DNA from: a virus
Virus record (IMG/VR): IMGVR_UViG_3300035152_000011
Strand: one strand, 5' to 3'
DNA length: 64,000 nt
Shown here: positions 1-64,000 of the stretch, one piece after another
Layout of the letters: the number at the start of each line of letters is the position of its first letter
Position numbering within the stretch: the stretch's first letter is position 1
The notes under the pieces: model-generated
Told to the model about the DNA's origin: nothing
The model's database searches: none
What the model saw: the letters and a program-made list of their open reading frames with translations, nothing else
Program-made: the position numbers and the translations under genes

Positions 1-293
1 GGCAATACGAAGCACGCGCTGAGCTGCCCCGGGTTGTCATCGCGACCCGCGTTGACCAGGCAAGGCGTGTTCGGCATGAAGTCACGCTTCGCCATCAGCC
101 TGTAGAAGCGTGGCCAGATCGAGTCTGGCTCGACGCCGTAGTTGCGTTCGGCTCGGGCGACGTGCTTGGCGACGTTGGCGAAACGCTCCTGTGGCGTCTC
201 CACTACGTCGCCCGTCTCGTTTCTTACCAGATACCGCTTCGCAAGAACATTCTCTCCAATCGTCGTCAGGTTCGGCTGCGCGAGTTGTTCCAC
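1..293 (-). CDS. nrdJ: Class II (adenosylcobalamin-dependent) ribonucleotide reductase, N-terminal fragment; the gene continues past the window start.
   Basis: Minus-strand translation from a GTG near 293 gives [22 protein letters not shown]...[27 protein letters not shown], the conserved class II RNR N-terminal signature. Absent from the ORF track because it has no in-window stop. Confidence 0.6.
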   Translation of the reverse strand, partial: [97 protein letters not shown]

Positions 294-444
294 GAGTGTC
301 TCCGCTCGGTGAGAATTGAATTTCAGTGCGGGGTCCGCGGCCGTCCACTAGCCGCGTCGGTAGCAACCCCGACGAGGAGGCATACTAGCATCGAGGAGTG
401 ACAAGAACCGTGCGTTGTCATACCCAGCGGAGAGAATCCTTGAG

Positions 445-462
445 TGATCGCAACCGCGATCA
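445..462. promoter_or_regulatory. Palindromic operator-like site TGATCGCAACCGCGATCA (family TGATCGC-N4-GCGATCA).
   Basis: Perfect 7-bp inverted arms with a 4-bp centre, 10 bp upstream of the ATG at 472. Confidence 0.5.
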
Positions 463-471
463 CAGCTAACC

Positions 472-780
472 ATGCGGGTGAAGGTGGAAGCTGCTGTTTG
501 TCCGTCGTGCGGCCGCGGGGATCTCGCGGTCCATCAGGCCGGCCGACTCCGGATCGTCTACTGCACGACTTGCGGATTCGAGCAACGCGAGGCCGCAGCT
601 CCATCCGCGGTCCCTTGGACGAGAGCCGAGCGCGCCGAGGACCGTGCTCGGAAGCGAGCCGCGGCGGCACTCGTCGAGCGCAGTGCCAGCTCGGAGCCGA
701 TCCGGGTACTCAAACGACGACTTCGCGCGCGTATCGACGCGCGCAACGCGTTGCTACGGAGATCGCTGCGGCGGCGCTGA
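472..780 (+). CDS. Small zinc-ribbon protein with a basic C-terminus.
   Basis: Six-frame ORF of 102 aa with two CxxC pairs (CPSCG...CTTCG); the operator lies just upstream. Confidence 0.4.
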   Translation: MRVKVEAAVCPSCGRGDLAVHQAGRLRIVYCTTCGFEQREAAAPSAVPWTRAERAEDRARKRAAAALVERSASSEPIRVLKRRLRARIDARNALLRRSLRRR

Positions 781-786
781 CGCCGC

Positions 787-1146
787 CTACTTGTCGATGG
801 TGTGGAGAACTTGCAGTTCCAGGATGCCGTCGTTGATCGTGCCTGCCTGGCCGCTGACCTCGATCTGGGCCAAGCCGCCGCTGTTCTGGGCGTCCACGGA
901 CCAGAAAGCCTCTTTCCCCGGCGTGATGTGGACGACGCTGCCGCCGCCGCCCATGAGCAGCAGGACAGCCTCGGCGTCATTTGTCACAGGGATCTGAAGC
1001 ACCTTGAGGATATGCGGACGGCCGCCAGCATCGGCTTGCAGGGTCGCGTTGGAGATGATCAGCGTATCGCCGGCCAGGCCGTCGTGGTTGATGGCGTAGA
1101 ACAGGCGGTAGTCGGTTGCGCGAACGAGGACTGCGGTAACGGCCAT
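787..1146 (-). CDS. Hypothetical protein.
   Basis: ORF of 119 aa with non-repetitive composition and high GC3. Confidence 0.45.
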   Translation of the reverse strand: MAVTAVLVRATDYRLFYAINHDGLAGDTLIISNATLQADAGGRPHILKVLQIPVTNDAEAVLLLMGGGGSVVHITPGKEAFWSVDAQNSGGLAQIEVSGQAGTINDGILELQVLHTIDK

Positions 1147-1155
1147 GTTGATCTC

Positions 1156-1788
1156 CTAGTGGCCGCTGCGCTTGACAGCGACAACAGCGATGATGGTCCC
1201 GATAACGGCGAGGCCACCAACGACGCCGACGATGGCCATCGTGCGGGACTTCCGTCGGGCGATGGGCGCGGTCGCTGCTGTGGTCATGGTCGTAGTCGGC
1301 GTAGTCGGCACGGCCGGTGTCGTGACCTGGGTCGCGGCCGGGACCATTGGCGACGTGCCAGGCTGGGCTGGTGCCGTCGTGGTCGGCGATGGGATGGTCG
1401 GCGATGGGATGGTCGGACTAGGCACTGCGACTGGTCGTGGGGTGAGCAGCGTGCGCAGCTGAGTAGTCAGCTCCAACGCATTCTGAGCTGCGACCTCTTT
1501 GCTGAATGCCCCGCGCGCCTGACCCAAGGCCCCCGTCACAGTCGGGTTTCGTGAAGCGATCTCGCGGATGAGCGTGACAGTCTGGGTGCCAATAAAGCCA
1601 TCTACGGCGATCTGGCCCATTCCGTAGAACGCCGCGACCTGGTTGGCAGCCTGTTGCAGCTCTTGGAATTTGGCGTGCGTCGCGCCGCCGTCGCTGCCGT
1701 AACAGATTTTGGTGCCGCACTTGTAGTTCGTGCCTTCGACGAGGGCGCCACCGAGCTGGTGCGGGTCTCCCATGTGCGCGTAGAGCAT
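1156..1788 (-). CDS. Membrane-anchored protein with a Pro/Thr-rich linker.
   Basis: 210 aa with a C-terminal TM helix (IVGVVGGLAVIGTIIAVVAV), PSPTIPSPTIPSPT repeats and a globular Cys-containing N-terminal domain. Confidence 0.5.
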   Translation of the reverse strand: MLYAHMGDPHQLGGALVEGTNYKCGTKICYGSDGGATHAKFQELQQAANQVAAFYGMGQIAVDGFIGTQTVTLIREIASRNPTVTGALGQARGAFSKEVAAQNALELTTQLRTLLTPRPVAVPSPTIPSPTIPSPTTTAPAQPGTSPMVPAATQVTTPAVPTTPTTTMTTAATAPIARRKSRTMAIVGVVGGLAVIGTIIAVVAVKRSGH

Positions 1789-1805
1789 GAAGACAGCCTA
1801 TCACA

Positions 1806-1823
1806 AGATCGCGGCCGCGATCA
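1806..1823. promoter_or_regulatory. Palindromic operator-like site AGATCGCGGCCGCGATCA.
   Basis: Perfect 16-bp core palindrome GATCGCGGCCGCGATC in the divergent intergenic region between the 1788 (minus) and 1841 (plus) gene starts. Confidence 0.5.
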
Positions 1824-1840
1824 TCTGCTAGACTGCGGCT

Positions 1841-2134
1841 GTGCCATACAGCCGGAACAGCATCCGGATCGACCTCGGAGAGGGCCACTCGCTCTACGTC
1901 GTGCGCGAGAATGGCAACCCCGAGGTCATTGTCTCCATCGTCCAGCCAATCACGAAGAAGCTCTCAGAACGCCTCAAGCTCTCGCTGACGGTCCCCCAGG
2001 CCATGCGGCTGTCGCGAGCGCTGGCCAGTGTCGCGACCCTGGACGGGCCGCTACGGCTGCCAGGCGTCACGCCAGTGCCGGAATTAGATCCCGACGAGGA
2101 GGACACGGACCCAGCAATTAAAAAACCCGGCTAG
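1841..2134 (+). CDS. Hypothetical protein (GTG start).
   Basis: 97-aa ORF with strong GC3 bias on the plus strand; its stop overlaps the terminator hairpin. Confidence 0.45.
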   Translation: MPYSRNSIRIDLGEGHSLYVVRENGNPEVIVSIVQPITKKLSERLKLSLTVPQAMRLSRALASVATLDGPLRLPGVTPVPELDPDEEDTDPAIKKPG

Positions 2135-2149
2135 CTTTCGCCAGCCGGG
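2120..2149 (-). terminator. Rho-independent terminator between convergent genes.
   Basis: Plus strand reads AAAAAACCCGGCTAGCTTTCGCCAGCCGGG. On the minus strand this is a 7-bp GC stem followed by UUUUUU, immediately downstream of the helicase stop (2166) and at the end of the plus gene 1841..2134. Confidence 0.6.
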
Positions 2150-2165
2150 TTGTGGGGATGTCTAC

Positions 2166-3626
2166 TTACTCGACCCAGGTCAGGACGCTCTTCGCGCGGG
2201 TCACGGCGACGTAGCGGATATTGTCCTCTTCGAGGTCGGTACCGGCGCGGCGGAAGGTGCCCGACAGCAGGAACGCGCGGTCGGCTTCGAGGCCCTTCGC
2301 CTTGTGGACGGTCGAGCAGACGATCTTCGGGCGGTGGCCATTCGAGTCCTCGAACAGCTCGTCGAGCCGGGTCTTCAGCTCCTCGACATTGGCCAGGCCC
2401 TCGGCCAGCAGCCGGAGGGTCTCGGCCTTGTCCTCGATGGCTTCGACGCGCGCCTCGGCGTTCTTGTCGTTGCTCTTGCGGGCGCGGGCGATCTCGCGCT
2501 CCTCCCAGGCCGTGAGCTTCTCCAGAAGGTTCGCGATGGACTTGCGGGCCGGCCCGGTCGCGAGCTTCTTGACCAGGGCGAGTAGGCCGGCGCCGATGTC
2601 GCGGCCCTCGATGCGGGCGCGCTTGCCAAGGCGGAGGCACTTGAGGCAGCAGCTCACGAGCGGTGCGTTCGTGCGCGAGAGGATGAAATCGCCCTCGACG
2701 GCCGTCTCGGCGAGCTTGGTCTTGGGCAGCGTGCTGATCTTGCCCTCGGGCGCGGTCGGCGCGGCCTCATAGTCGGGAACGAGCTGAGCGGCCTCGGCCA
2801 CGATGACCTTGCCACAGCGATAGGTCGTGGTGAGCTTCAGCTCAGCAGCGTTCAGCTCGGCCTTGAGGCGGCTGATGCTCTCGCTGTCAGCGCCGCGGAA
2901 ACCGTAGATCGCCTGGCGGTTGTCGCCGATGACGGCGATGCGGCCGTTGCGCTTGCAGGCCTTCATCGCGAGCGTGATCTGGGCGGCGTTCATGTCCTGG
3001 CACTCGTCGATGATGACGAGGTCGTACCAGGCGCGGGTGAGGCCACGACGCACGGGGATGTACACCATGTCATCGAAGTCGATGCTGCCGTCGCGGTCGC
3101 ACGCCTTGTCCAGCGCCTTGAGCGCGTGGCGCTCGACGTAGGCGAGGTCGTAGCCGTCGCGCTCCCACTCCTCGTCGGGAACGCAGTCGTGGTCATACGC
3201 GATGTTGGTCAGGTCGCCGAGCTTCTCAGCGAAGGGCGCCATGCCCTTGGCGCGAGACGCGAGCTTCGCGACGAGCGAAACGATGTCCTCGGGGACGTCC
3301 TGGCCGCAGACGTCACGGGCGATTCGGTAACCGCGCTGCCCATCCACGCGGAGGTTCCGGCAGTACTGACGCAGGAACGCGAACCCGAGAGCGTGGAGGG
3401 TCTTGGCCTCCGCGTTGCGGTTCGTGATCTTGCCCTGAAGCTCGGTCGCGATCTTCTTGTTGAAGGCCGCGAACAGGATGCTGCGCTCGGGGGCGCGGTT
3501 GGCGCCTTCGAGCACGGTCGTGGTTTTGCCAGTGCCGGCGCGCGCTACGACGACCAGGTTGCCGGTGCCGTGCTCGAACCAGTTGAAGATTGCTTCCTGC
3601 TGCTCGCTCCAGTTCCAGGTTCCCAT
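2166..3626 (-). CDS. Superfamily 1 (UvrD/PcrA-like) DNA helicase.
   Basis: Walker A ARAGTGKTTT, DExx motif VIIDECQD and the UvrD C-terminal motif VCSTVHKAKGLEADRAF. The internal ATG at 3626 is preferred because the hairpin+RBS (GAAGGAG) lies just upstream; the ORF-track start at 3677 reads through that hairpin. Confidence 0.8.
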   Translation of the reverse strand: MGTWNWSEQQEAIFNWFEHGTGNLVVVARAGTGKTTTVLEGANRAPERSILFAAFNKKIATELQGKITNRNAEAKTLHALGFAFLRQYCRNLRVDGQRGYRIARDVCGQDVPEDIVSLVAKLASRAKGMAPFAEKLGDLTNIAYDHDCVPDEEWERDGYDLAYVERHALKALDKACDRDGSIDFDDMVYIPVRRGLTRAWYDLVIIDECQDMNAAQITLAMKACKRNGRIAVIGDNRQAIYGFRGADSESISRLKAELNAAELKLTTTYRCGKVIVAEAAQLVPDYEAAPTAPEGKISTLPKTKLAETAVEGDFILSRTNAPLVSCCLKCLRLGKRARIEGRDIGAGLLALVKKLATGPARKSIANLLEKLTAWEEREIARARKSNDKNAEARVEAIEDKAETLRLLAEGLANVEELKTRLDELFEDSNGHRPKIVCSTVHKAKGLEADRAFLLSGTFRRAGTDLEEDNIRYVAVTRAKSVLTWVE

Positions 3627-3639
3627 CTTCGTCTCCTTC

Positions 3640-3652
3640 GCCCCTCGGGGCC
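3640..3652 (-). promoter_or_regulatory. GC hairpin GGCCCCGAGGGGC immediately 5' of the RBS.
   Basis: Sense strand reads GGCCCCGAGGGGC-GAAGGAG-ACGAAG-ATG (helicase). Confidence 0.55.
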
Positions 3653-3707
3653 GTCTCGCGGTTCTGTCCGCTTCCAAGAGTCAGACGTATGGGCGCACCG
3701 GATATTC

Positions 3708-3725
3708 TGATCGCAGCTGCGATCA
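3708..3725. promoter_or_regulatory. Palindromic operator TGATCGCAGCTGCGATCA.
   Basis: Perfect 18-bp palindrome about 55 bp upstream (sense orientation) of the helicase hairpin. Confidence 0.55.
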
Positions 3726-3763
3726 AATTCAGAATGGTGGCATTTCAGTGGGTTACGGGTCGA

Positions 3764-4210
3764 TTATTTAGCAATGCGCTCGATTCGGCAAGCCTTTGGC
3801 GCCAAGGCAACGATCTCGCGGGTGTCGGTGGGCTTCCCGTTCCATACGGTCACCGTCACGATCCCGTCATAGCCGGCTCGTCGGAGCTTCGCGGACAGCG
3901 CCTTCCCCTTCGCCCGGTACTCGCGGCGCAGATTCGCTTTCCAGCTCGTCTCGTCGTAGTTCATGTAGTTCGAGCTGGTGTTGATCGGAATTACCAGTGG
4001 GTGCTCGAAGCAGCACTCACCGACGGCCCAGCGAGGCGCGAGCTGGCCGGGCGTCGGGTTGTGAATCAGGTAGAGCCCGGCCGGCTCGATATCCTGCTGG
4101 TACGTCGAGCCGAAGTACGGCGCCCTCTCTGTATTGCGCAGCAGTCGGAAACAGACCGGCCGGCCCGTCTCGAACCGCTTGCCATACTCGGTGACGCTTG
4201 TGAGCTTCAC
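3764..4210 (-). CDS. Hypothetical protein.
   Basis: ORF of 148 aa. Confidence 0.45.
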   Translation of the reverse strand: MKLTSVTEYGKRFETGRPVCFRLLRNTERAPYFGSTYQQDIEPAGLYLIHNPTPGQLAPRWAVGECCFEHPLVIPINTSSNYMNYDETSWKANLRREYRAKGKALSAKLRRAGYDGIVTVTVWNGKPTDTREIVALAPKACRIERIAK

Positions 4211-4222
4211 CCTACGACTGTA

Positions 4223-4867
4223 TCACAGCAGGTCTCGTGCGACTTGCTCAGCTGCTTCACGATGCTGCTCGAAGACCGCGGGACACGCCTCGACCAGGTA
4301 CTCCCACATCCAGTAGGCGATCACACGCATCTCCGGGTGGGCAGCCGGTGCGAGTCGAAGGTGGAAGATCGACTCACTGAAGTGCCGGAAGTTGGTCGTG
4401 ATGCAGATTTCGGTCTTGAGGCAGATCGGCAGTACGCTGCGTGCGATCTGCGGCTTGGCACCGGTGTCGAGCATCAGGAAGTAGGCGCGCTCAGCAGCCT
4501 CGCACGATGCACTCCAGTGTCCCTCACCTGTCGGGCCGAGACCCGGTGGCTTGACGACGGTGATCTCGCGACCGAACTTCGCCTTGCCGTAGTTGCAGTA
4601 GCGTGTGCTCTCCTGTGCGTAGCTAGCCAGCCGATGACGGACCAGTTCGTGACTCACGCCGCGGTTGCAGACGATGCGGAAACTCGCGTGCGCATGCTCG
4701 ATCATCGCGTAGTGCCCGCGCTCGGCGAGCATCCCAACGAACCTGTCAGCGGAGTCTTCGGTGATGTGGTCTTCGGACTTGTAGCAGGTGCGCCCGATCT
4801 CCTCGATCAGCTTGGCGCTGTCGGAGTCCACACGAATGAGTTTCACGGACGGCTCGACGATCTTCAT
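4223..4867 (-). CDS. thyX: FAD-dependent thymidylate synthase ThyX.
   Basis: ThyX signature RHRLASYAQES (RHRX7S); 214 aa is the typical length. Confidence 0.85.
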   Translation of the reverse strand: MKIVEPSVKLIRVDSDSAKLIEEIGRTCYKSEDHITEDSADRFVGMLAERGHYAMIEHAHASFRIVCNRGVSHELVRHRLASYAQESTRYCNYGKAKFGREITVVKPPGLGPTGEGHWSASCEAAERAYFLMLDTGAKPQIARSVLPICLKTEICITTNFRHFSESIFHLRLAPAAHPEMRVIAYWMWEYLVEACPAVFEQHREAAEQVARDLL

Positions 4868-4877
4868 GCCGCGTGTG

Positions 4878-4900
4878 TAGCATGCGGGTGTGACATGCTA
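4878..4900. promoter_or_regulatory. Inverted repeat TAGCATG-N9-CATGCTA in a divergent promoter region.
   Basis: Lies in the 42 bp between the thyX start (4867, minus) and the plus gene start (4910). Confidence 0.35.
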
Positions 4901-4909
4901 TGGTGAGGC

Positions 4910-5227
4910 ATGGCGCGCGTCGTCACAGCGTACCACGGTAGTCGCGTCCCGATTCGCCGCTTCGATCCCCGGTTCTCCGCGCAGGGGGTGCTCTGGTTTA
5001 GCGAAGACCCGGAGAAGATCATACGAGGCGAGAGTGGTGCGGTCAGCTCGGCCTACCTCATGAAGGTCCGGCTACACGTCGATCATACGGCCGGGTGGGA
5101 TGAGTACGAGAGGTACTTCCTAGCTCAGATCGAGGACCTCGGATTCGACAGCATCCAGCTTGATGACGATTGGGTCATCTTCGACCCTGATCGAGTCGAG
5201 GTCGTCAGCGTGTACCACAACCGCTAG
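4910..5227 (+). CDS. Hypothetical protein.
   Basis: 105-aa ORF with an RBS GGTGAGG upstream. Confidence 0.45.
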   Translation: MARVVTAYHGSRVPIRRFDPRFSAQGVLWFSEDPEKIIRGESGAVSSAYLMKVRLHVDHTAGWDEYERYFLAQIEDLGFDSIQLDDDWVIFDPDRVEVVSVYHNR

Positions 5228-5228
5228 A

Positions 5229-5693
5229 CTACTTCTTGGCAGGCTTCTTGGCGCTGCTCTTGGCCTTCGACTTCTTGGACGCCGCGGGCTTCTTGGCGGG
5301 CTTGCCTGCCGCGGCCTTCTCAGCAGCGGCTTTGCGAGCTGCTGCCTTCTTTGCGATCTTCTCTTTGCGGGCCAGTTCGTTCTGGTCCGCAGGAGGCTTC
5401 GGAGCAGCGGGTCTGGGTTTTGGCGCCGGCTCTGGCGCCGGCTTTGGCTCTGGCAACTCGGCCTCTATCGTGAGTACCTTCTCGATAGGCGGAGGCTCTG
5501 GGGCTGGTGGTGGAGGAAGCGGCGGCGGTGCTGCGCTTGGCAGCTCGACGTCTCCTGGGATGCCCAGTGTCACGAGCTGGCGCCGCAACTTCATTGGTGG
5601 CCCGTCGAGCTTGAGAATCGCGCCCTCCTTGGCCCATCCCCCGTCTTTCGTGCGCTCCCAGCCGTTCTCACACAGGTAGTCCACGAGTCTCAT
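5229..5693 (-). CDS. DNA-binding protein with a histone H1-like Lys/Ala-rich C-terminal tail.
   Basis: C-terminus AKKAAARKAAAEKAAAGKPAKKPAASKKSKAKSSAKKPAKK plus a Pro-rich linker. Start taken at internal Met (MRLVDY) because the operator palindrome at 5708..5725 lies inside the longer ORF. Confidence 0.55.
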   Translation of the reverse strand: MRLVDYLCENGWERTKDGGWAKEGAILKLDGPPMKLRRQLVTLGIPGDVELPSAAPPPLPPPPAPEPPPIEKVLTIEAELPEPKPAPEPAPKPRPAAPKPPADQNELARKEKIAKKAAARKAAAEKAAAGKPAKKPAASKKSKAKSSAKKPAKK

Positions 5694-5707
5694 GACTTCA
5701 TGGTACT

Positions 5708-5725
5708 TGATCGTGTACACGATCT
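5708..5725. promoter_or_regulatory. Operator-family palindrome TGATCGTGTACACGATCT (core GATCGTGTACACGATC perfect).
   Basis: 15 bp upstream of the 5693 start. Confidence 0.45.
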
Positions 5726-5970
5726 CAAACGGCCTGAAAAAAAGCAAAGGCCGCAGGGTGATCAACTCCGCGCGGCCCTTGTACCAGTAGCACGCTACTG
5801 GCGGGTACGGGCTCTACTCTATCAATTCCTTCGGCGCGTTGTAACGGCAATTCGCGCAGTACCACTGATCGCCTTCCCGAACCATCTCCGAGGCGTAGCA
5901 ATACGGACTGGTGATTTGATGCAGCCACACCTTCGTGCAGCTCCAGGCTCGGCGGAGCCAACGCATGCCG

Positions 5971-6300
5971 TCAGGCTACACGAAAACCGGCCTGTCGTGC
6001 CCGTTCCTGGACTTCAGCCCGCGTAGACCAGCTTAACAGCACGATCTCACCGTCACCGCGGACGATATACCGGCTGTATCCTGCGTTGCCGTAGATGGCG
6101 CAGTCACCACCATCGGGGCAGAGATTGTCCTCCCAGACTTCGCCGGGTTCCAGCTCGTCTTGAATCTCCTGCCACTCCTTCAGGAAGGCGTAGAAGCCGT
6201 GTGGATTGTGCACCCGATCAGTTTGGGTGCGCGCCCATTCAGTACCTTCAACCGAAGTGAGTCGTGCGAGCGCGTGCTCTTCGTAGATGTAGACCGCCAC
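5971..6300 (-). CDS. Hypothetical protein.
   Basis: 109 aa. Confidence 0.45.
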   Translation of the reverse strand: MAVYIYEEHALARLTSVEGTEWARTQTDRVHNPHGFYAFLKEWQEIQDELEPGEVWEDNLCPDGGDCAIYGNAGYSRYIVRGDGEIVLLSWSTRAEVQERARQAGFRVA

Positions 6301-7214
6301 TACCAGAGCATCTCCCCGATGGCGTCAGCCGCTGACGTCCCCGCCATCGTGTGGTCTGTATAGGTCTTGTTGATCGTCTGTGACCGACCATCCTCGACGA
6401 CGTGGCCTGTGATGGCTGCGATCTCGTGGTCGGCAGCACCACGCTGTTTCGCCCAGGTCACGAACGTGTGACGGAAGATGTGCGGTGAGAAGTCCTCGAT
6501 CTGGGCCTTCCGAGCGCGCGCTTTGACGACGTGGTAAATGCCATCGACCGTAATCTGCTCACCTACCGCGACCTTGCCGTCAAGGCGTTCACGCGAGACA
6601 GAGCGGAACAGCGCGCCGTCCTTGATGCCGCCGGTGCTGAGCCACCGCTTCCAGGGTGTCATCGCCTCGACCGCGGCGCGGGTCAACGGAACCTTATGGC
6701 GGCTGCCTCCTTTGAGTGTAATCTCGACGAATGGGTATCCGCGGGTCCGGTCGCGGCCGAAGTCGGCCAACGTGATTCCAGCCATCGAGAAGCGGCGCAT
6801 CCCGGTCGTGAATCCAAGCACTGTCATGCCGAAGTCCCGTAGGTCGATAGGCCGCGGGCCACGACACGCGTCGATCAGTCGCGTGCCTTCCTCGGGGGTC
6901 AGCGCACGACGGTCCACGTCCAGTTTCGGCGCCTTCGCTGTTTCGACGACGCTCGCGAAGTCGAGCATCGGATTCTGTTCGAGCTGGGCCCGGCGCTTGG
7001 AGACGTAGCGCAAACCGGAGAATTTCACGTTCGCGCTTTGCGGTGGCATGCGTGTGAGCAGTCCGTTGTAGAAGCTCTGCGCTGCGTGTCCCGTCCAGGC
7101 CGCAGGATGATGCCCAACCTCTTGTAGGAAGTCCCGTACGGTCGCCGAGTATGCACGCTTCGTGTGGCGGCTGAGCTTCGGGCTCTGTTCGATGATCATT
7201 TCCAGTTCAGTCAT
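6300..7214 (-). CDS. int: Tyrosine recombinase / phage integrase.
   Basis: C-terminal catalytic region HIFRHTFVTWAKQRG...EIAAITGH...INKTYTDHT (H-x-x-R, second His, Tyr). Start set at MTELEM so as not to overlap the upstream gene in another frame. Confidence 0.8.
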   Translation of the reverse strand: MTELEMIIEQSPKLSRHTKRAYSATVRDFLQEVGHHPAAWTGHAAQSFYNGLLTRMPPQSANVKFSGLRYVSKRRAQLEQNPMLDFASVVETAKAPKLDVDRRALTPEEGTRLIDACRGPRPIDLRDFGMTVLGFTTGMRRFSMAGITLADFGRDRTRGYPFVEITLKGGSRHKVPLTRAAVEAMTPWKRWLSTGGIKDGALFRSVSRERLDGKVAVGEQITVDGIYHVVKARARKAQIEDFSPHIFRHTFVTWAKQRGAADHEIAAITGHVVEDGRSQTINKTYTDHTMAGTSAADAIGEMLW

Positions 7215-7557
7215 CCCACGGCTCCACTGGGATCTCTTTGAAGACCCACTTACGGTAATCGTACTCTTCGTTCCAAAGCCGTTGAGCAGCTTCCACTTGG
7301 CGGCGGCGGAACTGTTTGGTGTGGTCAATCCCGATGGAATAGCCAAGCACCCATTCACCATCCCAGTTGACCGTCGCCCAAGCTGCACTACGGCCGTTCT
7401 TCGGCCACCAGCGCGGTCGCCGAGCCGGCTTGACGAGCAGGATGACGTCCCAGTTGGGATTCGGCGCGCCGCATCGAGCGCAGGTCTCACGCTTACAGCC
7501 TGGAAGGCCGTACTCGGTGAACCAGTGCCGTTTGTGGCCGAGGATGCAACGACTCAT
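7207..7557 (-). CDS. Cys-rich hypothetical protein.
   Basis: C4-type spacing CILGHKRH...CKRETCARCG; internal Met start gives an ATGA overlap with the next gene. Confidence 0.45.
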   Translation of the reverse strand: MSRCILGHKRHWFTEYGLPGCKRETCARCGAPNPNWDVILLVKPARRPRWWPKNGRSAAWATVNWDGEWVLGYSIGIDHTKQFRRRQVEAAQRLWNEEYDYRKWVFKEIPVEPWDD

Positions 7558-7934
7558 TGCACATCCCTGGTGAATATACCTCGCGCGTACATGCGGGGAG
7601 CACACTTTGCACAGAATGCCGAGCCCGCTTCGTGATTCTTGGGGACGGGCTCGCCGCAACTCGCGCAGACGTGCCTGTGGCAGAACCCTGTCTCGTTGTC
7701 TTTTGCGATTCGGCTACCGCATTGAATACAGACGTGCATCCCGTGACGCCGCATGATGTCACGGGCGATCTTGAAGTGGCCGACCTTGATCGCGGACTCG
7801 ACTGCATCCTGGATGTCCTCTATCGTGAGGCCGCCCTCATAGACCGGTCGGCCAAGCGAGTCCACAATGCCTGACCGCCCGGTGGGCTCGATGATCGGCC
7901 GAAGGATCGACCTGTAGACGTCGCGGTAGCTCAT
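7554..7934 (-). CDS. Cys-rich hypothetical protein.
   Basis: 126 aa with CIQCG...CHRHVCASCG. Confidence 0.45.
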   Translation of the reverse strand: MSYRDVYRSILRPIIEPTGRSGIVDSLGRPVYEGGLTIEDIQDAVESAIKVGHFKIARDIMRRHGMHVCIQCGSRIAKDNETGFCHRHVCASCGEPVPKNHEAGSAFCAKCAPRMYARGIFTRDVQ

Positions 7935-8221
7935 CCGCGAAACTCGCTGGCGCAGCTCTCACAGACCTGAAGGAGGGCCTGTTGGCCTTCGACGGGCGGG
8001 TCATAGAGCACCGTCTCGGTCGCTATCGCGTTCGCGCACTTGACGCAGACGTCCGCTTTGGCTTCCTCGACGATCTGCTGGGCGATGTCGTACCGGCCGA
8101 CTGCCACCGTCGCCATGAGGGCTTGCTGCACCGTGTCCAGGTCGTACTCAGGCTCCTGTGGTTGATGGATCGGAGTGGACCGCTTCATCCGTACCCAGCG
8201 CTGTGGATTGACTATGGGCAT
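7931..8221 (-). CDS. Hypothetical protein (Cys-containing).
   Basis: 96 aa with CVKCANAIA...CESCAS. Confidence 0.45.
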   Translation of the reverse strand: MPIVNPQRWVRMKRSTPIHQPQEPEYDLDTVQQALMATVAVGRYDIAQQIVEEAKADVCVKCANAIATETVLYDPPVEGQQALLQVCESCASEFRG

Positions 8222-8817
8222 CCTTCCTCCACTGCTCTCTGTGCGATTTCTCGTGCGACCTCGTAGTTGTCAATATCGCACGCAGCCGCACAGGCCATCC
8301 ATACATCCGGGTCGTCGATGCGTTTCTCCTGCCCCTTGGTGAAGTCGCGGAGCCGTACGCGCATCTCGATGCGGTCGAGGGTTACTTTGTCCAACTGCAC
8401 CTGCGAGTACGCAGCGTCCAGCCGTTCCCATGGATCGAGGCCCGGTGGCGTGCGGTGTACCCGCCGCACGGCGTAGACGAGATCGCCGACCGCGCCAACG
8501 AACTGGCGCCGCTTTGTTGCTACGGGGATCATGCCCCACCATTTGAGAGCGGTCTCGATATGTTTGTCGCGTCCGGTGGCCAGGAAGCGCTCCGTCTCGT
8601 TCAATACGCGGCGAACCTTGCGACGGGGGATGTGTTTGCGCGGGGTCCAGTTTGTGCGCTTCGAGGTTGCATCGAGAGCGCGGGCAACGAAGAGTGCCGC
8701 GTTGCGCGGATCGAACCAGTTGCGGAGCCGCCGTGGGAGCAGCTCTTCGTCCTCGGGTCGTTGCCATGATGTAGGTCCGGGGCAGTAGCGCCAAGAGCTG
8801 GACGTTACAGGGTGCAC
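8212..8817 (-). CDS. Hypothetical protein; member of a local paralog family.
   Basis: C-terminus DDPDVWMACAAACDIDNYEVAREIAQRAVEEG resembles the C-terminus of the next gene. Confidence 0.45.
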   Translation of the reverse strand: MHPVTSSSWRYCPGPTSWQRPEDEELLPRRLRNWFDPRNAALFVARALDATSKRTNWTPRKHIPRRKVRRVLNETERFLATGRDKHIETALKWWGMIPVATKRRQFVGAVGDLVYAVRRVHRTPPGLDPWERLDAAYSQVQLDKVTLDRIEMRVRLRDFTKGQEKRIDDPDVWMACAAACDIDNYEVAREIAQRAVEEGCP

Positions 8818-9626
8818 GACTTCGCCTCCCCGAGGGCGCGGAGCACGATCTCATGCGCGATCTGGTGCTTGCCGACCTCGCAGGCTGCCAAGCACGCGAG
8901 CCCAACGTCCTCATCCTCGATCCTGTGACCCTGACCGTTCGTGAAGTCATCGAGCCGATAGCAAATCATAATCGCCTCGACCTGCGCCTTCGAGAGACTT
9001 AGACAGTTGGTCAGGTCTCTGAAATGGCCCGCCGGGCTAGACTCACCGTTGACGATCACACCGAACCCGTCCATCAGGTGATCTACGGCGTCCAGCTGGT
9101 CGTGGTACGGCTTGGGAAACCTGTGGCTACGGCGCCAGGCGTCACAGGCACTACGGTAGGGGATCGCCTGTCGGTGCTTCAAACATGCTTTGAGCTTCGG
9201 CATGACGCGACGGACGGCTTTGGTGAGGAACGGCCGTGGGGCGCGCCAGCGCTTGTTACGGCTCGGCCGGCGCTCGAACCGGTCGAGCTTGGCCAGCTCA
9301 CAATCGACCAGCTCGTAGGCACACGCGGCCATACGCCACGGATCGCGCCAGCCGAGCCACTGCGGGTCGGGGACGTAGACGAATCGGTTGTACATCATGT
9401 CGATCCCGTGGTGGGACGGCCGGCTGGACGGCTGAACGGTTTGGCTGATTGCGTTTATGGCCCACGTCCAGGTCTGGACGTCGGCTGTGAAACCTACGCT
9501 GCTCGGGCTTCGCGATCCTTCTTCTGCCAGGCCTGCCACTTCTTCTTCGGAGCCTTTAGGTGATCCTCGCACAAGTGATGATGCCTGGGACCCTTGCTCT
9601 TCTTCTTGCAGCCTGGCTTGATGCAC
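8805..9626 (-). CDS. Hypothetical protein; paralog of 8212..8817 (start uncertain).
   Basis: C-terminus EDEDVGLACLAACEVGKHQIAHEIVLRALGEA. Confidence 0.4.
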   Translation of the reverse strand: MHQARLQEEEQGSQASSLVRGSPKGSEEEVAGLAEEGSRSPSSVGFTADVQTWTWAINAISQTVQPSSRPSHHGIDMMYNRFVYVPDPQWLGWRDPWRMAACAYELVDCELAKLDRFERRPSRNKRWRAPRPFLTKAVRRVMPKLKACLKHRQAIPYRSACDAWRRSHRFPKPYHDQLDAVDHLMDGFGVIVNGESSPAGHFRDLTNCLSLSKAQVEAIMICYRLDDFTNGQGHRIEDEDVGLACLAACEVGKHQIAHEIVLRALGEAKSCTL

Positions 9627-10123
9627 GTCCGCGCCTTCGCTTTCCCCTTCCTGTTTACCATACTCTTCTGACGCTTGGTGGCCGCTTCCGCGGGCTGCGC
9701 AGTCCCGTTGAGCACTGCGGCGCGCTTATCGCACGACCGAGCGTGGATCGACGCGGCCCGTTGGGTGTTGAACTGCATCTCGCAGAAGATGCACATCCAG
9801 CCGTGCTTGGCCCGTGTGATGCCGCGCGCCAGTGTAATGGGATCGAGCGTGGCGAGCATCTTCTGGACAGCCTGGGGCGTGAGCGGGCCCGGAGCGACCT
9901 CGACCGTGTTCTTCGGGATCACCTTCTTTCCCAGGAGCTTTTCCGCCAGCTCGGCCCGAACGGCAGCTTCGGTTTCAGGTCGCAGGTCGTCGAGGCGGGC
10001 CTGGACGACAGCTGCGATATTACCAGCGATCTCGGCCTCGACCTCGGCCCTCCGTATTTCCAGCTTCGCATCGGTGAGCTTCTTGACCTCATCCTCGAAG
10101 AGCTTCTCGATTTTGCTCGACAT
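9494..10123 (-). CDS. Zinc-finger / coiled-coil protein.
   Basis: CIFCEMQF...HARSC and CIKPGCKKKSKGPRHHHLCEDH. Confidence 0.45.
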   Translation of the reverse strand: MSSKIEKLFEDEVKKLTDAKLEIRRAEVEAEIAGNIAAVVQARLDDLRPETEAAVRAELAEKLLGKKVIPKNTVEVAPGPLTPQAVQKMLATLDPITLARGITRAKHGWMCIFCEMQFNTQRAASIHARSCDKRAAVLNGTAQPAEAATKRQKSMVNRKGKAKARTCIKPGCKKKSKGPRHHHLCEDHLKAPKKKWQAWQKKDREARAA

Positions 10124-10131
10124 GGGTACTC

Positions 10132-10728
10132 CTAGGCGGCCTTCAGGCGCCGTTTCTTGGTTGAGCACTGACGTAGCTCACGCTTCAACGCCGCGTTCTC
10201 GTCCTTGAGAGCTTTGATCTGCTTCCGCAGTTCGGCGGCCTTCTCTTTGAGCTTGCGGACCATCTCGATGGTGTTCGTTTGCCGCTTACGCGGCACGATC
10301 TTGTCGAGCGCCTTTGAGAGTGATGAGCCCGCCGGTGGCCGGTTGGTCTTCTTCATGACCTTGTCCAGCTCGCGTAGCGCGCGTGTCTGTCCTCGTTTGT
10401 CGGGGATTCGATTCAGAACGCGTAGGAGCGCGAGACGTCCGTAGCGCTTGAACGCCGCGTCACCGAACGTGTCGAGGACGCGCAGCGTGTTGCGGACCTC
10501 GGCAGAGCCCTCGTGGAGACAGTAGCGAAGCACGTCGTTGAACGTGTACTCGACCATCTCATCGTAGGTAGCCTGCGAAGCGTAGCGCTTGCGGTCAAGC
10601 CACGGTTCGGTGTCACGGAGATGACGAAGCAGAACGGCGCGCTCCAGCTCGTTGCTCTCGCGACGCGCACGCAACGAGTGCCAGGTCGTCTCAATCTTCG
10701 CCCAGGACAGTCCCCTGAAGTTGATCAT
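10132..10728 (-). CDS. Hypothetical protein with a basic coiled-coil C-terminus.
   Basis: 198 aa. Confidence 0.45.
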   Translation of the reverse strand: MINFRGLSWAKIETTWHSLRARRESNELERAVLLRHLRDTEPWLDRKRYASQATYDEMVEYTFNDVLRYCLHEGSAEVRNTLRVLDTFGDAAFKRYGRLALLRVLNRIPDKRGQTRALRELDKVMKKTNRPPAGSSLSKALDKIVPRKRQTNTIEMVRKLKEKAAELRKQIKALKDENAALKRELRQCSTKKRRLKAA

Positions 10729-11135
10729 TGACTGTTCCCTTCGTAGAGGACGTTGCGAAGCAGACTGAGCGCCTCGGCATCAGATGTGATTGCACCCATC
10801 GTGATGCCGTCGAAGACCCAGCGCGCCTTCTGCACCGCGGTCTGCGCCTGCTTGGGCGTCATGCGTGCGGCTCCGACGGGTGTGCCGTTCTTCTCGCCGT
10901 TCTTCACACCGTTCGGTGGCGCTTTTGGCTTTGCTTTTGCTCGCCGTGGGCGATTTGCGGCTAGCTTCGTCACGTCGGCCTTCGAGTACAAGTTGCGATT
11001 GTTCGCAGCCTTCTTGACACGGATCTTCTTTTCGCGGCCGAGCTTCGAGACGTAGTTGGGGTTGGTGCCGAGCAGCTCTGCCGCATCATTCGGCGAGAGC
11101 CACTGAGCAGTGGACTTCGTTGGCGGCATTCCCAT
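10725..11135 (-). CDS. HTH DNA-binding protein (excisionase- or terminase-small-like).
   Basis: N-terminal HTH WLSPNDAAELLGTNPNYVSKLGREKKIRV and a basic middle region. Confidence 0.45.
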   Translation of the reverse strand: MGMPPTKSTAQWLSPNDAAELLGTNPNYVSKLGREKKIRVKKAANNRNLYSKADVTKLAANRPRRAKAKPKAPPNGVKNGEKNGTPVGAARMTPKQAQTAVQKARWVFDGITMGAITSDAEALSLLRNVLYEGNSQ

Positions 11136-11247
11136 CAGGAATCTCCCATCTCACTCTCCAACGCGCTGGAGTGTGACGTGTGAGTACGGGGCGCGTCCCT
11201 TCTACTTCTATACCACGAGTTGACTTTACATGGAAGACGCCTGATTT

Positions 11248-11265
11248 TGATCGCAGCTGCGATCC
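11248..11265. promoter_or_regulatory. Operator palindrome TGATCGCAGCTGCGATCC (17 of 18 positions).
   Basis: Intergenic, upstream of the 11135 gene start. Confidence 0.5.
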
Positions 11266-11267
11266 GG

Positions 11268-11462
11268 TTAGCGACGGCGTTTGGCGATGGCCATGTCCAC
11301 TTCGGTCGTGTCTACGAAGTGTTGAGTCGTGTCGATTTTCATCGTCAGGCCGCGCTCCAGGCGTTCCAGGGCGCGTTGACTGAGTGGCTCGGTGTAGGTG
11401 ATCGACCGGACGATCTCGCGGTCCTTGAGGCTTCTGACGTAGACGTTGGGCTGCTCTTTCAT
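11268..11462 (-). CDS. Small hypothetical protein.
   Basis: 64 aa from the internal Met MKEQPNVYVRSL. Confidence 0.35.
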   Translation of the reverse strand: MKEQPNVYVRSLKDREIVRSITYTEPLSQRALERLERGLTMKIDTTQHFVDTTEVDMAIAKRRR

Positions 11463-11472
11463 GCTCCGATCC

Positions 11473-11670
11473 TTACTGCGACTCGTCGCTGCGACGCAAG
11501 GGCTGTTCTTTGCGGCAGCCGCAATGGAAGCGTGGACACTCGTGAGTGGGGCACCAGCCGCAGCCCCAGTGGCCGACCTGGCCAGCGCGATCACAGTCGA
11601 TGCGCTCCTGGCAGTCGCAGGTACCGTCCTCACGGCCGCACCACTTGCAGTAGTAGCCGTTACTCGGCAT
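11473..11670 (-). CDS. Small Cys-rich protein.
   Basis: MPSNGYYCKWCG...CDC...CGWCPTHECPRFHCGC. Confidence 0.4.
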   Translation of the reverse strand: MPSNGYYCKWCGREDGTCDCQERIDCDRAGQVGHWGCGWCPTHECPRFHCGCRKEQPLRRSDESQ

Positions 11671-13615
11671 TACCGTCTCCCCACTTCTTCGTAGAGCGCC
11701 TGACAGACTCCACGAGCGGCTTGTCCTCGGGCCCCTTGACATGCGCCTTCCGCCAGTAGCGAAGCACAGCGAGCCACTCGTCGCGTCCTCGTGGTGCGAT
11801 GTCCCGCTGGTGCAGCTCGACGGCTAGCTCGGCTGGCATTTGTGGGATGCCAGCGAAGATTTGATACTTGCGAGCGCGGAGGTCGGCCTCGACCTCGGGG
11901 TCGATGGGAAGCGAGCCGCGCTTCACGCGAATGTTCCAGGAGCCGCGACAGTGCCAGCGATGCTGCCATTCGATCTCGCGTGAGCTTCTGAGGGTGCGTT
12001 GCTTGTGCTCCTCGATTACTTTGTCCTGAAGGTAGACCGTGTAGAACGGCGGAGGGATAGGCGGGTGGAGCTTCACTTTCTTGGCGGCGCGCGTGACCAT
12101 TCGGTGGTACCCGAAGTCTCGCTTGCCTTCCTCGATCAACGTCTTGTGGTCATTCACGTAGTTGATCATCGTGGTGACGATGAACGGGTGAATGCCTGCG
12201 CCACCTTCAGCGTGGGGATCGGCGCTGATCACCCAACTCCCATTCGCTCTGATGCGCACAGCGGTCAACCCTGTAACTGTCTCTGGTCTCACTGGCTGTC
12301 CCGGCTTGTAGATAGCAACAAAGGCAACCATGTCACCGTCGTCCATCAGCAACGTTGCGAGTAGCCGCGTCTCCTCTTGGTAGAGCGTGTCTTCAGCGCT
12401 GGGACGGGCTTGCACTTCCACACCGGCACCCCACGCGAAGTAGCACGCAGGAAACGGACGCTCTTTCGGCAGCTCGGGCAGATTCGCGATTAGCTGCTCA
12501 GTGAAGCGTTGTGAGAGATCCTCAGTCGATGGCTTTACCTTGAAGTGCTCTTTATCAACTGCCTGCTGGAGCTGCGCGACGAACTGCTGCTCGAACGCTT
12601 CAGCCAAGGTAGAGTAGGCCCTAGCTGGGAATTCAAAGATGACAGCATCGCGGAGCTGTGGCCAGAGTTTGGCCTGATTGAAGCTGGAAGAGATGTTGTC
12701 CTGGACGAGCTGTTGACGGATGAGCAAGTTGTACTCGACGATTTGCTGGTGATCACTGCGCGTCACACGGCGTGCATCACTGTGATCAGCTAGCAGACTG
12801 CGCATGAAGGCCGTTTCGGCTTCTTCCGTCAGGTCAGTGATCGCCAACGGGCCTTGGATCATGCCGTCGTCTTTGAACGGCTCACTCGCGCGTCCACACG
12901 CCAACACCACCGGACCGTGGCCGTCGCTGCCTTTTGGGTACAGAACTACACGGTCAGGAGGGCTTCCCCGCCACACAGATTCACAGCCAAGGATCTCATT
13001 GACAGCCTCTCGTGGCGCGGTTGTTGGGATGTAATCGATGCGCGGTTTGCTCTCTTCGAGCCGCGTGAGTACTCGGAGTGGAACTTCGATCATGCGGTCG
13101 CCGCCGTCATGTAGCGTAAGTTGGCCTTGTCCGCTGTACTCACCGAAAAAGGATTTGGGCGCAGTCGGGACCTGCGCGTCTGGATCCGGTGTAAAGTCTC
13201 CTAGCTCGGTGTCGATCTGGACGGGAATGTCGTCCGCGGACCGCGGGCCGTCCTCAGTGAAACCTAACCAATGCTCTGCCTCGTAATCGAAGCCGTAACC
13301 GTAGTGCTCACACCAGCGTCGGACCTGCGCTCGGACCCGGTGGTAGACCTCCATTCCATCGTCAGCTTTGGTTGCAGTGCGGATACGAATCGGTATGGGG
13401 TGGCGGCGGCGCTCCAGTTCGTCTCGGACTGCGTAGAGCGCGGTCTTGTCTATCTGGCCCTGGTCAGCGAGTGCCATCTTCTCCAGGTAGTCTACGAGTT
13501 GCTGATAGGTCGCGCAGCCGAGCAGATTGAGTGGCAGATCGCCGCCTACAGGCAATCTGCCCGACCTTTTACGGCGCGTCTTTCGACGCTTCTTGGATTT
13601 GCGCCGCTTTGCCAT
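11660..13615 (-). CDS. Large hypothetical protein with a poly-basic N-terminus.
   Basis: 651 aa starting MAKRRKSKKRRKTRRKR; no recognisable catalytic motifs. Confidence 0.5.
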   Translation of the reverse strand: MAKRRKSKKRRKTRRKRSGRLPVGGDLPLNLLGCATYQQLVDYLEKMALADQGQIDKTALYAVRDELERRRHPIPIRIRTATKADDGMEVYHRVRAQVRRWCEHYGYGFDYEAEHWLGFTEDGPRSADDIPVQIDTELGDFTPDPDAQVPTAPKSFFGEYSGQGQLTLHDGGDRMIEVPLRVLTRLEESKPRIDYIPTTAPREAVNEILGCESVWRGSPPDRVVLYPKGSDGHGPVVLACGRASEPFKDDGMIQGPLAITDLTEEAETAFMRSLLADHSDARRVTRSDHQQIVEYNLLIRQQLVQDNISSSFNQAKLWPQLRDAVIFEFPARAYSTLAEAFEQQFVAQLQQAVDKEHFKVKPSTEDLSQRFTEQLIANLPELPKERPFPACYFAWGAGVEVQARPSAEDTLYQEETRLLATLLMDDGDMVAFVAIYKPGQPVRPETVTGLTAVRIRANGSWVISADPHAEGGAGIHPFIVTTMINYVNDHKTLIEEGKRDFGYHRMVTRAAKKVKLHPPIPPPFYTVYLQDKVIEEHKQRTLRSSREIEWQHRWHCRGSWNIRVKRGSLPIDPEVEADLRARKYQIFAGIPQMPAELAVELHQRDIAPRGRDEWLAVLRYWRKAHVKGPEDKPLVESVRRSTKKWGDGNAE

Positions 13616-13619
13616 CGGC

Positions 13620-14441
13620 CTACTTCGTGATCTTCTGGATCTGCTCCTTCATCTCATCTGACATCGAACGCACGATCTCCATCGCGTCGTCTTCGCTCAG
13701 CTCGAAGTCGTCCTTGAGCTTCTTGACCAGGCCAGCACGGAACAGCACGCCGCGCTCGATGCTCGCCTCGGTGTAGTCGGAGAGCTGCTCCATGCGCTTC
13801 GTGACGACCTGGAGCGCGGGCATGAAGACCTCGATGAGGCCGTCCAGCTCCTTCGCAACGCGGTCGGCGGGCACCGACGTGCGGAGCTGCTCGATGCTGT
13901 CACAGACGCCGTTGATCATCGCGATGATGGCGTCGAGCTGGCTCAGCTCATCGTCACTATTGAGCATGTTCCCGATGATGGCCGCGCCGATCAACTCCCC
14001 GAAGCGGGTGCTTGCTTTCTTCGGTTCGCCGTTGCCCTTCTGCGCAGCCTGCATCTCGCGGACGCGTTTGAGCTGGTCGATGCGAGCTGCGAGGTCACTC
14101 AGACCGTGTTGATCAGTCTCCTCGTCGGGGGCAGTATCGTCCTTGATCTCCTGGACGCTGAGCACGACATCCCCGAAGCGAAGCAAGTCACCGACCTCGA
14201 TGGCTGCTTTGTTGATCTTCTGGTCGTTGACGTACGTGCCCTGGACGCTCCCCAGATCGATCACGTTGACCTTGCCACCGGGCTCGAATTCGAGCGTCGC
14301 GTGCATCCGGCCGACTGAGGGATGGTCGAGCTTTAGGTTCGACCCTGGCAACTTGCCGACCTTGGTCACGCGGCCTTGCAGCGTGTGTACTACGCCTTGC
14401 GTGCCGTCGTCGTTGACCTCGACCAGTACGATTTCGCTCAT
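13620..14441 (-). CDS. FHA-domain protein.
   Basis: N-terminal FHA fold GRVTKVGKLPGSNLKLDHPSVGRMHATLEF...VIDLGSVQGTYVNDQKI. Confidence 0.7.
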   Translation of the reverse strand: MSEIVLVEVNDDGTQGVVHTLQGRVTKVGKLPGSNLKLDHPSVGRMHATLEFEPGGKVNVIDLGSVQGTYVNDQKINKAAIEVGDLLRFGDVVLSVQEIKDDTAPDEETDQHGLSDLAARIDQLKRVREMQAAQKGNGEPKKASTRFGELIGAAIIGNMLNSDDELSQLDAIIAMINGVCDSIEQLRTSVPADRVAKELDGLIEVFMPALQVVTKRMEQLSDYTEASIERGVLFRAGLVKKLKDDFELSEDDAMEIVRSMSDEMKEQIQKITK

Positions 14442-14450
14442 TGTCTTCTC

Positions 14451-14768
14451 CTAGTAGTAGATTTCTTTGCGGGTACGCCAACGGCCGATGGGTCCTTCGT
14501 CCCAGGTGCCGTCGGCGATCTGGATGCGCTGGTAGGCTGCGTAGCCGACGAGCATACGATCCAGGCCTGACAGCCCGAGGTCAAAGTCCTGGATCACCGT
14601 CTGCGCGAACGTCAAGGGGACGAAGCCGACGCAGGCGTCCTCGTGCGCTTCACGATACTCCTTGAACGCCTTGGCGACGGCCGCACGCAGCTCGACGAGC
14701 TGGGCCTGTGTGATCGGCAACCACTCGACCTTCCACTCGCGTCCGTACTTGAGGCGCGCCCACGTCAC
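14451..14768 (-). CDS. Hypothetical protein.
   Basis: 105 aa. Confidence 0.45.
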   Translation of the reverse strand: MTWARLKYGREWKVEWLPITQAQLVELRAAVAKAFKEYREAHEDACVGFVPLTFAQTVIQDFDLGLSGLDRMLVGYAAYQRIQIADGTWDEGPIGRWRTRKEIYY

Positions 14769-15412
14769 CGCCTAATCCCTTTCGGCAGCTTGATCGCAGC
14801 CAACTTCTTCACCAGCGCGAACATCTCCTCGGGGGTCAGGCCGCCGTCACGCAAATCGAACGCGACGTAGAACAGCGTCAGGCCTGTCAGGGTCGAGTTG
14901 ATGTCCACGCGGATACCGTCCAGCTCGACACTCACTTCGTCTAGCTCGAAGGTCTGCCGCATGACCGGCCGCGAGTGCGTACTGTACTCGAAGCCGGCCT
15001 CTTTCAATAGGGACCGCAGCTTCCGAGCGCGTACCCGCGCCTTCGAGGCGCGTTGCCGGGCGCGTCGGTGCTCAGCCGCAGTGCGCTCTTCGCGCGCCTT
15101 CTCAGCGGCTTTCTTCGCGGCAGCCAACTTGGGGTACTTCGCGTCGAGCTGCTGTACGCGTTCCAGAAGCCGCTCGAAGTCGGGGCGTGACAACCGGCCG
15201 ACGGCCTGTTCGCCTTGAAGGATGCCCTTCCCGGCCGAGCCTTCGTTCCGAGCTGGTGAGTTGAACCAATCATACTTCTTGTCGATGACGTGCCATCTGA
15301 CCGGCCGGAGCTTCTTGACGAGAACAACGTGTTTGCCCTCCCAGACAACCTCGACACGCTTCAGCGTGACCTTCTCGTCGTTGCAGAATTCTTCCAACCA
15401 GGTCGGTGTCAT
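14765..15412 (-). CDS. Hypothetical protein.
   Basis: 215 aa. Confidence 0.45.
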   Translation of the reverse strand: MTPTWLEEFCNDEKVTLKRVEVVWEGKHVVLVKKLRPVRWHVIDKKYDWFNSPARNEGSAGKGILQGEQAVGRLSRPDFERLLERVQQLDAKYPKLAAAKKAAEKAREERTAAEHRRARQRASKARVRARKLRSLLKEAGFEYSTHSRPVMRQTFELDEVSVELDGIRVDINSTLTGLTLFYVAFDLRDGGLTPEEMFALVKKLAAIKLPKGIRR

Positions 15413-15436
15413 CGTTCGCTCCTCGGAGCCGTTCTC

Positions 15437-15694
15437 CTACTCAGACGGCTCGGCGTTGTCGGAATTCAAACAGTGCTCGTAGTACTTGGCAGCCGTCTCG
15501 ATAGCGTCGCCGAGCGTACGGGCAAAGAGTCGGTGAGTTGGCGGTGGGCCGATAGGTGAAACCCGCCAACACCGGCCGTACTTGCGGCCAGCTCGCCGGC
15601 AGGTGCCGACGATCCAACCGTCGTGGAGATGGAGCACCCAGGTCTGAGATGCTTCGCGCTTCACCGCGTAGCCTTGTTTGTAGTCTCGTCTCAT
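15437..15694 (-). CDS. Small hypothetical protein next to the CRISPR trailer.
   Basis: 85 aa; not Cas2-like. Confidence 0.4.
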   Translation of the reverse strand: MRRDYKQGYAVKREASQTWVLHLHDGWIVGTCRRAGRKYGRCWRVSPIGPPPTHRLFARTLGDAIETAAKYYEHCLNSDNAEPSE

Positions 15695-15815
15695 GATTTC
15701 ATCGTCCGCTTCGTGTAGTCCTCAGCCATTCTGCGCAGAGGAAATCGTCTCGATCTGTCGGTCATCGAGCTGACATTCCAAGCGTGCCGTGTCATCGAGC
15801 GGGCTGGACAGAGAT

Positions 15816-17052
15816 GTCTCAATCTGTAAGCCATTGAGCGGGCATTGCGGCGAGACGACGCGAGTACAGTCTCAACCTATTTAGCCGTTGAGCGGGCATT
15901 GCGGTCCAGGCTGTTGGTGGAGAGATCGAACAACAGTCTCAATCTATGAGCCATTGAGCAGGCATTGCGGCTTCGAGCAGACCGTAGCGGTACCAGTCTC
16001 AATCTATGAGCCATTGAGCGGGCATTCCGGCCCAGCCCCGCACACCCAAGACGTACTACCTGCAATCGTCTCAATCTATGAGCCATTGAGCGGGCATTCC
16101 GGCGCGCGCGAGCCGGTGTGCATCGCGGCTCAGCCGGTCGTCTCAATCTATGAGCCATTGAGCGGGCATTCCGGCGGCCTGCTGTCCCCGACGCGTTTTC
16201 GCGACTTCGTCGAGTCTCAATCTATGAGCCATTGAGCGGGCATTCCGGCCTCGTGCAGCTCGTCTCACCGAGACGAGATATACGAGCTGTCTCAATCTAT
16301 GAGCCATTGAGCGGGCATTCCGACGTGCGGCCTTCAGCATCGTCTCGTCGATGGTGGCATGTCTCAATCTATGAGCCATTGAGCGGGCATTCCGGCCGGT
16401 GCGACGGGGTCGAAATCGTCGCTGTCTCAATCTATTCAGCCATTGAGCGGGCATTCCGGCTTGCCGACCGACGCCGAGATTCTCAAGAAGGGGATAGTCC
16501 CAATTTATGAGCCATTGAGCGGGCATTCCGGCGCGATCCGTGCCGGCCATGCGGATGATGAGGTTGAGTCCCAATCTATGAGCCATTGAGCGGGCATTCC
16601 GGCGCAGCGGTCGCTGGGGCACTACTGCGGTGCACAGTGTCTCAATCTATGAGCCATTGAGCGGGCATTCCAGCACGCCCACTTGTAGTAGAAGCCCATG
16701 GAAATCTGCCGTCTCAATCTATGAGCCATTGAGCGGGCATTCCGGCACGAACGGCTGGTCCGTGAGTGCTCGTATGTCATCGGTCTCAATCTATGAGCCA
16801 TTGAGCGGGCATTCCGGCACGAACGGCTGGTCCGTGAGTGCTCGTATGTCATCGGGAAGCACTGTGGAACCTGTCTCAATCTATGAGCCATTGAGCGGGC
16901 ATTCCGGCACCTCGTACGGGCGCTCAACGACGATGCAGGCACTCAGTCTCAATCTATGAGCCATTGAGCGGGCATTCCGGCCCATCCGCGCGGGCAAGCG
17001 GCTCCTTTTCGAGGAAGTCTCAATCTATGAGCCATTGAGCGGGCATTCCGGC
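15816..17052 (-). CRISPR. CRISPR array of 18 repeats (36 bp, consensus GTCTCAATCTATGAGCCATTGAGCGGGCATTCCGGC on the plus strand) and 17 spacers.
   Basis: Direct repeats at 15816, 15869, 15936, 15996, 16068, 16140, 16214, 16289, 16361, 16424, 16497, 16568, 16639, 16711, 16783, 16873, 16946 and 17017. Consensus copies cluster at the 17052 (cas12-proximal) end and decayed copies at the 15816 end, with further remnants back to about 15745. Spacer lengths are 17-54 bp and mostly 35-37. The minus-strand repeat RNA ends in a CUCAAU/AUUGAG hairpin next to the spacer, which fits a type V crRNA read in the same direction as the cas12-like gene. Confidence 0.9.
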
Positions 17053-24991: not shown

Positions 24992-25034
24992 CGTCCAGAA
25001 GTGAGACGACTGGTGATGGGGAAAGATTCAGAAT

Positions 25035-25052
25035 TGATCGCCGCTGCGATCA
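25035..25052. promoter_or_regulatory. Operator palindrome TGATCGCCGCTGCGATCA (one mismatch).
   Basis: About 45 bp upstream (sense) of the 24985 hairpin, followed by TTTTTT on the plus strand. Confidence 0.5.
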
Positions 25053-25252
25053 TTTTTTCGCCTACGTGATTCCGGCTACTTACGTGGTTTCGATGTTGAG
25101 CTGCGCGACACGAGCCGGCAGCCGGTCGGCACCTGGCGCTGAGCGGCCCGCTGTGGGCCTCAGAGCGCTTCTGAGCGGCCTGGGCGCTGAGCCAGCAGCT
25201 CGGCAGGGGGCGAGCACTACGGGCCGTACAGAGGCTCTCAGCGGCTCCCACG

Positions 25253-25918
25253 CTAGTTCTCTCCCTTCCGGGCGTTGAGCAGCTCTCGGCGCAGCAGCGC
25301 GGCCCACGAGCCGGGCGGCGGCTTGGGGAGCTTCTCCAGATCGACGACCTCGATTCGACCCGGCGGAGCAGCGGCCAGGATCGACAGCTCGGTCCCGGTC
25401 GCCAGCGCATGAAGCAGCGGTGTCGTTGCCAGCTGCGGCGCCGTCTGCTCGCCCAGTTCGCGCTCACGGCTGCACTGCTCACAGCGGTTCCGAATCGCGA
25501 GGCCCGCGCACGCAGCACAATAGATTGCCTGGCTGATGCGTGCACCGGTCGTCTCGCCGTGCTCGTCGAGCAGCATGGCATCGCCGTCCTCGCACAGAGG
25601 CTCGCCGAGATCATCGCGCTCTTCATGCCACGAGACCTCGCAACCACAGGCGACGCATTCGATGAGGCCGCCTTGAGCCGCGAGCTGGCAGTTGTAGCAC
25701 CACTCGCAGCCAGAGAGCTGAGCGCGGGCCTCTGCAAGGGTCGGATGGCAGCACTCCGCGCCGTGGTCTTCACAGCGCGTGATCCATCGGTGCTCACACA
25801 CGCCTTCGGCGAGACTCAGCTCATACCCGTCGTAGATCGACACGGTCGTGCCGGTGACGCGCGAGACGCGCCGTTCGCGTAGTCCGGGTTCCGGGCCCTT
25901 GCCAGGTTTGAAACGCAT
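25253..25918 (-). CDS. Cys-rich hypothetical protein.
   Basis: 221 aa with many CxxC pairs (CEWCYNC, CVACGC, CAACAG, CEQCS). Confidence 0.45.
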   Translation of the reverse strand: MRFKPGKGPEPGLRERRVSRVTGTTVSIYDGYELSLAEGVCEHRWITRCEDHGAECCHPTLAEARAQLSGCEWCYNCQLAAQGGLIECVACGCEVSWHEERDDLGEPLCEDGDAMLLDEHGETTGARISQAIYCAACAGLAIRNRCEQCSRERELGEQTAPQLATTPLLHALATGTELSILAAAPPGRIEVVDLEKLPKPPPGSWAALLRRELLNARKGEN

Positions 25919-26021
25919 CAGTGATTGTCCTTTGTCGCGCTGGGAGTCCGCATGGCCTCCGGCCCGACCGGAGGCTCACTATAGCAGACGTGTATGACGG
26001 CTGATACTGACACGGAGAACG

Positions 26022-27356
26022 CTAGGAATCCTCGGGCTCTGAGAGCTGGTTACGGAGAGCGCCAACGATCTGCGACCAGAAGCCCTCGATGGTCGCGACA
26101 TGCGACTTGGCCCCGTCGGTGCCCGCGTGATGCGCGACCTCGTGCACGAGGATTTCGAGCGTCAGGTCGCGGTCCGCGAGGTCCCGCTTCGCGATAGCAA
26201 TGCGCCCGTCCTTGAATTGACCTTGCAGCGTCTCGCTGCGGAAGTCCACGACGTCCACGTCTTCGAGGCTACACTCAGTCACGGCCGCGATCAGCTCGAT
26301 AGCGCCGGTGAGGTGAGTGCGCTCGGTGCCGTCCAGCTCGTGCCACGAGTAGGTCTTGACGACTTCGCGCTTCAGCTCGGCCTTGACGGCCTCGACGCTG
26401 CCGATCTTACGGCTGACGATGACCCGCAACGGCTCGGGCGTGATGACGCCCTTTCGGCCGAGGTGCTCCAGGTCTTGGCACTCGCCCAGGTTCTCGCAGG
26501 GCACAGCGTCTTCGCCGTGCTCTTCGATAAAAGCCTCGGCGACGCCTTCGAGCGCCTCACGACGCATGTACGGCGCGCTGTATTGGGTCACGCCCGCAAG
26601 GTCGCGCGCGCCTGCATCGAGCAGGTTGTAATAAATCTTGAACAGCTCCGGGCGGCGGGCGACAGCCTCTTCCCAGATGCGGCGGTTGTTGGTCCGCTTG
26701 TCGAAGTCTTCGACCATGCGTCGGTCGCGGTCGTAGTCCGCGTTGCGGTAGTTGTATCCGTGCGTCAACGAGTCGTCGAACTGCACGAAGACGCCCTTGA
26801 TGAAGAGCTGGCCGCGGTAGCGCGAGGCGAGCAGGAGGTCACCGTTGTCCGTCTCGACGATCTCGCCCTTCTTTGGCTTGGCGAGGAACAGAAAGCGCGA
26901 GCGAATGGTCTCCCACTCCTCTTTATCTACGCCGTGGACCTCGACGCATACGCGGTCGCGGTGCTTGCGGCCGGTGAGAATCTCGAAGACTAGCACGCGT
27001 GCGCCGTCGAACTTGTCCGACTCCTCGATGCGCGGCACCCAGACCTCGCTGCCGGTACGGATTCGGACTTCGTAGCCCGCGCGGACGATTGCGAGGCATC
27101 CGATGGGGAGCCCCTCGCCCCACTTGCCGATCATGTCGGCGCGGTCGCGCTTCGAGCTGCGGCCCATCAAGATAGCGCTCTTGTCGAGCGTGCAGCCTGT
27201 GTTCTCGACGCGCAGTACGTCGCCCTTCCAGCGCACGACGAGCTTGGCGCCGAATTCGGTCTCGGCATCTTTCCCGTTCTGCACAACCTCGCGGATGCCT
27301 TCCTTGGCACCCCAGTGATCGACGTAAGGCTCTTCGATGGTGGTCTCGATCTTCAT
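26022..27356 (-). CDS. GHKL-type ATPase domain protein with a C-terminal HExxH motif.
   Basis: Bergerat N-box IREVVQNGKDAE, G1-like VENTGCTLD, G2-like IGKWGEGLPIG, and C-terminal ILVHEVAHHAGTDGAKSH. Confidence 0.5.
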   Translation of the reverse strand: MKIETTIEEPYVDHWGAKEGIREVVQNGKDAETEFGAKLVVRWKGDVLRVENTGCTLDKSAILMGRSSKRDRADMIGKWGEGLPIGCLAIVRAGYEVRIRTGSEVWVPRIEESDKFDGARVLVFEILTGRKHRDRVCVEVHGVDKEEWETIRSRFLFLAKPKKGEIVETDNGDLLLASRYRGQLFIKGVFVQFDDSLTHGYNYRNADYDRDRRMVEDFDKRTNNRRIWEEAVARRPELFKIYYNLLDAGARDLAGVTQYSAPYMRREALEGVAEAFIEEHGEDAVPCENLGECQDLEHLGRKGVITPEPLRVIVSRKIGSVEAVKAELKREVVKTYSWHELDGTERTHLTGAIELIAAVTECSLEDVDVVDFRSETLQGQFKDGRIAIAKRDLADRDLTLEILVHEVAHHAGTDGAKSHVATIEGFWSQIVGALRNQLSEPEDS

Positions 27357-27370
27357 TTGATTCTCCGTTC

Positions 27371-27383
27371 GCCCCTCGGGGCC
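27371..27383 (-). promoter_or_regulatory. GC hairpin GGCCCCGAGGGGC.
   Basis: Sense strand reads GGCCCCGAGGGGC-GAACGGAGAATCAA-ATG. Confidence 0.5.
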
Positions 27384-27590
27384 GTTAGCGTTCCTGTGCC
27401 TTGATGACGAACCGCTCCTCGGGCTCGCGCGCGTTGAGCTTCTCCGCGTCGCGCTCGATGGTGCCCAGGCCCGCGGCCACAGCGCGACCGAGGAAGTACC
27501 GTGGTTCCTACCTCCGCTATTCAGACGAACCGTATCAGGTCAGTCTGACAGTCCGTGGATCGATTTCCAGCTCGCGAGCCAACTTTCGAC

Positions 27591-27875
27591 CTATATACGG
27601 ATTCTTCCCGGGCCGAAGGGGTTGTTGATGACCAGCCGGAGGCCGGACTCCTCGGTGCCGCACTTGGTCAGCTTGACGAACTGCCGCGTGACCCGACGGG
27701 CCTCGGTCGTGATCTCGTACTCCGCACCGCAGCTCGGGCAGGTAGCAGTCTTACCGGCCGGACCGCCGACATCGATTGAGTGCCCGCACTGGAAGCAGTC
27801 CCAGGTGGTCGGGGAGACTTCGTCTTCATCGCCTACGCTGGGCTTGTAGGTGTTACTGTCGCTTGGAATGAACAT
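27591..27875 (-). CDS. Zinc-ribbon protein.
   Basis: CFQCGH...CPSCGAEY. Confidence 0.45.
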   Translation of the reverse strand: MFIPSDSNTYKPSVGDEDEVSPTTWDCFQCGHSIDVGGPAGKTATCPSCGAEYEITTEARRVTRQFVKLTKCGTEESGLRLVINNPFGPGRIRI

Positions 27876-27887
27876 GTGTTGTTGCTC

Positions 27888-28430
27888 CTAGATGGGGTTG
27901 TCGTTGATGACGTTCTCGGCCGCCTCGCGGCGCTCCTCTAGCCACTTCGTGCGCTGCTCGACGCGCTCCTCCTCACTGGCCTCCTCGTCCTCGTCCTCGT
28001 CGTCCAGCTCGCTGATGCAGTCGGCGACCTGCGAGGCCCAGTCGTCGAGCTGCTCGGATGCGCTCTCCAGCTCGGTGTGCTGCTCGGAGCCCTCGAAGTG
28101 CTCGCCCATGTTGTCGGCGGCCTCCTGGTAGTCATCCCGGATGCGCTCCAGCTCCTCCTGGAGGGTTTCCAGCAGGCTGCGGAGGTCGTCGATGCTCTGA
28201 CCGTCCCATTCGGCCAGCGAGTCCTGAGCGCCCTCCTGCGCGGCATAGACTTCGCCCAGCCGGCCGCTGGTCGTGTCGCTGGCGCGCAGCTCGCAGCCGA
28301 GGCAGAAGCAGCGCTTGGCCGAACGGTAGGCCTGGACCCACTTGTAGCCCTCGCCCGCTTCGATGGTGCGGCCACAGCGGCAGCAGCGCCCCGGCGACTT
28401 GCGGCTCTTGTTGACGGTGTTGATCCTCAT
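27888..28430 (-). CDS. Zinc-ribbon protein with an acidic C-terminal region.
   Basis: Internal Met MRINTVNKSRKSPGRCCRCG...CFCLGC; DDEDEDEEASEEE tail. Confidence 0.45.
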   Translation of the reverse strand: MRINTVNKSRKSPGRCCRCGRTIEAGEGYKWVQAYRSAKRCFCLGCELRASDTTSGRLGEVYAAQEGAQDSLAEWDGQSIDDLRSLLETLQEELERIRDDYQEAADNMGEHFEGSEQHTELESASEQLDDWASQVADCISELDDEDEDEEASEEERVEQRTKWLEERREAAENVINDNPI

Positions 28431-28470
28431 GTCTCTAGTCCTAACGGTGTGGTTGACGTGAATCTGAGAG

Positions 28471-29538
28471 CTACGCGACGCGAAGGTGAACCTTGCCGTC
28501 GCTGAGCCGACCGTGGTCACGCTGAGTGCGCTCGGCGCCCGCGTTGGCCTCGACGACATCGCCGATGATCGAGGCGAGGGTCTTGGTGGACTTGAACGAG
28601 CCGACCTTCTCTTCCAACTCGATGTACTCGGCGCCCAGCTCGGGGTTGTGCTTGGCGGCGATCTTCAGGTCTTCCTCGGCAGCGCAGATGCAGAAGCAGC
28701 AGGAGCAGCGGCTCATGCCAAGGTCGTAGCAGTAGTGGTACCGGGCGCCGCTCTGCGCAATCCGTGCCCAGACTTGGCTTACGGTCCAGTCGGCGATGGG
28801 GTACCACTTCGTGAGCTTGACCGAGCTGCTGTCGCGCACGACCTTGATGCAGAGTCCGTCGAACTTCTCCTCGCAGGCGCAGAGGCTCTTGCGGCGGCCG
28901 TCCGACTCGTCCTTGGTTAACCCAACGCAGTCGATGATCTTGACCTGGCGCTTGCTGCCCTCTTCGGCGCGGACTTCTTTCGCGAGAGCGGTCGCGAGCT
29001 TCGCGATCTGCGCGGTTTTGAAATCGCTCGTGCCGTTGCAGGTCCCGGTCTGGGGCCACGCGCGAGTGTTGTCACCGCGCTGGTCGAGCGTGTCGCGGCG
29101 GTCAACGACCCAATCCAAAAAGTTGGCGATCTGGTTGCCGCGCTTGGAGGTGACAGTCTGGCGCTTGACGACCTCGAAGCGAATGCCGTAGTGCGCGGCG
29201 TGCTCGCGGGCCAGCTCCTCCGTCCCGAGCCACTCGATGCGGCCGAGGTCGGCGTAGGCGGCGAGGAGGCGGTCGGTGATGCCGAGGGCTTTGCAGTAGG
29301 CATAAACGAGGTCGAGCTGGGCTTGGCTGTCCTTACCGCCCGAGATCGAGACGATGACGCGGTCGGCGTCCAACAGGTCGGGGATACGCCCGGCGGCGAT
29401 GTCCGCGAGCGCGCTCTTGCGGGTGATCTTCTTGCAGGAAACGGCCTGGTCGGCCTTAGTGAAGTGCTGCGAGGTCTTGCGGGCGCGCTCGGCGTCGCGC
29501 TTGCTGATCTTGTTTGACTTGCTGCTCTTCCTGGCCAT
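28471..29538 (-). CDS. PAPS reductase-like / PP-loop ATP pyrophosphatase family protein.
   Basis: PP-loop VIVSISGGKDSQAQLDLV and a C-terminal Cys cluster CSCCFCIC. Start at MARKSS after the hairpin+RBS. Confidence 0.6.
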   Translation of the reverse strand: MARKSSKSNKISKRDAERARKTSQHFTKADQAVSCKKITRKSALADIAAGRIPDLLDADRVIVSISGGKDSQAQLDLVYAYCKALGITDRLLAAYADLGRIEWLGTEELAREHAAHYGIRFEVVKRQTVTSKRGNQIANFLDWVVDRRDTLDQRGDNTRAWPQTGTCNGTSDFKTAQIAKLATALAKEVRAEEGSKRQVKIIDCVGLTKDESDGRRKSLCACEEKFDGLCIKVVRDSSSVKLTKWYPIADWTVSQVWARIAQSGARYHYCYDLGMSRCSCCFCICAAEEDLKIAAKHNPELGAEYIELEEKVGSFKSTKTLASIIGDVVEANAGAERTQRDHGRLSDGKVHLRVA

Positions 29539-29554
29539 CGACTCGCGTCTCCTT

Positions 29555-29568
29555 GTCCCCTCGGGGAC
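29555..29568 (-). promoter_or_regulatory. GC hairpin variant GGTCCCCGAGGGGACC (compensatory change keeps the palindrome).
   Basis: Sense strand reads GGTCCCCGAGGGGAC-AAGGAG-ACGCGAGTCG-ATG. Confidence 0.55.
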
Positions 29569-29613
29569 CAATCGCCTTCAGAAACTAAGACGTCGGGCGC
29601 ACCCCGGAAATTC

Positions 29614-29629
29614 GATCACAGGTGCGATC
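29614..29629. promoter_or_regulatory. Operator-family site GATCACAGGTGCGATC.
   Basis: Preceded by GGAAATTC and followed by TTTTT on the plus strand; same module layout as the other promoters. Confidence 0.45.
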
Positions 29630-29664
29630 TTTTTCATCGGACAAGGGTTTCGGGCAGTTAGCTG

Positions 29665-30060
29665 TCATTTATGTCGGAGTTTGGCCTCCACAATCATGGT
29701 GCAGGTGCCGCAGAGGGTCCGGCCGTCGAGCTGGCGGGTTTCCCCGCGGTAGGGCCGGCCGGTGCAGCGGTCGCATTGGACGCGCTCCAGCGAGCCGTAG
29801 TGGGCGTGGAGCCTGGCGAGCTGCTTAGCGTCCCGTAGCCGAGCTGCGTTGTTGTCGTGCGCCTCGTCGGCTACCAGAGCCCATTCCTCATCGCCGCCGA
29901 CGTAGACCTCAACCGACCAGCAGCTCGGTCGAGGCTTGCGCGCGCCGAGGCCGAGCTGGATCGACGTGTAGCCGAGCACGAGCCGGTAGCGTCGTCCAGA
30001 GTTGCGGTCGTGCGCGACGTAGTTGCCGTCGCCGGCTCGATGCCATCGCAGCTCACGCAT
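29665..30060 (-). CDS. Hypothetical Cys-containing protein.
   Basis: Internal Met MRELRWHRAG...; C-terminal CDRCTG...CGTC. Confidence 0.4.
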   Translation of the reverse strand: MRELRWHRAGDGNYVAHDRNSGRRYRLVLGYTSIQLGLGARKPRPSCWSVEVYVGGDEEWALVADEAHDNNAARLRDAKQLARLHAHYGSLERVQCDRCTGRPYRGETRQLDGRTLCGTCTMIVEAKLRHK

Positions 30061-30311
30061 TACGGTGCTCCTTGCAGGCAGGTTGTGCAGGTCGCCTCGC
30101 CGTCTTCGTCCACGTCGCAACAGTCCGGGCACACTGGATCGCCGCAGCGAACGCAGTCGAGCCAGAACCAGTCGTCGGGATCGCGAGTCGCCTTGAAGAG
30201 TGGCGTCAGGCGAGCGCCGCACTCGACGCAGTGCTGGACCGCAGAGACGCGTGGGCGCCCCTTGCGGTCCGGCTTGCGATAGTTCCAGCTCACGCGTACT
30301 CCTTCGCGCAC
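30060..30311 (-). CDS. Small Cys-rich protein.
   Basis: CVECG...CVRCGDPVCPDCCDVDEDGEATCTTC. Confidence 0.4.
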   Translation of the reverse strand: MREGVRVSWNYRKPDRKGRPRVSAVQHCVECGARLTPLFKATRDPDDWFWLDCVRCGDPVCPDCCDVDEDGEATCTTCLQGAP

Positions 30312-30538
30312 TCGTCGCAGAACGCGTTGCCGGGATCGGCATCAGGCGTCGGCTCGAAGTCACAACCGCACGCGGCGCAGGTCCATCGCTCCGGCCCGAA
30401 GCAGTCGAGCTGGATCTGGATCTTCTCTTCGACGCTCATGGCGTCGAATTCGGCTTCGGTATATTGCGCGCTCGGGTCCACGTACTCCGCCCAGAGGGCG
30501 AAGTTGTTAGCGCACTGTTTGTGGGTTGGGCTGTTCAT
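30290..30538 (-). CDS. Small Cys-rich protein.
   Basis: MNSPTHKQCANN...CAACGCDF...CDECA. Confidence 0.4.
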   Translation of the reverse strand: MNSPTHKQCANNFALWAEYVDPSAQYTEAEFDAMSVEEKIQIQLDCFGPERWTCAACGCDFEPTPDADPGNAFCDECAKEYA

Positions 30539-30564
30539 CTTTATGCTCCGTGTCTTGTAACGCC

Positions 30565-31767
30565 TTACGCGAGGCCAACAGCGAGTTGAAGGGTCTTGCG
30601 GTCGTCCGCGGGGCCCTCGAAATTCGGGCAGCCAAGCACCTCGGCCGCGATCTTGAGGGAGAAGGTCAGGCGGCGCTTGCCGTCCGACTCGAACGACGGC
30701 GCCTTGTCGGTGCCGACCAGCCGACGGATGAGGCAGGCATCGATCTGGATCATGCAACCAGGAGCCGCCTCATGCACCTGCGAGAGGAAGTCGCAGATGA
30801 GCCGACCACCGGAACCGAGGCCGAGCAGGTGAAGCCGACGGGGCTGAACCTCACGAGCGAATTCCGCAGCCTGCTCCGGCAGAGTCGCGGCCTTCTTGCA
30901 TGGCAGCGCCGGAATCCAGTCGCAGTCGGGACCGAGCAGCTCGGCGACCTTCGCGTGAAACTGGCCCTGCGAGAGCGCACCGCGCTGCATCGGGACGAGC
31001 ACCCGCGCGCCGAGAGCCGCGATGCGACGAAGCTGCGGGACATGCGCCGAGAGCCGCTCCAGAGTCTCAGCCTGGAAGCCCACCTTGTCGGGGGCAACGC
31101 AGTGAAGCTGGTCGCCAAGCGAGCGAGCCAGCCGCTCGTAGCAGTCAAGTAGGCGCGGCCAGTAGTCGTCCGAGATCGGCTTTACTACGACCGGGCCGGG
31201 GCGGAAATCAACCTCGGAGAACGCGCCCGAGTCGATGAACACTTGAATGTCGGTGCCGGCGAGCGCTTCCAGCTCGCGGATGCTCTTCTCGCTGATGTTC
31301 GGGAACGCAACACCAACGTCGTGACCGGCGACCGCCAGGCCGCGGATGTCACCGACGCAGTTCGAGCCGCTCGCGAAGTGAGCAACCGGCTCGACCGGCA
31401 GCTCGACGCGCTCGTTGAGGTAGTCACCGAGCTTCGACTGACGGAAGCGCTCCAGGCACTTCGCGAATGGCCGCGCAAGGCGCTTCAGGAGAGTCGGCCG
31501 AGTACCGCACCGCACGCTGAAACCAAGCGAACGGAGGACCCGAACCGCATGAGCGGCACCACCGGAGAATTCCCGCGCCGACAGACCAGCTGCCACGCCG
31601 AGTACCGCCTTCGACGGGTACGAGCGGTCGTGGTAGCGCAGCTGGTAGGTCTTGGCGGCCGCGTAACCGTAGCGGGCCAGGAACGACTCCAGGCCGAGCT
31701 GGTCGCATTCGGAAATGGCGGCCAAGACATCGAGTCGGCTTACATCTTGCGGAATTCGGTGGGCCAT
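30565..31767 (-). CDS. Hypothetical protein with a TGT/DpdA-like C-terminal region (possible DNA-guanine transglycosylase).
   Basis: VFIDSGAFSEV resembles the TGT substrate-pocket motif DSGGFQ, and HLLGLGSGGR resembles the TGT LxGVG region; the N-terminal ~100 aa is a separate domain. Tentative. Confidence 0.35.
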   Translation of the reverse strand: MAHRIPQDVSRLDVLAAISECDQLGLESFLARYGYAAAKTYQLRYHDRSYPSKAVLGVAAGLSAREFSGGAAHAVRVLRSLGFSVRCGTRPTLLKRLARPFAKCLERFRQSKLGDYLNERVELPVEPVAHFASGSNCVGDIRGLAVAGHDVGVAFPNISEKSIRELEALAGTDIQVFIDSGAFSEVDFRPGPVVVKPISDDYWPRLLDCYERLARSLGDQLHCVAPDKVGFQAETLERLSAHVPQLRRIAALGARVLVPMQRGALSQGQFHAKVAELLGPDCDWIPALPCKKAATLPEQAAEFAREVQPRRLHLLGLGSGGRLICDFLSQVHEAAPGCMIQIDACLIRRLVGTDKAPSFESDGKRRLTFSLKIAAEVLGCPNFEGPADDRKTLQLAVGLA

Positions 31768-31778
31768 CTGCTCTCCTC

Positions 31779-31792
31779 GTCCCCTCGGGGAC
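31779..31792 (-). promoter_or_regulatory. GC hairpin variant GGTCCCCGAGGGGAC.
   Basis: Sense strand reads GGGTCCCCGAGGGGAC-GAGGAG-AGCAG-ATG. Confidence 0.55.
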
Positions 31793-31848
31793 CCAGGTGC
31801 GCTATTTGCGCGTTCAGAAGGTCAGACGAATCCGGGCCGCAGAAATTC

Positions 31849-31864
31849 GATCACAGGAGCGATC
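31849..31864. promoter_or_regulatory. Operator-family site GATCACAGGAGCGATC.
   Basis: Flanked by GAAATTC and TTTTTT exactly as at 29614. Confidence 0.45.
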
Positions 31865-31892
31865 TTTTTTCTACTCCAATGATTTCAAGCGG

Positions 31893-32459
31893 TTATACGC
31901 CACAAATGTCGAATATCACCTGGTTGCGGACGTTGGGGACGCTCAGGGCGGCCACCAGGGCGTCACGCCGGTCGGGATCAGCGGCCGCAGCCCGTAGGGC
32001 CCGGCGCCTGCCGTCGATGGGGATCGGTAACTGGGCGATCCGCTCGGCCCAGGCCAGGACCCAACGCTCCGGCCGGCCGACGCAGTGGTAGTCAGTCGGG
32101 TACTCGTCGAGGTCGGGGTAGGGCCCGCGGTAGATGTGGTCGGTCTTCGCAGTGCGCGCCAGGCCGAGCTGGCGTGGCAGCTGCCAACGTGACTGCTGCC
32201 GGACGTAGCCAGCCGCGAGCAGCGCTTCAGCTCGTGCGTCGATGCGCAGCCGCTCGAATGCGTAGTGGAGGATCTTGTCGCCGCACGCGACGTGCTCTTC
32301 CAGGTGCGCGATCATCTCGGCCGCGGTCGCGGTGTAGACGCTGCCGTACTTCTCGGCGAAGTGCCGCGACAACAGCCCGCAGCCGCAGCATTCGAGCTTG
32401 CCGTCGAGCGTGCCGATCACGTACGCATCGGAATGCTTGCTCCAACGGCAGTAGCTCAC
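31893..32459 (-). CDS. Hypothetical protein (Cys/His-containing).
   Basis: 188 aa. Confidence 0.45.
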   Translation of the reverse strand: MSYCRWSKHSDAYVIGTLDGKLECCGCGLLSRHFAEKYGSVYTATAAEMIAHLEEHVACGDKILHYAFERLRIDARAEALLAAGYVRQQSRWQLPRQLGLARTAKTDHIYRGPYPDLDEYPTDYHCVGRPERWVLAWAERIAQLPIPIDGRRRALRAAAADPDRRDALVAALSVPNVRNQVIFDICGV

Positions 32460-32462
32460 AGC

Positions 32463-32678
32463 TCACCAGGTGTTCGGCCGCGCACGAAACTCAGCTTCGT
32501 CCTCGACCTCTTCGATGGTCTTGTCGTCGTAGGGATCAGCCTTCTTGCCTGCGTGCTCTGCTTCCTCGCGACTATCAAAGAGCGCGGCCTCGACGTGACT
32601 CACGGTCCAGCGGCCATTCGTCGAGAGGTAGACGATGGTCTGGTCGGCGCCGGACAACACAGCGTACTTAGGGGACAT
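32463..32678 (-). CDS. Small acidic hypothetical protein.
   Basis: 71 aa. Confidence 0.4.
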   Translation of the reverse strand: MSPKYAVLSGADQTIVYLSTNGRWTVSHVEAALFDSREEAEHAGKKADPYDDKTIEEVEDEAEFRARPNTW

Positions 32679-33162
32679 AGCACGGTCCTATCTGCTGGCG
32701 TAGGAAGTCGGTCACGCCATCGGCTTCGGCGGCGGCTTTCACTGCGTCGGCGAAATCTGGGTCATCGTGCGCGCGTTCGAGCGCTTTCGTTCGTTGATCG
32801 TCTGACAACAGAGACTCGCCTGCGATGATGGCGTAGACGCGAGGGACGCAGGCGCGATGACGTGCGATCACACCGTCGAAGCTAACGATGTGGTCAATGA
32901 AAATTGAGAGCTGGCCGAGCGTGACGCGCTCACGCATCCCACGACCGAGTGGATATAGGTCTTGGTCGCGCATCGTGCGTGCAATCGCCTCGTGGCGTGC
33001 ATAGTGCTCGTCGATGTCACGGGTCTTCTCTTCACAGACATTGCAGAAGAGAACACCGCGGTGCGCAACCCCGCGGGCGGGACTGTAGAGTGACCGATAC
33101 CAGTGATCGTGGGTGTGATCGAGTAGCAGGTCGAGCCAGTGATCGATCTCCTTGTGAGTCAT
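32668..33162 (-). CDS. Hypothetical protein; tandem paralog of 33159..33641.
   Basis: MTHKEIDHWLDLL...HRGVLFCNVCEEK versus MTTKEIGEYLLML...HCFVCHQLFDD. Confidence 0.45.
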   Translation of the reverse strand: MTHKEIDHWLDLLLDHTHDHWYRSLYSPARGVAHRGVLFCNVCEEKTRDIDEHYARHEAIARTMRDQDLYPLGRGMRERVTLGQLSIFIDHIVSFDGVIARHRACVPRVYAIIAGESLLSDDQRTKALERAHDDPDFADAVKAAAEADGVTDFLRQQIGPCYVP

Positions 33163-33641
33163 GGCTCGTCACTCCGGTACTGCTGCTCGATGAACACCGC
33201 GACGCCGCCACGGAGCACCGCTGCGGCGCACACAGCATCACCAAAACCGTCATCGTCATGCCAGAGCCGATTGAAGGCCCAGCGCAGGTGTTGGAAGCTC
33301 AACGCACCGGTAAGGACGAGCGCAAACGGACGTGGAATGCAACGCATGTCTCCCACGACTACCGTATCGTCGTTGCCGAGGTCCGCGTCGCGGAGAAGTT
33401 GTTGCATCGACGGTGTAAGTGGAACAAGGTCGTCGTCGCGAATCACTTCAGCGTGAGCACGATGCACTTCACAGTGTGCTTGCACGTCATCAAAGAGCTG
33501 GTGACAGACGAAGCAGTGGTACGCAGGTGCGGACCGAGCAACAGGTCTGAAGCGAGCGCACTGTGTGTACCAACGCTCCGTCCCCGGCATGCGGACACTA
33601 GCCAGCATGAGCAGATACTCGCCGATCTCCTTGGTCGTCAT
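33159..33641 (-). CDS. Hypothetical protein; tandem paralog of 32668..33162.
   Basis: See 32668..33162. Confidence 0.45.
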   Translation of the reverse strand: MTTKEIGEYLLMLASVRMPGTERWYTQCARFRPVARSAPAYHCFVCHQLFDDVQAHCEVHRAHAEVIRDDDLVPLTPSMQQLLRDADLGNDDTVVVGDMRCIPRPFALVLTGALSFQHLRWAFNRLWHDDDGFGDAVCAAAVLRGGVAVFIEQQYRSDEP

Positions 33642-33804
33642 AGCGCCTGGAACCGCGAAGCCAGCAAGTCGCCGACCCGCTCTAGGAGCCGTTTCACGTC
33701 CGCGTACTCCGGGTCACCGATGTCCAGCATTGAGCACCTCGCCATCAAGGCGTCCCATACGAGCCCCAGCTCGTCGAACGATAGGAGCAACAGAGTCGCA
33801 TCAT

Positions 33805-34182
33805 CTACTCGCACGCCTTGCTCGGAAGTAGCAGCCAGTGGTTTGGGTTACCGGAGGTCGTGAACCGAACGAACGTGAATGCTCGCTTGCCGATCTCAAC
33901 CTTGAGTGTCTCGCCATCGACCCACTTGATCAACTTCAGCGTGCCGCGCTCGCGCAGTTCGACGGTGCCAGCACCGCCGTGGCCTTCCTCGATGACGCCC
34001 TCGAAGTCCATGTAGCCCAGCTCGTGGTCTTGGACACGGATTGCGAGCACGGGCCGTGGGTGCTTCTTCATCCCCTTCGGGATGCAGAACGACACGGCGA
34101 TGCCACCATCCTCGAACCGGAAGTCGTCATGCGGCCCGGCGCGCTTCGCAACGTGGTGCTGGATGCAGTACTCACGATTCAT
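33805..34182 (-). CDS. LigD-type 3'-phosphoesterase (PE) domain protein.
   Basis: HHVAKRAGPHDDFRFE...SFCIPKGM...VQDHELGYMDFEGVIEEGHGGAGTVELRERG matches the LigD PE signature (HxHxxxxxHYDxRLE, SWAVPKGP, EDHPLDYxDFEG...GHYGAG). Confidence 0.8.
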   Translation of the reverse strand: MNREYCIQHHVAKRAGPHDDFRFEDGGIAVSFCIPKGMKKHPRPVLAIRVQDHELGYMDFEGVIEEGHGGAGTVELRERGTLKLIKWVDGETLKVEIGKRAFTFVRFTTSGNPNHWLLLPSKACE

Positions 34183-34402
34183 CGGTGACCTCGATCTCCG
34201 ACGGATCGTAGCACCCGACTGTGCCGTCAGCGTGCTCCACGTCGTAGCAGAGGCCGTGCGAGTCGTGGTGCGTGAGCACCTTGCCCTGGACGCCCCATCT
34301 CTTTCGAGCCCAGCCCTCGTCGGTCCATTGATGACGTAGGGCCAGGTTCGGTGCGGTCGTGCGCACGCGGGTGCCAGGAGAAATCGGCGGGTACTTGGAC
34401 AT
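34172..34402 (-). CDS. Small hypothetical protein.
   Basis: 76 aa. Confidence 0.4.
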   Translation of the reverse strand: MSKYPPISPGTRVRTTAPNLALRHQWTDEGWARKRWGVQGKVLTHHDSHGLCYDVEHADGTVGCYDPSEIEVTDES

Positions 34403-34414
34403 CAGGGGGACCTT

Positions 34415-34651
34415 TCAGCAGCCGAAACAGTTTGTGCAGCCCGTTTCGTTTTCCTCGCCACAGTCATTGTCAGTGGCTTGACAGTCGTAGCAGGTCTTTT
34501 CGCGGCCACACGTCTCACACGTCTGGCAGCTCTCGTCGAAGTAGGTGTCCGCGCCGCCTTGGCAGTGCATGTACTGTTGACTGCCGGTCGCCGCCTGCGC
34601 CGCGTCAATCTTACGCAGCGTCTCTCGGCTGAGCTTGAGTTTCTTCGTCAT
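34415..34651 (-). CDS. Cys-rich peptide with a RiPP-precursor-like N-terminal leader.
   Basis: MTKKLKLSRETLRKIDAAQAATG...QGG followed by 12 Cys; RBS TGGAGGAACG. Confidence 0.5.
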   Translation of the reverse strand: MTKKLKLSRETLRKIDAAQAATGSQQYMHCQGGADTYFDESCQTCETCGREKTCYDCQATDNDCGEENETGCTNCFGC

Positions 34652-35310
34652 ACGTTCCTCCAGCGTTCGATCAGTTCCCGCAGTCCAGGACGGTCCTTGC
34701 GATGACAGAGGTAGTGCGCCGACGGTCCACGGAACTGGTGCTCGACGTCGAAGAAGAGTGACATGGCCCGCATGATCTCCTCATGCGTGTACCAGTGGAA
34801 CCGCGACACGTCGAGGCCGATGGTTGGGCTGGCCTGGACGTGCATGACCGTGCGGCCGAGATGCCCAGAGGCCTCTAGGTAGATCACGCCGCCGCGTCGG
34901 TAGAGCTTCCAGCCCCAGCGCGGCTTGCGAAAGGTGTTGAAGACGAACCGGCCATCTTCGGTGAGGATCGACCACACCGCAGCGCCGACGTCGAGCAGGT
35001 TGAGGTAGTTGATGGCCTGCCGGCAAACGACTAGGGTGAAGGTGCCCTCATCGTAGTATTCGGCAGCGTCTTCAGCGCGGCCGCGGACCTCGGCGATGTA
35101 GGGCTCGCAGCAGCGTGGGTTGAGGTCGAGGATCGCGGCGGCGCAGCCTCGCTCACGAGCTGCCTGCGCGACGATGCCTGTACCGCCGCAGAGGTCGAGC
35201 ACGACGTCTTCGGAGATCGCTCCAGCGAAGTCGAGCAGCGGCGTCGGGTTGTCGAGCCAGCGCGCGTAGAGCGCACCGTACTTGTCAGTCGTGCAATCAA
35301 GCCTGAACAT
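34648..35310 (-). CDS. SAM-dependent methyltransferase (class I).
   Basis: Motif I VLDLCGGTGIVA with motif-post-I acidic residue ILDLN. Start at MFRLD. Confidence 0.65.
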   Translation of the reverse strand: MFRLDCTTDKYGALYARWLDNPTPLLDFAGAISEDVVLDLCGGTGIVAQAARERGCAAAILDLNPRCCEPYIAEVRGRAEDAAEYYDEGTFTLVVCRQAINYLNLLDVGAAVWSILTEDGRFVFNTFRKPRWGWKLYRRGGVIYLEASGHLGRTVMHVQASPTIGLDVSRFHWYTHEEIMRAMSLFFDVEHQFRGPSAHYLCHRKDRPGLRELIERWRNV

Positions 35311-35656
35311 CGACGTCTCCTTCCGCGCCCAACATGTCCTTGGAGGTTGCGGGGCGCCACGCGCCGCGATAGCTGTCGCGCACGACGGTGTACTCCACAC
35401 GGCTCTTCGGCGGCGGCGCTAGCTCTTCGTCCAGCTCGATGCGCTGGAGCTGGAAGCCGATAACGCCTCCGGTGACATACGTGTCGCGTACCTTGTTGGC
35501 GGCAGCGACCGACGAGAAGACGCCGAATATCTTGGCGTCCTGGATGGTGTTGTTCTCATACCAGCCGAACAGCATGTACAGCGGCATCGAGTAGAGCGTT
35601 TGCATCGACGTCGCTCCTAGTCGTCGCACAGCCAGCCAGTACAGTCGTACGTGCAC
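35297..35656 (-). CDS. Hypothetical protein (start uncertain).
   Basis: 119-aa ORF; an internal Met MQTLYSMPLY is also possible. Confidence 0.35.
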   Translation of the reverse strand: MHVRLYWLAVRRLGATSMQTLYSMPLYMLFGWYENNTIQDAKIFGVFSSVAAANKVRDTYVTGGVIGFQLQRIELDEELAPPPKSRVEYTVVRDSYRGAWRPATSKDMLGAEGDVDVQA

Positions 35657-35832
35657 TCGCAGGTCTGGGCGCAGGAATCTTCACCGCGGTACGTTGGGCA
35701 CTCGTCGCTGACGCGCTCTGGGCACGCGACCTTCGGCAGGCAGCTACCGTCACTGGGCGGTCCAGCTCGGAGTGGGATCGCGCGGCTGAGCTTCTTCAGC
35801 GTTTCTCTACTGAGCTTGAGCCTCTTGGTCAT
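35617..35832 (-). CDS. Cys-rich peptide with a RiPP-precursor-like leader; paralog of 34415..34651.
   Basis: MTKRLKLSRETLKKLSRAIPLRAG... followed by 10 Cys; RBS ACGGAGGG. Confidence 0.5.
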   Translation of the reverse strand: MTKRLKLSRETLKKLSRAIPLRAGPPSDGSCLPKVACPERVSDECPTYRGEDSCAQTCECTYDCTGWLCDD

Positions 35833-36458
35833 TTGAGCCCTCCGTGTTTTTCGTAAAGTGCCGCGCAGGTGTTGTACAGCCGCTTGAGCCAATACAGGAG
35901 ATCCTGTTCTCCTGCCCATTCTTCCATCACGGCGTCCAGCTTCCCCTTCAACTCCCCACTCGAAAACATCTCGATTGGAATGGGACGGAGATCGGGGACA
36001 CCCCGCTTGAAAAGCTCCGCTACGATGGCGTCTGCGTCGTCATCGGTCATTTCCCATCGGTGCTGCACCTGCTCTCGTCTTTTCAGCATTCGCAGGCGTG
36101 CTTCGTCATCTTCGTTTTCGCTGACGTGTAGCAGTCTGGGAAGGTGCTCGACGGCGCAGCGTTGACCATCAAGCCAGTGTGCTTCGTCGAGAAACCCGCT
36201 GCTGTCCACCTTGTGCTTGGTGTTCCACTGCCCCATAAGAAGCGTGGGTCTTCGATTCTCGATCCCGATCAAGAACGTAACGATGTAGACAAAGCCGTCG
36301 GGCGACGGCTTGAGCGGACGGTCCCCCTCGTAGAAGTCCTGTATTTTCTTCTTCGCCACTCGTACGAACTGCCCCTCAGCGATTCGTTGGTAGACCCAGT
36401 TGGTAGCGCCCGGGGGAGTTGGGACGTCGTAACGGTAGAGATGGCCAGCGCGTTTCAT
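35829..36458 (-). CDS. Hypothetical protein.
   Basis: 209 aa. Confidence 0.45.
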   Translation of the reverse strand: MKRAGHLYRYDVPTPPGATNWVYQRIAEGQFVRVAKKKIQDFYEGDRPLKPSPDGFVYIVTFLIGIENRRPTLLMGQWNTKHKVDSSGFLDEAHWLDGQRCAVEHLPRLLHVSENEDDEARLRMLKRREQVQHRWEMTDDDADAIVAELFKRGVPDLRPIPIEMFSSGELKGKLDAVMEEWAGEQDLLYWLKRLYNTCAALYEKHGGLK

Positions 36459-37645
36459 AACGGCTTACCGTCTCGGTCCACGGCGATGATCCAGCCGTGG
36501 TTGCGAATCTTGTAGCTCGGGCCTGGTATGGCGCGCTCGTTGTCACGCACGGTTCCAGGCGGCGCGTACTCGACCGTCGGCTCGGCCTTCGAGCTGACGC
36601 CCAGGCAGCCGAGCTGTGCCCAACCATCCCAGTCGCCGTGGTAGTGCACAACGGCACGGGCGCTCGAATAGAGCTTGAGATGACGGATCAGCAGCGGCGC
36701 GTTGAGCGACGCCTTCCCTTCCTGCGTGAAGACCTTGCGGTCCTGGACGCGATCCACGAGCACAGCATCCTTCGAGCTGAACATCGCGCCCTTCTCGCGC
36801 GGCGAGACAAGGTACCGACCGTCGGGGGTCCGCACGGCAACTGCGCCCAGCACGAAGCCGTCATCGCTGCGTGGCGTGAACGCAGTGCGGAACAACCCGG
36901 TGATGTGGTCGAAGAAGTTGCTGGCCTGGACGTAGCCGCGATGGTGCTCCGGCTTCAGCTCAAGTGGCTCTTGGATCTCTACCGTGCGGTAGTGAACGTC
37001 GTCGATGATTTGTCGGAGATGCTCGTAGAAGCCGACGAATTCGTCATCGAAGAGCTGGACCGCACGGTCCTGGTGAACCACGAACTTCTTTCGCAGGCCG
37101 AGCTTCGCATCGTTGGCGACGACCGCGTTGCAGCGCGCGTTCAACACAACATGGTAGGCGGCCTCGACCAGTGCATCGTAGTCGTTGCCGAAGAGGAGCT
37201 TGCAACCGATGAGCGTGAGCCTACGGTTGATCGCTTTCATCTCGTTGATGACTCGCGGGGCAAGTACGAACGGGATGATTTGGCGCTCGGATTCCGTCGG
37301 CATTTTGCCCGGGAAGGGCTTCTCAGGAATCCAGTTGACGACGGCCGCTGCCATGATCGCGGCATCCACCTCTTGTGCGAAGTGGTGGCAGAGGTCGCGG
37401 TAGCTCGCGTACCCTTCGTGTGTGCGCAACGCGATGTGGCCTGCGTACTCGCCGAGCTGGCGCCGAAACTCGCGCTCCATGATGTCGGGCACGAGCAGAA
37501 TCGGCTGGTACTCCCCTTTGTGTTCCCAGGCCAGAAGCCACTTGGCAAACTCGACAGCCCAGAGACCGCGTGAGCGGTTACTCACGATCTTGTTGTCGTC
37601 GAGCTTCCCGTAGACCGGGCCGGCGGTGATCAGTACGCGTTTCAT
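36455..37645 (-). CDS. CoaB/DFP-family (phosphopantothenate-cysteine ligase-like Rossmann) domain protein with an extra C-terminal domain.
   Basis: VLITAGPVYGKLDDNKIVSNRSRG matches the CoaB motif ITAGPT...R.ISN.SSG. Confidence 0.5.
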   Translation of the reverse strand: MKRVLITAGPVYGKLDDNKIVSNRSRGLWAVEFAKWLLAWEHKGEYQPILLVPDIMEREFRRQLGEYAGHIALRTHEGYASYRDLCHHFAQEVDAAIMAAAVVNWIPEKPFPGKMPTESERQIIPFVLAPRVINEMKAINRRLTLIGCKLLFGNDYDALVEAAYHVVLNARCNAVVANDAKLGLRKKFVVHQDRAVQLFDDEFVGFYEHLRQIIDDVHYRTVEIQEPLELKPEHHRGYVQASNFFDHITGLFRTAFTPRSDDGFVLGAVAVRTPDGRYLVSPREKGAMFSSKDAVLVDRVQDRKVFTQEGKASLNAPLLIRHLKLYSSARAVVHYHGDWDGWAQLGCLGVSSKAEPTVEYAPPGTVRDNERAIPGPSYKIRNHGWIIAVDRDGKPL

Positions 37646-37715
37646 CGGAATCTCCTCGTGGTCCAGTTCTCAGGCAGGCCGCTGACCACGAAGCGTCCTT
37701 GCCCGTTGATCTTCA

Positions 37716-37904
37716 TCAGCTGTCCCCGTACGACTCCCAGTAGCAACGGTCGCACAGCCATGCCCAATATCCTTCGTCCTCGACGTCACGCGCCTCGGAG
37801 TAGTAGTGGTCACAACGCCATTTGCAGTCGGGACTGCCGCAACGACTACACATCTTCGGGTGTAGCCGCGGATCGTCTTTCCATGTCGGTTCAGTTCGTG
37901 ACAT
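37716..37904 (-). CDS. Small Cys-rich protein.
   Basis: CSRCGSPDCKWRCDH...CDRCYW. Confidence 0.4.
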   Translation of the reverse strand: MSRTEPTWKDDPRLHPKMCSRCGSPDCKWRCDHYYSEARDVEDEGYWAWLCDRCYWESYGDS

Positions 37905-37907
37905 TCG

Positions 37908-37920
37908 CCCCTCGGGGCCC
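37908..37920 (-). promoter_or_regulatory. GC hairpin GGCCCCGAGGGGC.
   Basis: Directly abuts the ATG at 37904 with no RBS spacing, so the true start may be the downstream ATG (MCSRCG). Confidence 0.45.
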
Positions 37921-37942
37921 TCGAAAGTATCAGGTCAGTCTG

Positions 37943-38422
37943 TCATGCACGTCCCTGGCCCATCGCGCAGCCCAGCAGGTAGAGCGTTTCGCCGCCAGCG
38001 TCTTCTTCGTCACCCGTGCCTGCGATCTGCGCTTCGACCTGGTTGTAGAAGTCAGCGGCGTTCACCGTGAACCCGCGGCCGCTAGCCAGCTCGTTCATCT
38101 GATAGGTCGCGGCTGGCCCCGCGCCGAGGACATCGACGATAAACTCGAAGATAGCATCGGCCACGCGCCGGTTGAGTTTCCAGTACTCGAACACGGTGTA
38201 GCCACGGTGCGAGCGGACACGTATCCAGCCCTTCTTCATCGCGGCGATCAGCACGCGCTCGCGGCGGTCTTCAGCCGACTCGCCGCGCTTCACGGCCACC
38301 TGGATGTCCGAGAGCCCGTAGTTCTTCGGGTCTTCGAGAATCGCATCGAGGTGCTCGAAGACCGGCTCCCAGCGACCGCTACGGGTGTGCAACCAGAATC
38401 CTTCTCCCATCGGCATCGTCAA
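37943..38422 (-). CDS. Hypothetical protein.
   Basis: 159 aa. Confidence 0.45.
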   Translation of the reverse strand: MTMPMGEGFWLHTRSGRWEPVFEHLDAILEDPKNYGLSDIQVAVKRGESAEDRRERVLIAAMKKGWIRVRSHRGYTVFEYWKLNRRVADAIFEFIVDVLGAGPAATYQMNELASGRGFTVNAADFYNQVEAQIAGTGDEEDAGGETLYLLGCAMGQGRA

Positions 38423-38428
38423 CTCCTA

Positions 38429-38755
38429 TCAGTCCACCGCTATCAGCTCGTCGATCAGCTCGTCTGTGCCCATATCAGGATCCGTCCAGTACTGTGCCAG
38501 CGCGTCACGATTCAGATCGGCAAACTCCAGAGCCCGTCGCAGCACAGCCCGCGACACTGTGATGCTTCCCAACACGTACGGATCGGCATCGTGAGGGATC
38601 GCGATTGTGGTAGCGTCGCCTGCTCCCGGGCTACCCGGGTACACCTTGATCCGTGGGCCATGTCGGGCTTGCTGATCGAGATTCTGGTAGACGTGGACGT
38701 ACGCACCGATGCCAGTGAGGCTCGGTCGCAGGTTCGCCATGTCTAGCGTCATCAC
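38429..38755 (-). CDS. Hypothetical protein.
   Basis: 108 aa. Confidence 0.45.
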   Translation of the reverse strand: MMTLDMANLRPSLTGIGAYVHVYQNLDQQARHGPRIKVYPGSPGAGDATTIAIPHDADPYVLGSITVSRAVLRRALEFADLNRDALAQYWTDPDMGTDELIDELIAVD

Positions 38756-38767
38756 TTGGTAGCCCTC

Positions 38768-39277
38768 CTACGGTCCAATCCCGTGCACGCGCTGCGTAAC
38801 GCCGTTGCGTTGAATCTCGACGATGACTTCTTCTTGCTTGAGCCGCTCGGCGATGTCGCCGGCCAGCTCGATCATCTGTTCCTCGAACACGCCCTCGGAG
38901 AGGCCGTGCGTGTCGATGATGATGATCTGCGCGCTGTCTTCGGTGACGACGCCGCGTCTCGGGTCACTGTGTTGGTAGATGCCCCGCTGCGTGAGGAAGC
39001 TCGCGCTCGGGTCACCGGTCTGCTCCATGCGGATCTCTTGCACCAGCGGGATCAGGTCGTCGATGGACCAGCGCGGCCGGTCGCCGACGTTGAAGCCCAC
39101 GATGATGCGCGCCGACAGCGTGTCAGCCGAGGTCCAGCGCCGAGTGGCGTCAAGGCCGAATAGCCGCCCGTCGTCGTTGACAACGCCGAGCTGGCCCTCG
39201 GGACGGAACCAGCCGCCGAAGGGACCTGACCAGTGGAGCGGACCGATGTTGCAGGGGTAGCGTCGCATGATGACCAT
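38768..39277 (-). CDS. Hypothetical protein.
   Basis: 169 aa. Confidence 0.45.
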   Translation of the reverse strand: MVIMRRYPCNIGPLHWSGPFGGWFRPEGQLGVVNDDGRLFGLDATRRWTSADTLSARIIVGFNVGDRPRWSIDDLIPLVQEIRMEQTGDPSASFLTQRGIYQHSDPRRGVVTEDSAQIIIIDTHGLSEGVFEEQMIELAGDIAERLKQEEVIVEIQRNGVTQRVHGIGP

Positions 39278-39283
39278 CTTATC

Positions 39284-40069
39284 TCAGAGCTGCTCCTTTG
39301 CGTAGTTCAGCGCGAACGCTTGCAGAAGGTTCGGCGTGACCGCGAGCGCCTCGACAGCGTCCCGGAACTGTTGATCCTTGCTGAACCGCACCAGCAGCTT
39401 GCGGCGGATCTTGTGCGGGATGTCTATGTCGAGGATGCGCGCGACCAGCGGCGTGACCCAGAGTGCGGTAGACGCGACGTCCTTGAGGTTGGTGGCGTAG
39501 TCGTTGACGTAGTCTGGTCCGCGCTCGTAGGTCAGACCCGCGTCACGGACCGCGGCATAGTACTGGCCGCGGGTACTGACGAGCCCCGCAGTGTCTACAC
39601 GCTTGGCGACGTCGGCAGCCTCGACCGCGGCGTCCTGAAGCGCCCGTCGCACTTCGCAGACAGTATCCGCGTGCTCGAAGACCTTGCGCTTGCGCTCACC
39701 GTAGCCCGCGGGAAATGAAGACGAGTCCCGCTTGACGATCTCCGGGTACGGTCCGCTGCCGTGACGGCAGCCGCAACGCTCACAGACCGGCGAGCCCAAG
39801 TCGAAGACCGTCTCGGTCGTGATACCGCCGTCGCTGATGACGGCCAGCTCACCGCGGAGCGTACCGAGATGGCGCGCGGTCGTGAGTGTTGGCGCTCGCG
39901 TGTCGTGCAGGATCTCGATCACGCCATCGGCTCGGCGAACCCACGCGATGGGCATGTCGTAGCTGTAGAAGTACGTCCCGTCGGTGTAGAACCGCCCCTT
40001 CGCGCTCTTGTATTCGCGCGCTTCCTGGTAGACGAAGGCCTCGACGGTGCGGTCAAATGGATTGCTCAT
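39284..40069 (-). CDS. Hypothetical protein.
   Basis: Start at MSNPFDRT gives an ATGA overlap with the upstream stop; CERCGC motif. Confidence 0.45.
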   Translation of the reverse strand: MSNPFDRTVEAFVYQEAREYKSAKGRFYTDGTYFYSYDMPIAWVRRADGVIEILHDTRAPTLTTARHLGTLRGELAVISDGGITTETVFDLGSPVCERCGCRHGSGPYPEIVKRDSSSFPAGYGERKRKVFEHADTVCEVRRALQDAAVEAADVAKRVDTAGLVSTRGQYYAAVRDAGLTYERGPDYVNDYATNLKDVASTALWVTPLVARILDIDIPHKIRRKLLVRFSKDQQFRDAVEALAVTPNLLQAFALNYAKEQL

Positions 40070-40545
40070 CTTGCCTCCGTTGCGAAGTAGACCGCAAACA
40101 GCGTGCCGTCGCGGACCTCGCGGTGATCGGGCGTCCACTTGACTTCGATGCTCCAGGGCTCGCAGCAGCGACGGCAGCGACCGTAGTGCTCACCGTCGCA
40201 GCCGCCACCCGTCTCGGTTGTCTGAAGCTCGGGAAGCTCCAGGCCGGCTGGTGCACCTGGGATAGCGACGACAGCACGGCTCTCCTCGTCGATCTCGATA
40301 CACCAATCGTGATGCACGCTGCTGATGCTTCCGTATTCGTACGGCCCGATGCCCTCGTCTACCCACCGGCCGGTGATCTCCGCGACGTCCTGGATCGCGT
40401 CCGCGATCAGGTCGGCGAGGTCATCCTCTAGCAACTCTTCGGTCCAGTCGATCTCGACCTCGGCGACGTTCTTGATGCGCACAGCCTGGTCGATGAGCTT
40501 CGTAGGCGCGGGCGGCGGGTAGTATGGCGCGACGTAGTGACGCAT
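40066..40545 (-). CDS. Hypothetical acidic protein.
   Basis: 159 aa. Confidence 0.45.
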   Translation of the reverse strand: MRHYVAPYYPPPAPTKLIDQAVRIKNVAEVEIDWTEELLEDDLADLIADAIQDVAEITGRWVDEGIGPYEYGSISSVHHDWCIEIDEESRAVVAIPGAPAGLELPELQTTETGGGCDGEHYGRCRRCCEPWSIEVKWTPDHREVRDGTLFAVYFATEAR

Positions 40546-40555
40546 GAGGGGTCTC

Positions 40556-41488
40556 CTAGCTGGCCTTCTTCGCGGAGGCCTTCTTTGAGCCCTTCTTCGG
40601 AGCCGACTTCTTCGCAGCTGGCTTCTTCGAGCTGGCCTTCTTCGAGGTCTTCTTGGCAGCGGGCTTCTTGGACTTCTTCGACTTCCCGGCGCTCGGGTCC
40701 TTGGCCTTCGCCGCGCTGAGCATCATGTCCGTGAGGTCCACAGCGCCGAAGGCGGCCTGCGCGTTCGGCGCGGGCGCAGCACTGACGTCGCCTCCGCTGA
40801 CCTTCGCCTCGATCTGCGCCTTCACAGCCGCGGTGTGGTTGTCGAGATGCGCGGCCAGGTCGAAGCTGTCGTTCGAGTACGCGTCGATGAACGTCTGCGT
40901 CGCGGCCAGCTCGGCCTCGGTGTACTCGCAGTCCGGGGCGTCGGCGACCGCAGCGACCTCGCGCACGGCAGCGTCGTAGAACAACGTGTGCAGAAGGAAG
41001 CCGCCCTCGACCGGACGCAACACCGCGAGGTATTCCTTGCCGCGGGTCCGGTATCGACTGACAGCGACACGGCCGCTCTGGAGCAACGCGGTGTGCAGCA
41101 GCCCGTAGGCGCGCTCACCACCCTTGTCCGGGCCGACCACGTAGCTCTTGTCGTAGTACATCGGGTCGATGTCCTGGACGCTCACGAATTCGACGACCTC
41201 GACGCTGTTGCCCTCGACGCCGAAGGCTTTGATCTCTTCGGCGGAGAACTGGACGTACTGTCCCTTGCTGATCTCGTAGCCCTTCACGATCTCGGCGTAT
41301 GCGATCTCCGTATCGCACTCCGGGCAGAAGGTCGGTTGCTTCACGCGGCAGCCGCAGGCGCGGTGTAGTTGCACGAAGCTGATCCCGGCCTTGTTGTCGA
41401 TCAGGGTCATTACCTTCGCGGGAACCGCGAGCAGTCCGCATTGGATCGTCGCGCGGTGAAGGGTCTTGCTCTTGCTGTTGCTCGGCAT
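40556..41488 (-). CDS. ku: Ku (NHEJ DNA-end-binding protein) with a Lys-rich C-terminal tail.
   Basis: ATIQCGLLAVPAKV..., ISFVQLHRACGCRVKQPTFCPECD..., IVKGYEISKGQYV..., VEFVSVQDIDPMYYDKSYVVGPDKGGERAYGLL..., LRPVEGGFLLHTLFY all align with bacterial Ku. The tail reads KSKKSKKPAAKKTSKKASSKKPAAKKSAPKKGSKK. Confidence 0.85.
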   Translation of the reverse strand: MPSNSKSKTLHRATIQCGLLAVPAKVMTLIDNKAGISFVQLHRACGCRVKQPTFCPECDTEIAYAEIVKGYEISKGQYVQFSAEEIKAFGVEGNSVEVVEFVSVQDIDPMYYDKSYVVGPDKGGERAYGLLHTALLQSGRVAVSRYRTRGKEYLAVLRPVEGGFLLHTLFYDAAVREVAAVADAPDCEYTEAELAATQTFIDAYSNDSFDLAAHLDNHTAAVKAQIEAKVSGGDVSAAPAPNAQAAFGAVDLTDMMLSAAKAKDPSAGKSKKSKKPAAKKTSKKASSKKPAAKKSAPKKGSKKASAKKAS

Positions 41489-41567
41489 GTCTCGCTCCTA
41501 TCAGTCAGGTTGGCTCCTCGGAGCCCACTTCGAGTGGTACAAGGGTTCGACGAGCCCCGGCTTGACT

Positions 41568-41807
41568 TTATTCAGTCTCGTCCCAGCCCCTTTTCTTGAG
41601 CCATCTCTGGTAGATGCTGGGGTTGCCGTAGAGGCTTGTTCCCAGCCTCTTCCGCGCCTGCCGCTGCACAAATTGCAGCAGGGAGACGCGACGGTGGCTC
41701 GGGTGCTCGTCACGGAACCGCGCGTAGAACCAGCGCACTTTCTCATCGCCCGTCACGGGGCCTCCGCTTGCGGCAGTCGGGACAGAGGTCCAGCCCGTCG
41801 CGGACAA
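41568..41807 (-). CDS. Small hypothetical protein.
   Basis: 79-aa ORF; weak. Confidence 0.3.
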   Translation of the reverse strand: MSATGWTSVPTAASGGPVTGDEKVRWFYARFRDEHPSHRRVSLLQFVQRQARKRLGTSLYGNPSIYQRWLKKRGWDETE

Positions 41808-41940
41808 CCCAGCCGTCGTTCCGGGCCTTGATGCGAGCCTCCTTAACGGTCGCGGCCATGTCAGCGTGGTTCGCGGGGCAGCCCTTGCCGTCGTCGCCAG
41901 GACCGTCGCAATACAGTTCGACGAACCGTCCGTAGCTCAC
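41743..41940 (-). CDS. Small zinc-finger protein.
   Basis: YCDGPGDDGKGCPANH...CPDCRKR. Confidence 0.4.
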   Translation of the reverse strand: MSYGRFVELYCDGPGDDGKGCPANHADMAATVKEARIKARNDGWVVRDGLDLCPDCRKRRPRDGR

Positions 41941-42116
41941 GGTTTCCTCCGGCGCTTGATCACCTCACCGACCGTCAGGCCGATGGCGAACATGGTCATG
42001 CCCATCAGGATGTTGACGACGGCAACCGTGTCCCCCGACATGACGCCGAGGAAACACAACACGAACGCGGCCGCGCCCGTGGCCCAGCAGAGCTTCTTGT
42101 GCGTTGTCTCTTTCAT
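41937..42116 (-). CDS. Small two-TM membrane protein (holin-like topology, speculative).
   Basis: MKETTHKKLCWATGAAAFVLCFLGVMSGDTVAVVNILMGMTMFAIGLTVGEVIKRRRKP. Confidence 0.4.
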   Translation of the reverse strand: MKETTHKKLCWATGAAAFVLCFLGVMSGDTVAVVNILMGMTMFAIGLTVGEVIKRRRKP

Positions 42117-42592
42117 ACTCCAGCGTCTCCATTCTCGTAGCTCTGCTCCATCCTCTTGATCGCGCCGTTGGCTGGCTGCACGAGATCCCACCAGAGCGGC
42201 GTAACGCGGTCGTAGTCGGGGTCCCCAGTGAGGACGTCGAGCCAGTAGTGGATCAGTCCAGGGGTCAACATCGAGTCGCTGATACTCGGCGTCACGAGCG
42301 TGTAGACCGTCTCGTCCCGATACAAACCCGCAGCGCACTCCTCGTACTCCCAGAAGACGTCAACGACCCAGGTCCGATCAAAGTCGAGGCAGCGGCCCAA
42401 CATCCAAACGACCTGGCCCTTGAATTCGGGCAGCGGCTCGCCACCGAGCTGGTAGCTCAGCTGCTCGCTCAGGAAGTCACGAACGACGTGGACCGCTTCG
42501 GCTGCATGCGGCGGCGGATCGATGGGCGGGTTGTGCGGAAGTGGTGGCGCACACCCGACTAGCACGAGCAGCAAGCTAGCTGGCAGTTTCAT
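42113..42592 (-). CDS. Lipoprotein.
   Basis: Signal peptide with lipobox MKLPASLLLVLVGC; RBS GAGGAAGAA. Confidence 0.5.
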   Translation of the reverse strand: MKLPASLLLVLVGCAPPLPHNPPIDPPPHAAEAVHVVRDFLSEQLSYQLGGEPLPEFKGQVVWMLGRCLDFDRTWVVDVFWEYEECAAGLYRDETVYTLVTPSISDSMLTPGLIHYWLDVLTGDPDYDRVTPLWWDLVQPANGAIKRMEQSYENGDAGV

Positions 42593-42751
42593 TTCTTCCT
42601 CCATGCCTCGGGCAGGAAACCGCCGTTTGAGATCCACTCGTTGAGCGCGAGGACCAGCTCGGCGAGCCGGTCGGCATGTAGCGTGGACGCGCCCATGCCG
42701 CTTTCGCCGTCCTCGACAATTCGTTCAGCGAGTCGCAGTTGCTCTTGCAGA

Positions 42752-42934
42752 TTAGCGTTCGGGTCCATCAGCAGGCTCCTTCGCGGCGAGGCAGGGCAGC
42801 CGCTCTAGCTCAGTATTCCACAGCTGTACGACATCGTCGTCGGCGTGTGAGAAAGGCGGGTTCACGGCGCGTAGTACCGACCGCTGTACCTTCTCCAGCT
42901 CTTTGCAGTTCTTGCAGGTGCCACAGCGTTTCAT
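42752..42934 (-). CDS. Small Cys-containing protein.
   Basis: MKRCGTCKNCKELE. Confidence 0.35.
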   Translation of the reverse strand: MKRCGTCKNCKELEKVQRSVLRAVNPPFSHADDDVVQLWNTELERLPCLAAKEPADGPER

Positions 42935-44019
42935 GATCCGTCTCCATTCGTCGCTTTGTAGACGCGGGTCCAGGCCTCGTCGTCATCGGGGCCCCGCAGG
43001 TAGGGCTCGACGTGGATCAGCTTGCGCAGCTTGCGGCCGGGGCCGTAGGGCTGTTGCTTCCAGTGTCCGCTCACGAGCCGTTGCGACTTGAGTTTCCAGC
43101 CCTTGCGGGTACGCGGCGTGACCGCAGCTTCCTTTGCGGCCTCACGCAGTTCGCGGTCGAGCTTGACCGAGCGTCCGACGATCCACGTCGTCGGCCAATG
43201 GAGCTTCGGCCGGCTGCGCTTGCGCTTGCTGATCTTGTTCGTAGGCGTGCGCTTCGCGGTGCCGCCCGTGCTCTTGAGCCAGAGCGCGAAGCCGCAGCAG
43301 AAGTTGAGCAGTGCTTCCATCGCGAGCTGCGTTACGCCCGAGTCGCGAACCTCGCGGTACTCACCTTCCTCCGCGGCCGGTGACCAGCACTTGAGCTTGT
43401 CGGAGATGATCCCGCTAGCCAGGTCGTCAGCGCGCTTGTTGAGAGCTGCTACGGCGAGCGTACGGTCGCCCAGGAACGCCTCGATGTGTAGCCAGCGGTC
43501 TTCTGGATAGTCCGGGTCCGGGCCGTGGCCCTGCGAACGGTAGTGGTCGTGTACCAGGACGCGTACAGGGCGTTCACGGTAACCGTGCATATCGGGCAGC
43601 GGAATGTAGCCACACGGGATCTCCAGCATGAATGCCGGGAACGGCCACTCGATGTCGTCGTAGCCGACGGTGGCGTCGGTGAGCGCGAGCAACGCTGCGA
43701 GCGAGTCGGCGATCTGGAACGTCTGGCACCCGTAGTCGGCCCAACGCTCGTGCGCGTGGTAACGAACCGCGGCCTCACTCACCGCGACGTCCCAGCTGTC
43801 CAGCTCGGCGCCGTTTACGGCCGCGAGCAGTGGGCCACCCTGGAAGCGCTTGCCAGCACTGAGCACGACCTGGAGCTTCTTCTGGTCCTTGACGAGCTGG
43901 TGCAGCCACTCACGATGGCTGGCCGATGGTCGTGGCCCCATGCGCATCGCGCACGCAACGAACGCGAGCTTCTGTACGAAGCTCCGTCGATGCCAATCTG
44001 GAGGCAGGTCGCCTTTCAT
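42931..44019 (-). CDS. Hypothetical protein.
   Basis: 362 aa. Confidence 0.5.
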   Translation of the reverse strand: MKGDLPPDWHRRSFVQKLAFVACAMRMGPRPSASHREWLHQLVKDQKKLQVVLSAGKRFQGGPLLAAVNGAELDSWDVAVSEAAVRYHAHERWADYGCQTFQIADSLAALLALTDATVGYDDIEWPFPAFMLEIPCGYIPLPDMHGYRERPVRVLVHDHYRSQGHGPDPDYPEDRWLHIEAFLGDRTLAVAALNKRADDLASGIISDKLKCWSPAAEEGEYREVRDSGVTQLAMEALLNFCCGFALWLKSTGGTAKRTPTNKISKRKRSRPKLHWPTTWIVGRSVKLDRELREAAKEAAVTPRTRKGWKLKSQRLVSGHWKQQPYGPGRKLRKLIHVEPYLRGPDDDEAWTRVYKATNGDGS

Positions 44020-44023
44020 CGTC

Positions 44024-44281
44024 CTATGCTACCCTCGCTTGGACCGCGCCGTAGCACGGACACTCATCATCGGCTGGGTACAGCTCGCCGCAGGTGCGAC
44101 AGACGCGAACCTCGACATAGCCGAGCTGGCGTGTGCACGTCGGACACGCGTCGAGGCAGTTGAGAGTCTCGGTCGCCGGATCGAAGTGATCGAAGCCGCA
44201 GAACGCGCAGCCTTGCAGCTCTGCTCGGGTACGTTTCTGGTCGAGGACACTCTTGGGCATCGCAGTTGGCGCGGCCATCAT
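44024..44281 (-). CDS. Small zinc-ribbon protein.
   Basis: CAFCGF...CPTC...CRTCG...CPC; ATGA overlap with upstream stop. Confidence 0.4.
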   Translation of the reverse strand: MMAAPTAMPKSVLDQKRTRAELQGCAFCGFDHFDPATETLNCLDACPTCTRQLGYVEVRVCRTCGELYPADDECPCYGAVQARVA

Positions 44282-44610
44282 GCACCTCCCTTGCGGAACG
44301 CCTTCTCGATCTCGTCTTTGCTCCGGCGGTTGCGCAGACTCAACGTGTCGCTGGCACCGTCGCACAGATCCAGCTCGACGAGTGTCCAGTCGATCCCAGC
44401 GTCGCCCAGCGGGCACTCGATGTCGTCGCCGACGAGGAGTGTGTAGGCGGTGATGCGGTCGAGCGCACCTTGCAGCTCGCTGGCCTCAGCGTGCGGAAGG
44501 TTGTGCAGGTCGTAGGCCAGGGCTTGCAGGCGCCCCAGAATCGTACGGACTCGCGGCGAGTACTTTGGCGCCTTCGTGGCTCCGTCTCGGTCGGCTTTTC
44601 TCATCGGCAT
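44278..44610 (-). CDS. Hypothetical protein.
   Basis: Start at MPMRKADRDG after the hairpin+RBS (GAAGGAGGGCACA). Confidence 0.45.
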   Translation of the reverse strand: MPMRKADRDGATKAPKYSPRVRTILGRLQALAYDLHNLPHAEASELQGALDRITAYTLLVGDDIECPLGDAGIDWTLVELDLCDGASDTLSLRNRRSKDEIEKAFRKGGA

Positions 44611-44624
44611 TGTGCCCTCCTTCG

Positions 44625-44637
44625 GCCCCTCGGGGCC
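44625..44637 (-). promoter_or_regulatory. GC hairpin GGCCCCGAGGGGCC.
   Basis: Sense strand reads GGGCCCCGAGGGGCC-GAAGGAGG-GCACA-ATG. Confidence 0.55.
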
Positions 44638-44674
44638 CGGTTCACTTGTTTGACGCTCGGGGCCTTCGATCCAT

Positions 44675-44839
44675 TCAGAGCAGCTGGGACCGCAGATACT
44701 CGACCAGGTACTCCGCATAGCGCTTGACGAACGTGTGGCCCTCGAACACCAGGGTATCGCCCTTGGTGGCCTCCACGAGCTTGGCGAAGCGCTCCAGCTT
44801 CGCGCGGGTCCAGTCGATGGTCGGGATCTCTTGTCTCAT
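44675..44839 (-). CDS. Small hypothetical protein.
   Basis: Start at MRQEIPTIDW with RBS AGGAGCCACGA. Confidence 0.4.
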   Translation of the reverse strand: MRQEIPTIDWTRAKLERFAKLVEATKGDTLVFEGHTFVKRYAEYLVEYLRSQLL

Positions 44840-44955
44840 TCGTGGCTCCTGTCCTGGCCGCCGAGCTGGATGACCTGAGCGGCCGTGAGCGGCTCGTGGG
44901 TGCAATCCCCGCAGTTGTCCAGCGGCTCTACGGTGATAGATGCTGACACTTCGAT

Positions 44956-45414
44956 CTACAACTCCACGAAATCCCCGCACGCGGGGCAGAAAGGTTGTTC
45001 TTCTCCGGTGTCGGGATGTCGTCTCGTCACGTAGTTGCTGTGATCGCAGGTCGCGGGTCGCGCGGCGTAGCGCTCGACGGCGTTGACGAGATCGCGGAGC
45101 TGTCGAGCCTCCGGGGTAACCCCGACGGGCCAGCGCGTATGCAGCGTGACCATAATGGTCAGGTCGCGTGGTTCGGTCATGACGACGTAGGGCTGGTCAG
45201 CGTGGTTGCGCACCGGGATGCACAGCCAGTCGGTGTGCAGCTGCAACGCGCGGTTGACGTCGAGCCAGAGCACGCCGTCGTCGGCCTGGTCGGGCGTGTC
45301 GCCGCTGTCATCGACGAGGGCATAGCGGCCGTCGTCGGCGCGGAAGACACGATGCCCGCTCGCGAGCTTCTTGATCTTGGTCCACTTCGTCATGCCTGCT
45401 TGTTTGCTACGCAT
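44956..45414 (-). CDS. Hypothetical protein.
   Basis: 152 aa; C-terminal CDH...CPACG. Confidence 0.45.
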   Translation of the reverse strand: MRSKQAGMTKWTKIKKLASGHRVFRADDGRYALVDDSGDTPDQADDGVLWLDVNRALQLHTDWLCIPVRNHADQPYVVMTEPRDLTIMVTLHTRWPVGVTPEARQLRDLVNAVERYAARPATCDHSNYVTRRHPDTGEEQPFCPACGDFVEL

Positions 45415-45673
45415 CGTTTTGCTCCTTCGCTTCGAGCAGCTCCATGCAGTCTTCGCACCATTCGCACGCCGGCAAGTGGTAACGAGCGACCGCTAATGTC
45501 TCGTGGTTGCAGATCGTGCCGTGCGTATGGCACACGGTTACCCACCGGCCGCCCTCGGGGTCGAAGCCAGCCGGCTCGGCCTCGTAGAGCCCGACCTCCG
45601 AGCCAGTAAGCCTTGAGCGGCTTTCCTGGATGCAGCCGGGGGACGGCGCGGTGTGTTTGGTGTAGCGGGGCAT
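45407..45673 (-). CDS. Small Cys-rich protein.
   Basis: MPRYTKH...CHTHGTIC...CEWCEDC. Confidence 0.4.
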   Translation of the reverse strand: MPRYTKHTAPSPGCIQESRSRLTGSEVGLYEAEPAGFDPEGGRWVTVCHTHGTICNHETLAVARYHLPACEWCEDCMELLEAKEQNDA

Positions 45674-45993
45674 CACTGTGGCTCCTCGTCCCCTCGGGGA
45701 CCGTCGGGCGGCACTTCGCCGCTTGCACTACTGGAACGTTCGGACGGCGCTGAACATTCACAGTTGATCCTGTCCGCGATCACCATTCCAAGCCCAGTGG
45801 CCCACCAGAGCCCGTCGCCCGCGGAGTCCACGAGCGCACGCATCTGGAGATGCACAGCCGCAGCAGCGAAGCTGCGGTCAAGCGCCACACCCCGCTTGCG
45901 GTTCTCGATGCCGAGGTAAAGCAGGCAGCGAGTCATGGTCGGCGTGAGTCGGCGACTCTTGGCGGTGGGTGTGAGGTGCGGTTTCATGGTCAT
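45673..45993 (-). CDS. Hypothetical protein (3' end runs into the regulatory module).
   Basis: High GC3 over the first ~75 codons; the C-terminal tail is encoded by operator/hairpin sequence. Confidence 0.35.
   Translation of the reverse strand: MTMKPHLTPTAKSRRLTPTMTRCLLYLGIENRKRGVALDRSFAAAAVHLQMRALVDSAGDGLWWATGLGMVIADRINCECSAPSERSSSASGEVPPDGPRGDEEPQ
45688..45701 (-). promoter_or_regulatory. GC hairpin variant GGTCCCCGAGGGGAC.
   Basis: Sense strand reads GGTCCCCGAGGGGAC-GAGGAG-CCACAGTG-ATG. Confidence 0.55.
45755..45772. promoter_or_regulatory. Degenerate operator-family site TGATCCTGTCCGCGATCA.
   Basis: Outer arms TGATC/GATCA are conserved; followed in sense by the GAATGTTCAG...CGTCCGAACG promoter-like boxes. 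Confidence 0.35.
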
Positions 45994-46038
45994 TACCTAG
46001 ACGGCGAGCTGGTTTGATCTAACGCCCCTTTCAGAAGG

Positions 46039-46311
46039 TCAACGCTCAGCTCCATCGGGATCTGAGAGTCGAGGATCACTTTCGTCATCTGGCCACGGAA
46101 TCTCGACGACGCAGAGCCGCTGCTCAGCGGCAGCCCAGTCTTCCTCGACGAGAATCCAGCGGCCGTCCTCGTAGCGGCTGTAGGCACGCTTCACGCAGTC
46201 GAAGGCTTCGGCCGGCGTAGTGCCGATTGCAAGCGTGCCGTCCGGCCAGTCCCGCCAGACGACCCACTTGCCGACCCAATCGAGCACGATATAGCGCGTG
46301 CGCATCTTCAT
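46039..46311 (-). CDS. Small hypothetical protein.
   Basis: Start at MKMRTRYIVLDW; ATGA overlap with upstream stop. Confidence 0.4.
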   Translation of the reverse strand: MKMRTRYIVLDWVGKWVVWRDWPDGTLAIGTTPAEAFDCVKRAYSRYEDGRWILVEEDWAAAEQRLCVVEIPWPDDESDPRLSDPDGAER

Positions 46312-47426
46312 GCGAGCTTCCCCAGCGCGGTGAACAAGTTGACGACCGCGGCTGCCTCTTTGTTGGCCTGCCGCTTCAGTTGACGGAGACGGTCGTAGAG
46401 TCGGTTCCCAGCCTGCGTCTCCCTCTCGTCGCAGAACCAGCACTCGCCTACCAGCTTGTTGAGCTGGTCGAGAATGACGAACGGCCCCTCGACGCGCGTG
46501 TAGTAGCCACGGCCGGCACGGCCGCGCTTCCCGTTGTCGTAGGCCTCGCGCAGCTCGGGGAAGCGCTGACGCCATTCACGGGCTGTGTCGTCAAGTCCGA
46601 GGGCAGCTTCGATGGGCGACGGGATCGTGAAGGTCACGCGGCCCGGCGTCTTCGGCTTGGCGCGAGTCTTCGGCGCCGATGCCTTGATGCGCGTCTCGGT
46701 CACGAGGTCGCCGAATACACCGTCGGCAACGGCCTGGTTGTAGCGCCGGCTCAGCTCGGCGTCGAGGCCGCCTTTCGTCGTGCGGCCCGAACGGCTCCGC
46801 TCGCGCACCGCGGCGCGGATACCGCCCATATACATCTCGCCTAGTAGCTCGGTGCTGGCCTCGAACAGGACGCCGTAGAAGCGCGACCCGTGCGGTTTGC
46901 GCTTGCTGCTTTCCCGGTCGTAGTTGAAATAGGTCTTGCGCTCGTAGCGCTCGAAGTGAGCGATGTGCGCCAGCTCGTGGACCAGCGTCTCGATGGCGCC
47001 ACCGACGTCGCTGCCGGCGGTCATCGTGATGCGGCCGCTGAGGTAGTGCGCGTGTCCCGGACTGAAGGAGCGCGTCTTCGAGTAGCGCAGCTCCAGCTTC
47101 GCGTGCTTGACCTCTTTGCGCCAGCACTTGAGGGCCTTGATCTTCGGGAACAGCAGTGTCAGCACGTTCGGCCACTCGCGCATCTTCGCAGCCTCGCGCT
47201 CCTGCTTCTTCTGCGTCCTGGTCTTCCGAGCTGCGGTCTTCGCAGCGCGCTTGCGCTCAAGTGCTGGAGCAACGCGCTCGACCAGCCGGCCGGCCGCTTC
47301 TGAGCAAGGCAGACAGTAGCGCACAATGGAATCCTTGGGCGGCCGGGGCGAGCCGAGCACGCCGGGGTGCTCGCCGTTCGGGCACTCCCACCGCACCCGC
47401 TTCGTCCTGTTCGTCTTCTTCGTCAT
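46308..47426 (-). CDS. SprT-like zinc metallopeptidase domain protein.
   Basis: TLVHELAHIAHFE (HExxH) followed by KPHGSRFYGVLFE, matching the SprT family third-ligand region; Cys pairs at the N-terminus. Confidence 0.55.
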   Translation of the reverse strand: MTKKTNRTKRVRWECPNGEHPGVLGSPRPPKDSIVRYCLPCSEAAGRLVERVAPALERKRAAKTAARKTRTQKKQEREAAKMREWPNVLTLLFPKIKALKCWRKEVKHAKLELRYSKTRSFSPGHAHYLSGRITMTAGSDVGGAIETLVHELAHIAHFERYERKTYFNYDRESSKRKPHGSRFYGVLFEASTELLGEMYMGGIRAAVRERSRSGRTTKGGLDAELSRRYNQAVADGVFGDLVTETRIKASAPKTRAKPKTPGRVTFTIPSPIEAALGLDDTAREWRQRFPELREAYDNGKRGRAGRGYYTRVEGPFVILDQLNKLVGECWFCDERETQAGNRLYDRLRQLKRQANKEAAAVVNLFTALGKLA

Positions 47427-47701
47427 CGGTTCGTCTCCTGGCTAGTGAGAGCTGAATTGCCCTCTACTAGAGAGACGGGGCATGCCTCGAAAAGAGGACG
47501 CAGCACGTTGAGGTACTCCCAGATGTACACGCCGAAGAATTCGGCGGCTTCGTGGTAGCCCATCTTGTTGATGCGCTTGTTGGGCGTCCAGCCAGCCTCG
47601 ATACGAGCCTGCCAGTAAGGCAAGCGCGCGCTCGGCTCCGGCGGTGGGCTCGTCCAGTACTCGGTGACGTCGGTGACGCGTGGTGGGGTTGGCGGTTTCA
47701 T
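47423..47701 (-). CDS. Hypothetical protein.
   Basis: 92 aa. Confidence 0.4.
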   Translation of the reverse strand: MKPPTPPRVTDVTEYWTSPPPEPSARLPYWQARIEAGWTPNKRINKMGYHEAAEFFGVYIWEYLNVLRPLFEACPVSLVEGNSALTSQETNR

Positions 47702-47707
47702 GGTCGG

Positions 47708-48175
47708 TTAACGATCCTCGGTCGTGTCGTCTGAGGGCTGCGCGATCTTCACTTCGGGCCACCAGGGAGCGAGCTTGCGAGCTGCGAGCTGCGCGGCGAG
47801 AGTCTTCACGACGTCGAGCGGCGCCCCGTGCGTGTTACGCGCGGCGCCGGTCAGCACGTTGCACTCGATGGTGACAATCAGCAGCTCGTAGCCGAAGGCC
47901 TGAGCGAGCGCTGCGTAGGGCGCTACCTCTTCCACCGTCGTGTTCGTGTTGTCCACGACGATAAGCGGGCGGCGCCTGGAAGTAAGGCACTCGGTGTAGT
48001 TGCGGAGGCACTCCTGGTGCGCGAGGCCGATCAGCTCGGGCTGGATCTTGCCATCGACGTAGAGCCCGACGAAGTGGTCGGCGCTGAAGACCGTGGCCTG
48101 CGGATAGTGCTCGCGGACGAAGTGGCTTTTGCCGCTGCCCGGGATGCCGCTGACGATGATGACGGTTCGCTTCAT
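47708..48175 (-). CDS. P-loop kinase, polynucleotide-kinase-like (AAA_33 family).
   Basis: Walker A IIVSGIPGSGKSHF and Walker-B-like LIVVDNTN as in PNK kinase domains. Confidence 0.55.
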   Translation of the reverse strand: MKRTVIIVSGIPGSGKSHFVREHYPQATVFSADHFVGLYVDGKIQPELIGLAHQECLRNYTECLTSRRRPLIVVDNTNTTVEEVAPYAALAQAFGYELLIVTIECNVLTGAARNTHGAPLDVVKTLAAQLAARKLAPWWPEVKIAQPSDDTTEDR

Positions 48176-48244
48176 TCGCTGACTCCTCGGAGTCCAGTGG
48201 GCGCTCCGTGCGCCTCCACTGCTAAGACGTATGTCGGGGTCGGA

Positions 48245-48937
48245 TTATTCACTGAGTCGGGCCGCGAATTCCCGCAGCTCCTCTTCGTGTGCGTGCAGCA
48301 ACTCGGCGTTCTGCGCTTCTCGCTCACGCCACCGGCACCGGGCCTCGTAGTCCTCGCGGTCGTACCGGCGACGCAGCGCGCAGTGGTTCGCCTCGAAGTG
48401 AGTGCTAGCACGGTCAACTTGGCCGTTCGAGAGCACGACCTCCCACTCATTCGCGCCCCAGAAGCCGTAGACGGGCCGAGGTCGGATTCCGACGACGCTG
48501 GGCACTACTTCCTTCTCGGGCTCGCGGAACGCGTCGTGAGCGCGCCTGAGCGCCTCTGAGGAGCGCTCCAGGTACCACTCGGCCAGGTCCGACAGACACC
48601 AGACGGTGACACCGTCGTGCCGACGGGTCTTCTCGATCCAGTCGCGGCCGGCCTTTTCCAGCCAGCGTGTGTGGGTCGCGGTCACGTCGCGCGCCTCGAT
48701 CACGCCACCCCGGTCAGCGATCTCACAGAACAGCCGGAACTGGTCGGAGCCGAGCGGCTTCGTCTGCGTGGCACCCTCGGCGTACATGACATCGAGCGCG
48801 TACTGCTCACGGTCCAGGCCGTCGAGCGTATTGAGGTAACGCTTCATGAGCTTCAGCTCGCGCAGGATCAGCGCGCGTCTGCTCTTGCCGGCCAGTTCGT
48901 GTTGCGTTCGATGCTTCATCTTCGTTGCTCCTACCAT
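48245..48937 (-). CDS. Hypothetical protein.
   Basis: 230 aa. Confidence 0.45.
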   Translation of the reverse strand: MVGATKMKHRTQHELAGKSRRALILRELKLMKRYLNTLDGLDREQYALDVMYAEGATQTKPLGSDQFRLFCEIADRGGVIEARDVTATHTRWLEKAGRDWIEKTRRHDGVTVWCLSDLAEWYLERSSEALRRAHDAFREPEKEVVPSVVGIRPRPVYGFWGANEWEVVLSNGQVDRASTHFEANHCALRRRYDREDYEARCRWREREAQNAELLHAHEEELREFAARLSE

Positions 48938-48966
48938 AGACGCGTGGAGGCGTGCAGCACTGACAG

Positions 48967-49230
48967 CTACCAGACCTCCCAGTAGTCGTGGGGGACACCC
49001 CCGCTGACGCCGCCGCGCTTGACGCCCTGGTCTTCGGTCGGCATCTGGTGCAGCGGCGTGTCGCTGTCCTTCGTACGCTCGGCGACGCGTTGCAACGCAG
49101 CGTGGGCTTGCTTGACCGTGACACCGTAACGCACAGCGATGTCGCGGGTGAAGCCGTCCTCGAACGTGCCGTCGAGGACAGCCTTCTCGATGCGCTCGGC
49201 GATACGAACAGCAGGTGTGCGGGCCACCAT
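48967..49230 (-). CDS. Small HTH-like protein.
   Basis: RDIAVRYGVTVKQAHAALQRV. Confidence 0.4.
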   Translation of the reverse strand: MVARTPAVRIAERIEKAVLDGTFEDGFTRDIAVRYGVTVKQAHAALQRVAERTKDSDTPLHQMPTEDQGVKRGGVSGGVPHDYWEVW

Positions 49231-49412
49231 TAGTGGTTCTCCGTCGTGGCTACGGGGATGCCCGCGATCTCTTCGGTCGTGCAGGGCTTGCTCGCACGCA
49301 GGTGAACGATGGGATAGCCCAGCTCTTGAGCGAGCTTGAGCAGGGCGGCCGACTTGTGAGCTACGCGCTCCTCGTCACCGGGGGCCAGGTACAGATCGTT
49401 GCGCTTGGTCAT
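49230..49412 (-). CDS. Small hypothetical protein.
   Basis: 60 aa. Confidence 0.35.
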   Translation of the reverse strand: MTKRNDLYLAPGDEERVAHKSAALLKLAQELGYPIVHLRASKPCTTEEIAGIPVATTENH

Positions 49413-50752
49413 GCTGCTTTCCTCTCTGCCGCCTTGGCGGCCTCGTCAGCGGCCTTGCAGGTCGCGTAGAGCTTGTCGAACGCCTTGGTGTGCTTCGCGC
49501 CCTTCTCGCGGTAGACGCGCGGAGCGACGACGATGGCGGCTTCTCGGGTCGGGTACAGGTCGCGGAACGCGACGAGCTGCGCGCTGCAACCACGCTCGAC
49601 GGTCACGCCGTGCTTCCGAGCGAGCTTGCGCAGTTCAGCTTCGCACGCGAAGCGCGAGCCGGCGAAGACCTCGCGGATGTCCCGCTTCTGGTTCGCGCCG
49701 AGTCCCTTCACGGTCTCGTGCGTCGGGCAGTCGCACTTGACCTTCTTGGTGCGCGGCTTGCGGTTCGCCTTGTGGTTCGGGCAGTCGTCGGTGTGAAGCT
49801 GGCCAGCACCGTTCGCGCGCCGCATCAAGTACACAGCCCACTCGTGCGAGCTGAGCCGTGCGTCCAGCGCGTCGAGCGCAGCCTGGTTGCCAGCCTCGGT
49901 GGCTGCCGCGAGTGCGGTGCCTTCCTTGTTGAACATCGGCAGCCGCGGGTTGAAGCGGAGGGCGATGTCTTCGATCTCCAGCGCCTCGCCAGCGGCCTCG
50001 GGCTCGTCGTCCCAGCGCTCGATGGCGTCGTGGCGGTGCTGGAAGGGACAGTACACGCAGCAACTCTTCTCCCATGCGGCGACGCCAGTCACGCTCGCGA
50101 TGTGCTCGATGCAGGCTTCGCGGTCGAGGCCCCAGTCGAACAGCGGATACTCGGCGTGGCGCTGGCCGATGCCGCCGAAGTTTTGATCCTTCACGAGGCG
50201 GCCCTCTTCGCCTACTGCGAAACCGATGCAGTGACGGTAGGGCTCGTTGCCGACTTCGGACTCGATCCAGCGGTCCAGGACCCAGCCCTTCCACTTCAAC
50301 GTGCAGGTGCGGTTGCAGGTCGGCTGCATCGTCACAGCGCTGCGCAGCTCGTCAGCGTAGCTCACCGGGCCGCGCTCGAACAGCTCAGCCGGCGAGGTCG
50401 AGTCATCGAGGACAACGATGCCGTCGCGCTCGCTGTGGCCGCCGCGGGCGATCTGGACGAAGCGGACGCCGTGCTCACGCAGCAGCGGCAGGACGTGCTC
50501 GCGCACGAGTTTGTAGGTGGAGGGGTACTCGTTGCCGACCATGCAGGTGACAACGGTGAGCTGAGAGAGGTCGAAGTCGCGGCTCGACGGGTCGGTCAGC
50601 CAGCGCAGCAGGATCTCGGTGCTGTCCACGCCCATCCCGTAGCTCAGGATGACGCGGGCGCCGCGGAGCTGCTCAGCTCGTGCGCTTCGGTCCGCGTGGT
50701 AGGCCTTGACCGCTGCTTCGATTTCCCGGCGCCGCTTCTCTGCCTTCGTCAT
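49409..50752 (-). CDS. PAPS reductase-like / PP-loop family protein (second copy).
   Basis: VILSYGMGVDSTEILL (SxGxDS) and C-terminal EKSCCVYCP. Start at MTKAEKRRRE after the hairpin+RBS (GGAGGAAACGCG). Confidence 0.55.
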   Translation of the reverse strand: MTKAEKRRREIEAAVKAYHADRSARAEQLRGARVILSYGMGVDSTEILLRWLTDPSSRDFDLSQLTVVTCMVGNEYPSTYKLVREHVLPLLREHGVRFVQIARGGHSERDGIVVLDDSTSPAELFERGPVSYADELRSAVTMQPTCNRTCTLKWKGWVLDRWIESEVGNEPYRHCIGFAVGEEGRLVKDQNFGGIGQRHAEYPLFDWGLDREACIEHIASVTGVAAWEKSCCVYCPFQHRHDAIERWDDEPEAAGEALEIEDIALRFNPRLPMFNKEGTALAAATEAGNQAALDALDARLSSHEWAVYLMRRANGAGQLHTDDCPNHKANRKPRTKKVKCDCPTHETVKGLGANQKRDIREVFAGSRFACEAELRKLARKHGVTVERGCSAQLVAFRDLYPTREAAIVVAPRVYREKGAKHTKAFDKLYATCKAADEAAKAAERKAA

Positions 50753-50764
50753 CGCGTTTCCTCC

Positions 50765-50778
50765 GACCCCTCGGGGTC
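50765..50778 (-). promoter_or_regulatory. GC hairpin variant GGACCCCGAGGGGTC.
   Basis: Sense strand reads ACGGACCCCGAGGGGTC-GGAGGAA-ACGCG-ATG. Confidence 0.55.
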
Positions 50779-50840
50779 CGTGAGTGCGCTTTTCGCGCTT
50801 CCATACGTCAGACGCAGGGCGGTTTCGGAAATTCACCCCT

Positions 50841-50858
50841 TGATCGCAGCTGCGATCA
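50841..50858. promoter_or_regulatory. Operator palindrome TGATCGCAGCTGCGATCA (perfect).
   Basis: About 60 bp upstream (sense) of the hairpin, followed by CTTTTTC on the plus strand. Confidence 0.55.
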
Positions 50859-50937
50859 CTTTTTCGGCGGTCGATTCCCGAAATCCGCAGGGTTAGCCCG
50901 ATCATGATCAGCTCGTGTCCCCCAGCCCCGATCTGGG

Positions 50938-51073
50938 CCCAGCTCGGGTGGAGGGTAAGTGCGCGTAAGTACGTAATGAAACTATAGTATCATCATACTA
51001 CTGATTAACTCCTTAATCGGTAGTATACCCCCTCTGGACCAGCTCGGGTTCAGGGCTGGGCGCCAGCTCGGGG
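50938..51073. repeat. AT-rich island flanked by three CCAGCTCGGG iterons and containing a 13-bp inverted repeat (origin-like).
   Basis: Iterons at ~50938, ~51039 and ~51062. AT-rich core TAATGAAACTATAGTATCATCATACTACTGATTAACTCCTTAATCGGTAGTATAC sits in an otherwise ~68% GC context. The inverted repeat TACTACTGATTAA-CTCC-TTAATCGGTAGTA is at 50996..51025. Confidence 0.4.
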
Positions 51074-51094
51074 CCAATTCGGCCGGGGATCGCG

Positions 51095-52159
51095 TCAACC
51101 CCCTGCCGATCTCGCCTTTCGGCGGTCGTTTGCGTGCATCTCCACCAGCTTTCGCGCAAAGCGCTCCTTCCCAGCCAGGACCGCAGCCACGGCCGCGTCC
51201 TGGACGTCCCGAGGGAGCCTCTCTCCGCTGCTCCAGCGGCCGATCTGGACCTGGACCTGCAACTCCGCCCGGCGCACCGAGGACACGCCAGCGGCCGTCG
51301 CAGCGCCTTCAGCGACGAGCACGTAGCGATGCCCACGAGGCAGCTCGACGCGGCGCTGCCCGGAGGGGTGGATCTTGGCCTGGGTGACGATGTGCACCGC
51401 GGCCGCGCTGAGCGCGCAGGAGAGCCCAGGGTCGTCCTCGATCCGCGGCTCGTGACCGCCCGGCTGCACCCAGTAGCGCCGTGGGCTGTCCTCTGCGTCG
51501 AGCGGCATCTTGATCAGCGCGCGCCGCCAGTCCGTGGCCTGGACGAGCTGTCCGCGCGCAGCGGCGCGAACGCGGCAGTAGAGATCGTAGCCGGGCTGGC
51601 GCTCACCCTGCGTCCAGACCTCGGCGGCCAGCAGCGCGACGTACCGGCGCAGGTCTTTGTGCGCTGACAGCGTCGCGAAGTGGCCCTGGCCGGTGAGCTG
51701 CACTCCGTCGGCCGCGGTGCTCTCCGGCGCGAGGCACCCCTGGCTCAGGTGGATCGCGTCCCAACGGATCAGCTCGCAGTCCTGCGGCTGGTGGTGCGTG
51801 TGGGGGAAGCAGGTACGGCAGAGCGGATACTCCAGGCCGCAGCCGAGTGGGCAGCGCCAGACGATGCGGGCGTCGCCCTCGTCGGTGTCGGCCTCCATCG
51901 TGCGGTTGTCGCAGAATGGGCAATTGGCTTTTCCCGGCTTGCGCGGCTTGCGCTGATCACGGGTGAGATAGTAGCGCTTGCCACGGCCCCATGTCTCGGG
52001 CGGGCCCTCCGGCATTCCACGCCAACGCCGTGTCCACTTAGGAGCCATAGTACGTCTCGCCGTTGCGGGTGATCCAGAGGACGGTGCCTTCATCGCCGAA
52101 CGTGTTGCTGTAGGATCTGTAGGTCGGCCCTCGACGGTCATCCTCTCTGCACACCTCAC
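51095..52159 (-). CDS. Cys/His-rich hypothetical protein (start uncertain).
   Basis: CPFCDN...CPLGCG...CRTCFPHTHH; a likely internal start is near 52048 (MAPKW). Confidence 0.45.
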   Translation of the reverse strand: MRCAERMTVEGRPTDPTATRSAMKAPSSGSPATARRTMAPKWTRRWRGMPEGPPETWGRGKRYYLTRDQRKPRKPGKANCPFCDNRTMEADTDEGDARIVWRCPLGCGLEYPLCRTCFPHTHHQPQDCELIRWDAIHLSQGCLAPESTAADGVQLTGQGHFATLSAHKDLRRYVALLAAEVWTQGERQPGYDLYCRVRAAARGQLVQATDWRRALIKMPLDAEDSPRRYWVQPGGHEPRIEDDPGLSCALSAAAVHIVTQAKIHPSGQRRVELPRGHRYVLVAEGAATAAGVSSVRRAELQVQVQIGRWSSGERLPRDVQDAAVAAVLAGKERFARKLVEMHANDRRKARSAGG

Positions 52160-52328
52160 AGACGCGCACGCGCTGCCCGCCGAAGTTGATGTGGTGTCCG
52201 GTCAGATGCCCGAAGCAGATGACGCAGAGTTGGATGTCCGCGCGATCCAGGATCTCGGTTGCGAGCCCGAACGCCCCGACGTCAGCGGCCGCCTTGGCAG
52301 CCTCAAGGAATCTCACTTCTCTGCGCAT
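52038..52328 (-). CDS. Hypothetical protein.
   Basis: Start at MRREVRF with RBS GAGGAGAAAC; CVICFGH...CEVC. Confidence 0.4.
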   Translation of the reverse strand: MRREVRFLEAAKAAADVGAFGLATEILDRADIQLCVICFGHLTGHHINFGGQRVRVCEVCREDDRRGPTYRSYSNTFGDEGTVLWITRNGETYYGS

Positions 52329-52692
52329 GTTTCTCCTCAGCCCGCAGTGCGATGCGAAGCCTCGCAGCGAGCGGCAATAGGAAGTGTAACCACGCCTCCT
52401 TGGCAACAAAGCGACTGCCGGTTGCTACTTGTTCCAGCTCGTTGGCGACCCTCGATGCGACGGCCTTGAGGTCACGCCGGTGCTCCAATACGCGGAGAAC
52501 CGCGCGAGCCTGCACGCGGTACTCGTCGCGCTCCCATTCACACAGCTCGTCGGGGTTCGTATCCCAGGCTGCATCGGTCTTCCACTCCTTCTGCTTCTTG
52601 CCGGCAACGGCTTCGTACTCGTCGGGTGCGATGCCGCCCTTGTGGCGGTAGATGACCTCTGCGACTTGTTCTACCAGCTCGTCCACGATCAA
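52303..52692 (-). CDS. Hypothetical protein.
   Basis: 129 aa. Confidence 0.45.
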   Translation of the reverse strand: MIVDELVEQVAEVIYRHKGGIAPDEYEAVAGKKQKEWKTDAAWDTNPDELCEWERDEYRVQARAVLRVLEHRRDLKAVASRVANELEQVATGSRFVAKEAWLHFLLPLAARLRIALRAEEKHAQRSEIP

Positions 52693-53288
52693 CCCCTTTC
52701 GACGACCCTTGCTGGTGGTACAGCTTTGCGCCGATCAAACGGGTGCCAGACGCGGCGCCACAAACGTCTCCACCAGGTCATACGTAGCGGTGTTCTCCGC
52801 ATTTTGCACTTCGCGACTACGCCCTGGAGCGCAATCCTGGTTGCCTCCGCTCGGTAGTGGTCGGCTAGCTCCTCTTCGGTCGGCTCACGCCAGCCCTTGA
52901 GTTGCCAGCCTGGATCTTCGCGCACGGCCGGTAGCCTGTAGCCGAGGACATCGATACGAACAAGCGGTGCACCGTGGTCCGCGATCTCAATCAGTTCCTC
53001 TTTACTGCCTTCGGCCGGAGGGTAGAAACCAGGAGCCACAACAAACAGTCGTTCGCGGCGCTCACCGATCTGGCGGCGACGTGTCGGCCCGCTGTCCGCG
53101 ACGAGCTTGCGCAATGCTTCACGCACCTCGCGCGGCTCAGCGGCCTCAGCGGCCTCTTCGGTGATCTCGTCAGTCACGGCGTCGGCGCCTTCGACGTTGC
53201 TTGTGATCTTCTTCCCAGACCTCACCGAACGCTGAGCCGAAATCGTCAGCGTGCTGCGGTTGCGAATCACGACGCTGGGAGCGGCCAC
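52689..53288 (-). CDS. Hypothetical protein.
   Basis: 199 aa. Confidence 0.45.
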   Translation of the reverse strand: MAAPSVVIRNRSTLTISAQRSVRSGKKITSNVEGADAVTDEITEEAAEAAEPREVREALRKLVADSGPTRRRQIGERRERLFVVAPGFYPPAEGSKEELIEIADHGAPLVRIDVLGYRLPAVREDPGWQLKGWREPTEEELADHYRAEATRIALQGVVAKCKMRRTPLRMTWWRRLWRRVWHPFDRRKAVPPARVVERG

Positions 53289-53445
53289 CGCCGTTCCGTT
53301 GGGCCTTGCGCTCGTCGCGACACGGCTTGCACCGCTTCGGCGGCGTGAACCCCTTCTCAGCGAAAAACTTCTGCTCGCCTGCCTCGAAGATGAACGGTTT
53401 CTTGCAGTCCACGCAGACGATTTCCATATCCTCGTACTCAGCCAT
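53170..53445 (-). CDS. Zinc-ribbon protein.
   Basis: CVDCKKPF...CKPCR; poly-Arg C-terminus. Confidence 0.4.
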   Translation of the reverse strand: MAEYEDMEIVCVDCKKPFIFEAGEQKFFAEKGFTPPKRCKPCRDERKAQRNGGGRSQRRDSQPQHADDFGSAFGEVWEEDHKQRRRRRRRD

Positions 53446-53641
53446 TTTTCTCCTTCAGCTTTCCTTGGACGTACCGCAGTACGCGGCGCGCCGCTTCGTC
53501 ACGGGCTTCCTGGAAGCCAGGTTGATCTTTCATCTCACAGTCGGCAGGGGATTCGCACGGGCACATCCCCCTCTCACTACCGCCGAGGCAGGTGAGCTTG
53601 CAGTAGATCACGTACTTCGCGCGCTGCTGTCGAGTCGTCAT
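53438..53641 (-). CDS. Small Cys-rich protein.
   Basis: CKLTCLGG...CPCESPADCE. Confidence 0.4.
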   Translation of the reverse strand: MTTRQQRAKYVIYCKLTCLGGSERGMCPCESPADCEMKDQPGFQEARDEAARRVLRYVQGKLKEKNG

Positions 53642-53853
53642 GTCTTGAGCGCTTTCTCGACTATCGCACTGATGTTGACGAGCTGGTCTTTGGGCGGCAA
53701 CGTCGAGAGGTGCCGGATGATGTGCTGGATCTTCTCCAACGCACGCCGGTAGGTGTCGCGCTCGATGATTACACTCTTGTCCATCTCGATTGGAGCTTCG
53801 GGTGTCGATTCGCGGAGCCTTGCGAGCAGCTCCTTGCCGCGCTTGTCGATCAT
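53638..53853 (-). CDS. Small hypothetical protein.
   Basis: 71 aa. Confidence 0.4.
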   Translation of the reverse strand: MIDKRGKELLARLRESTPEAPIEMDKSVIIERDTYRRALEKIQHIIRHLSTLPPKDQLVNISAIVEKALKT

Positions 53854-54137
53854 GTCATCCTCATCAGCTCGGCGCGGTCGGGACTCAAGAGGCAGTACGT
53901 CGTCGGGTTACGGTCACAGGCGCGGCAGTAGACGATCTCAGCGCCCCGACGGTAGACGGAGATGCTGAACCTCTCACCGTCGATACTGATAGCTCCCCAT
54001 TCGATGTCACGCGAGAAATCGAAGTCGAAGCCGTCGAGACGCTCGGCGGCCTTCCCCCAGGTCAGCCGCTCAACCCCATTTCCCAACGTCTCGTAGTGCC
54101 CGTGGCTCATAGATCGGCTGGCTTCTTGTTGGGCCAC
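53850..54137 (-). CDS. Hypothetical protein.
   Basis: 95 aa. Confidence 0.4.
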   Translation of the reverse strand: MAQQEASRSMSHGHYETLGNGVERLTWGKAAERLDGFDFDFSRDIEWGAISIDGERFSISVYRRGAEIVYCRACDRNPTTYCLLSPDRAELMRMT

Positions 54138-54337
54138 GCATCCATCTTCGCAGCCTGCTCGCGGGCCCGTCGAGACAGCTCGGGGTCGCCTCCGCGCTCG
54201 TCGTTGAGCTGCGCCCAGTGCCGCACAGCGTCACCAGACACAGCGTCCTGGCCTCGAATCAGGAACACGGGCTCGTTCTCCGGGATCGCGTTCGTCGGGT
54301 CTTGAATGCGGTTGTAGTCATCTCGTGCGTGTTTCAT
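54107..54337 (-). CDS. Small hypothetical protein.
   Basis: 76 aa. Confidence 0.4.
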   Translation of the reverse strand: MKHARDDYNRIQDPTNAIPENEPVFLIRGQDAVSGDAVRHWAQLNDERGGDPELSRRAREQAAKMDAWPNKKPADL

Positions 54338-54714
54338 CTCTGTTCCTTGTATTCGAGGTCGATGTGCCGCGACCAGCCGACATGGCCGCAGTCGAGGCAG
54401 CGGTACTCGCGGCGGTGCAATGAGTTGCGGCTACCGGCCGTCCCCGGCTTCGTCTTCCGTGTACGGCCGGTCAGTTCCACGCGGTCGATCCAGCCGCGGG
54501 CGGTTCGGGGACCGGTAGCACCCTCGATGCGCCGACACTGCGAGCAGCGGAAGCTGATCGGCCGGCCGGTCCCTGCGTTCGTGCCTGGCACTAGACTTCC
54601 TCCGCGTGGTCGAGCCGGTCTTCTTTTGTGCCCCAGCCCGTAACGATGCTGCGGCCGTCGCGGATCGTAAGTACGGCTTCGCGGACCAGTCCGATGATGC
54701 GCAGCGTCGTCCAC
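54334..54714 (-). CDS. Zinc-ribbon protein (start uncertain).
   Basis: CSQCRR...CLDCGH in the C-terminal half; the N-terminal Arg-rich stretch may not be translated. Confidence 0.35.
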   Translation of the reverse strand: MDDAAHHRTGPRSRTYDPRRPQHRYGLGHKRRPARPRGGSLVPGTNAGTGRPISFRCSQCRRIEGATGPRTARGWIDRVELTGRTRKTKPGTAGSRNSLHRREYRCLDCGHVGWSRHIDLEYKEQR

Positions 54715-55037
54715 TTCCAGGGCGTTGTCTGGACGCGGTAGCAGAGGTCAGTTTCTTTCGCGGTTGAGTAAAGTTGGGTCGGGAGTGGCGAATGGCGCGC
54801 CAGCGGCCTGGTGCTCACCGCGATGACGGTGGGCTGGATCATGTCGAGGCCCCCAGGCATGTCGTACAGCTCCTCGGGCGTATAGCCCTGCTGTTCGAGA
54901 TAAACGACCACGCGCTGGGCCAGTCGCCGCGCCGACTCACGGAAGATGCTGTGCGGCTGCGTCTCGGCGCGCCGCACAAGTGCTGCTTCGGCTATAGCCT
55001 TCGCGACTGCTCTACGGCGGTAATCTACGTCGGACAT
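54591..55037 (-). CDS. Hypothetical protein.
   Basis: Start at MSDVDYRRRA; TAATG overlap with the next gene's stop. Confidence 0.4.
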   Translation of the reverse strand: MSDVDYRRRAVAKAIAEAALVRRAETQPHSIFRESARRLAQRVVVYLEQQGYTPEELYDMPGGLDMIQPTVIAVSTRPLARHSPLPTQLYSTAKETDLCYRVQTTPWKWTTLRIIGLVREAVLTIRDGRSIVTGWGTKEDRLDHAEEV

Positions 55038-55240
55038 TACGCCGCGCCGTGCTGGTCTTTGGGAACGTAGGGCTGCATCACGCCGCCGTCGGGGAAGTGC
55101 TCCTCGAAGCGGTGACTGCCGCACTTCGGACACTTCTCGACGTGCTGCTCCCAGTACGTGTCGCCACGGTCGGTGCTACGTGCCCGCCACTTGTGGCCGC
55201 ACTCCCAGCAACGGTATCGACTTGTCGGCTGCCTGCTCAT
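55037..55240 (-). CDS. Small zinc-ribbon protein.
   Basis: MSRQPTSRYRCWECGH...CPKCGSH. Confidence 0.35.
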   Translation of the reverse strand: MSRQPTSRYRCWECGHKWRARSTDRGDTYWEQHVEKCPKCGSHRFEEHFPDGGVMQPYVPKDQHGAA

Positions 55241-55347
55241 CTGGATCTCTTGCGCTGCCCGTGCCAGAGGATCACGACCACAACCACGAAGGTGACGGGC
55301 CACTTGACGATCTCGACGACGTTCAGGATCTCATCATACGGCATCTT

Positions 55348-55941
55348 CTATTCCTTGGGGATGATGATGTTCGAGGCGCCGCTCCGTACTACCCGGTTCG
55401 TAGCGTAGTCCACCTGAACCGGCCCTGGATAGACCGTGACCTTGGCCTCGACGTAGACGGGCTCGATCTGACCCGATTCTCCCAGGCACATCACCCAGGT
55501 CGCCGACGTGTTCTTGCTGGCGAAGATCCCATTGGGCTCTGGCTGCTCGATGGACGTGAGCGCCCCCTCACCGTTCTCCTCGCCCTCGTCATCGATGTCG
55601 GTAGCAACCAGCGGGTTGGTGAGGCTGGTATCATAGGGGATGCCGTAGCCGTAGCTCGGGCAGTCACCCTCAACAACTCCCGTGTCCGACCGCCAGACCG
55701 AGTGGGTACTCACCCTCTGGTTGCGCACCTTGTACAACTCGATGACGAGATGACGCTCCAGCGACCAGTCGAAGACCGGAATGGGTTGCGCCTTCGCGTA
55801 TTGAGCCTGCTGTGCGTTGACTGCTTTGCTCTCCTTCGAGGACGATGTAGAGCCGCCGCAAGCCTTCTCACCATTCTCACAGCCGAACATGACTAGGACG
55901 GACAGAGCCGCCACATACTCAAATCTCATCTTCTTCTTCAT
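55348..55941 (-). CDS. Lipoprotein.
   Basis: MKKKMRFEYVAALSVLVMFGC signal peptide with lipobox. Confidence 0.5.
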   Translation of the reverse strand: MKKKMRFEYVAALSVLVMFGCENGEKACGGSTSSSKESKAVNAQQAQYAKAQPIPVFDWSLERHLVIELYKVRNQRVSTHSVWRSDTGVVEGDCPSYGYGIPYDTSLTNPLVATDIDDEGEENGEGALTSIEQPEPNGIFASKNTSATWVMCLGESGQIEPVYVEAKVTVYPGPVQVDYATNRVVRSGASNIIIPKE

Positions 55942-55969
55942 CTTGTTATCCCCTTTGCTCTCGTCTCGT

Positions 55970-56148
55970 TCACTTCTTCGAGACGCGCGGCTGCCCGGTG
56001 TAGTAGTCGGTGCTGATGTCGTAGTGCCGCTCGACAGCTGCGCGTTCAGCGGGGGACAGCCCCCGCAGGTCCGGTTGCTTGGTGTAGTAGTCGGTGCTGA
56101 TCTTGCTCAGCGCTGCGTCGGCGATGGCTTTGCTGTCCTTGTTGTTCA
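55970..56148 (-). CDS. Small peptide with an internal duplicated motif (59 aa).
   Basis: MNNKDSKAIADAALSKISTDYYTKQPDLRGLSPAERAAVERHYDISTDYYTGQPRVSKK. Strong RBS AGGAGGA; below the ORF-track cutoff. Confidence 0.4.
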
Positions 56149-56156
56149 TAGTCCTC

Positions 56157-56462
56157 CTAGTGCTGCTGCGCCTTGGCAGTGTTGATGCGGATGCGCGCGG
56201 CTCTTGCCTGCGCCTCCAGGTTGTACCGGGTGTTCTCGTCGAGGCCTGGGTTCTTGAGCTGGGCCTCGATCTCGACGAGCGCAGCCTCGTCGGTCGCGAT
56301 CTGGGCCTTCAGCCCCTCGGAGCGCTGGTAGCTCTCCTCGAAGACCTTCCGCTCGATACGCGTCTCACCCCAAAGCCCGAGGTATCGCGTTCCCAAGCCG
56401 ATGGCGACGAGCAGCACGACAATAACGCCGGCCGCGATCACTGCTTTGATTCCGTGTAGCAT
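56157..56462 (-). CDS. Membrane-anchored coiled-coil protein.
   Basis: N-terminal TM AVIAAGVIVVLLVAIGLG; RBS GAAGGAGAAGACA; degenerate hairpin GGAGCCCCGAGGACC upstream. Confidence 0.45.
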   Translation of the reverse strand: MLHGIKAVIAAGVIVVLLVAIGLGTRYLGLWGETRIERKVFEESYQRSEGLKAQIATDEAALVEIEAQLKNPGLDENTRYNLEAQARAARIRINTAKAQQH

Positions 56463-56474
56463 TGTCTTCTCCTT

Positions 56475-56927
56475 CTATCGATACGGTCCTCGGGGCTCCA
56501 GGCCGAGCCTGCGAAGCTCAGCCAGGAGCGTGTTGCCGATGTAGCAGATGATTCGCTTCAGGTCGCTGTAGTCCGAGTTGCTGGGACTCGGCGTCCCCGC
56601 ACACAGCTTGCAGACCCACTTCCGTTGGTAGTCACGGAAGCCGACGCAGATGTCGGTCTCTTCGCACTCGCACTCGAAACCGCAGGACTCGCACTGCCGG
56701 AGCTGCGCTTGAGGCGCGCCGCGACGGCAAATCTCACAGACCAGCTCCTCGCTAAGTACCATCCCATCCGGCGCTGTGACTACCGGGGAGACCTCTGGCG
56801 GTTCTGGCCGCGGACCGTTCACCATTGCGCCGTCAGTCTTGTAGCCGCAGTAGGCCACGCCGACATGGCTATAGAGATGCCAGGTACCCGTCGTGTCGAG
56901 CGCCCAAAATGGCTCATGACTCATCAC
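56475..56927 (-). CDS. Cys-rich hypothetical protein.
   Basis: CEICRRG...CESCGFECECEETDIC...CKLCAG. Confidence 0.45.
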   Translation of the reverse strand: MMSHEPFWALDTTGTWHLYSHVGVAYCGYKTDGAMVNGPRPEPPEVSPVVTAPDGMVLSEELVCEICRRGAPQAQLRQCESCGFECECEETDICVGFRDYQRKWVCKLCAGTPSPSNSDYSDLKRIICYIGNTLLAELRRLGLEPRGPYR

Positions 56928-57561
56928 TGCCTCCTTCGGTGAGTTGCGAGAGCGCTGCCTGGATTGAGTCCGCGCGAGCCCGCCGCGTCGGCCCGACGTG
57001 GTGATCGACGGCCTGGTAGCCGCGCTTGCTCAAGACGGCTTCAACCTCTTCGAGCGAGTACGGCGCGTAGTCGTCGCGCGTGTCCACGCCAACGTCCATA
57101 CGGCGAATGTTCCGCTTCTGTTGAAGCGAGCCGTGGCAGTGGCCGTGAAGATGCCACGAGCCGAAGTGCGACTTGTCCCAGACCTCCCACGGGTAGTGAC
57201 AGAGCAAGATGTAAGTCGAGTCGGCGCCCTTCACGCGGATGCCCGCGCCGTCATACCGCAGGCAGTAGGTGTCCTTGACCCAGACGAAGCGTTCGGTGAT
57301 TGAGCCCTTCAGAGACTTGTCGTGGTTGCCGCGGATGAAGTAGATGCGTCCGTTGAGCCGATTGATGATCTCGCGGGTGAGGTCGGTCCGGCACAGGCTG
57401 ATGTCGCCGAGGTAGTAGACCTCATCCTGCTTGCCGACGCGGGCGTTCCAAGTCCCGATCAACGTCTCGTTCATCTCCTCGACGGAGCTGAACGGCCGGC
57501 CGGCGTAGTCGATGATCGCGCGGTGCCCGAAGTGGTGGTCCGCTGAAAAGAAGATGCTCAT
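56914..57561 (-). CDS. Metallophosphoesterase (calcineurin-like phosphoesterase).
   Basis: DHHFGH, GDI, GNHD and GHCHG motifs in the canonical order. Start at MSIFFSADHHFGH. Confidence 0.7.
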   Translation of the reverse strand: MSIFFSADHHFGHRAIIDYAGRPFSSVEEMNETLIGTWNARVGKQDEVYYLGDISLCRTDLTREIINRLNGRIYFIRGNHDKSLKGSITERFVWVKDTYCLRYDGAGIRVKGADSTYILLCHYPWEVWDKSHFGSWHLHGHCHGSLQQKRNIRRMDVGVDTRDDYAPYSLEEVEAVLSKRGYQAVDHHVGPTRRARADSIQAALSQLTEGGSDES

Positions 57562-58223
57562 GGCTTTAGCAAGCGTTTCCTGTTGCCGTGCTCGTCGAGC
57601 CCTCGGGCGCCCTCTGCCAGCTGCCTGCAAAACTGTGCAGCGTCATCGTCTGTCGCTACCTCCCCTGCCTGTTGCCTAACCAGTTTTGAGAACGCGTTAC
57701 CCTCTCCGGTCTGATCCGCAGCTTCTATCGCGTCACGCATGTCCGAGTTATTGAGGATCTCATGGAGGACGCGTGCTTTGGCTGCGGGCGCCGCGACAGC
57801 AGACAACAATGCACGCGCCCCGCGACCGAGATGTGCGTATCCACGACTCAGTTCTTCAAGGTCTTCGTCGGCAGTAGCCTGAGCACGCGCCGCGTCGATG
57901 TGCCCTTGAAGGATCTCAGGCAGTACCTTCCACGTCGCTATGACGCTGCTCAATTCTTCAACCAGAAACTCGACGCGGCCACTAGCATGGATCACCGCGA
58001 CATTCGTATCGTTCTCCTGAACGTAGACAGGCTCCTCGTCGAATCCATAGAAACGGTTCGAGGGAAACGCGCCTACAATTTCACGCACGAATGCTGCTAG
58101 CTCAGTCTGGGCCAGTATCGTGTACTTGAAGACGTTGTTACGGCGCCGGGTAGCCACCTCTGCGGCTTCGACAGCACTGTCCAAAAGCGTAGCTACCTTA
58201 GCTACCTGATCTGAATCAGCCAC
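57558..58223 (-). CDS. Hypothetical protein.
   Basis: 221 aa. Confidence 0.45.
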   Translation of the reverse strand: MADSDQVAKVATLLDSAVEAAEVATRRRNNVFKYTILAQTELAAFVREIVGAFPSNRFYGFDEEPVYVQENDTNVAVIHASGRVEFLVEELSSVIATWKVLPEILQGHIDAARAQATADEDLEELSRGYAHLGRGARALLSAVAAPAAKARVLHEILNNSDMRDAIEAADQTGEGNAFSKLVRQQAGEVATDDDAAQFCRQLAEGARGLDEHGNRKRLLKP

Positions 58224-58224
58224 G

Positions 58225-58695
58225 CTAAAACTCCTCTCCGCATTCGGGACACCTGCGTACGGGTGGCCTCACTATTGGATACTCGAAGCAGTTATTGCAC
58301 TTGGGACATGCAGCCCGGCCCACGCCGTGTACGTCGTCGAGGTCACCGCTGGGCGGCGGCGGTGGGATGTCGTCGATGTCGAGCTGGCGCATCGCATAGC
58401 GGAGTAGCGCCGAGCGGTTGGCTTTGGTGTAGCCCCGACGTTTCAGCTCGCGTACGAACGCATCCCAGCGCGCGATGTTCGGGTCGTACACTGAGACGCA
58501 GAGGGTCCGATAGGGTTTCACTTCCGAAGGCTCCACGTCTACGTCGCATCCTGCGCAGATGAGATTGGTGTGTGGGTTGTCGTGGCACCACGGCTTCCCC
58601 GACTTCGAGACGGCATGCACTTCACCGCACTCGGGACACTTCGCTCTGGGACGCGCTGGGGTCATGCCTTCCTGTCGCGAAGGCTGTGCCACCAC
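58225..58695 (-). CDS. Zinc-ribbon protein.
   Basis: CPECGEVH...CAGCD...CPKCNNC...CPECGEEF. Confidence 0.45.
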   Translation of the reverse strand: MVAQPSRQEGMTPARPRAKCPECGEVHAVSKSGKPWCHDNPHTNLICAGCDVDVEPSEVKPYRTLCVSVYDPNIARWDAFVRELKRRGYTKANRSALLRYAMRQLDIDDIPPPPPSGDLDDVHGVGRAACPKCNNCFEYPIVRPPVRRCPECGEEF

Positions 58696-59264
58696 TTCAC
58701 GCCTTCAGGCGGGACCGATGTGTAGCCCCAGTAGGTGTCGCCGTCTATCGTCGGGACTGCTGGTACGTACCGGCCAATCTGATCCCCTTTTGCGGGGTCC
58801 CATTCCTTGTCTTGATCCTCCTCGGCGCAGGGCGCGCAGAGAAGCTCGATGTGATCAAGGAAGGCGTTGAACTGGCGCCAGAGCTTGACCCCGGTCGCGT
58901 TGCACTTGCTGCACCGGTAGGCACTTGTCTCACGCTCATGCTCAACGACCTTCGTTTCCACGAGTCCTAACGCGGCTTTGAAGATGCGACTACGGGCAAG
59001 CACATCCGCATAGAGGTCAACGCGACCTATTACGGAAATGCCTGACGGCCTCAGCGCAGCGGCAAGTGACGTCAGCGCATCGCCGCAAACAAGCGCTTCG
59101 AGCGCCTGATCCTGACCCTGAGCCCAACGTACGATGTTGTGCACGATCCACTGCGCGCAACTGACCTGCGTAAGCGCGCTGGGAAGGTACTCGGAGGGGA
59201 CGGCTCTCGCAGTCTCAATAGCAGCGTCAGCGATTGCGTCAGCGATCTCGGCCTCGGGTACCAT
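58662..59264 (-). CDS. Hypothetical protein.
   Basis: 200 aa. Confidence 0.45.
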   Translation of the reverse strand: MVPEAEIADAIADAAIETARAVPSEYLPSALTQVSCAQWIVHNIVRWAQGQDQALEALVCGDALTSLAAALRPSGISVIGRVDLYADVLARSRIFKAALGLVETKVVEHERETSAYRCSKCNATGVKLWRQFNAFLDHIELLCAPCAEEDQDKEWDPAKGDQIGRYVPAVPTIDGDTYWGYTSVPPEGVKWWHSLRDRKA

Positions 59265-59265
59265 C

Positions 59266-60027
59266 TCATCCTCCTAGATACGCTGTGTCGTCGCCTTTGA
59301 CGCGCCGACGCCGCGATTTGAGTCGCCCGCCCGCCTGATCGGCGACGAACTTGCGCGCGGCCTCCGGGTCCTCGGTCGCCTCGGCGGCGTCATACGCATC
59401 ACGTAGTGCCGGGTCGAGCGTTAGCTGGCGCGCGACCTCGATCTTGCGGTCGAGGGGTGCGTCGGTATCGACCAAGGCCTTCGCAACCCGGATCTCGCGC
59501 AGGATGCCGATGACTTCCTCGCACGCTGTCTGTGTGTGCTCGACCTTCTGCGCAGCGGCGGCCGCGTGCTCGCTGAGCATCTGTGGCAGCCCGGCCCAGA
59601 AGGCAGCTACGTCATCGAGATCGTAGACGCGATTGAGGGAGCCCTGAATTGGAGTGCCACCGCCGTCGAACATGTGCAGTAGACCTCGAAGAGCTTCCTT
59701 AGCAGCTTTGATGAGATCCGACTTAGAGCGCTCCGAGGCGTTGACCTTCGCCAACGCGTCTTTTGCGTGCTCCAGCGTCGTGACGACAGCCTCGACTGGC
59801 TCGGCCCTCGGCGGCGTCTGGCCCTTCAGCTCGTTGAGTCGATCCACCTCGGAGCGGTCGAGCCGTAGCTCGCTGCCGCAGTCACAGGGCAACCAAACCG
59901 ATAGTGGATCACAGCGCGTGACGCGAAGCTCGACCTTGTGCTGGCGGTGCTCGATCCCGTGACGCTCAGCCAGTAATCGGCCGGCAGCTGATCGTGCGAA
60001 CTTCGAGATAGTGACCGTCTCAGACAT
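59266..60027 (-). CDS. Hypothetical protein; tandem paralog family member 1 of 3.
   Basis: Shared blocks VAAFWAGLPQMLSEHAAAAAQ and DPALRDAYDAAEATEDPEAARKFVADQAG. Confidence 0.45.
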   Translation of the reverse strand: MSETVTISKFARSAAGRLLAERHGIEHRQHKVELRVTRCDPLSVWLPCDCGSELRLDRSEVDRLNELKGQTPPRAEPVEAVVTTLEHAKDALAKVNASERSKSDLIKAAKEALRGLLHMFDGGGTPIQGSLNRVYDLDDVAAFWAGLPQMLSEHAAAAAQKVEHTQTACEEVIGILREIRVAKALVDTDAPLDRKIEVARQLTLDPALRDAYDAAEATEDPEAARKFVADQAGGRLKSRRRRVKGDDTAYLGG

Positions 60028-60643
60028 CAGCGACTTCCTCTCCCTCGGGCTCGTCCTCTTCGACCTGATCACGCAGCATCTTGAGCGGCGCATGCGGGTC
60101 GTCGGTCGCAGCTGCGGCCACGAGCGCGTCCTGAAGATCAACGTCGTTGAGCGCCCGGTCCATGAGCGACCGCTTCCACGGGCCTGGCATTACCTCCTGC
60201 GCGAAGGTGTGAAGCGCCTGACTGCCGTGCCAGATGATTGCCATCTCCTTCGCGACCAGCGCCGTCTGTTCCCGGTCGGCTTCACAGGCGGCGATGTGCT
60301 GCGACATGATGCCGGGCAGCGCACGCCACACCGCCACGAGGTCGCTTGAGGTTTTGCAATCGCAGATGTCACCGGTCAAGCCGTCGATGTATGGGCCTTC
60401 GTGCGTTCCTGGGGTGACGAAGATACGCCGTGACTCCTTGTTGTAGTTCGACGACTTCTGACTGCACGCATCGTGGCCGCGCAGTCCGGTCTTGGACTGC
60501 TTTACGATCTCGCGCAGCACCATCGTCAGCTCGGCTTTTGCCTCGATGAAGGTGTCCTCGACCCTCTTCTCTTCGGAGGCCGCGGCCCGGCTCGCGTCCA
60601 GCGCAGCATCGCAGAGAACCAACACGTCGAGATCGCGTCGCAT
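60020..60643 (-). CDS. Hypothetical protein; paralog family member 2 of 3.
   Basis: LVAVWRALPGIMSQHIAACEA and DLQDALVAAAATDDPHAPLKMLRDQVE. Confidence 0.45.
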   Translation of the reverse strand: MRRDLDVLVLCDAALDASRAAASEEKRVEDTFIEAKAELTMVLREIVKQSKTGLRGHDACSQKSSNYNKESRRIFVTPGTHEGPYIDGLTGDICDCKTSSDLVAVWRALPGIMSQHIAACEADREQTALVAKEMAIIWHGSQALHTFAQEVMPGPWKRSLMDRALNDVDLQDALVAAAATDDPHAPLKMLRDQVEEDEPEGEEVADV

Positions 60644-60644
60644 C

Positions 60645-61685
60645 CTAGAACCCCAGTAGCCGCCGTGCCTTGTCGAAGACCTGCGACATCGACACGACCC
60701 GCATCGGGTCGCCTTTGATCTTCAACTGGCCGCCGAAATAGGCCTGCATGAGGCTTTGCGGATCATTGTCGCGGATCACACGATGCAGCAAGTCGAAGTC
60801 GAGGACCACCGTGCACTGCGCGTTGCTCGACGCTCCTGGCGTCACGGACCGCGAGACGAAGCTGATCGTCCAGTCCAACTGGTGTGACCCTGTCGTCGAG
60901 TAGCAGACGATGTCGTCAGGCAGCTCCGTGGTCCAGTTCATAAGCACGCCCTGGAGCTTGCTCTCGAAGAAGTCCATGACGAACGCGACGGCATCTTCGG
61001 GTGGCGGCTCACGCCGGTCGCCAGCCTGATCACGGACGAGCTTTGCGACTGCACCTGGCTCACCCGTCGCCTCGGCTGCTACGAGTGCATCCTGCATAGC
61101 AGCGTTGCCAAAGACCTGCTCGACCAGCTCACGCTTGCGCGCCATCGAGACGTTTGAGTCCAGCAGTGACTCGATGACCTCGACGTTCCGGTGTACGGAC
61201 ATCGCCGCGTCTCGTTGCGCGGTGACGCTGTCCGTTAACGCCGTGCAGGCCTTGACGTGCCGGTCGAGGATCTCCGGCAGCGCATTCCACACGGCTTGTA
61301 GGTCGCCCGGATGGTAGCAGTTCTTCAGCTCGCCCGTATTGACGATGACGTGCGTAGACTCTTTGCCCGTGCCGCCAATGGGAATAGTTCGGACACCGTT
61401 GGTCGTGTGCTCCTTCTGACCGCGGAAGCCACCGCACTGTCCCGCGCACTTGCGTAGGAGCTTTTCGAGTGCCGTCTTGGCCTTCCGTACGGCCTCACCG
61501 CGCTCGTTTTCGAGCTGAGTGACCCGACGTCCGACTAACAGCGCGCGCTCGATCTTGTCAGGGTCGAGTGGGCTGAGATCAGGCACACTGTAGTCATCCC
61601 GACGATCCGCAGGCTTCGCTAGCGGCTTCCGGGTCTCCTTGGTGTGATCACGCGCAATGGCCTGCGCCTTGTGCTTATCGGCCAT
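60645..61685 (-). CDS. Hypothetical protein; paralog family member 3 of 3.
   Basis: DLQAVWNALPEILDRHVKACTA and AMQDALVAAEATGEPGAVAKLVRDQAGD. Confidence 0.45.
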   Translation of the reverse strand: MADKHKAQAIARDHTKETRKPLAKPADRRDDYSVPDLSPLDPDKIERALLVGRRVTQLENERGEAVRKAKTALEKLLRKCAGQCGGFRGQKEHTTNGVRTIPIGGTGKESTHVIVNTGELKNCYHPGDLQAVWNALPEILDRHVKACTALTDSVTAQRDAAMSVHRNVEVIESLLDSNVSMARKRELVEQVFGNAAMQDALVAAEATGEPGAVAKLVRDQAGDRREPPPEDAVAFVMDFFESKLQGVLMNWTTELPDDIVCYSTTGSHQLDWTISFVSRSVTPGASSNAQCTVVLDFDLLHRVIRDNDPQSLMQAYFGGQLKIKGDPMRVVSMSQVFDKARRLLGF

Positions 61686-61755
61686 GTTCCGAACCTATCT
61701 CCTGGGACTGACAGCGCCCTGAGCCGTCTGCTAGCCGGCCGAGCGCAGTGGTTTC

Positions 61756-62322
61756 CTAACTCCCCAATACGCGACGCACTTCCCGCTCGCCGAATTCAGC
61801 GCGCAGCTTGCCGATCTGTTGCTCCATGTCGCTCAGCTCTTTGGCTGTGGTCTTGACCGCGACGCGCTCCTCTGTCAAGTCCGCTTGGAGCTGCTCGACC
61901 GACGCATGAAAGGCTGTGCACTGCTCGCTCAGCTCAGCGAGCTGCTTCTCTTGCTCGGACAGCTTCTTCTCGGCATCGGCGCGGGCAGTGTTCGCTTCCC
62001 TGAGATCGGCTTGTAGGCGTTCCAGTTTCGTGTGTAGCTCGTTGGCTGCGTCATCGGCCGGCTGTCCGACGAGATACCTCGTCACCTGGCGTTCGCCTAT
62101 GACTGGCTTGTCCACCATGTAGTGGCATTGATTGCCCCAGTACGTGCCGTGCTCGCAGGAGCGGTCTTGTGTCGGTCCGGGACAGGGCATTTCCTGCTTC
62201 TCGGCCGTGACCGACTTCTCTTGGATGATGCAGATCAGTTCCCAGCCCTCTTTCGTGAGCCACTCAAGGTTGGCTGCATCGACCGCACGGACGTTCTTCA
62301 GGTCAGTGTTGACTGGGATCAT
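61756..62322 (-). CDS. Hypothetical protein with a C-terminal coiled coil.
   Basis: Start at MIPVNTDLKN. Confidence 0.4.
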   Translation of the reverse strand: MIPVNTDLKNVRAVDAANLEWLTKEGWELICIIQEKSVTAEKQEMPCPGPTQDRSCEHGTYWGNQCHYMVDKPVIGERQVTRYLVGQPADDAANELHTKLERLQADLREANTARADAEKKLSEQEKQLAELSEQCTAFHASVEQLQADLTEERVAVKTTAKELSDMEQQIGKLRAEFGEREVRRVLGS

Positions 62323-62659
62323 GGTCTCCCCCACGTTCGAGCTGGTCGCGCAGCCGGTCGATCTCATCACGTAGTCGCTCCATTAGCTCGGCGGGAACGC
62401 CGGGCGGTGCCTTTCGTTCCATCTTCTTCAGCTTTCGCAGATGCCGCCGCGTTCGTCGGCGCTGCGCTGCTGCTGCGAGCTTGACCTCGATCCAGCACCG
62501 GACGGTCCACCAAGGCATCGTGAGCACCGCATGCCAGCTCGTCGGCACCAGGCCGCCGCCCTGGCGCCGGCCGACGCCGATCCAGTACGACCAGCAGCCG
62601 AGGATGAGCAAGGCCCAGCAGATCGCAGCTGCGATCAGAATGACTGCGAATTTGGCCAC
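62303..62659 (-). CDS. Membrane protein.
   Basis: N-terminal TM AVILIAAAICWALLILGCW; the 5' codons contain an operator-like palindrome. Confidence 0.4.
   Translation of the reverse strand: MAKFAVILIAAAICWALLILGCWSYWIGVGRRQGGGLVPTSWHAVLTMPWWTVRCWIEVKLAAAAQRRRTRRHLRKLKKMERKAPPGVPAELMERLRDEIDRLRDQLERGGDHDPSQH
62620..62637. promoter_or_regulatory. Operator-like palindrome GATCGCAGCTGCGATCA lying within the first codons of the 62659 gene.
   Basis: Same ATTCTGATCGCAGCTGCGATC context as the helicase-proximal site; may act as an operator or be coincidental. Confidence 0.3.
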
Positions 62660-62668
62660 TCCTCACCT

Positions 62669-63433
62669 TCACCAGTTCGGCCTCTGTGACGGTTTTCGAT
62701 GCCGCTGCCGGATACTGCGTAGCGCCGCGTTGTGCACGTCCTGGACGAAACCTAGCGCGCGCTCGTCGCCAGCCTCCAGCAGCTCCAGTAGCTTCCTAGC
62801 CGTGACGCTGGAAGACCCACGGACGCTCCTGCCGGGCAACGAGAAACGCTCCTCTGGGTCGCCCCGTTCCAGGTGACGCCGCAGCGCCGCGGTAACCTGA
62901 GCGCACCCGTGGCCCTCGACGACAGGCGCTTCTTCTTCGCTGTAGTGCTGAGCGGCATGTACATAGAACGCGCCCCGCTCGTAGTGGCCGTCCAGCACGA
63001 TCTTGCCGCGCCTACCATTGAGTGCCAGCTCGATAGCGTCGGTGTTGCCGTCACCGTTCTCGAAGTCAGCTGGGAACGTGAGCAGAAGCGCGCGGTCACC
63101 GTCTTCGTTGAGGCGCGTTAGATCACGGAACGTGAGCCCTTTTGGCAGCACGACCAGGCCGTAGGGCAACTTCCTCGTTGGCTCTTTTTTGCCCAGCGTG
63201 ACCCCCTCGGGCAAAATCCTTCTGACTTCATCGAGGGCTTGTTTCGTCGCGACGGTTTCCCAACGCTCATTGCCCATTGCGTCGTGGCCAGTGAGCCGCT
63301 CAGCTATCGCGCAGCTGTTCCCGACATCGACGATCCGAAACGCCTCGCCACGAAGCTCTCCGCTCCAGACGACGCTGCTTTTGTTGGTGACGGTTATGTC
63401 CACGTCGCGCATGATACACCCCGGCTGCGACAT
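62669..63433 (-). CDS. Hypothetical protein (start 63433 or 63412).
   Basis: 254 aa. Confidence 0.45.
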   Translation of the reverse strand: MSQPGCIMRDVDITVTNKSSVVWSGELRGEAFRIVDVGNSCAIAERLTGHDAMGNERWETVATKQALDEVRRILPEGVTLGKKEPTRKLPYGLVVLPKGLTFRDLTRLNEDGDRALLLTFPADFENGDGNTDAIELALNGRRGKIVLDGHYERGAFYVHAAQHYSEEEAPVVEGHGCAQVTAALRRHLERGDPEERFSLPGRSVRGSSSVTARKLLELLEAGDERALGFVQDVHNAALRSIRQRHRKPSQRPNW

Positions 63434-63439
63434 CTGCTG

Positions 63440-64000
63440 TCAACGGTCCCCGTCGATGAGTGGGCGAACGCCCTCGACCGTTTCCTGAATTTTTCGCAGC
63501 GCAACGACCAGTTCGTCCTGGTTCACGATCTCCGCGCTGAGACTGCCGTAGTGCTCTTCGAGGCACTGGAGCAACAGCGCCTTGATCTTGGCCTCGTCGG
63601 GGCTATGCGGAAGCAACGAGTCCGTATAGAGCTGCTCTAGTTGACGTTCTTTGTCAGAGGCCCAGGCCCGAACTTCAGCCTCCGACATCTCGCCGCGTCG
63701 AACTGCCTTGAGCTGCTCGCGGTTGCGCTGCAAGTCAATGTCACCCTCGACGAGGATCTGCTCGGCCTCGTCGAGCAGCCGCACGACATGGTAGAGGAAC
63801 TTCACGTCGGTGCCGAATTGCTCACGCAGCTTGGCGCGCTTCGAGCCTGGTTTCGGGTTCTTGGTCGAGACCTTGTGGAGCTGCGAGTAGGCGTAGCCCT
63901 TGAAGCGGTGGAAACTGCCTTTGTGCAGGAAGATCCGCCGATGCTCACGGACCAGGTTGCCAACGTGCGTGCAGTGGAGCACGCAACGCTGCGGCGTGAA
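63440..64000 (-). CDS. Hypothetical protein, C-terminal part; the N-terminus lies beyond the window end.
   Basis: Open frame continues to the window edge; helical region with EAEVRAWASDKERQLEQLY. Confidence 0.4.
   Translation of the reverse strand, partial: FTPQRCVLHCTHVGNLVREHRRIFLHKGSFHRFKGYAYSQLHKVSTKNPKPGSKRAKLREQFGTDVKFLYHVVRLLDEAEQILVEGDIDLQRNREQLKAVRRGEMSEAEVRAWASDKERQLEQLYTDSLLPHSPDEAKIKALLLQCLEEHYGSLSAEIVNQDELVVALRKIQETVEGVRPLIDGDR

What the first reader, a model, noticed from the sequence alone, without database searches (positions are those of the whole stretch)
445..62637. Genome-wide palindromic operator TGATCGC-N4-GCGATCA (centre often AGCT) at about 10 promoter-proximal sites
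Seen in sequence: perfect or near-perfect copies at 445 (AACC centre), 1806 (GGCC), 3708, 11248, 25035, 50841 and 62620 (AGCT or CGCT centre), 5708 (GATCGTGTACACGATC), and the relaxed variants 29614 and 31849 (GATCACAGGNGCGATC) and 45755. All except 62620 are intergenic and upstream of a gene start on either strand; five sit 45-60 bp upstream of the hairpin+RBS module described next. The arms are conserved while the 4-bp centre varies. Established knowledge: this is the signature of a dimeric HTH repressor site; temperate actinophages such as cluster A mycobacteriophages use many dispersed repressor sites (stoperators). Inference: one phage regulator, probably the immunity repressor, controls a regulon of early genes.
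Basis: seen in the sequence. Interest (0 to 1): 0.75.

Follow-up and report, generated by a model that had tools for sequence, protein, structure and literature searches.

The report
Conserved palindromic operator in phage promoters
A 16-18 bp palindrome (GATCGC-N4-GCGATC) sits beside or inside about ten promoters of an uncultured ~145-kb phage and is kept at the same places in related phages, so it is almost certainly the binding site of one regulator, probably a repressor; this is an ordinary kind of control element in a new phage family.

Summary
The exact core GATCGC-N4-GCGATC occurs 8 times against 0.07 expected. With the variants, 10 of 12 sites lie in the 10% of the window that is non-coding.

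Nearly all genes are on the minus strand. Read on that strand, the palindrome takes three positions relative to promoters:
- It abuts the -35 of six ECF-type promoters (GAATTT-N16/17-TCTGA).
- It fills the -35/spacer of leaderless sigma-70-type promoters. These are 5708 and the 52-bp divergent region centred on 1806.
- It lies about 57 or 78 bp upstream of two extended -10 promoters (the HTH_17 gene and nrdJ).

In related metagenomic phages, orthologous sites keep the arms unchanged while the flanks diverge. A true RNA terminator next to site 5708 instead changes its stem with compensation.

The best reading is an operator for a dimeric phage regulator. Repression is implied by the geometry at the leaderless promoters. 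The sign at the ECF-type promoters is unknown.

The binder is not identified. The candidates are the HTH_17 protein (10725-11135) and the only divergently transcribed gene (1841-2134, an orphan family).

The comparison with stoperators fails, and the immunity-repressor claim is untested. This is a new member of a known kind, of moderate interest.

The parts
445..462 (.). Palindrome TGATCGCAACCGCGATCA. It is non-coding and lies 57 nt upstream of the -10 hexamer of the extended -10 TGcTAGTAT (390-382, minus strand) ahead of nrdJ (start 293). Its centre is at about -78.
   Evidence: the orthologous site GATCGCGGCCGCGATT is kept upstream of nrdJ in relative 1
1806..1823 (.). Palindrome at the exact centre of a 52-bp divergent region: CAT(1786-1788)-6nt-AGCCTA(1795-1800)-5nt-palindrome-5nt-TAGACT(1829-1834)-6nt-GTG(1841). 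It covers the spacer and -35 of two divergent leaderless promoters.
   Evidence: the same layout is found in L213/L214/L217 and on the small-gene side in L220
3708..3725 (.). Perfect palindrome that abuts (0 nt gap) the -35 of the ECF-type promoter of the UvrD-like helicase gene.
   Evidence: the 16-bp core is 16/16 conserved in L018 while the upstream flank is about half identical (A3)
5708..5725 (.). Variant palindrome AGATCGTGTACACGATCA (minus view). It lies in the spacer of TTGAGA(5728-5723)-N17-TACCAT(5705-5700), 6 nt before ATG 5693 (leaderless). Its centre is at about -23.
   Evidence: the orthologue in L018 keeps the variant, and the orthologue in L217 carries the canonical GATCGCATCCGCGATC in the same place
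11248..11265 (.). Palindrome centred about 57 bp upstream of the start of transcription predicted from TTCCAT-N17-TGgTATAGA (11235-11207, minus strand), ahead of the HTH_17 gene.
   Evidence: ATCGC..C.GCGATC is invariant in four phages (A4)
25035..25052 (.). Palindrome 5 nt upstream of the -35 of the ECF-type promoter of the operon that runs through ligase, PolX and PARP towards the Cas12f-like gene.
29613..29630 (.). Relaxed palindrome (minus view AGATCGCACCTGTGATCG) overlapping the -35 G by 1 nt; this is the promoter of a PAPS-reductase-like gene.
31848..31865 (.). Relaxed palindrome (minus view AGATCGCTCCTGTGATCG) overlapping the -35 G by 1 nt; this is the promoter of the ScoMcrA_N-like gene.
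   Evidence: at the orthologous place in relative 1 the right arm is fused into the -35 (TGATCGCAGCTGCGAATA)
45765..45782 (.). Degenerate palindrome (minus view TGATCGCGGACAGGATCA) 5 nt upstream of the -35 of a weaker ECF-type promoter.
50841..50858 (.). Perfect palindrome 6 nt upstream of the -35 of the ECF-type promoter of a second PAPS-reductase-like gene.
40392..40409 (.). Exact-core copy inside gene 40066-40545 (peptide LIADAI). It may be chance.
62620..62637 (.). Exact-core copy in codons 8-13 of the called ORF 62303-62659 (peptide ILIAAAIC). Function uncertain.
3681..3707 (-). ECF-type promoter GAATAT-N16-TCTGA. It is one of eight on the minus strand; the others are 25002-25029, 29586-29613, 31822-31848, 45732-45759, 50808-50834, 15441-15467 and 48223-48250. 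The last two have no palindrome.
   Evidence: 8 on the minus strand, 1 on the plus strand; each 29-59 nt before a start codon; the -10 CGTCTGAC is conserved in L018 and L005
1841..2134 (+). 97-aa ORF, the only gene divergent from the main transcription direction next to a palindrome. It is a candidate autoregulated binder and belongs to an orphan family.
   Evidence: (75-90% identical in relatives); no Pfam or PDB match; model pLDDT 53; 15 family representatives among 1.84 billion proteins
10725..11135 (-). HTH_17 protein (136 aa), the first gene after palindrome 11248. It is a candidate binder.
   Evidence: model pLDDT 73; N-terminal winged helix matches BldC, Pukovnik Xis and RacA (TM 0.8 on the target)

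Best explanation
The palindrome is the operator of one sequence-specific regulator that binds as a dimer (or as a tandem-domain protein) and is most likely encoded by the phage. Two GATCGC half-sites lie 10 bp apart centre to centre, which is one turn of the helix. The site is wired to about ten transcription units for DNA metabolism, DNA repair and anti-defence genes.

At the leaderless sigma-70-type promoters (5708, and both promoters around 1806) the site covers the -35 and spacer, so a bound protein must exclude RNA polymerase. That is repression. At six ECF-type promoters it lies immediately upstream of, or overlaps, the -35 (centre about -43 to -51). There it could block sigma region 4 or the alpha C-terminal domain, or it could recruit polymerase.

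Shown: the enrichment, the placement in non-coding DNA, the promoter geometry, and sequence-level conservation at orthologous sites. Inferred: that a protein binds, that it represses, and which protein it is. My rough split for the binder is HTH_17 protein 0.35, divergent 97-aa protein 0.25, another phage protein 0.3, host factor 0.1.
For: - Enrichment and non-coding placement.
- Half-site positions 2-7 are nearly invariant over 21 sites (42 half-sites) from the window and three related phages.
- Geometry: six sites lie -1 to +6 nt from the G of GAAT in GAATTT-N16/17-TCTGA promoters.
- Site 5708 lies between TTGAGA and TACCAT.
- Site 1806 lies 5 nt from the -10 hexamers of two divergent leaderless genes.
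- The same operator-5nt-(-10 hexamer)-6nt-ATG layout occurs in L214 and L220.
- Two of the eight ECF-type promoters lack the palindrome, so it is an add-on and not part of the promoter.
- Footprints: the arms are invariant in orthologous intergenic regions whose flanks have diverged (A3, A4, A5).
- The canonical and the GATCGT variant replace each other at one orthologous promoter.
- Control: the terminator and hairpin just upstream of 5708 change their stem sequence with compensation between orthologues, while the palindrome does not change.
- Both candidate regulators have a palindrome at their own promoter in every relative examined.
Against: - No binding data exist, and no protein is identified with confidence.
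- The 97-aa candidate has no known DNA-binding fold. Its model is poor (pLDDT 53), and its best, non-significant fold matches are PC4/PUR-type single-strand binders.
- HTH_17 relatives such as BldC bind direct repeats, not inverted ones.
- Spacing to the -35 varies (-4, -1, 0, +5, +6), so no single activation geometry fits.
- The nrdJ site is far upstream (about -78).
- An A5-6 run precedes four of the six ECF-associated sites, so on the opposite strand those sites read as terminators; the scan tool flagged two of them.
- Two exact cores lie in coding DNA.
Confidence: 0.67

Rival explanations
1. The palindrome acts in RNA. As a 6-7 bp hairpin at the 3' end of the upstream operon, it would terminate, pause or stabilise that transcript. 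With the A/T run it could stop antisense transcription. It would then be the terminator half of terminator-promoter junctions.
For: It always lies between the end of one gene block and the next promoter. Predicted hairpins are -5 to -13 kcal/mol. Sites 25035 and 50841 are flagged as terminator-like on the plus strand. The G-U-compatible change at 29614 and 31849 keeps pairing only in the sense RNA.
Against: There is no U-run after the hairpin on the sense strand. The same stem sequence recurs at 10 sites here and in the orthologues, whereas the true terminator next to 5708 varies its stem with compensation. At 5708 and 1806 the palindrome lies inside promoters, 18-24 nt from start codons, where no upstream transcript needs to end. 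In relative 1 one arm is replaced by the -35 element. Sites 29614 and 31849 are paralogous copies, not independent events.
Confidence: 0.1
2. The repeat is mainly a recombination module. Palindrome + promoter + CCCCGAGGGG hairpin + RBS would form a mobile regulatory cassette, like the PeSL elements of T4-type phages. It would be kept similar by gene conversion, and it would mediate gain and loss of gene cassettes, with or without a dedicated binding protein.
For: - Relatives are mosaic, and the breakpoints fall at modules.
- In relative 1 the module after the 31893-32459 homologue is followed by a different gene. The roughly 4.4 kb between the 31849 module and the hairpin at 27372 are absent there.
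- The helicase cassette with its module is absent in L217.
- The module of L018 aligns better to the window's 29614 module than to its own orthologue.
- PeSLs are described in PMC2839356 and PMC4122927.
Against: The palindrome also occurs without the ECF promoter and hairpin, in three other promoter contexts (445, 1806, 5708, 11248). The spacing between palindrome and -35 differs between copies. The palindrome is better conserved than the rest of the module. Operon boundaries are natural junctions anyway. This reading is compatible with the operator reading rather than exclusive of it.
Confidence: 0.12
3. The site is bound by a host transcription factor, such as a global repressor or nucleoid protein, that the phage exploits. 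No phage regulator would be involved.
For: No clear repressor gene is found in the 64 kb. The motif is unchanged among phages whose proteins are only 47-80% identical, as expected if the binder is a slowly evolving host protein.
Against: The host is unknown, so nothing could be tested. The exact 16-mer in metagenome contigs gave only single, mostly coding, unrelated hits. No paper holds the sequence. Both candidate phage regulators are themselves preceded by the site.
Confidence: 0.08
4. The sites are dispersed centromere or partition sites, or global silencing sites, of a ParB/KorB-type protein. That would resemble the 12 OB sites of plasmid RK2 or the scattered centromere sites of phage N15.
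For: There are several copies of one palindrome over tens of kb, some immediately upstream of a -35 like class I KorB operators (own knowledge). Tyrosine recombinase and Ku/ligase genes would suit a plasmid-like or linear prophage.
Against: No ParB, KorB or ParA domain appears in any protein of the window or in the gene lists of the flanks. The rest of the ~145-kb genome was not examined.
Confidence: 0.03

Closest known systems
Classical operators of dimeric phage and plasmid repressors (lambda CI/Cro at OR/OL; TetR at the divergent tetR-tetA promoters) - own knowledge
   Same: Dyad symmetry with half-sites one helical turn apart. The site overlaps the -35/spacer. It lies at the centre of a divergent promoter pair, one side of which is a small gene that may be autoregulated.
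   Different: There are about ten dispersed single sites rather than clustered tripartite operators. No CI, Cro or TetR-like protein was found. The same site also serves ECF-type promoters.
KorB OB operators of IncP plasmid RK2 (12 copies of a 13-bp palindrome; class I sites just upstream of the -35) - own knowledge
   Same: One palindrome is spread over a ~60-kb replicon and controls many operons. Some copies lie directly upstream of a -35 and others are distal.
   Different: The sequence is unrelated, and no ParB-family protein was found in the window.
17-bp palindrome TGTTCGGNNNCCGAACA of Cluster O mycobacteriophages (PMC4351075)
   Same: Invariant 7-bp arms with a variable centre, and tens of copies that are specific to the cluster. 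Those authors also suggested a dimeric regulator. Recombination between copies explains some indels. The phages also carry Ku.
   Different: Most Cluster O copies are not near promoters, and the authors thought a transcriptional role unlikely. Here 10 of 12 copies sit at promoters. The sequences are unrelated.
   Same: Many dispersed sites for one repressor in a phage genome.
   Different: Stoperators are asymmetric 13-14-mers, oriented with transcription, inside operons, and they block elongation. The sites here are symmetric and lie at promoters.
PeSL promoter/stem-loop cassettes of T4-type phages (PMC2839356, PMC4122927)
   Same: A repeated composite of a stem-loop and an early promoter at the borders of variable gene cassettes. 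Mosaic breakpoints fall at the repeats.
   Different: PeSL stem-loops are terminators with no proposed binding protein. Here the palindrome also occurs inside promoters and without the cassette.
Dyad sites of phage transcription switches (phi29 p4; Mu Mor/C centred at -43.5) - own knowledge
   Same: A dyad element centred at about -43 to -51, touching the -35 of a special promoter class.
   Different: Those regulators need fixed spacing, whereas here the spacing varies by 10 bp. Two promoters of the class lack the site.

Membership tests
Operator of a dimeric transcriptional repressor | Dyad symmetry with half-sites about one helical turn apart | tested here: met
   GATCGC-N4-GCGATC, 10 bp centre to centre; positions 2-7 nearly invariant in 42 half-sites
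Operator of a dimeric transcriptional repressor | Overlaps or abuts core promoter elements | tested here: met
   Site 5708 lies in the -35/spacer. Site 1806 lies 5 nt from two -10 hexamers. Six sites lie -1 to +6 nt from an ECF-type -35. The promoters themselves are predicted, not mapped.
Operator of a dimeric transcriptional repressor | Sequence, not only pairing, is conserved at orthologous positions | tested here: met
   A3, A4, A5
Operator of a dimeric transcriptional repressor | A cognate protein binds the site and lowers transcription | not testable with these tools
   There are only positional candidates (1841-2134 and 10725-11135).
Stoperator (Cluster A mycobacteriophage type) | Asymmetric site with a fixed orientation relative to transcription, located within operons | tested here: not met
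   The sites are palindromic, and 10 of 12 lie at the starts of transcription units.
Intrinsic terminator | G+C-rich stem followed by a U-run on the transcribed strand | tested here: not met
   The sense strand has no U-run. Two sites (25035, 50841) were flagged as terminator-like on the antisense strand, and 29613 and 31848 also carry an A-run that would read as a U-run there.
Intrinsic terminator | Stem sequence free to vary as long as pairing is kept | tested here: not met
   The arms are invariant, in contrast with the neighbouring true terminator and hairpin, which covary.
PeSL-like mobile regulatory cassette | Repeated stem-loop + promoter composite | tested here: met
   Six copies of palindrome + ECF-type promoter + hairpin/RBS
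PeSL-like mobile regulatory cassette | Copies coincide with indel or replacement boundaries between related genomes | tested here: inconclusive
   Two or three examples only, with no statistical test
ParB/KorB-type dispersed sites | A ParB-family protein is encoded by the element | tested here: not met
   No ParB domain in the window's proteins. The rest of the genome was not seen.
ECF (RpoE/AlgU-type) promoter - applies to the associated promoters, not the palindrome | GAACTT-N16-17-TCtgA consensus (PMC3819740) | tested here: met
   Eight minus-strand matches to GAAT.T-N16/17-TCTGA, which differs at one position of the -35. No sigma factor gene lies in the window. A 61-aa Sigma70_r4-like ORF lies upstream of it.

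The most novel reading that the evidence does not exclude
One palindromic operator ties together three promoter architectures: leaderless sigma-70-type, extended -10, and ECF-type. It would be read by a master regulator of an uncharacterised fold, namely the 97-aa beta4-alpha protein with an acidic tail. That protein is encoded by the only divergent gene and belongs to a family with just 15 representatives among 1.84 billion proteins. The whole palindrome-promoter-hairpin module would also serve as the recombination joint that shuffles anti-defence cassettes in these CRISPR-carrying phages.
Probability: 0.2. Interest if true: 0.6.

Novelty: new member of a known kind. Interest (0 to 1): 0.45.

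Why it matters
The motif gives a ready-made regulon map for an uncultured ~145-kb phage lineage. That lineage carries a miniature type V CRISPR-Cas locus, an NHEJ kit, a PARP-like enzyme and several anti-defence genes.

The operator marks the starts of at least ten transcription units. It separates two or three promoter classes and names two testable regulator candidates.

If the binder is the orphan 97-aa protein, that would define a new DNA-binding family. If the modules are recombination joints, they would explain how anti-defence cassettes are exchanged.

As a mechanism, a dispersed palindromic operator is textbook biology.

Tried and rejected
- Close phage relatives in GenBank: none by megablast. 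Protein hits to phages were distant only.
- Exact 18-mer in IMG/VR: four unrelated single hits.
- Promoter + hairpin pattern in IMG/VR: only the two near-identical relatives.
- Protein-anchored scans of metagenome and genome contigs: nothing, so there is no prophage copy and no host assignment.
All were single copies, and those I read were unrelated coding sequence of the I-A-A-A-I type.
- Loci around homologues of the RlaP-like gene: 72 large phages, none with the motif system. The system is therefore confined to a small family.
- Sigma factor, CI/Cro, ParB, LexA or TetR-like genes in the window: none by Pfam or PHROGs.
- Rfam and tRNA scans: empty.
- Dam/SeqA idea (two GATC sites 12 bp apart): GATC is at its expected frequency, and nothing else supports it.
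- A sigma-70 promoter scan of the window found no enrichment overall. Only 5728-5700 is relevant.
- Structure of the 97-aa protein: confidence too low for a fold call. Profile searches against Pfam and PDB were empty.
- More distant homologues of the 97-aa gene (42% identity; L221, L222) lie in other contexts without this palindrome. L221 has a different 16-bp palindrome just upstream. This is suggestive but a single case.
- Literature search for the sequence: no occurrence of the 16-mer.

Full report
**1. The observation**

A scan for TGATCGC-N4-GCGATCA with up to two mismatches finds 10 matches, against 0.67 expected from dinucleotide-preserving shuffles. The exact core GATCGC-N4-GCGATC occurs 8 times against 0.07 expected.
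- The site listed at 45755 is at 45765-45782.
- An exact-core copy inside a gene (40392-40409) was missed.

GC3-based and codon-based gene calling shows that almost every gene lies on the minus strand. Independent gene calls attached to the source contigs agree. Only 10.4% of the window is non-coding, yet 10 of the 12 sites fall there (P about 8e-9).

A synonymous-codon shuffle expects 0.26 exact cores in coding DNA. The copy at 40392 (peptide LIADAI) may therefore be chance. The copy at 62620 (codons 8-13 of ORF 62303-62659) makes two, which is borderline.

Over 21 sites from the window and relatives, the half-site is t-GATCGC-R-g. GATC as such is at its expected frequency.

**2. Anatomy on the coding (minus) strand**

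The palindrome takes three positions relative to predicted promoters.

(a) ECF-type promoters.
- Six copies (3708, 25035, 29613, 31848, 45765, 50841) lie -1, 0, +5 or +6 nt upstream of the G of GAAT in a promoter-like element, GAAT(T/A)T-N16/17-TCTGA.
- That element is followed by a short conserved GGAAGCG-like stretch, then the hairpin CCCCGAGGGG, then AGGAG and ATG.
- A regular expression for this promoter hits eight times on the minus strand and once on the plus strand. Each minus-strand hit is 29-59 nt before a start codon.
- Two of the eight (15441-15467 and 48223-48250) have no palindrome.
- The element differs at one base from the AlgU/RpoE consensus GAACTT-N16-17-TCtgA (PMC3819740).
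- No sigma factor gene lies in the window.

(b) Leaderless sigma-70-type promoters.
- The variant at 5708 (GATCGTGTACACGATC) lies between TTGAGA and TACCAT, the one relevant sigma-70-type match from the scan tool. The -10 is 6 nt before ATG 5693, so the transcript would be leaderless.
- The copy at 1806 lies at the exact centre of a 52-bp divergent region. The layout is start codon, 6 nt, -10 hexamer, 5 nt, palindrome, 5 nt, -10 hexamer, 6 nt, start codon. It therefore covers the spacer and -35 of two leaderless promoters at once.

(c) Distal sites.
- The copy at 11248 is centred about 57 bp upstream of the transcription start predicted from the extended -10 TGgTATAGA, ahead of the HTH_17 gene.
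- The copy at 445 is centred about 78 bp upstream of the start predicted from TGcTAGTAT, ahead of nrdJ.

**3. Related genomes**

The window comes from a metagenomic phage on a 143-kb contig. GenBank phages hold nothing close.

Five relatives were recovered:

| Relative | Loci | Source |
|---|---|---|
| 1 | L005, L006, L213-216, L218-219 | two near-identical IMG/VR contigs of 147-150 kb |
| 2 | L018 | a 37.5-kb JGI contig |
| 3 | L019 | - |
| 4 | L217 | - |
| 5 | L220 | the most distant |

They are mosaic and 66-90% identical to the window in the DNA patches that align.

At orthologous promoters the palindrome is kept while the flanks diverge:
- Helicase promoter: 16/16 core positions, plus the -10 and the hairpin/RBS, in a region otherwise about half identical (A3).
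- HTH_17 promoter: ATCGC..C.GCGATC is invariant in four phages (A4).
- The 5708 promoter: relative 2 keeps the variant palindrome, and relative 4 has the canonical GATCGC form in the same spot.
- The divergent region: the same layout appears in relatives 1 and 4. The small-gene side of that layout (palindrome-5nt-TGgTATAGA-6nt-ATG) appears in relative 5, whose small protein is only 47% identical.
- nrdJ: the site is kept in relative 1.

There is an internal control. The hairpin and terminator just upstream of 5708 change their stem sequences with compensation between orthologues, as RNA structures do. The palindrome next to them does not change.

**4. Mechanism**

The symmetry, the one-turn spacing, the sequence-level conservation and the promoter placement point to a dimeric DNA-binding regulator.

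Where the site fills the -35/spacer (5708, both promoters at 1806, and L214 and L220 in relatives), a bound protein must exclude RNA polymerase. Repression there follows from the geometry, although the promoters are predicted and not mapped.

At the ECF-type promoters the centre lies at about -43 to -51 in the window, and at about -40 in relative 1, where the right arm is fused into the -35. The variable spacing, and the two promoters without a site, argue for an added control element rather than a fixed-geometry activator site. The sign of regulation cannot be decided from sequence.

The controlled genes include:
- a UvrD-like helicase and nrdJ;
- an operon running through ligase, PolX and PARP towards the Cas12f-like gene;
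- two PAPS-reductase-like genes and a ScoMcrA_N-like gene followed by an AcrF31-like gene;
- the HTH_17 gene and a lysine-rich protein.

**5. Who binds?**

Two candidates are marked by position.

The HTH_17 protein (10725-11135):
- It is the first gene after site 11248 in four phages.
- Its model (pLDDT 73) has a winged helix like BldC, Pukovnik Xis and RacA, plus a conserved two-helix C-terminal domain.
- Two relatives carry tandem HTH copies.

The 97-aa protein (1841-2134):
- It is the only gene divergent from the main direction next to a palindrome, and it sits on the palindrome-centred bidirectional promoter.
- It is 75-90% identical in relatives.
- It has no Pfam, PDB or PHROG relative. 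Its model is poor: four strands, one helix and an acidic tail, at pLDDT 53. Only non-significant PC4/PUR-like matches were found.
- Its family has 15 representatives among 1.84 billion proteins.

Neither assignment is more than an inference. The binder may lie outside the window; for example, a 61-aa Sigma70_r4-like ORF lies upstream of it. The binder may also be a host protein.

**6. Rivals**

- RNA terminator or stabiliser. This is unlikely. There is no sense-strand U-run, the stem sequence is invariant, and some copies lie inside promoters. However, four of the six ECF-associated copies carry an A-run that makes them terminator-like on the opposite strand, and the scan tool flagged two of those.
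- PeSL-like recombination cassette (PMC2839356, PMC4122927). This is compatible with the operator reading and is supported by two or three mosaic breakpoints at modules. It cannot explain the copies outside the cassette.
- Host factor. Untestable without a host.
- ParB/KorB-type sites. No ParB gene was seen.

**7. Comparison with known systems**

The element works like a classical operator regulon.
- It is not a stoperator system: it is symmetric, it sits at promoters, and it is not oriented with transcription.
- In copy number and dispersal it resembles the KorB OB sites of RK2 (own knowledge). It also resembles the 17-bp palindrome of Cluster O mycobacteriophages, whose authors also suspected a dimeric regulator but found most copies away from promoters (PMC4351075).
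- The exact sequence appears in no paper of the library.

**8. Verdict**

The feature is real, conserved and almost certainly regulatory. It is a new member of a known kind.

The 'immunity repressor', 'stoperator' and 'actinophage' parts are unsupported or untested.

Interest is moderate. It lies mainly in the wiring of one operator to different promoter classes, in the orphan candidate regulator, and in the unusual phage that carries it.

Noticed in passing
window 15750-17049 (minus strand) and ORF 17025-18620 (minus strand): A phage-borne CRISPR array. There are 16 copies (up to 3 mismatches) of a ~36-nt repeat, GCCGGAATGCCCGCTCAATGGCTCATAGATTGAGAC, spaced about 72 bp apart. The array starts at the 3' end of a 531-aa ORF that hits Pfam Cas12f1-like_TNB, so this is a miniature type V CRISPR-Cas locus. 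Two neighbouring spacers share sequence. Relative 1 has the Cas12f-like gene too. Relative 2 has other genes at that place.
   Followed up: partly
window, 11 exact sites on the minus strand: 3641, 22526, 24002, 24980, 27372, 29557, 31781, 37908, 44626, 45690, 50767: The hairpin CCCCGAGGGG lies a few nt upstream of AGGAG and the start codon of 11 genes, including genes with no promoter in front. It is a start-associated sequence, conserved in relatives, and it also appears at mosaic breakpoints.
   Followed up: partly
window 15441-15467 and 48223-48250 (minus strand), plus six more: Eight promoters of the form GAAT.T-N16/17-TCTGA, one base away from the AlgU/RpoE consensus. No sigma factor gene lies in the window. 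A 61-aa Sigma70_r4-like ORF lies about 7 kb upstream of the window's right end on the source contig.
   Followed up: partly
window 1786-1841, 5691-5728; L214 about 1440-1500; L220 142-181: Several genes appear to be leaderless, with a -10 hexamer TAnnnT exactly 6 nt before the start codon. This bears on the unknown host.
   Followed up: partly
window 19728-21170, 22033-22512, 22572-23450, 33805-34182, 40556-41488 (all minus strand): The phage carries a eukaryote-like PARP (WGR + regulatory + catalytic domains) together with a full end-joining kit: Ku with a lysine-rich tail, LigD-type phosphoesterase, ATP-dependent ligase and PolX. An ADP-ribosylglycohydrolase gene lies just outside the window.
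   Followed up: no
window 28471-29538, 49409-50752, 30565-31767, 30290-30538 (all minus strand): Two PAPS-reductase-like genes, a ScoMcrA_N-domain protein and an AcrF31-like small protein, each group headed by a palindrome-bearing promoter. This suggests DNA-modification and anti-defence cassettes.
   Followed up: no
window 37927-37942 and 27532-27547 (minus strand): The 16-mer CAGACTGACCTGATAC occurs twice, each time in an intergenic region shortly before a gene start. It may be another regulatory motif.
   Followed up: no
window 50964-51027 (minus strand), inside the 342-bp gap 50753-51094: A 64-bp A+T-rich island (tatactaccgattaaggagttaatcagtagtatgatgatactatagtttcattacgtacttacg) in a 62% G+C genome, just upstream of palindrome 50841. 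It could be a promoter cluster, a small RNA or an origin-like element.
   Followed up: no
window 5784-5801 and 5737-5777 (minus strand): A hairpin (CCAGTAGC-GT-GCTACTGG) and a terminator with a T-run lie upstream of site 5708. Both keep their pairing through compensatory changes in relative 2. I used them as a control for what RNA structures look like here.
   Followed up: yes
window 2124-2151 (minus strand): A strong intrinsic terminator (12-bp stem, T7) closes the helicase unit. It overlaps the 3' end of the divergent 97-aa gene.
   Followed up: no
L221 72-87: A 42%-identical homologue of the 97-aa protein in an unrelated context is preceded by a different perfect 16-bp palindrome, CGAGAGCTAGCTCTCG, 12 nt before its start codon.
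   Followed up: no

What the first reader, a model, noticed from the sequence alone, without database searches (positions are those of the whole stretch)
3640..50778. Conserved GC hairpin GGCCCCGAGGGGC fixed immediately 5' of the Shine-Dalgarno of at least 11 genes, with compensatory variants
Seen in sequence: the motif occurs at 3640, 22525, 24001, 24979, 27371, 37908 and 44625 as GGCCCCGAGGGGC. At 29555, 31779 and 45688 it is GGTCCCCGAGGGGAC(C), and at 50765 GGACCCCGAGGGGTC; the outer bases change in pairs, keeping the dyad. A degenerate copy sits at 56485. In ten cases the sense-strand order is hairpin, then 0-3 nt, then a GA-rich RBS (GAAGGAG, AAGGAGG, GAGGAG, GGAGGAA), then 5-8 nt, then ATG/GTG. 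Because the motif encodes PRGE/PRGD in one frame, several ORF-caller N-termini or C-termini run through it (APRGE..., GPRGDEEPQ), which helped fix true starts. Established knowledge: conserved start-associated sequences are known in cluster K mycobacteriophages, and 5'-UTR hairpins can stabilise transcripts, mark processing sites or bind translational regulators. Inference: a phage-specific post-transcriptional or promoter-proximal element that marks a co-regulated gene set.
Basis: seen in the sequence. Interest (0 to 1): 0.7.

Follow-up and report, generated by a model that had tools for sequence, protein, structure and literature searches.

The report
Repeated leader hairpin before phage genes
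A short GC-rich RNA hairpin occurs 14 times in this phage fragment, always just ahead of a gene's ribosome-binding site and usually just after the same alternative-sigma-type promoter, so it marks a co-regulated set of DNA-metabolism genes; what it does (protect the mRNA, tune translation, or bind a regulator) is not yet proven.

Summary
The core CCCCGAGGGG occurs 11 times and a compensatory variant CTCCGAGGAG 3 times. All 14 copies lie on the coding (minus) strand and none is expected by chance. A covariance-model census gives exactly these 14. Two stem pairs covary (GC/UA/AU/GU and CG/UA) and are never unpaired. The CGAG loop and the two other core C-G pairs are invariant across 29 copies from this phage and a related IMG/VR phage.

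Twelve of 14 hairpins sit 8-35 nt downstream of a bipartite motif, TGAATnT-N14/15-CGTCTnAC, which resembles ECF-sigma (AlgU/RpoE-type) promoters. Six of these promoters abut a 16-bp palindrome, GATCGCAGCTGCGATC, that looks like an operator. Five or six carry an extra, sequence-variable hairpin at the predicted 5' end.

Distance to the promoter varies. Distance to the start codon is tight (11-16 nt in 10 of 14). In three window copies the hairpin's 3' arm is the only Shine-Dalgarno-like sequence.

Best reading: an RNA stem-loop next to the ribosome-binding site, inside a modular promoter-leader-RBS cassette, acting on mRNA stability or translation. The invariant core may be recognised by a shared factor. 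There is no Rfam match and it is not a terminator. The closest analogue is the cluster K SAS/ESAS repeats, whose function is also unknown. The transcription start, the sigma factor and the host are all undetermined.

The parts
3640..3651 (-). Conserved hairpin GCCCCGAGGGGC, 13 nt before ATG 3626 (UvrD-type helicase)
   Evidence: identical in the relative's orthologous leader
3680..3707 (-). ECF-like promoter GAATAT-N14-CGTCTGAC
   Evidence: -35 and -10 conserved in the ortholog
3709..3724 (.). Palindrome GATCGCAGCTGCGATC abutting the -35 (operator-like)
3658..3671 (-). Variable 5' hairpin GCGGacagaaCCGC, within a 19-nt indel relative to the ortholog
15418..15429 (-). Variant hairpin GCTCCGAGGAGC; its 3' arm GAGGAG is the only SD, and ATG 15412 follows 5 nt later
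15440..15467 (-). ECF-like promoter GAATTC-N14-CGTCTGAG
22525..22536 (-). Hairpin GCCCCGAGGGGC, 12 nt before GTG 22512 (PolX-like nucleotidyltransferase)
22545..22573 (-). ECF-like promoter GAATTC-N15-CGTCATAC, 8 nt upstream of the hairpin
24001..24012 (-). Hairpin, 15 nt before ATG 23985; it overlaps the 3' end of ORF 23995-24600
24048..24076 (-). Weak promoter-like GAATAG-N15-CGTCAAAG inside coding sequence, 35 nt upstream of the hairpin (doubtful)
24978..24991 (-). Hairpin GGCCCCGAGGGGCC, 15 nt before ATG 24962 (38-aa ORF)
25001..25029 (-). ECF-like promoter GAATCT-N15-CGTCTCAC
25036..25051 (.). Palindrome GATCGCAGCGGCGATC upstream of the -35
27371..27382 (-). Hairpin, 14 nt before ATG 27356 (phrog_6077 protein); no promoter motif here, though the relative's ortholog has one
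29555..29568 (-). Hairpin GTCCCCGAGGGGAC, 16 nt before ATG 29538 (PAPS-reductase-like)
29585..29613 (-). ECF-like promoter GAATTT-N15-CGTCTTAG
29614..29629 (.). Palindrome GATCGCACCTGTGATC directly abutting the -35
31779..31792 (-). Hairpin GTCCCCGAGGGGAC, 11 nt before ATG 31767 (400-aa protein, function unknown)
31799..31811 (-). Variable 5' hairpin GCGCaaataGCGC
31821..31848 (-). ECF-like promoter GAATTT-N14-CGTCTGAC
31849..31864 (.). Palindrome GATCGCTCCTGTGATC abutting the -35
37907..37918 (-). Hairpin GCCCCGAGGGGC after the stop of gene 37943-38410; ATG 37904 follows 2 nt later, so the SD would be the hairpin arm. No promoter motif. The relative has two hairpins flanking a promoter at this position
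41512..41525 (-). Variant hairpin GGCTCCGAGGAGCC, 23 nt before ATG 41488 (Ku)
41545..41573 (-). ECF-like promoter GAATAA-N15-CGTCGAAC; a possible extra hairpin CCACTcgaAGTG lies at 41526-41537 and was not seen in the fold
44624..44637 (-). Hairpin GGCCCCGAGGGGCC, 13 nt before ATG 44610
44648..44676 (-). ECF-like promoter GAATGG-N15-CGTCAAAC
45688..45701 (-). Hairpin GTCCCCGAGGGGAC, 11 nt before GTG 45676
45708..45722 (-). Variable 5' hairpin GCGGCgaagtGCCGC
45731..45759 (-). Degenerate promoter GAATGT-N15-CGTTCCAG
45766..45781 (.). Degenerate palindrome GATCGCGGACAGGATC
48181..48194 (-). Variant hairpin GACTCCGAGGAGTC; its 3' arm is the only SD, and ATG 48175 (AAA_33 kinase-like) follows 5 nt later
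48200..48214 (-). Variable 5' hairpin GGCGCacggaGCGCC
48222..48250 (-). ECF-like promoter GAATAA-N15-CGTCTTAG
50765..50778 (-). Hairpin GACCCCGAGGGGTC, 12 nt before ATG 50752 (PAPS-reductase-like, 447 aa)
50786..50798 (-). Variable 5' hairpin GCGCgaaaaGCGC
50807..50834 (-). ECF-like promoter GAATTT-N14-CGTCTGAC
50842..50857 (.). Palindrome GATCGCAGCTGCGATC upstream of the -35

Best explanation
The motif is an RNA stem-loop (a 4-5 bp G+C stem closing a CGAG loop) in the 5' leader of phage mRNAs. It is the RBS-adjacent part of a modular cassette. The cassette order is: optional operator-like palindrome GATCGCAGCTGCGATC; a bipartite ECF-sigma-type promoter TGAATnT-N14/15-CGTCTnAC; an optional, sequence-variable hairpin at the predicted 5' end; the invariant hairpin; the SD; and the start codon. 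Transcription is inferred to start about 5-7 nt after the -10 box. On that inference every transcript of this promoter class begins with a stem-loop within about 0-5 nt of its 5' end, and the invariant hairpin always abuts the SD. I propose it acts in cis on the mRNA. It would shield the 5' end from 5'-end-dependent decay and lock the sequence upstream of the SD into a fixed fold, so that the first cistron of each unit is translated reproducibly. In the copies where the SD-like 3' arm (GAGGRG) is the only SD, it would throttle translation by masking that SD. Shown: the repeat family, its strand and position, base-pair covariation, linkage to the promoter-like motif, and conservation in relatives. 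Inferred: the promoter's activity and start site, that the RNA rather than the DNA is the functional form, and the stabilising/translational role.
For: Enrichment and strandedness: 11 exact cores plus 3 variants, all in sense orientation, 0 expected. Pairing: pair 6-17 is GC19/UA5/AU4/GU1 and pair 8-15 is CG24/UA5, never unpaired in 29 copies; 0 of 500 shuffles reach the covariation score, and slid registers collapse. The hairpin forms in the MFE fold of 12 of 14 leaders, at -6 to -11.4 kcal/mol alone. Promoter linkage: GAAT-N16/17-CGTC gives 15 hits against 4.8 expected, 14 of them on the coding strand. Followed within 10-40 nt by the hairpin it gives 10 hits against 0.02 expected. Positions that the search pattern left free are also conserved: A at -10 box position 7 in 15/17 modules and T at position 5 in 10/17. 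The motif matches the AlgU consensus GAACTT-N16-17-TCtgA in spacing and in the -10 (PMC3819740). Geometry: the gap from -10 box to hairpin varies (8-35 nt), while the gap from hairpin to start is 11-16 nt in 10 of 14. Where the promoter gap is 27-29 nt, a different-sequence hairpin fills the position 8-9 nt after the -10 box. In the helicase leader this extra hairpin lies within a 19-nt indel between orthologs. Footprint: in orthologous leaders of the relative, hairpin plus SD are 100% identical while flanks diverge. No sigma-70-like promoters or sense-strand terminators lie in these intergenic regions. The downstream genes form a coherent set: UvrD, PolX-like, Ku, two PAPS-reductase-like proteins, a kinase-like protein.
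Against: No transcription start, sigma factor or host is known. No sigma gene was found in the window or in about 62 kb of the relative. The only hint is a 61-aa ORF with a weak Sigma70_r4 hit just outside the window. The -35 reads GAAT, not the GAAC typical of AlgU/RpoE. A purely structural role does not explain why the loop and the three innermost stem pairs (two invariant C-G, one only C-G or U-A) are so constrained in 29 copies while neighbouring 5' hairpins vary freely. Two window copies (27371, 37907) lack the promoter motif and a third promoter (24048-24076) is doubtful, so a 5'-cap role cannot hold for all copies. Predicted SD accessibility is only moderate (0.28-0.84). Covariation counts are over paralogous copies in effectively two genomes, not independent lineages.
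Confidence: 0.5

Rival explanations
1. The hairpin is an RNA operator, a sequence-specific binding site for a shared trans-acting factor. The factor could be a phage translational repressor or activator (in the manner of T4 RegA, MS2 coat protein or Mu Com), or a nut/boxB-like loading site for an antiterminator on nascent RNA. It would switch the whole gene set on or off together.
For: The CGAG loop and two C-G pairs are invariant, and a third pair is restricted to C-G or U-A, in 29 copies from two phages whose shared proteins are only 35-96% identical. The adjacent 5' hairpins keep structure but not sequence. Exact hairpin sequences also occur in a 53% G+C contig with the same promoter type. 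The hairpin abuts the SD, where a bound protein would occlude the 30S subunit. In 3 window and 3 relative copies the SD lies inside the stem. Many small Zn-ribbon-like ORFs are present as possible binders.
Against: No candidate RNA-binding protein, N-like protein or Com-like protein was identified. The 4-nt CGAG loop is not a GNRA-like pentaloop of boxB type. Fourteen or more sites per 64 kb is unlike nut or put usage. The sequence constraint could instead reflect the SD-like nature of the 3' arm (GAGGRG) and its complement.
Confidence: 0.28
2. It is a double-stranded DNA site, such as a repressor roadblock comparable to the cluster A mycobacteriophage 'stoperators', or another DNA-binding-protein site placed at the start of transcription units.
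For: It is repeated, intergenic, in a single orientation relative to transcription, in a phage that carries an integrase. It has dyad symmetry.
Against: Compensatory replacement of base pairs with three different Watson-Crick types plus a G-U is the signature of nucleic-acid pairing, not of protein-DNA contacts. The centre CGAG is asymmetric and always in the same orientation. Spacing is fixed to the start codon, not to the promoter. A separate, better operator candidate (the 16-bp palindrome) already sits at the -35.
Confidence: 0.07
3. It is a 3'-end element of the upstream gene: a terminator, or a REP-like barrier to 3'-5' exonucleases. It would lie before the next SD only because intergenic spacers are short.
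For: Several copies follow a stop codon closely (27371, 37907, 22525). In the relative, one copy lies between a stop codon and a promoter (B 97737). Single GGCCCCGAGGGGCC hairpins followed by an SD occur sporadically in unrelated viral contigs.
Against: No U-tract follows any copy, and the terminator scan finds none on the sense strand. Most copies lie downstream of a promoter-like motif rather than directly after a gene. The distance to the start codon is constrained. One copy lies inside the upstream ORF.
Confidence: 0.1
4. It is a generic host repeat (REP/BIME-like) or a small mobile element that the phage picked up, with no role tied to phage genes.
For: The host is unknown, so its chromosome could not be counted. 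Cassette positions differ between the two related phages, so gains and losses occur.
Against: Strict sense orientation, linkage to the promoter motif and SD, and identity at orthologous sites argue against it. The 120 metagenome loci returned for the 17-mer CGGCCCCGAGGGGCGAA showed no nucleotide similarity to the window, were largely single occurrences, many within apparently coding GC-rich sequence, and showed no consistent SD-start arrangement downstream. There is no Rfam family.
Confidence: 0.03

Closest known systems
[quoted passage not shown] 2011, PMC3203893)
   Same: A short conserved repeat present in 11-19 copies per genome, in one orientation, placed just upstream of the start codons of a subset of non-structural genes. 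About half the copies have an additional inverted-repeat feature upstream. It is conserved across related phages in front of different gene families. Its function is still unknown.
   Different: SAS is the asymmetric 13-mer GGGATAGGAGCCC, which contains the SD itself. Here the repeat is a self-complementary hairpin 5' of the SD (or containing it, in 3 of the 14 window copies) with an unrelated sequence. It is coupled to an ECF-like promoter, which was not reported for SAS. This phage has no detectable relation to cluster K.
ECF-sigma (AlgU/RpoE-type) promoters, GAACTT-N16-17-TCtgA (PMC3819740)
   Same: It is bipartite with a variable-sequence spacer. The spacing from GAAT to TCTGA is 16-17 nt. 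The -10 reads CGTCTGA in the best copies.
   Different: The -35 reads GAAT(A/T)T rather than GAACTT. No cognate sigma was identified. This concerns the element next to the hairpin, not the hairpin itself.
5'-terminal stabilising stem-loops (E. coli ompA leader; the stem-loop at the 5' end of T7 late transcripts). Established knowledge; see review PMC3997798, listed but not read here
   Same: A G+C stem-loop predicted within a few nucleotides of the transcript 5' end for every promoter of the class. It is repeated on many phage transcription units, as in T7.
   Different: The start sites are only predicted. In five or six cassettes the invariant hairpin is the second, not the terminal, stem-loop. 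Its sequence, not just its structure, is conserved.
RNA operators and nut sites: lambda boxA/boxB, Mu Com-mom, T4 RegA targets (established knowledge)
   Same: A small promoter-proximal or RBS-adjacent hairpin with an invariant loop, shared by several transcripts, suitable for recognition by one protein.
   Different: The loop is CGAG (4 nt), not a GNRA-like pentaloop. There are 14 or more sites rather than 1-2. No binding protein was found.
Stoperators of cluster A mycobacteriophages (mentioned in PMC3203893)
   Same: About 13-bp sites scattered in intergenic regions, in one orientation relative to transcription.
   Different: Stoperators are asymmetric DNA sites for the repressor. This motif shows compensatory base-pair changes and start-codon spacing.

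Membership tests
Cluster K SAS/ESAS | 13-bp consensus GGGATAGGAGCCC (no more than 2 mismatches) containing the SD | tested here: not met
   The family consensus is GGCCCCGAGGGGC, with no resemblance to the SAS consensus quoted.
Cluster K SAS/ESAS | Multi-copy, single orientation, a few bp upstream of the start codons of a subset of non-structural genes | tested here: met
   14 copies, all in sense orientation; 10 of 14 end 11-16 nt before the start.
Cluster K SAS/ESAS | Occurs in cluster K mycobacteriophage genomes | tested here: not met
   No nucleotide match in 50,697 phage records, and the best protein hits are below 37% identity to non-actinophages.
ECF-sigma-dependent promoter (AlgU/RpoE type), for the adjacent element | -35 GAAC(TT), 16-17 nt, -10 TCTGA | tested here: inconclusive
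   Spacing and the -10 fit. The -35 is GAAT in 16/17 modules (GGAT in one), not GAAC.
ECF-sigma-dependent promoter (AlgU/RpoE type), for the adjacent element | A cognate ECF sigma factor available (phage or host) | tested here: inconclusive
   None found in the window or in the fetched parts of the relative. There is only a 61-aa ORF with a weak Sigma70_r4 hit outside the window. The host is unknown.
5'-terminal stabiliser stem-loop | Stem-loop beginning within a few unpaired nt of the transcript 5' end | not testable with these tools
   The first hairpin lies 6-10 nt after the -10 box in most short and long cassettes (16 nt at 29555). This fits if the start site is 5-7 nt after the box, but no start-site data exist.
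Intrinsic terminator | G+C hairpin followed by a U-tract | tested here: not met
   The 3' flanks are purine-rich SD sequences. No sense-strand terminator-like site was found in 21000-33000.
Lambda-type nut site | boxB: 5-bp stem with a GNRA-like pentaloop, with boxA upstream and an N-type protein | tested here: not met
   The loop is an invariant 4-nt CGAG. The CGTCTnAC box is better explained as a -10 by its fixed spacing to GAAT. An N-like protein was not searched for specifically.
REP/BIME-like host repeat | Abundant in the host chromosome, extragenic, in both orientations, not tied to gene starts | not testable with these tools
   The host is unknown. Within the phage the orientation and start linkage contradict it. 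The 120 metagenome loci carrying the 17-mer are unrelated to the window and mostly single copies.
Any Rfam family | Score at or above the gathering threshold | tested here: not met
   0 hits at gathering. Only 17-19-bit chance-level hits at E above 0.5.

The most novel reading that the evidence does not exclude
The invariant CYCC-GA-GGRG hairpin is a dedicated RNA operator, in effect an intramolecular mimic of the SD:anti-SD duplex. It would be read by one phage (or ribosome-associated) factor. Together with an ECF-type promoter and a palindromic DNA operator, it would form a three-layer control cassette that the phage copies in front of whichever genes it wants in one temporal class. That would be a portable 'regulon tag' acting at transcription, mRNA stability and translation at once. 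It could also explain the still-unexplained start-associated repeats of other phages.
Probability: 0.25. Interest if true: 0.75.

Novelty: new variant of a known kind. Interest (0 to 1): 0.5.

Why it matters
Repeated start-associated sequences in phage genomes (cluster K SAS/ESAS) have been known since 2011 and still have no assigned function. This family gives a cleaner case. The repeat is demonstrably a base-paired element. It is separable from the SD in most copies and contains it in others. It is tied to a recognisable promoter class and to an operator-like palindrome. That makes specific experiments possible: compensatory stem mutants, loop mutants, and cassette transplantation. Practically, the cassette fixes true start codons and transcription-unit boundaries in an otherwise unannotated ~150-kb uncultivated phage lineage. 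It also offers a compact promoter-leader-RBS part for high-GC hosts.

Tried and rejected
- Known phage relatives: megablast of 10 kb against INPHARED found no match. tblastn of two proteins gave only hits below 37% identity.
- Host identification via genome contigs with the helicase was uninformative; the best hit was 42% identity in a MAG contig.
- The metagenome scan with the 17-mer returned 120 loci with no nucleotide similarity to the window and no consistent SD-start arrangement, many apparently coding. It serves only as a negative control.
- The literature search for the sequence string found nothing relevant.
- Rfam: no family. Two sub-threshold antisense PhotoRC-I hits over the hairpin plus SD were dismissed as chance.
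- Sigma-factor hunt: Pfam on most window ORFs, including concatenated polyproteins, which lowers sensitivity. Pfam on 10 ORFs of the relative. Nothing was found.
- A nut-site reading of CGTCTnAC as boxA, and of GCGCgaaaaGCGC as boxB, was considered and rejected. The box keeps a 16-17 nt spacing to GAAT, and the upstream hairpin loops differ in every copy.
- The terminator reading was rejected because there is no U-tract.
- Phages with 46-54% helicase identity were searched for the same or an analogous repeated hairpin. None was found; they carry other repeats.

Full report
**1. The observation**

- The 13-mer GGCCCCGAGGGGC occurs seven times, with 0.00 expected in dinucleotide shuffles.
- The 10-mer core CCCCGAGGGG occurs eleven times.
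- Every copy is on the minus strand, which carries almost all genes of the window. All copies are therefore in sense orientation.
- The outer-pair variants GGTCCCCGAGGGGAC (three copies) and GGACCCCGAGGGGTC (one copy) are as described.
- In ten of the eleven copies a purine-rich SD and an ATG/GTG follow, with the start 13-18 nt after the core. The 37907 copy has ATG 3 nt after the core and no separate SD.
- I found three further members in which an inner pair has changed on both sides (CTCCGAGGAG): 48181-48194, 41512-41525 and 15418-15429.
- A covariance model of the family scores exactly these 14 sites at 23-31 bits, all on the minus strand. The next hit scores 12.9 bits.
- The 'degenerate copy' near 56485 cannot form the stem and is not recovered.

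**2. It is a base-paired element**

I aligned the 14 window copies with 15 copies from a related phage (alignment A1).

- The CGAG loop and two C-G pairs are invariant.
- Pair 6-17 is GC 19, UA 5, AU 4, GU 1.
- Pair 8-15 is CG 24, UA 5.
- Neither pair is ever unpaired.
- None of 500 column shuffles reaches the observed covariation score, and sliding the 3' partner by one to three columns destroys the signal.
- Alone, the hairpin folds at -6 to -11.4 kcal/mol. It appears in the minimum-free-energy structure of 12 of 14 leaders.

Replacement of a pair by three different Watson-Crick types plus a sense-strand G-U points to nucleic-acid pairing, not a protein-contacted DNA palindrome. Caveat: the cells counted are paralogous copies in effectively two genomes, not independent lineages.

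**3.

Aligning 90 nt upstream of each copy shows that the hairpin is the last element of a longer cassette.

*Promoter-like motif.*
- GAAT-N16/17-CGTC occurs 15 times against 4.8 expected, 14 of them on the coding strand.
- The same motif followed within 10-40 nt by YCCGAGGR occurs 10 times against 0.02 expected.
- With slightly looser criteria, 12 of 14 hairpins have it.
- Over 17 modules from both phages the consensus is (T)GAAT(A/T)(T)-N14/15-CGTC(T)nA(C/G). Positions the search pattern left free are conserved, for example A in 15/17 modules at position 7 of the -10 box.
- This is the architecture of ECF-sigma promoters. The published AlgU consensus is GAACTT-N16-17-TCtgA (PMC3819740). The phage motif shares the spacing and the TCTGA but has GAAT in place of GAAC.
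- No sigma-70-like promoters and no sense-strand terminators lie in these intergenic regions.

*Palindrome.* Six of the promoters directly abut a 16-bp palindrome, GATCGCAGCTGCGATC. There are twelve copies with three or fewer mismatches in the window against about one expected. This is a good operator candidate.

*Second hairpin.* Five cassettes carry an additional hairpin 8-9 nt after the -10 box, and a possible sixth lies at 41526-41537. The sequence differs in every copy: GCGCgaaaaGCGC, GCGCaaataGCGC, GCGGacagaaCCGC, GCGGCgaagtGCCGC, GGCGCacggaGCGCC, CCACTcgaAGTG.

**4. Geometry**

- The gap from the -10 box to the invariant hairpin takes the values 8-10, 16-19, 27-29 and 35 nt.
- The gap from the hairpin's 3' end to the start codon is 11-16 nt in 10 of 14 copies.
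- The element is therefore positioned relative to the ribosome-binding site, not the promoter.
- If transcription starts the usual 5-7 nt after an ECF -10 element (established knowledge, not tested here), most transcripts of this promoter class begin with a stem-loop within about 0-5 nt of the 5' end. That stem-loop is the invariant hairpin in the short cassettes and the variable one in the long cassettes.
- In three window copies (48181, 15418, 37907) and three copies in the relative, the start codon lies only 2-9 nt after the stem. There the only SD-like sequence at proper spacing is the hairpin's own 3' arm, GAGGAG or GAGGGG.
- The allowed inner-pair change (C-G to U-A) keeps that arm SD-like (GGGG to GGAG) and keeps the 5' arm anti-SD-like (CCCC to CUCC).

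**5. Relatives**

- The window has no close relative among 50,697 deposited phages.
- The same helicase and another window protein are encoded on contigs of JGI metagenome 3300042731. The latter protein is also found in SRR11713591.
- IMG/VR holds two nearly identical ~150-kb contigs, IMGVR_UViG_3300034782_000041 and IMGVR_UViG_3300035152_000026. They share 35-96% protein identity with the window in a mosaic, rearranged pattern.
- About 62 kb of the 146,941-bp contig IMGVR_UViG_3300034782_000041 was fetched. In that sequence there are 16 sense-strand hairpin copies, several behind the same promoter motif.
- At orthologous leaders the hairpin plus SD are 100% identical while flanks diverge. In the helicase leader the -35 (AGAATATCCGGT), the -10 and the palindrome core are also conserved, and the extra 5' hairpin lies within a 19-nt indel.
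- Cassettes are gained and lost between the two phages. Examples are the copies in front of the TnpB-like gene and the ortholog of gene 39284-40069 in the relative only.
- A third contig, IMGVR_UViG_3300048609_000057 (53% G+C), shares only weak protein similarity. It carries two exact hairpins, one behind GAATAT-N16-CGTCT.
- Phages whose helicase is 46-54% identical lack the motif and use other repeats.
- The 120 metagenome loci carrying the 17-mer CGGCCCCGAGGGGCGAA have no nucleotide similarity to the window. They are largely single copies in GC-rich, often apparently coding sequence, with no consistent SD-start arrangement downstream.
- Sporadic single GGCCCCGAGGGGCC hairpins before an SD occur in other viral contigs. 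The sequence itself is therefore easy to evolve; the multi-copy cassette is what is lineage-specific.
- No Rfam family matches.

**6. The genes marked**

| Start | Downstream gene |
|---|---|
| 3626 | UvrD-type helicase |
| 15412 | 215-aa protein, function unknown |
| 22512 | PolX-like nucleotidyltransferase |
| 23985 | 165-aa protein, function unknown |
| 24962 | 38-aa ORF |
| 27356 | phrog_6077 protein |
| 29538 | PAPS-reductase-like protein |
| 31767 | 400-aa protein, function unknown |
| 37904 | 62-aa Cys-rich ORF |
| 41488 | Ku |
| 44610 | small protein |
| 45676 | small protein |
| 48175 | AAA_33 kinase-like protein |
| 50752 | PAPS-reductase-like protein |

Sources. The window is a non-structural DNA-metabolism and repair region. 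It also encodes ThyX, PARP, an ATP-dependent ligase, a LigD phosphoesterase, an integrase and a TnpB-like protein. No sigma factor was detected in the window or in the sampled parts of the relative. A 61-aa ORF with a weak Sigma70_r4 hit lies just beyond the window.

**7. Mechanism**

The best-supported reading is a cis-acting RNA stem-loop in the leader of transcripts from one promoter class.

*Shown:*
- the repeat family;
- its sense orientation;
- its pairing;
- its linkage to the promoter-like motif;
- its fixed position next to the SD;
- purifying selection at orthologous sites.

*Inferred:*
- that the bipartite motif is an active ECF-type promoter;
- where transcripts start;
- that the hairpin protects the 5' end and fixes the RBS context, or masks the SD in the six copies where the SD is inside the stem.

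*Main weakness.* A purely structural role does not explain the invariant loop and inner stem next to freely varying 5' hairpins. This favours the principal rival: a sequence-specific RNA operator for a common factor, either a translational regulator in the style of Mu Com, T4 RegA or MS2 coat, or an antiterminator loading site. I found no candidate protein. The constraint could also come from the SD/anti-SD character of the two arms.

*Less likely readings:*
- A DNA-level site is unlikely because of the compensatory changes and the spacing to the start codon.
- A terminator is excluded because there is no U-tract.
- A generic host repeat is contradicted by orientation and linkage, but it cannot be tested formally because the host is unknown.

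**8. Comparison with known systems and novelty**

The nearest described phenomenon is the SAS/ESAS repeats of cluster K mycobacteriophages. These are a 13-bp asymmetric, SD-containing repeat in 11-19 copies, about half with upstream inverted repeats, and their function is still unverified in 2025 (PMC3203893, PMC12699233).

- The present family behaves like SAS/ESAS in copy number, orientation, start association and conservation across different gene families.
- It fails membership on sequence, on anatomy (a hairpin 5' of the SD) and on phage lineage.
- It also resembles the 5' stabilising stem-loops of ompA and T7 late transcripts in predicted position.
- Its companion element resembles AlgU/RpoE promoters.

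I rate it a new variant of a known kind. It is a well-defined, experimentally tractable promoter-leader-RBS cassette in an uncultivated ~150-kb phage lineage, of moderate interest. Interest would be higher if the invariant core proves to be a dedicated RNA operator.

Noticed in passing
window 446-461, 1807-1822, 3709-3724, 11249-11264, 25036-25051, 29614-29629, 31849-31864, 45766-45781, 50842-50857, 62621-62636: A 16-bp palindrome GATCGCAGCTGCGATC occurs 4 times exactly. By search there are 12 sites with 3 or fewer mismatches, against about 1 expected; 45766-45781 is a more degenerate copy seen by eye. Six copies abut the -35 of hairpin cassettes and one lies in a divergent intergenic region. 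The relative's ortholog is AATCGCGTCCGCGATT: the symmetry is kept but the GATC sites are lost. Several copies have an upstream A-run, so the opposite strand looks terminator-like. This is probably a repressor or activator operator.
   Followed up: partly
window 19728-21293, 22033-23573, 33805-34182, 40556-41488: The phage encodes a DNA end-joining and ADP-ribosylation set: PARP with WGR and regulatory domains, a PolX-like nucleotidyltransferase, an ATP-dependent ligase, a LigD 3'-phosphoesterase and Ku. An ADP-ribosylglycohydrolase lies just outside the window.
   Followed up: partly
window 17025-18620: A 531-aa ORF gives a weak, sub-threshold hit (21.9 bits against a 26.3 cutoff) to the Cas12f1/TnpB-like TNB domain. 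It lies in a lower-GC stretch (12-18 kb) whose codon usage differs from the rest. Its 75%-identical ortholog in the relative has a hairpin copy (GGGCTCCGAGGAGCC) upstream; the window copy has none.
   Followed up: partly
window 57558-61685: Four tandem paralogous genes (29-36% identity) share a conserved W..LP.(I/M)(L/M)..H motif. Their function is unknown.
   Followed up: partly
window 24836-24850 and 24606-24620: An exact 15-mer, ACTAGGAGCAAGACC, is repeated at two successive gene junctions. It spans the stop codon, the SD and the spacer.
   Followed up: no
window 28471-29538 and 49409-50752: Two PAPS-reductase-like genes both carry the full cassette: palindrome, promoter, hairpin.
   Followed up: no
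window 6300-7490 and 10725-11135: A tyrosine integrase and an HTH_17 (excisionase/MerR-like) protein suggest a temperate lifestyle. The HTH protein's gene is preceded by the palindrome at 11249-11264 without the conserved hairpin.
   Followed up: no
L193 (IMGVR_UViG_3300048609_000057) 10682-10703, 12283-12338, 9878-9905: A 53% G+C viral contig, only weakly related at protein level, has two exact hairpin copies. It also has two GAATA-N16-CGTC promoter-like motifs, one only 7 nt before an ATG (a possibly leaderless start).
   Followed up: partly
window 29532-29568 and 31757-31792 (+ strand): Sub-threshold Rfam hits to PhotoRC-I (17-18 bits against a gathering score of 45) on the antisense strand, over the hairpin plus SD. 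Judged to be chance.
   Followed up: yes
window 25920-26021 (upstream of ATG 25918): CGTCTGCT is followed 7 nt later by a different strong hairpin, GCCTCCGGtcgggCCGGAGGC. It has no recognisable GAAT -35 and may be another leader type.
   Followed up: no
L056 (SCSV01000286.1, 'Salinibacterium' MAG contig) 6014-12142; L046 8023-8220: Distant relatives carry their own repeats. L056 has a palindrome, TTGACGTGTCAA, five times within 6 kb. L046 has a ~45-bp tandem repeat in five copies.
   Followed up: no
left of window (JGI 3300042731 contig): Downstream of the helicase, this phage encodes a 1170-aa ribonucleotide reductase with a faint intein_splicing hit, and an acetyltransferase.
   Followed up: no

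What the first reader, a model, noticed from the sequence alone, without database searches (positions are those of the whole stretch)
15816..17052. Array internals: decayed trailer, a duplicated-and-extended spacer, heterogeneous spacer lengths and a spacer-proximal hairpin
Seen in sequence: repeats nearest the cas12-like gene (17017, 16946, 16873, 16783, 16711) are consensus. Repeats at the far end (15816, 15869, 15936) carry 2-4 substitutions or a 1-nt insertion, with further decayed remnants back to about 15745. This gives polarity (leader side = cas12 side). Spacer 14 (16747..16782, ACGAACGGCTGGTCCGTGAGTGCTCGTATGTCATCG) is repeated exactly as the first 36 nt of spacer 15 (16819..16872), which then carries 18 extra nt (GGAAGCACTGTGGAACCT). 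Spacer lengths run 17, 30, 24, 36, 36, 38, 39, 36, 27, 36, 35, 35, 36, 36, 54, 37, 35. Spacer 7 contains a palindrome CGTCTCACCGAGACGAG. The minus-strand repeat RNA ends ...GCUCAAUGGCUCAUAGAUUGAGAC, a 6-bp stem (CUCAAU/AUUGAG) abutting the spacer, as expected for Cas12 crRNA handles. Inference: the array evolves by recombination or duplication rather than Cas1-Cas2 acquisition, which fits the absence of adaptation genes.
Basis: seen in the sequence. Interest (0 to 1): 0.6.

Follow-up and report, generated by a model that had tools for sequence, protein, structure and literature searches.

The report
Phage Cas12m-type CRISPR array, worn tail
This is a real CRISPR array belonging to a small phage-borne Cas12m-like protein; its duplicated spacer, odd spacer lengths and decayed far end are ordinary wear, and the evidence points to new units being added next to the gene rather than to duplication alone.

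Summary
There are 18 repeats of 36 nt at 15816-17052 plus a remnant at 15747-15779. The spacer lengths are as stated, and spacer 16747-16782 recurs as the first 36 nt of the 54-nt spacer 16819-16872.

The adjacent 531-aa gene (17025-18620, minus) is a divergent Cas12m (type V-M) relative. Its RuvC triad is fixed as D-K-D, and close relatives were found only on viral contigs.

The repeat RNA on the gene strand forms a 6-bp hairpin and a 3-bp pseudoknot helix, then ends in AC. Both helices covary across related loci and match published Cas12m crRNA.

The gene side is the young end. The effector stop codon lies inside repeat 1, so there is no leader. The three far-end repeats carry the variant that a 97%-identical relative has in its first repeat.

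No Cas1, Cas2 or Cas4 was found in the window or beside 13 related loci. Duplications, truncations and mosaic arrays recur in relatives.

However, spacers are almost all unique, cluster at 35-39 nt, and are never shared between loci. "Duplication rather than acquisition" is therefore not supported; acquisition in trans is more likely. No protospacer was found. Interest is moderate to low.

The parts
17025..18620 (-). 531-aa Cas12m-like effector gene with a D275-K404-D485 RuvC triad and a C-terminal CxxC...CxxC zinc ribbon
   Evidence: Profile A1 against the PDB gives Cas12m 23vw_A at E 9e-41 over the full length and Cas12m2 at 4e-23. The AF2 model has pLDDT 85. Foldseek top hits are Cas12m2 8hhl (E 1e-20) and GoCas12m 8pm4, then TnpB and Cas12f. 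PADLOC gives Cas12u1 at E 3.7e-34. The triad comes from the alignments.
15747..17052 (-). Whole CRISPR array: 18 repeats and a terminal remnant, read from the gene side (17052) down to 15747
17017..17052 (-). Repeat 1. It overlaps the last 28 nt of the effector ORF, and the stop codon TAG (17025-17027) lies in the hairpin loop. There is no leader.
   Evidence: The same overlap occurs in L001, L003 and L004. No sigma-70-like promoter or terminator was found between gene and array.
16711..17016 (-). Gene-proximal block: the three gene-proximal spacers (35, 37, 54 nt) and the 36-nt duplicated spacer, with four consensus repeats (16946, 16873, 16783, 16711)
16819..16872 (-). 54-nt composite spacer. 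On the RNA strand it is 18 nt of unrelated sequence (AGGUUCCACAGUGCUUCC, 16872-16855), placed next to the repeat handle, fused to a full copy of the neighbouring 36-nt spacer.
16747..16782 (-). 36-nt spacer that is duplicated inside the 54-nt spacer
16289..16674 (-). Mid-array repeats with point changes (16289, 16639), a 1-nt loop insertion (16424) and an A-to-G change (16497, 16568) that keeps the stem as a U.G wobble on the minus-strand RNA only. The 27-nt spacer 16397-16423 also lies here.
15816..15971 (-). Trailer: three repeats sharing the GCCGC variant, one with a compensatory stem change (CUCAAC/GUUGAG at 15869), separated by short spacers of 30/31 and 17 nt
   Evidence: The variant equals repeat 1 of the 97%-identical relative L021.
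15972..15995 (-). 24-nt spacer between the last consensus repeat (15996) and the first trailer repeat (15936)
15747..15779 (-). Terminal repeat remnant GGAAUGUCAG-CUCGAU-GACCGACAG-AUCGAG-AC. The stem is still paired and matches the L001-type stem.
16259..16277 (.). 8-bp palindrome with a 3-nt loop inside the 39-nt spacer 16250-16288. It is probably a property of the unknown target.
   Evidence: the spacer folds at -17.8 kcal/mol, and 4% of shuffled arrays reach an 8-bp stem.
18636..19391 (-). 251-aa upstream gene with weak winged-helix matches, co-directional with the effector and conserved next to it only in the closest relatives. Its link to the system is uncertain.
   Evidence: below cut-off. 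Homologues occur in L019 and L021 but not in L001-L018.

Best explanation
The region is the CRISPR array of a phage-borne type V-M-like system that has no adaptation genes of its own. The array is read on the minus strand as a continuation of the effector gene's transcript, because the gene's stop codon sits inside the first repeat. Each 36-nt repeat gives the 5' handle of a crRNA. The handle is a small pseudoknot: GCC at -28..-26 pairs with GGC in the loop, a 6-bp hairpin follows, and the handle ends in AC. The spacer comes directly after it. By analogy with characterised Cas12m proteins, only the first 17-20 nt of each spacer serve as guide. The effector (RuvC D-K-D) most likely binds its DNA target and blocks transcription or replication without cutting. 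No tracrRNA is needed. The array grows at the gene-proximal end, where each new unit copies repeat 1. This is most likely done by an integrase supplied in trans by the host or a co-resident element. The array ages toward the far end, where repeats mutate (keeping the helices where selection still acts) and the dispensable 3' parts of spacers get trimmed. Local accidents are superimposed on this. One repeat-spacer unit was duplicated, and a 54-nt deletion (half a spacer plus a repeat), or an equivalent event, produced the 54-nt composite spacer. Its first 18 nt can still act as a full guide. Shown here: the anatomy, homology, covariation, polarity, absence of cas1/2/4, and recurrence of the same patterns in relatives. 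Inferred: transcription, the processing site, guide length, binding without cleavage, and acquisition in trans.
For: Cas12m membership rests on full-length profile and fold matches and the PADLOC Cas12u1 hit. The effector gene is immediately followed by an array in L001, L003-L005, L007-L013, L016 and L017 and in two annotated records; where measured, the gap runs from -28 to +42 nt in most loci and is 150-190 nt in L009 and L010. For the hairpin, 98.1% of 264 cells are paired, 5 of 6 pairs change on both sides, 0 of 500 shuffles reach this, and slid controls give 26-37%. For the pseudoknot helix, 96.6% of cells are paired and all 3 pairs change on both sides. The registers match those published for PmCas12m (-28..-26 with -17..-15; -23..-20 with -6..-3; a handle of about 33 nt plus a guide of about 17 nt; bioRxiv 10.64898/2026.03.26.714355) and the G:A pair plus C(-1) of Cas12m2 (PMC10442227). 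Strand support is modest but consistent: 259/264 cells pair on the gene strand against 253/264 on the opposite strand, and the 3' AC is conserved. No anti-repeat beyond chance lies within +-4 kb. The D-K-D triad is fixed in about 35 close relatives, while wider relatives are mostly DED, NDD or NED. All tested Cas12m proteins bind but do not cut (PMC11013384). For polarity, the proximal repeats are pristine, the distal ones decayed, short spacers sit distally in 6 arrays, and the L021 first repeat equals the window's trailer variant. No Cas1, Cas2 or Cas4 was found. Spacers are unique and not shared between loci.
Against: No protospacer was found for any spacer in the window, the related loci, the phage and plasmid collections, IMG/VR or JGI contigs. 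The PAM, the targets and even the use of the guides are therefore unverified. There are no expression data. The polarity argument from L021 rests on one nucleotide and needs a reversal, because more distant relatives have G at that position. No donor of Cas1-Cas2 is known, and no cellular genome among 185,579 species representatives carries the effector. Apart from one 527-nt MAG contig, none carries an array with this repeat core. The array comes from a metagenome assembly, and a second assembly of the same gene (L019) shows it collapsed, so individual units could be misjoined.
Confidence: 0.72

Rival explanations
1. One reading: the array is closed to new spacers and changes only by duplication, deletion and recombination among existing units, because the phage has no Cas1-Cas2.
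For: There is a duplicated spacer and a composite spacer here. Duplicated spacers also occur in L010, L017 and L001, and L016 is a mosaic array. No adaptation genes lie in the window or beside 13 relatives.
Against: Duplication and recombination cannot create new sequence. Nearly all spacers are unique, their lengths cluster at 35-39 nt, and none is shared between any two loci. The trailer repeats carry the first-repeat variant of a 97% relative, which fits addition at the gene end.
Confidence: 0.12
2. The polarity reflects expression rather than age. Units near the start of the transcript are used most and are kept intact by selection or gene conversion, while distal units drift. On this view the decayed end says nothing about where spacers enter.
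For: The array has no leader of its own and appears to be co-transcribed with the gene. Stems in the distal repeats are partly maintained by compensatory changes, so selection does act along the array.
Against: This does not explain why the three trailer repeats share one derived base with repeat 1 of L021. It also does not explain the complete spacer turnover between relatives. It is compatible with proximal acquisition rather than an alternative to it.
Confidence: 0.1
3. Part of the internal structure, such as the duplicated unit, the 54-nt spacer or some short spacers, is a metagenome assembly artefact caused by mixed array variants in the population.
For: A Logan contig from run SRR11713591 encoding the identical effector joins repeat 1 directly to the 24-nt spacer and the trailer, which is a collapsed array. 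Contigs of relatives break at repeat 1 (L020, L021).
Against: Gene calls on an independent JGI contig show the same 1331-nt distance between effector stop and the next gene. Repeat plus spacer plus repeat (108 nt) is shorter than common read lengths. The same kinds of irregularity occur in many independent assemblies and in a GenBank phage record.
Confidence: 0.06

Closest known systems
Type V-M CRISPR-Cas12m (MmCas12m2, GoCas12m, PmCas12m)
   Same: The effector is homologous over its full length and has the same fold. It uses crRNA only. The 36-nt repeat has two helices and a 3' AC. It has no adaptation genes. The RuvC triad is non-canonical, and the family is known for binding without cleavage (PMC10442227, PMC11013384).
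   Different: Sequence identity is only about 20-27%. The protein has 470-530 aa instead of about 600, and the REC coiled-coil region is shortened and carries CxCxxC..H motifs. The D-K-D triad is not among the triads listed for the four described clades (HEK/HQK, HDD, DED/NED, DED/DND/NED) or the N-D-D variants tested (PMC11013384). The ORF runs into the first repeat. Close relatives were found only on viral contigs.
MvCas12m of myxophage lineage MV-1 (bioRxiv 10.64898/2026.09.14.751636)
   Same: It is a phage-encoded Cas12m next to an array, with no cas1/2/4 and no tracrRNA, and no protospacers were found.
   Different: That protein has 610 aa and an intact D-E-D triad. I did not compare the sequences directly.
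Virus Rctr197k (KX853510) and Allomeiothermus silvanus plasmid pMESIL02 loci
   Same: Both carry 24-25% identical homologues followed within a few hundred bases by arrays with the same stem-loop-AC repeat design. Rctr197k shows the same pattern of pristine proximal and decayed distal units.
   Different: The proteins are larger (about 536-620 aa), are annotated only as 'similar to transposase' or 'zinc ribbon protein', and are uncharacterised.
CasPhi (Cas12j) systems of huge phages
   Same: These are compact phage-borne type V effectors with an array, no adaptation module and no tracrRNA.
   Different: They belong to a different Cas12 family (Foldseek E about 4e-7 against 1e-20 for Cas12m) and have an active RuvC that cuts DNA.
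TnpB with its omega RNA
   Same: The guide-RNA scaffold starts inside the 3' end of the protein-coding gene. TnpB is the next-best structural match after Cas12m.
   Different: Here there is an array of 18 guides rather than one. No transposon ends or TnpA were seen, and the catalytic triad is altered.
Type IV-A3 plasmid systems that acquire spacers in trans
   Same: This is a system on a mobile element without an adaptation module whose array still gains spacers, using the host integrase (PMC11656645; bioRxiv 10.1101/2023.06.23.546257).
   Different: It is a Class 1 multi-subunit effector. Its repeat compatibility with a host I-E system is demonstrated, whereas no compatible host system is known here.

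Membership tests
CRISPR array (generic) | Three or more near-identical direct repeats of 23-55 nt separated by unique spacers of similar length | tested here: met
   There are 18 repeats of 36 nt. 13 of the 17 spacers are 35-39 nt long, and all are unique except one duplicate.
CRISPR array (generic) | Degenerate terminal repeat at the end away from the leader | tested here: met
   Repeats at 15936, 15869 and 15816 are mutated, and a remnant lies at 15747-15779.
CRISPR array (generic) | Non-coding, usually A+T-rich leader with a promoter upstream of repeat 1 | tested here: not met
   Repeat 1 overlaps the effector ORF by 28 nt, and no promoter-like site was found.
Type V-M (Cas12m) | Effector homologous to Cas12m over WED, REC, RuvC and the zinc-ribbon (TNB) domain | tested here: met
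   The profile gives E 9e-41 to 23vw_A across profile positions 8-471 of 494. Foldseek gives E 1e-20 to 8hhl. PADLOC gives Cas12u1 at 3.7e-34.
Type V-M (Cas12m) | RuvC triad altered from D-E-D in many members, with DNA binding but no cleavage | tested here: inconclusive
   At the sequence level the triad is D275-K404-D485, fixed in about 35 relatives. D-K-D is not one of the published triads. Cleavage cannot be tested here.
Type V-M (Cas12m) | crRNA handle with two helices (an upstream triplet paired to the loop, plus a hairpin at -23..-3) ending in A(-2) C(-1) | tested here: met
   Covariation supports both helices. G(-24), G(-3) and A(-2) are invariant and C(-1) nearly so. The registers match those described in 10.64898/2026.03.26.714355 and PMC10442227.
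Type V-M (Cas12m) | No tracrRNA | tested here: met
   The best anti-repeat match within +-4 kb scores 9.5, against a mean of 9.9 and a maximum of 13 for shuffled queries. There is no Rfam hit.
Type V-M (Cas12m) | No cas1, cas2 or cas4 in the locus | tested here: met
   No such Pfam family appears among 93 window ORFs or among 135 ORFs around 13 related loci. Only the 25 best families are listed in each case.
Type V-M (Cas12m) | 5' T- or C-rich PAM next to protospacers | not testable with these tools
   No protospacer was found.
Type V-M (Cas12m) | Arginine-rich coiled-coil REC insertion ('roof') contacting the PAM-distal heteroduplex | tested here: inconclusive
   The family lacks about 35-45 residues aligned to that region and has CxCxxC..H motifs instead. 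The model confidence there is only 58-71.
TnpB / omega RNA (OMEGA) | Single guide RNA whose scaffold overlaps the 3' end of the gene and ends at a transposon right end, usually with TnpA nearby | tested here: not met
   Overlap of the scaffold with the ORF is present. However, there are 18 guides, and no Y1 or serine transposase family appears among the window ORFs.
Type V-F (Cas12f) | Cas12f-family effector that needs a tracrRNA | tested here: not met
   One PADLOC model labelled Cas12f scores the same as Cas12u1. Structure and profile searches nevertheless rank Cas12m far above Cas12f (1e-20 against about 5e-10), and no anti-repeat exists.

The most novel reading that the evidence does not exclude
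The stop codon of the effector lies in the loop of the first repeat. Characterised Cas12m proteins cut pre-crRNA near the 5' end of the repeat. Each maturation of the first crRNA would therefore sever the effector mRNA upstream of its stop codon. That would give a TnpB-like self-limiting circuit, and it would mark this D-K-D phage clade as a living intermediate in which the array arose by serial duplication of an omega-RNA-like 3' end of the gene. In the strongest form of this reading, new units are added at that junction by a route that does not use Cas1-Cas2.
Probability: 0.12. Interest if true: 0.7.

Novelty: new variant of a known kind. Interest (0 to 1): 0.38.

Why it matters
The array features that prompted the finding are ordinary. 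Decayed terminal repeats, duplicated units and trimmed spacers are known from many CRISPR arrays, and type V-M systems are known to lack adaptation genes.

The modest gain is the context. The window carries a compact clade (470-530 aa) of Cas12m relatives that has so far been found only on viral contigs. It has a fixed D-K-D RuvC site, a handle whose two helices covary, and no leader, because the gene runs into the first repeat.

These arrays nevertheless turn over completely and show a polarity consistent with addition at the gene end. That makes them a compact test case for an open question: how do arrays without their own integrase obtain spacers? The small size of the protein could also interest people who build DNA-binding tools.

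Tried and rejected
- **Protospacer searches.** All 18 spacers were run against the masked window and the fetched loci, and the whole array against the phage and plasmid collections. The only result was one chance-level hit (E 0.4). Exact 22-23-mers of four spacers were searched in IMG/VR and JGI contigs with no hits. The 158 spacers of relatives were run against the window and loci with no hit above chance.
- **More arrays with this repeat.** Three exact-pattern scans found none in IMG/VR or JGI contigs. A degenerate scan of GTDB genomes gave 21 loci, about the number I estimated from chance. One 527-nt contig (L041) held a related array.
- **Array comparison between near-identical genomes.** L019 is a collapsed assembly. 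L021 and L020 end in repeat 1. The JGI contigs could not be read. L001/L002 are identical across the effector and array.
- **Thermodynamic support for the hairpin.** This was rejected as evidence, because the repeat folds no better than shuffles.
- **tracrRNA.** No anti-repeat was found.
- **Rfam and promoter/terminator scans.** Neither found anything relevant to the array.
- **Second Cas12f-like PADLOC match in the window.** It was not located among ten large ORFs and was not pursued.
- **The palindrome as a functional element.** This was not supported, because 4% of shuffles reach the same stem length.
- **Block duplication in L017.** The two duplicated spacer pairs are each five units apart, but the spacers between them differ, so a block duplication was rejected.

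Full report
**Observation.**
- A 36-nt repeat (+ strand GTCTCAATCTATGAGCCATTGAGCGGGCATTCCGGC) occurs 18 times between 15816 and 17052, with a 33-nt remnant at 15747-15779. It occurs nowhere else in the window on either strand.
- The five copies nearest the gene are exact, and the three farthest carry 2 to about 5 substitutions, one of them also a 1-nt insertion.
Spacer 16747-16782 is repeated exactly at 16819-16854 and followed by 18 extra bases.
- Three refinements apply. Five mid-array repeats are also mutated. The repeat alone folds no better than shuffled sequence in either orientation. The 8-bp palindrome at 16259-16277 is matched in 4% of shuffled arrays.

**The neighbouring gene.** ORF 17025-18620 (minus, 531 aa) gets only a sub-threshold Pfam match to the Cas12f1-like TNB domain, but stronger evidence places it in the Cas12m family.
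- A profile of it and 26 homologues matches a solved Cas12m (23vw_A) at E 9e-41 over nearly the full length, and Cas12m2 at 4e-23.
- An AlphaFold model (pLDDT 85) finds Cas12m2 and GoCas12m first, then TnpB and Cas12f.
- PADLOC calls it Cas12u1, the old name for V-M.
- The RuvC positions are D275, K404 and D485. The lysine replaces the RuvC-II glutamate in all of about 35 close relatives. More distant relatives are mostly D-E-D, N-D-D or N-E-D.
- Published Cas12m clades have other altered triads, and every tested member binds DNA without cutting (PMC10442227, PMC11013384).
- Close relatives are few (29 by word-indexed search) and none carries a functional name beyond 'hypothetical protein'; a fragment of the window's own protein cluster is labelled 'transposase'. 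None was found in 185,579 species-representative genomes, while 18 loci were found on IMG/VR viral contigs of 13-245 kb.
- The window carries replication and repair genes (ThyX, UvrD, Ku, a LigD domain, a ligase, PARP, an integrase) and no Cas1, Cas2 or Cas4. The flanks of 13 related loci also lack adaptation genes.

**The repeat RNA.** In L001, L003-L005, L007-L013, L016 and L017 the effector gene is followed at once by an array on the same strand.
- On that strand every repeat has a G, then a 6-8-bp stem, a loop and the return stem, and nearly all end in AC. The stem sequences differ between loci.
- On 44 distinct repeat ends, 98.1% of cells pair and 5 of 6 pairs change on both sides. No shuffle reaches this, and slid controls give 26-37%.
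- A second helix pairs -28..-26 with loop positions -17..-15. It also covaries: 96.6% of cells pair and all three pairs change on both sides. L016 and L017 were left out of this test because they have a longer stem and a short loop.
- These registers are the ones reported for PmCas12m crRNA, whose mature form is a handle of about 33 nt plus a guide of about 17 nt (bioRxiv 10.64898/2026.03.26.714355). The terminal G:A pair plus C(-1) matches Cas12m2 (PMC10442227).
- Within the window, mutated repeats keep the stem. The copy at 15869 has CUCAAC/GUUGAG, the remnant has CUCGAU/AUCGAG, and the copies at 16497 and 16568 have a U.G wobble that pairs only on the minus-strand RNA.
- No anti-repeat was found.

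**Polarity.** The effector stop codon TAG lies in the loop of repeat 1.
- The ORF overlaps the array by 28 nt here and by 3-27 nt in L001, L003 and L004. More distant loci have gaps of only 22-42 nt.
- There is no leader and no promoter-like site, so co-transcription with the gene is the simplest reading (inference).
- Short and irregular units lie at the distal end in the window, L001, L003, L007, L013 and L016, and in the GenBank phage Rctr197k.
- A relative with a 97%-identical effector (L021) has GCCGCAAUGCCCG... as its first repeat. In the window that variant is found only in the three trailer repeats.
- The most economical history is that these were once the gene-proximal repeats, and that 15 newer units carrying a changed repeat 1 were added in front of them.
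- The caveats are that this rests on one base and implies a reversal relative to more distant relatives.

**How the array changes.** Rearrangement is real.
- Duplicated spacers occur here and in L010 (adjacent pair), L017 (two pairs) and L001.
- L016 is a three-layer mosaic of two repeat types.
- The 54-nt unit is best read as a duplicated repeat-spacer unit followed by loss of half a spacer plus a repeat. An odd 72-nt duplication inside an originally long spacer cannot be excluded.
- On the RNA strand the foreign 18 nt sit next to the handle. If guides are about 17 nt, this unit still encodes a complete guide and the embedded duplicate is silent.
- The same logic explains why the spacers trimmed to 17-31 nt in this array persist (inference).
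- Rearrangement cannot be the whole story. Spacers are nearly all unique, cluster at 35-39 nt and are never shared between loci, including the 75% relative. New sequence must therefore enter, presumably through an integrase acting in trans, as shown for type IV-A3 systems (PMC11656645).

**What remains unknown.** No protospacer was found anywhere I could search, so targets and PAM are unknown.
- Spacer G+C (61%) resembles that of the window (63%).
- The array could not be compared with that of a near-identical genome. One assembly is collapsed, others stop at repeat 1, and the JGI contigs with the same 1331-nt gap could not be read.

**Comparison and novelty.** The system works like type V-M and passes the tests I could run for membership: homology, fold, handle, no tracrRNA and no adaptation genes.
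- It differs in size, in the D-K-D triad, in the REC region and in the gene-repeat overlap.
- Phage-borne relatives are not unprecedented. V-U1-like effectors were reported in landfill viromes (PMC12607003), and a 2026 preprint describes a phage Cas12m. The GenBank phage Rctr197k already carries an unrecognised homologue next to an annotated CRISPR.
- The array internals themselves are ordinary.

Noticed in passing
window 17017-17052: The effector's last nine codons and its stop codon are encoded by the first repeat. In relatives the ORF ends inside repeat 1 in at least two different reading frames, giving C-terminal tails such as ...PPEC or ...NAS-PAA. Processing of the first crRNA could therefore remove the stop codon from the mRNA.
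   Followed up: partly
window about 18303-18449 (effector residues 58-105): The window protein has three tandem CxCxxC..H(H/W) motifs where relatives have one and classical Cas12m has a coiled coil. This may be a zinc-binding replacement for the REC 'roof'. Model confidence there is low.
   Followed up: no
window 19728-21293: A 521-aa protein has the WGR, PARP regulatory and PARP catalytic domains in the order seen in eukaryotic PARP1/2. It lies two genes upstream of the effector and is conserved in L019 and L021.
   Followed up: no
window 40556-41488, 33805-34182, 22572-23573, 22033-22512: The same element carries Ku, a LigD 3'-phosphoesterase domain, an ATP-dependent ligase and a PolX thumb domain. 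Together these look like an end-joining repair set.
   Followed up: no
window 11660-13615: A 651-aa ORF downstream of the array has no match in Pfam, NCBIfam or PADLOC. It is conserved in the JGI contig with the same gene order.
   Followed up: no
L016 7242-9580: This array is a mosaic. It has 15 pristine repeats of one type, then about 11 of the type used by its 92%-identical relative L017, then 4-5 decayed repeats resembling the first type, with spacers of 13-82 nt.
   Followed up: partly
L041 1-340: A 527-nt contig binned in a Leptospirillia MAG holds five repeats, GTGTTTGAAGCCYGCTCAATGGCTTGGTAATTGAGAC. They have the same stem as the window repeat. This was the only cellular-genome record with such an array.
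   Followed up: no
L043 (KX853510 112351-114219 and 110803-112317); L044 (NC_014214): A GenBank phage (Rctr197k) and a plasmid of Allomeiothermus silvanus encode 24-25% identical homologues annotated as 'similar to transposase' and 'zinc ribbon domain-containing protein'. Each is followed by an array of the same design.
   Followed up: partly
L019 6220-6500: A Logan assembly encoding the identical effector joins repeat 1 directly to the 24-nt spacer and the trailer, dropping 14 units. This is a warning that array content in such assemblies can be collapsed.
   Followed up: partly
JGI sample 3300042731 contigs (no DNA held): Gene calls on the near-identical contig list only a 166-aa C-terminal piece of the effector, and in one copy it is named 'transposase'. 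Annotation-based surveys would therefore miss this system.
   Followed up: no
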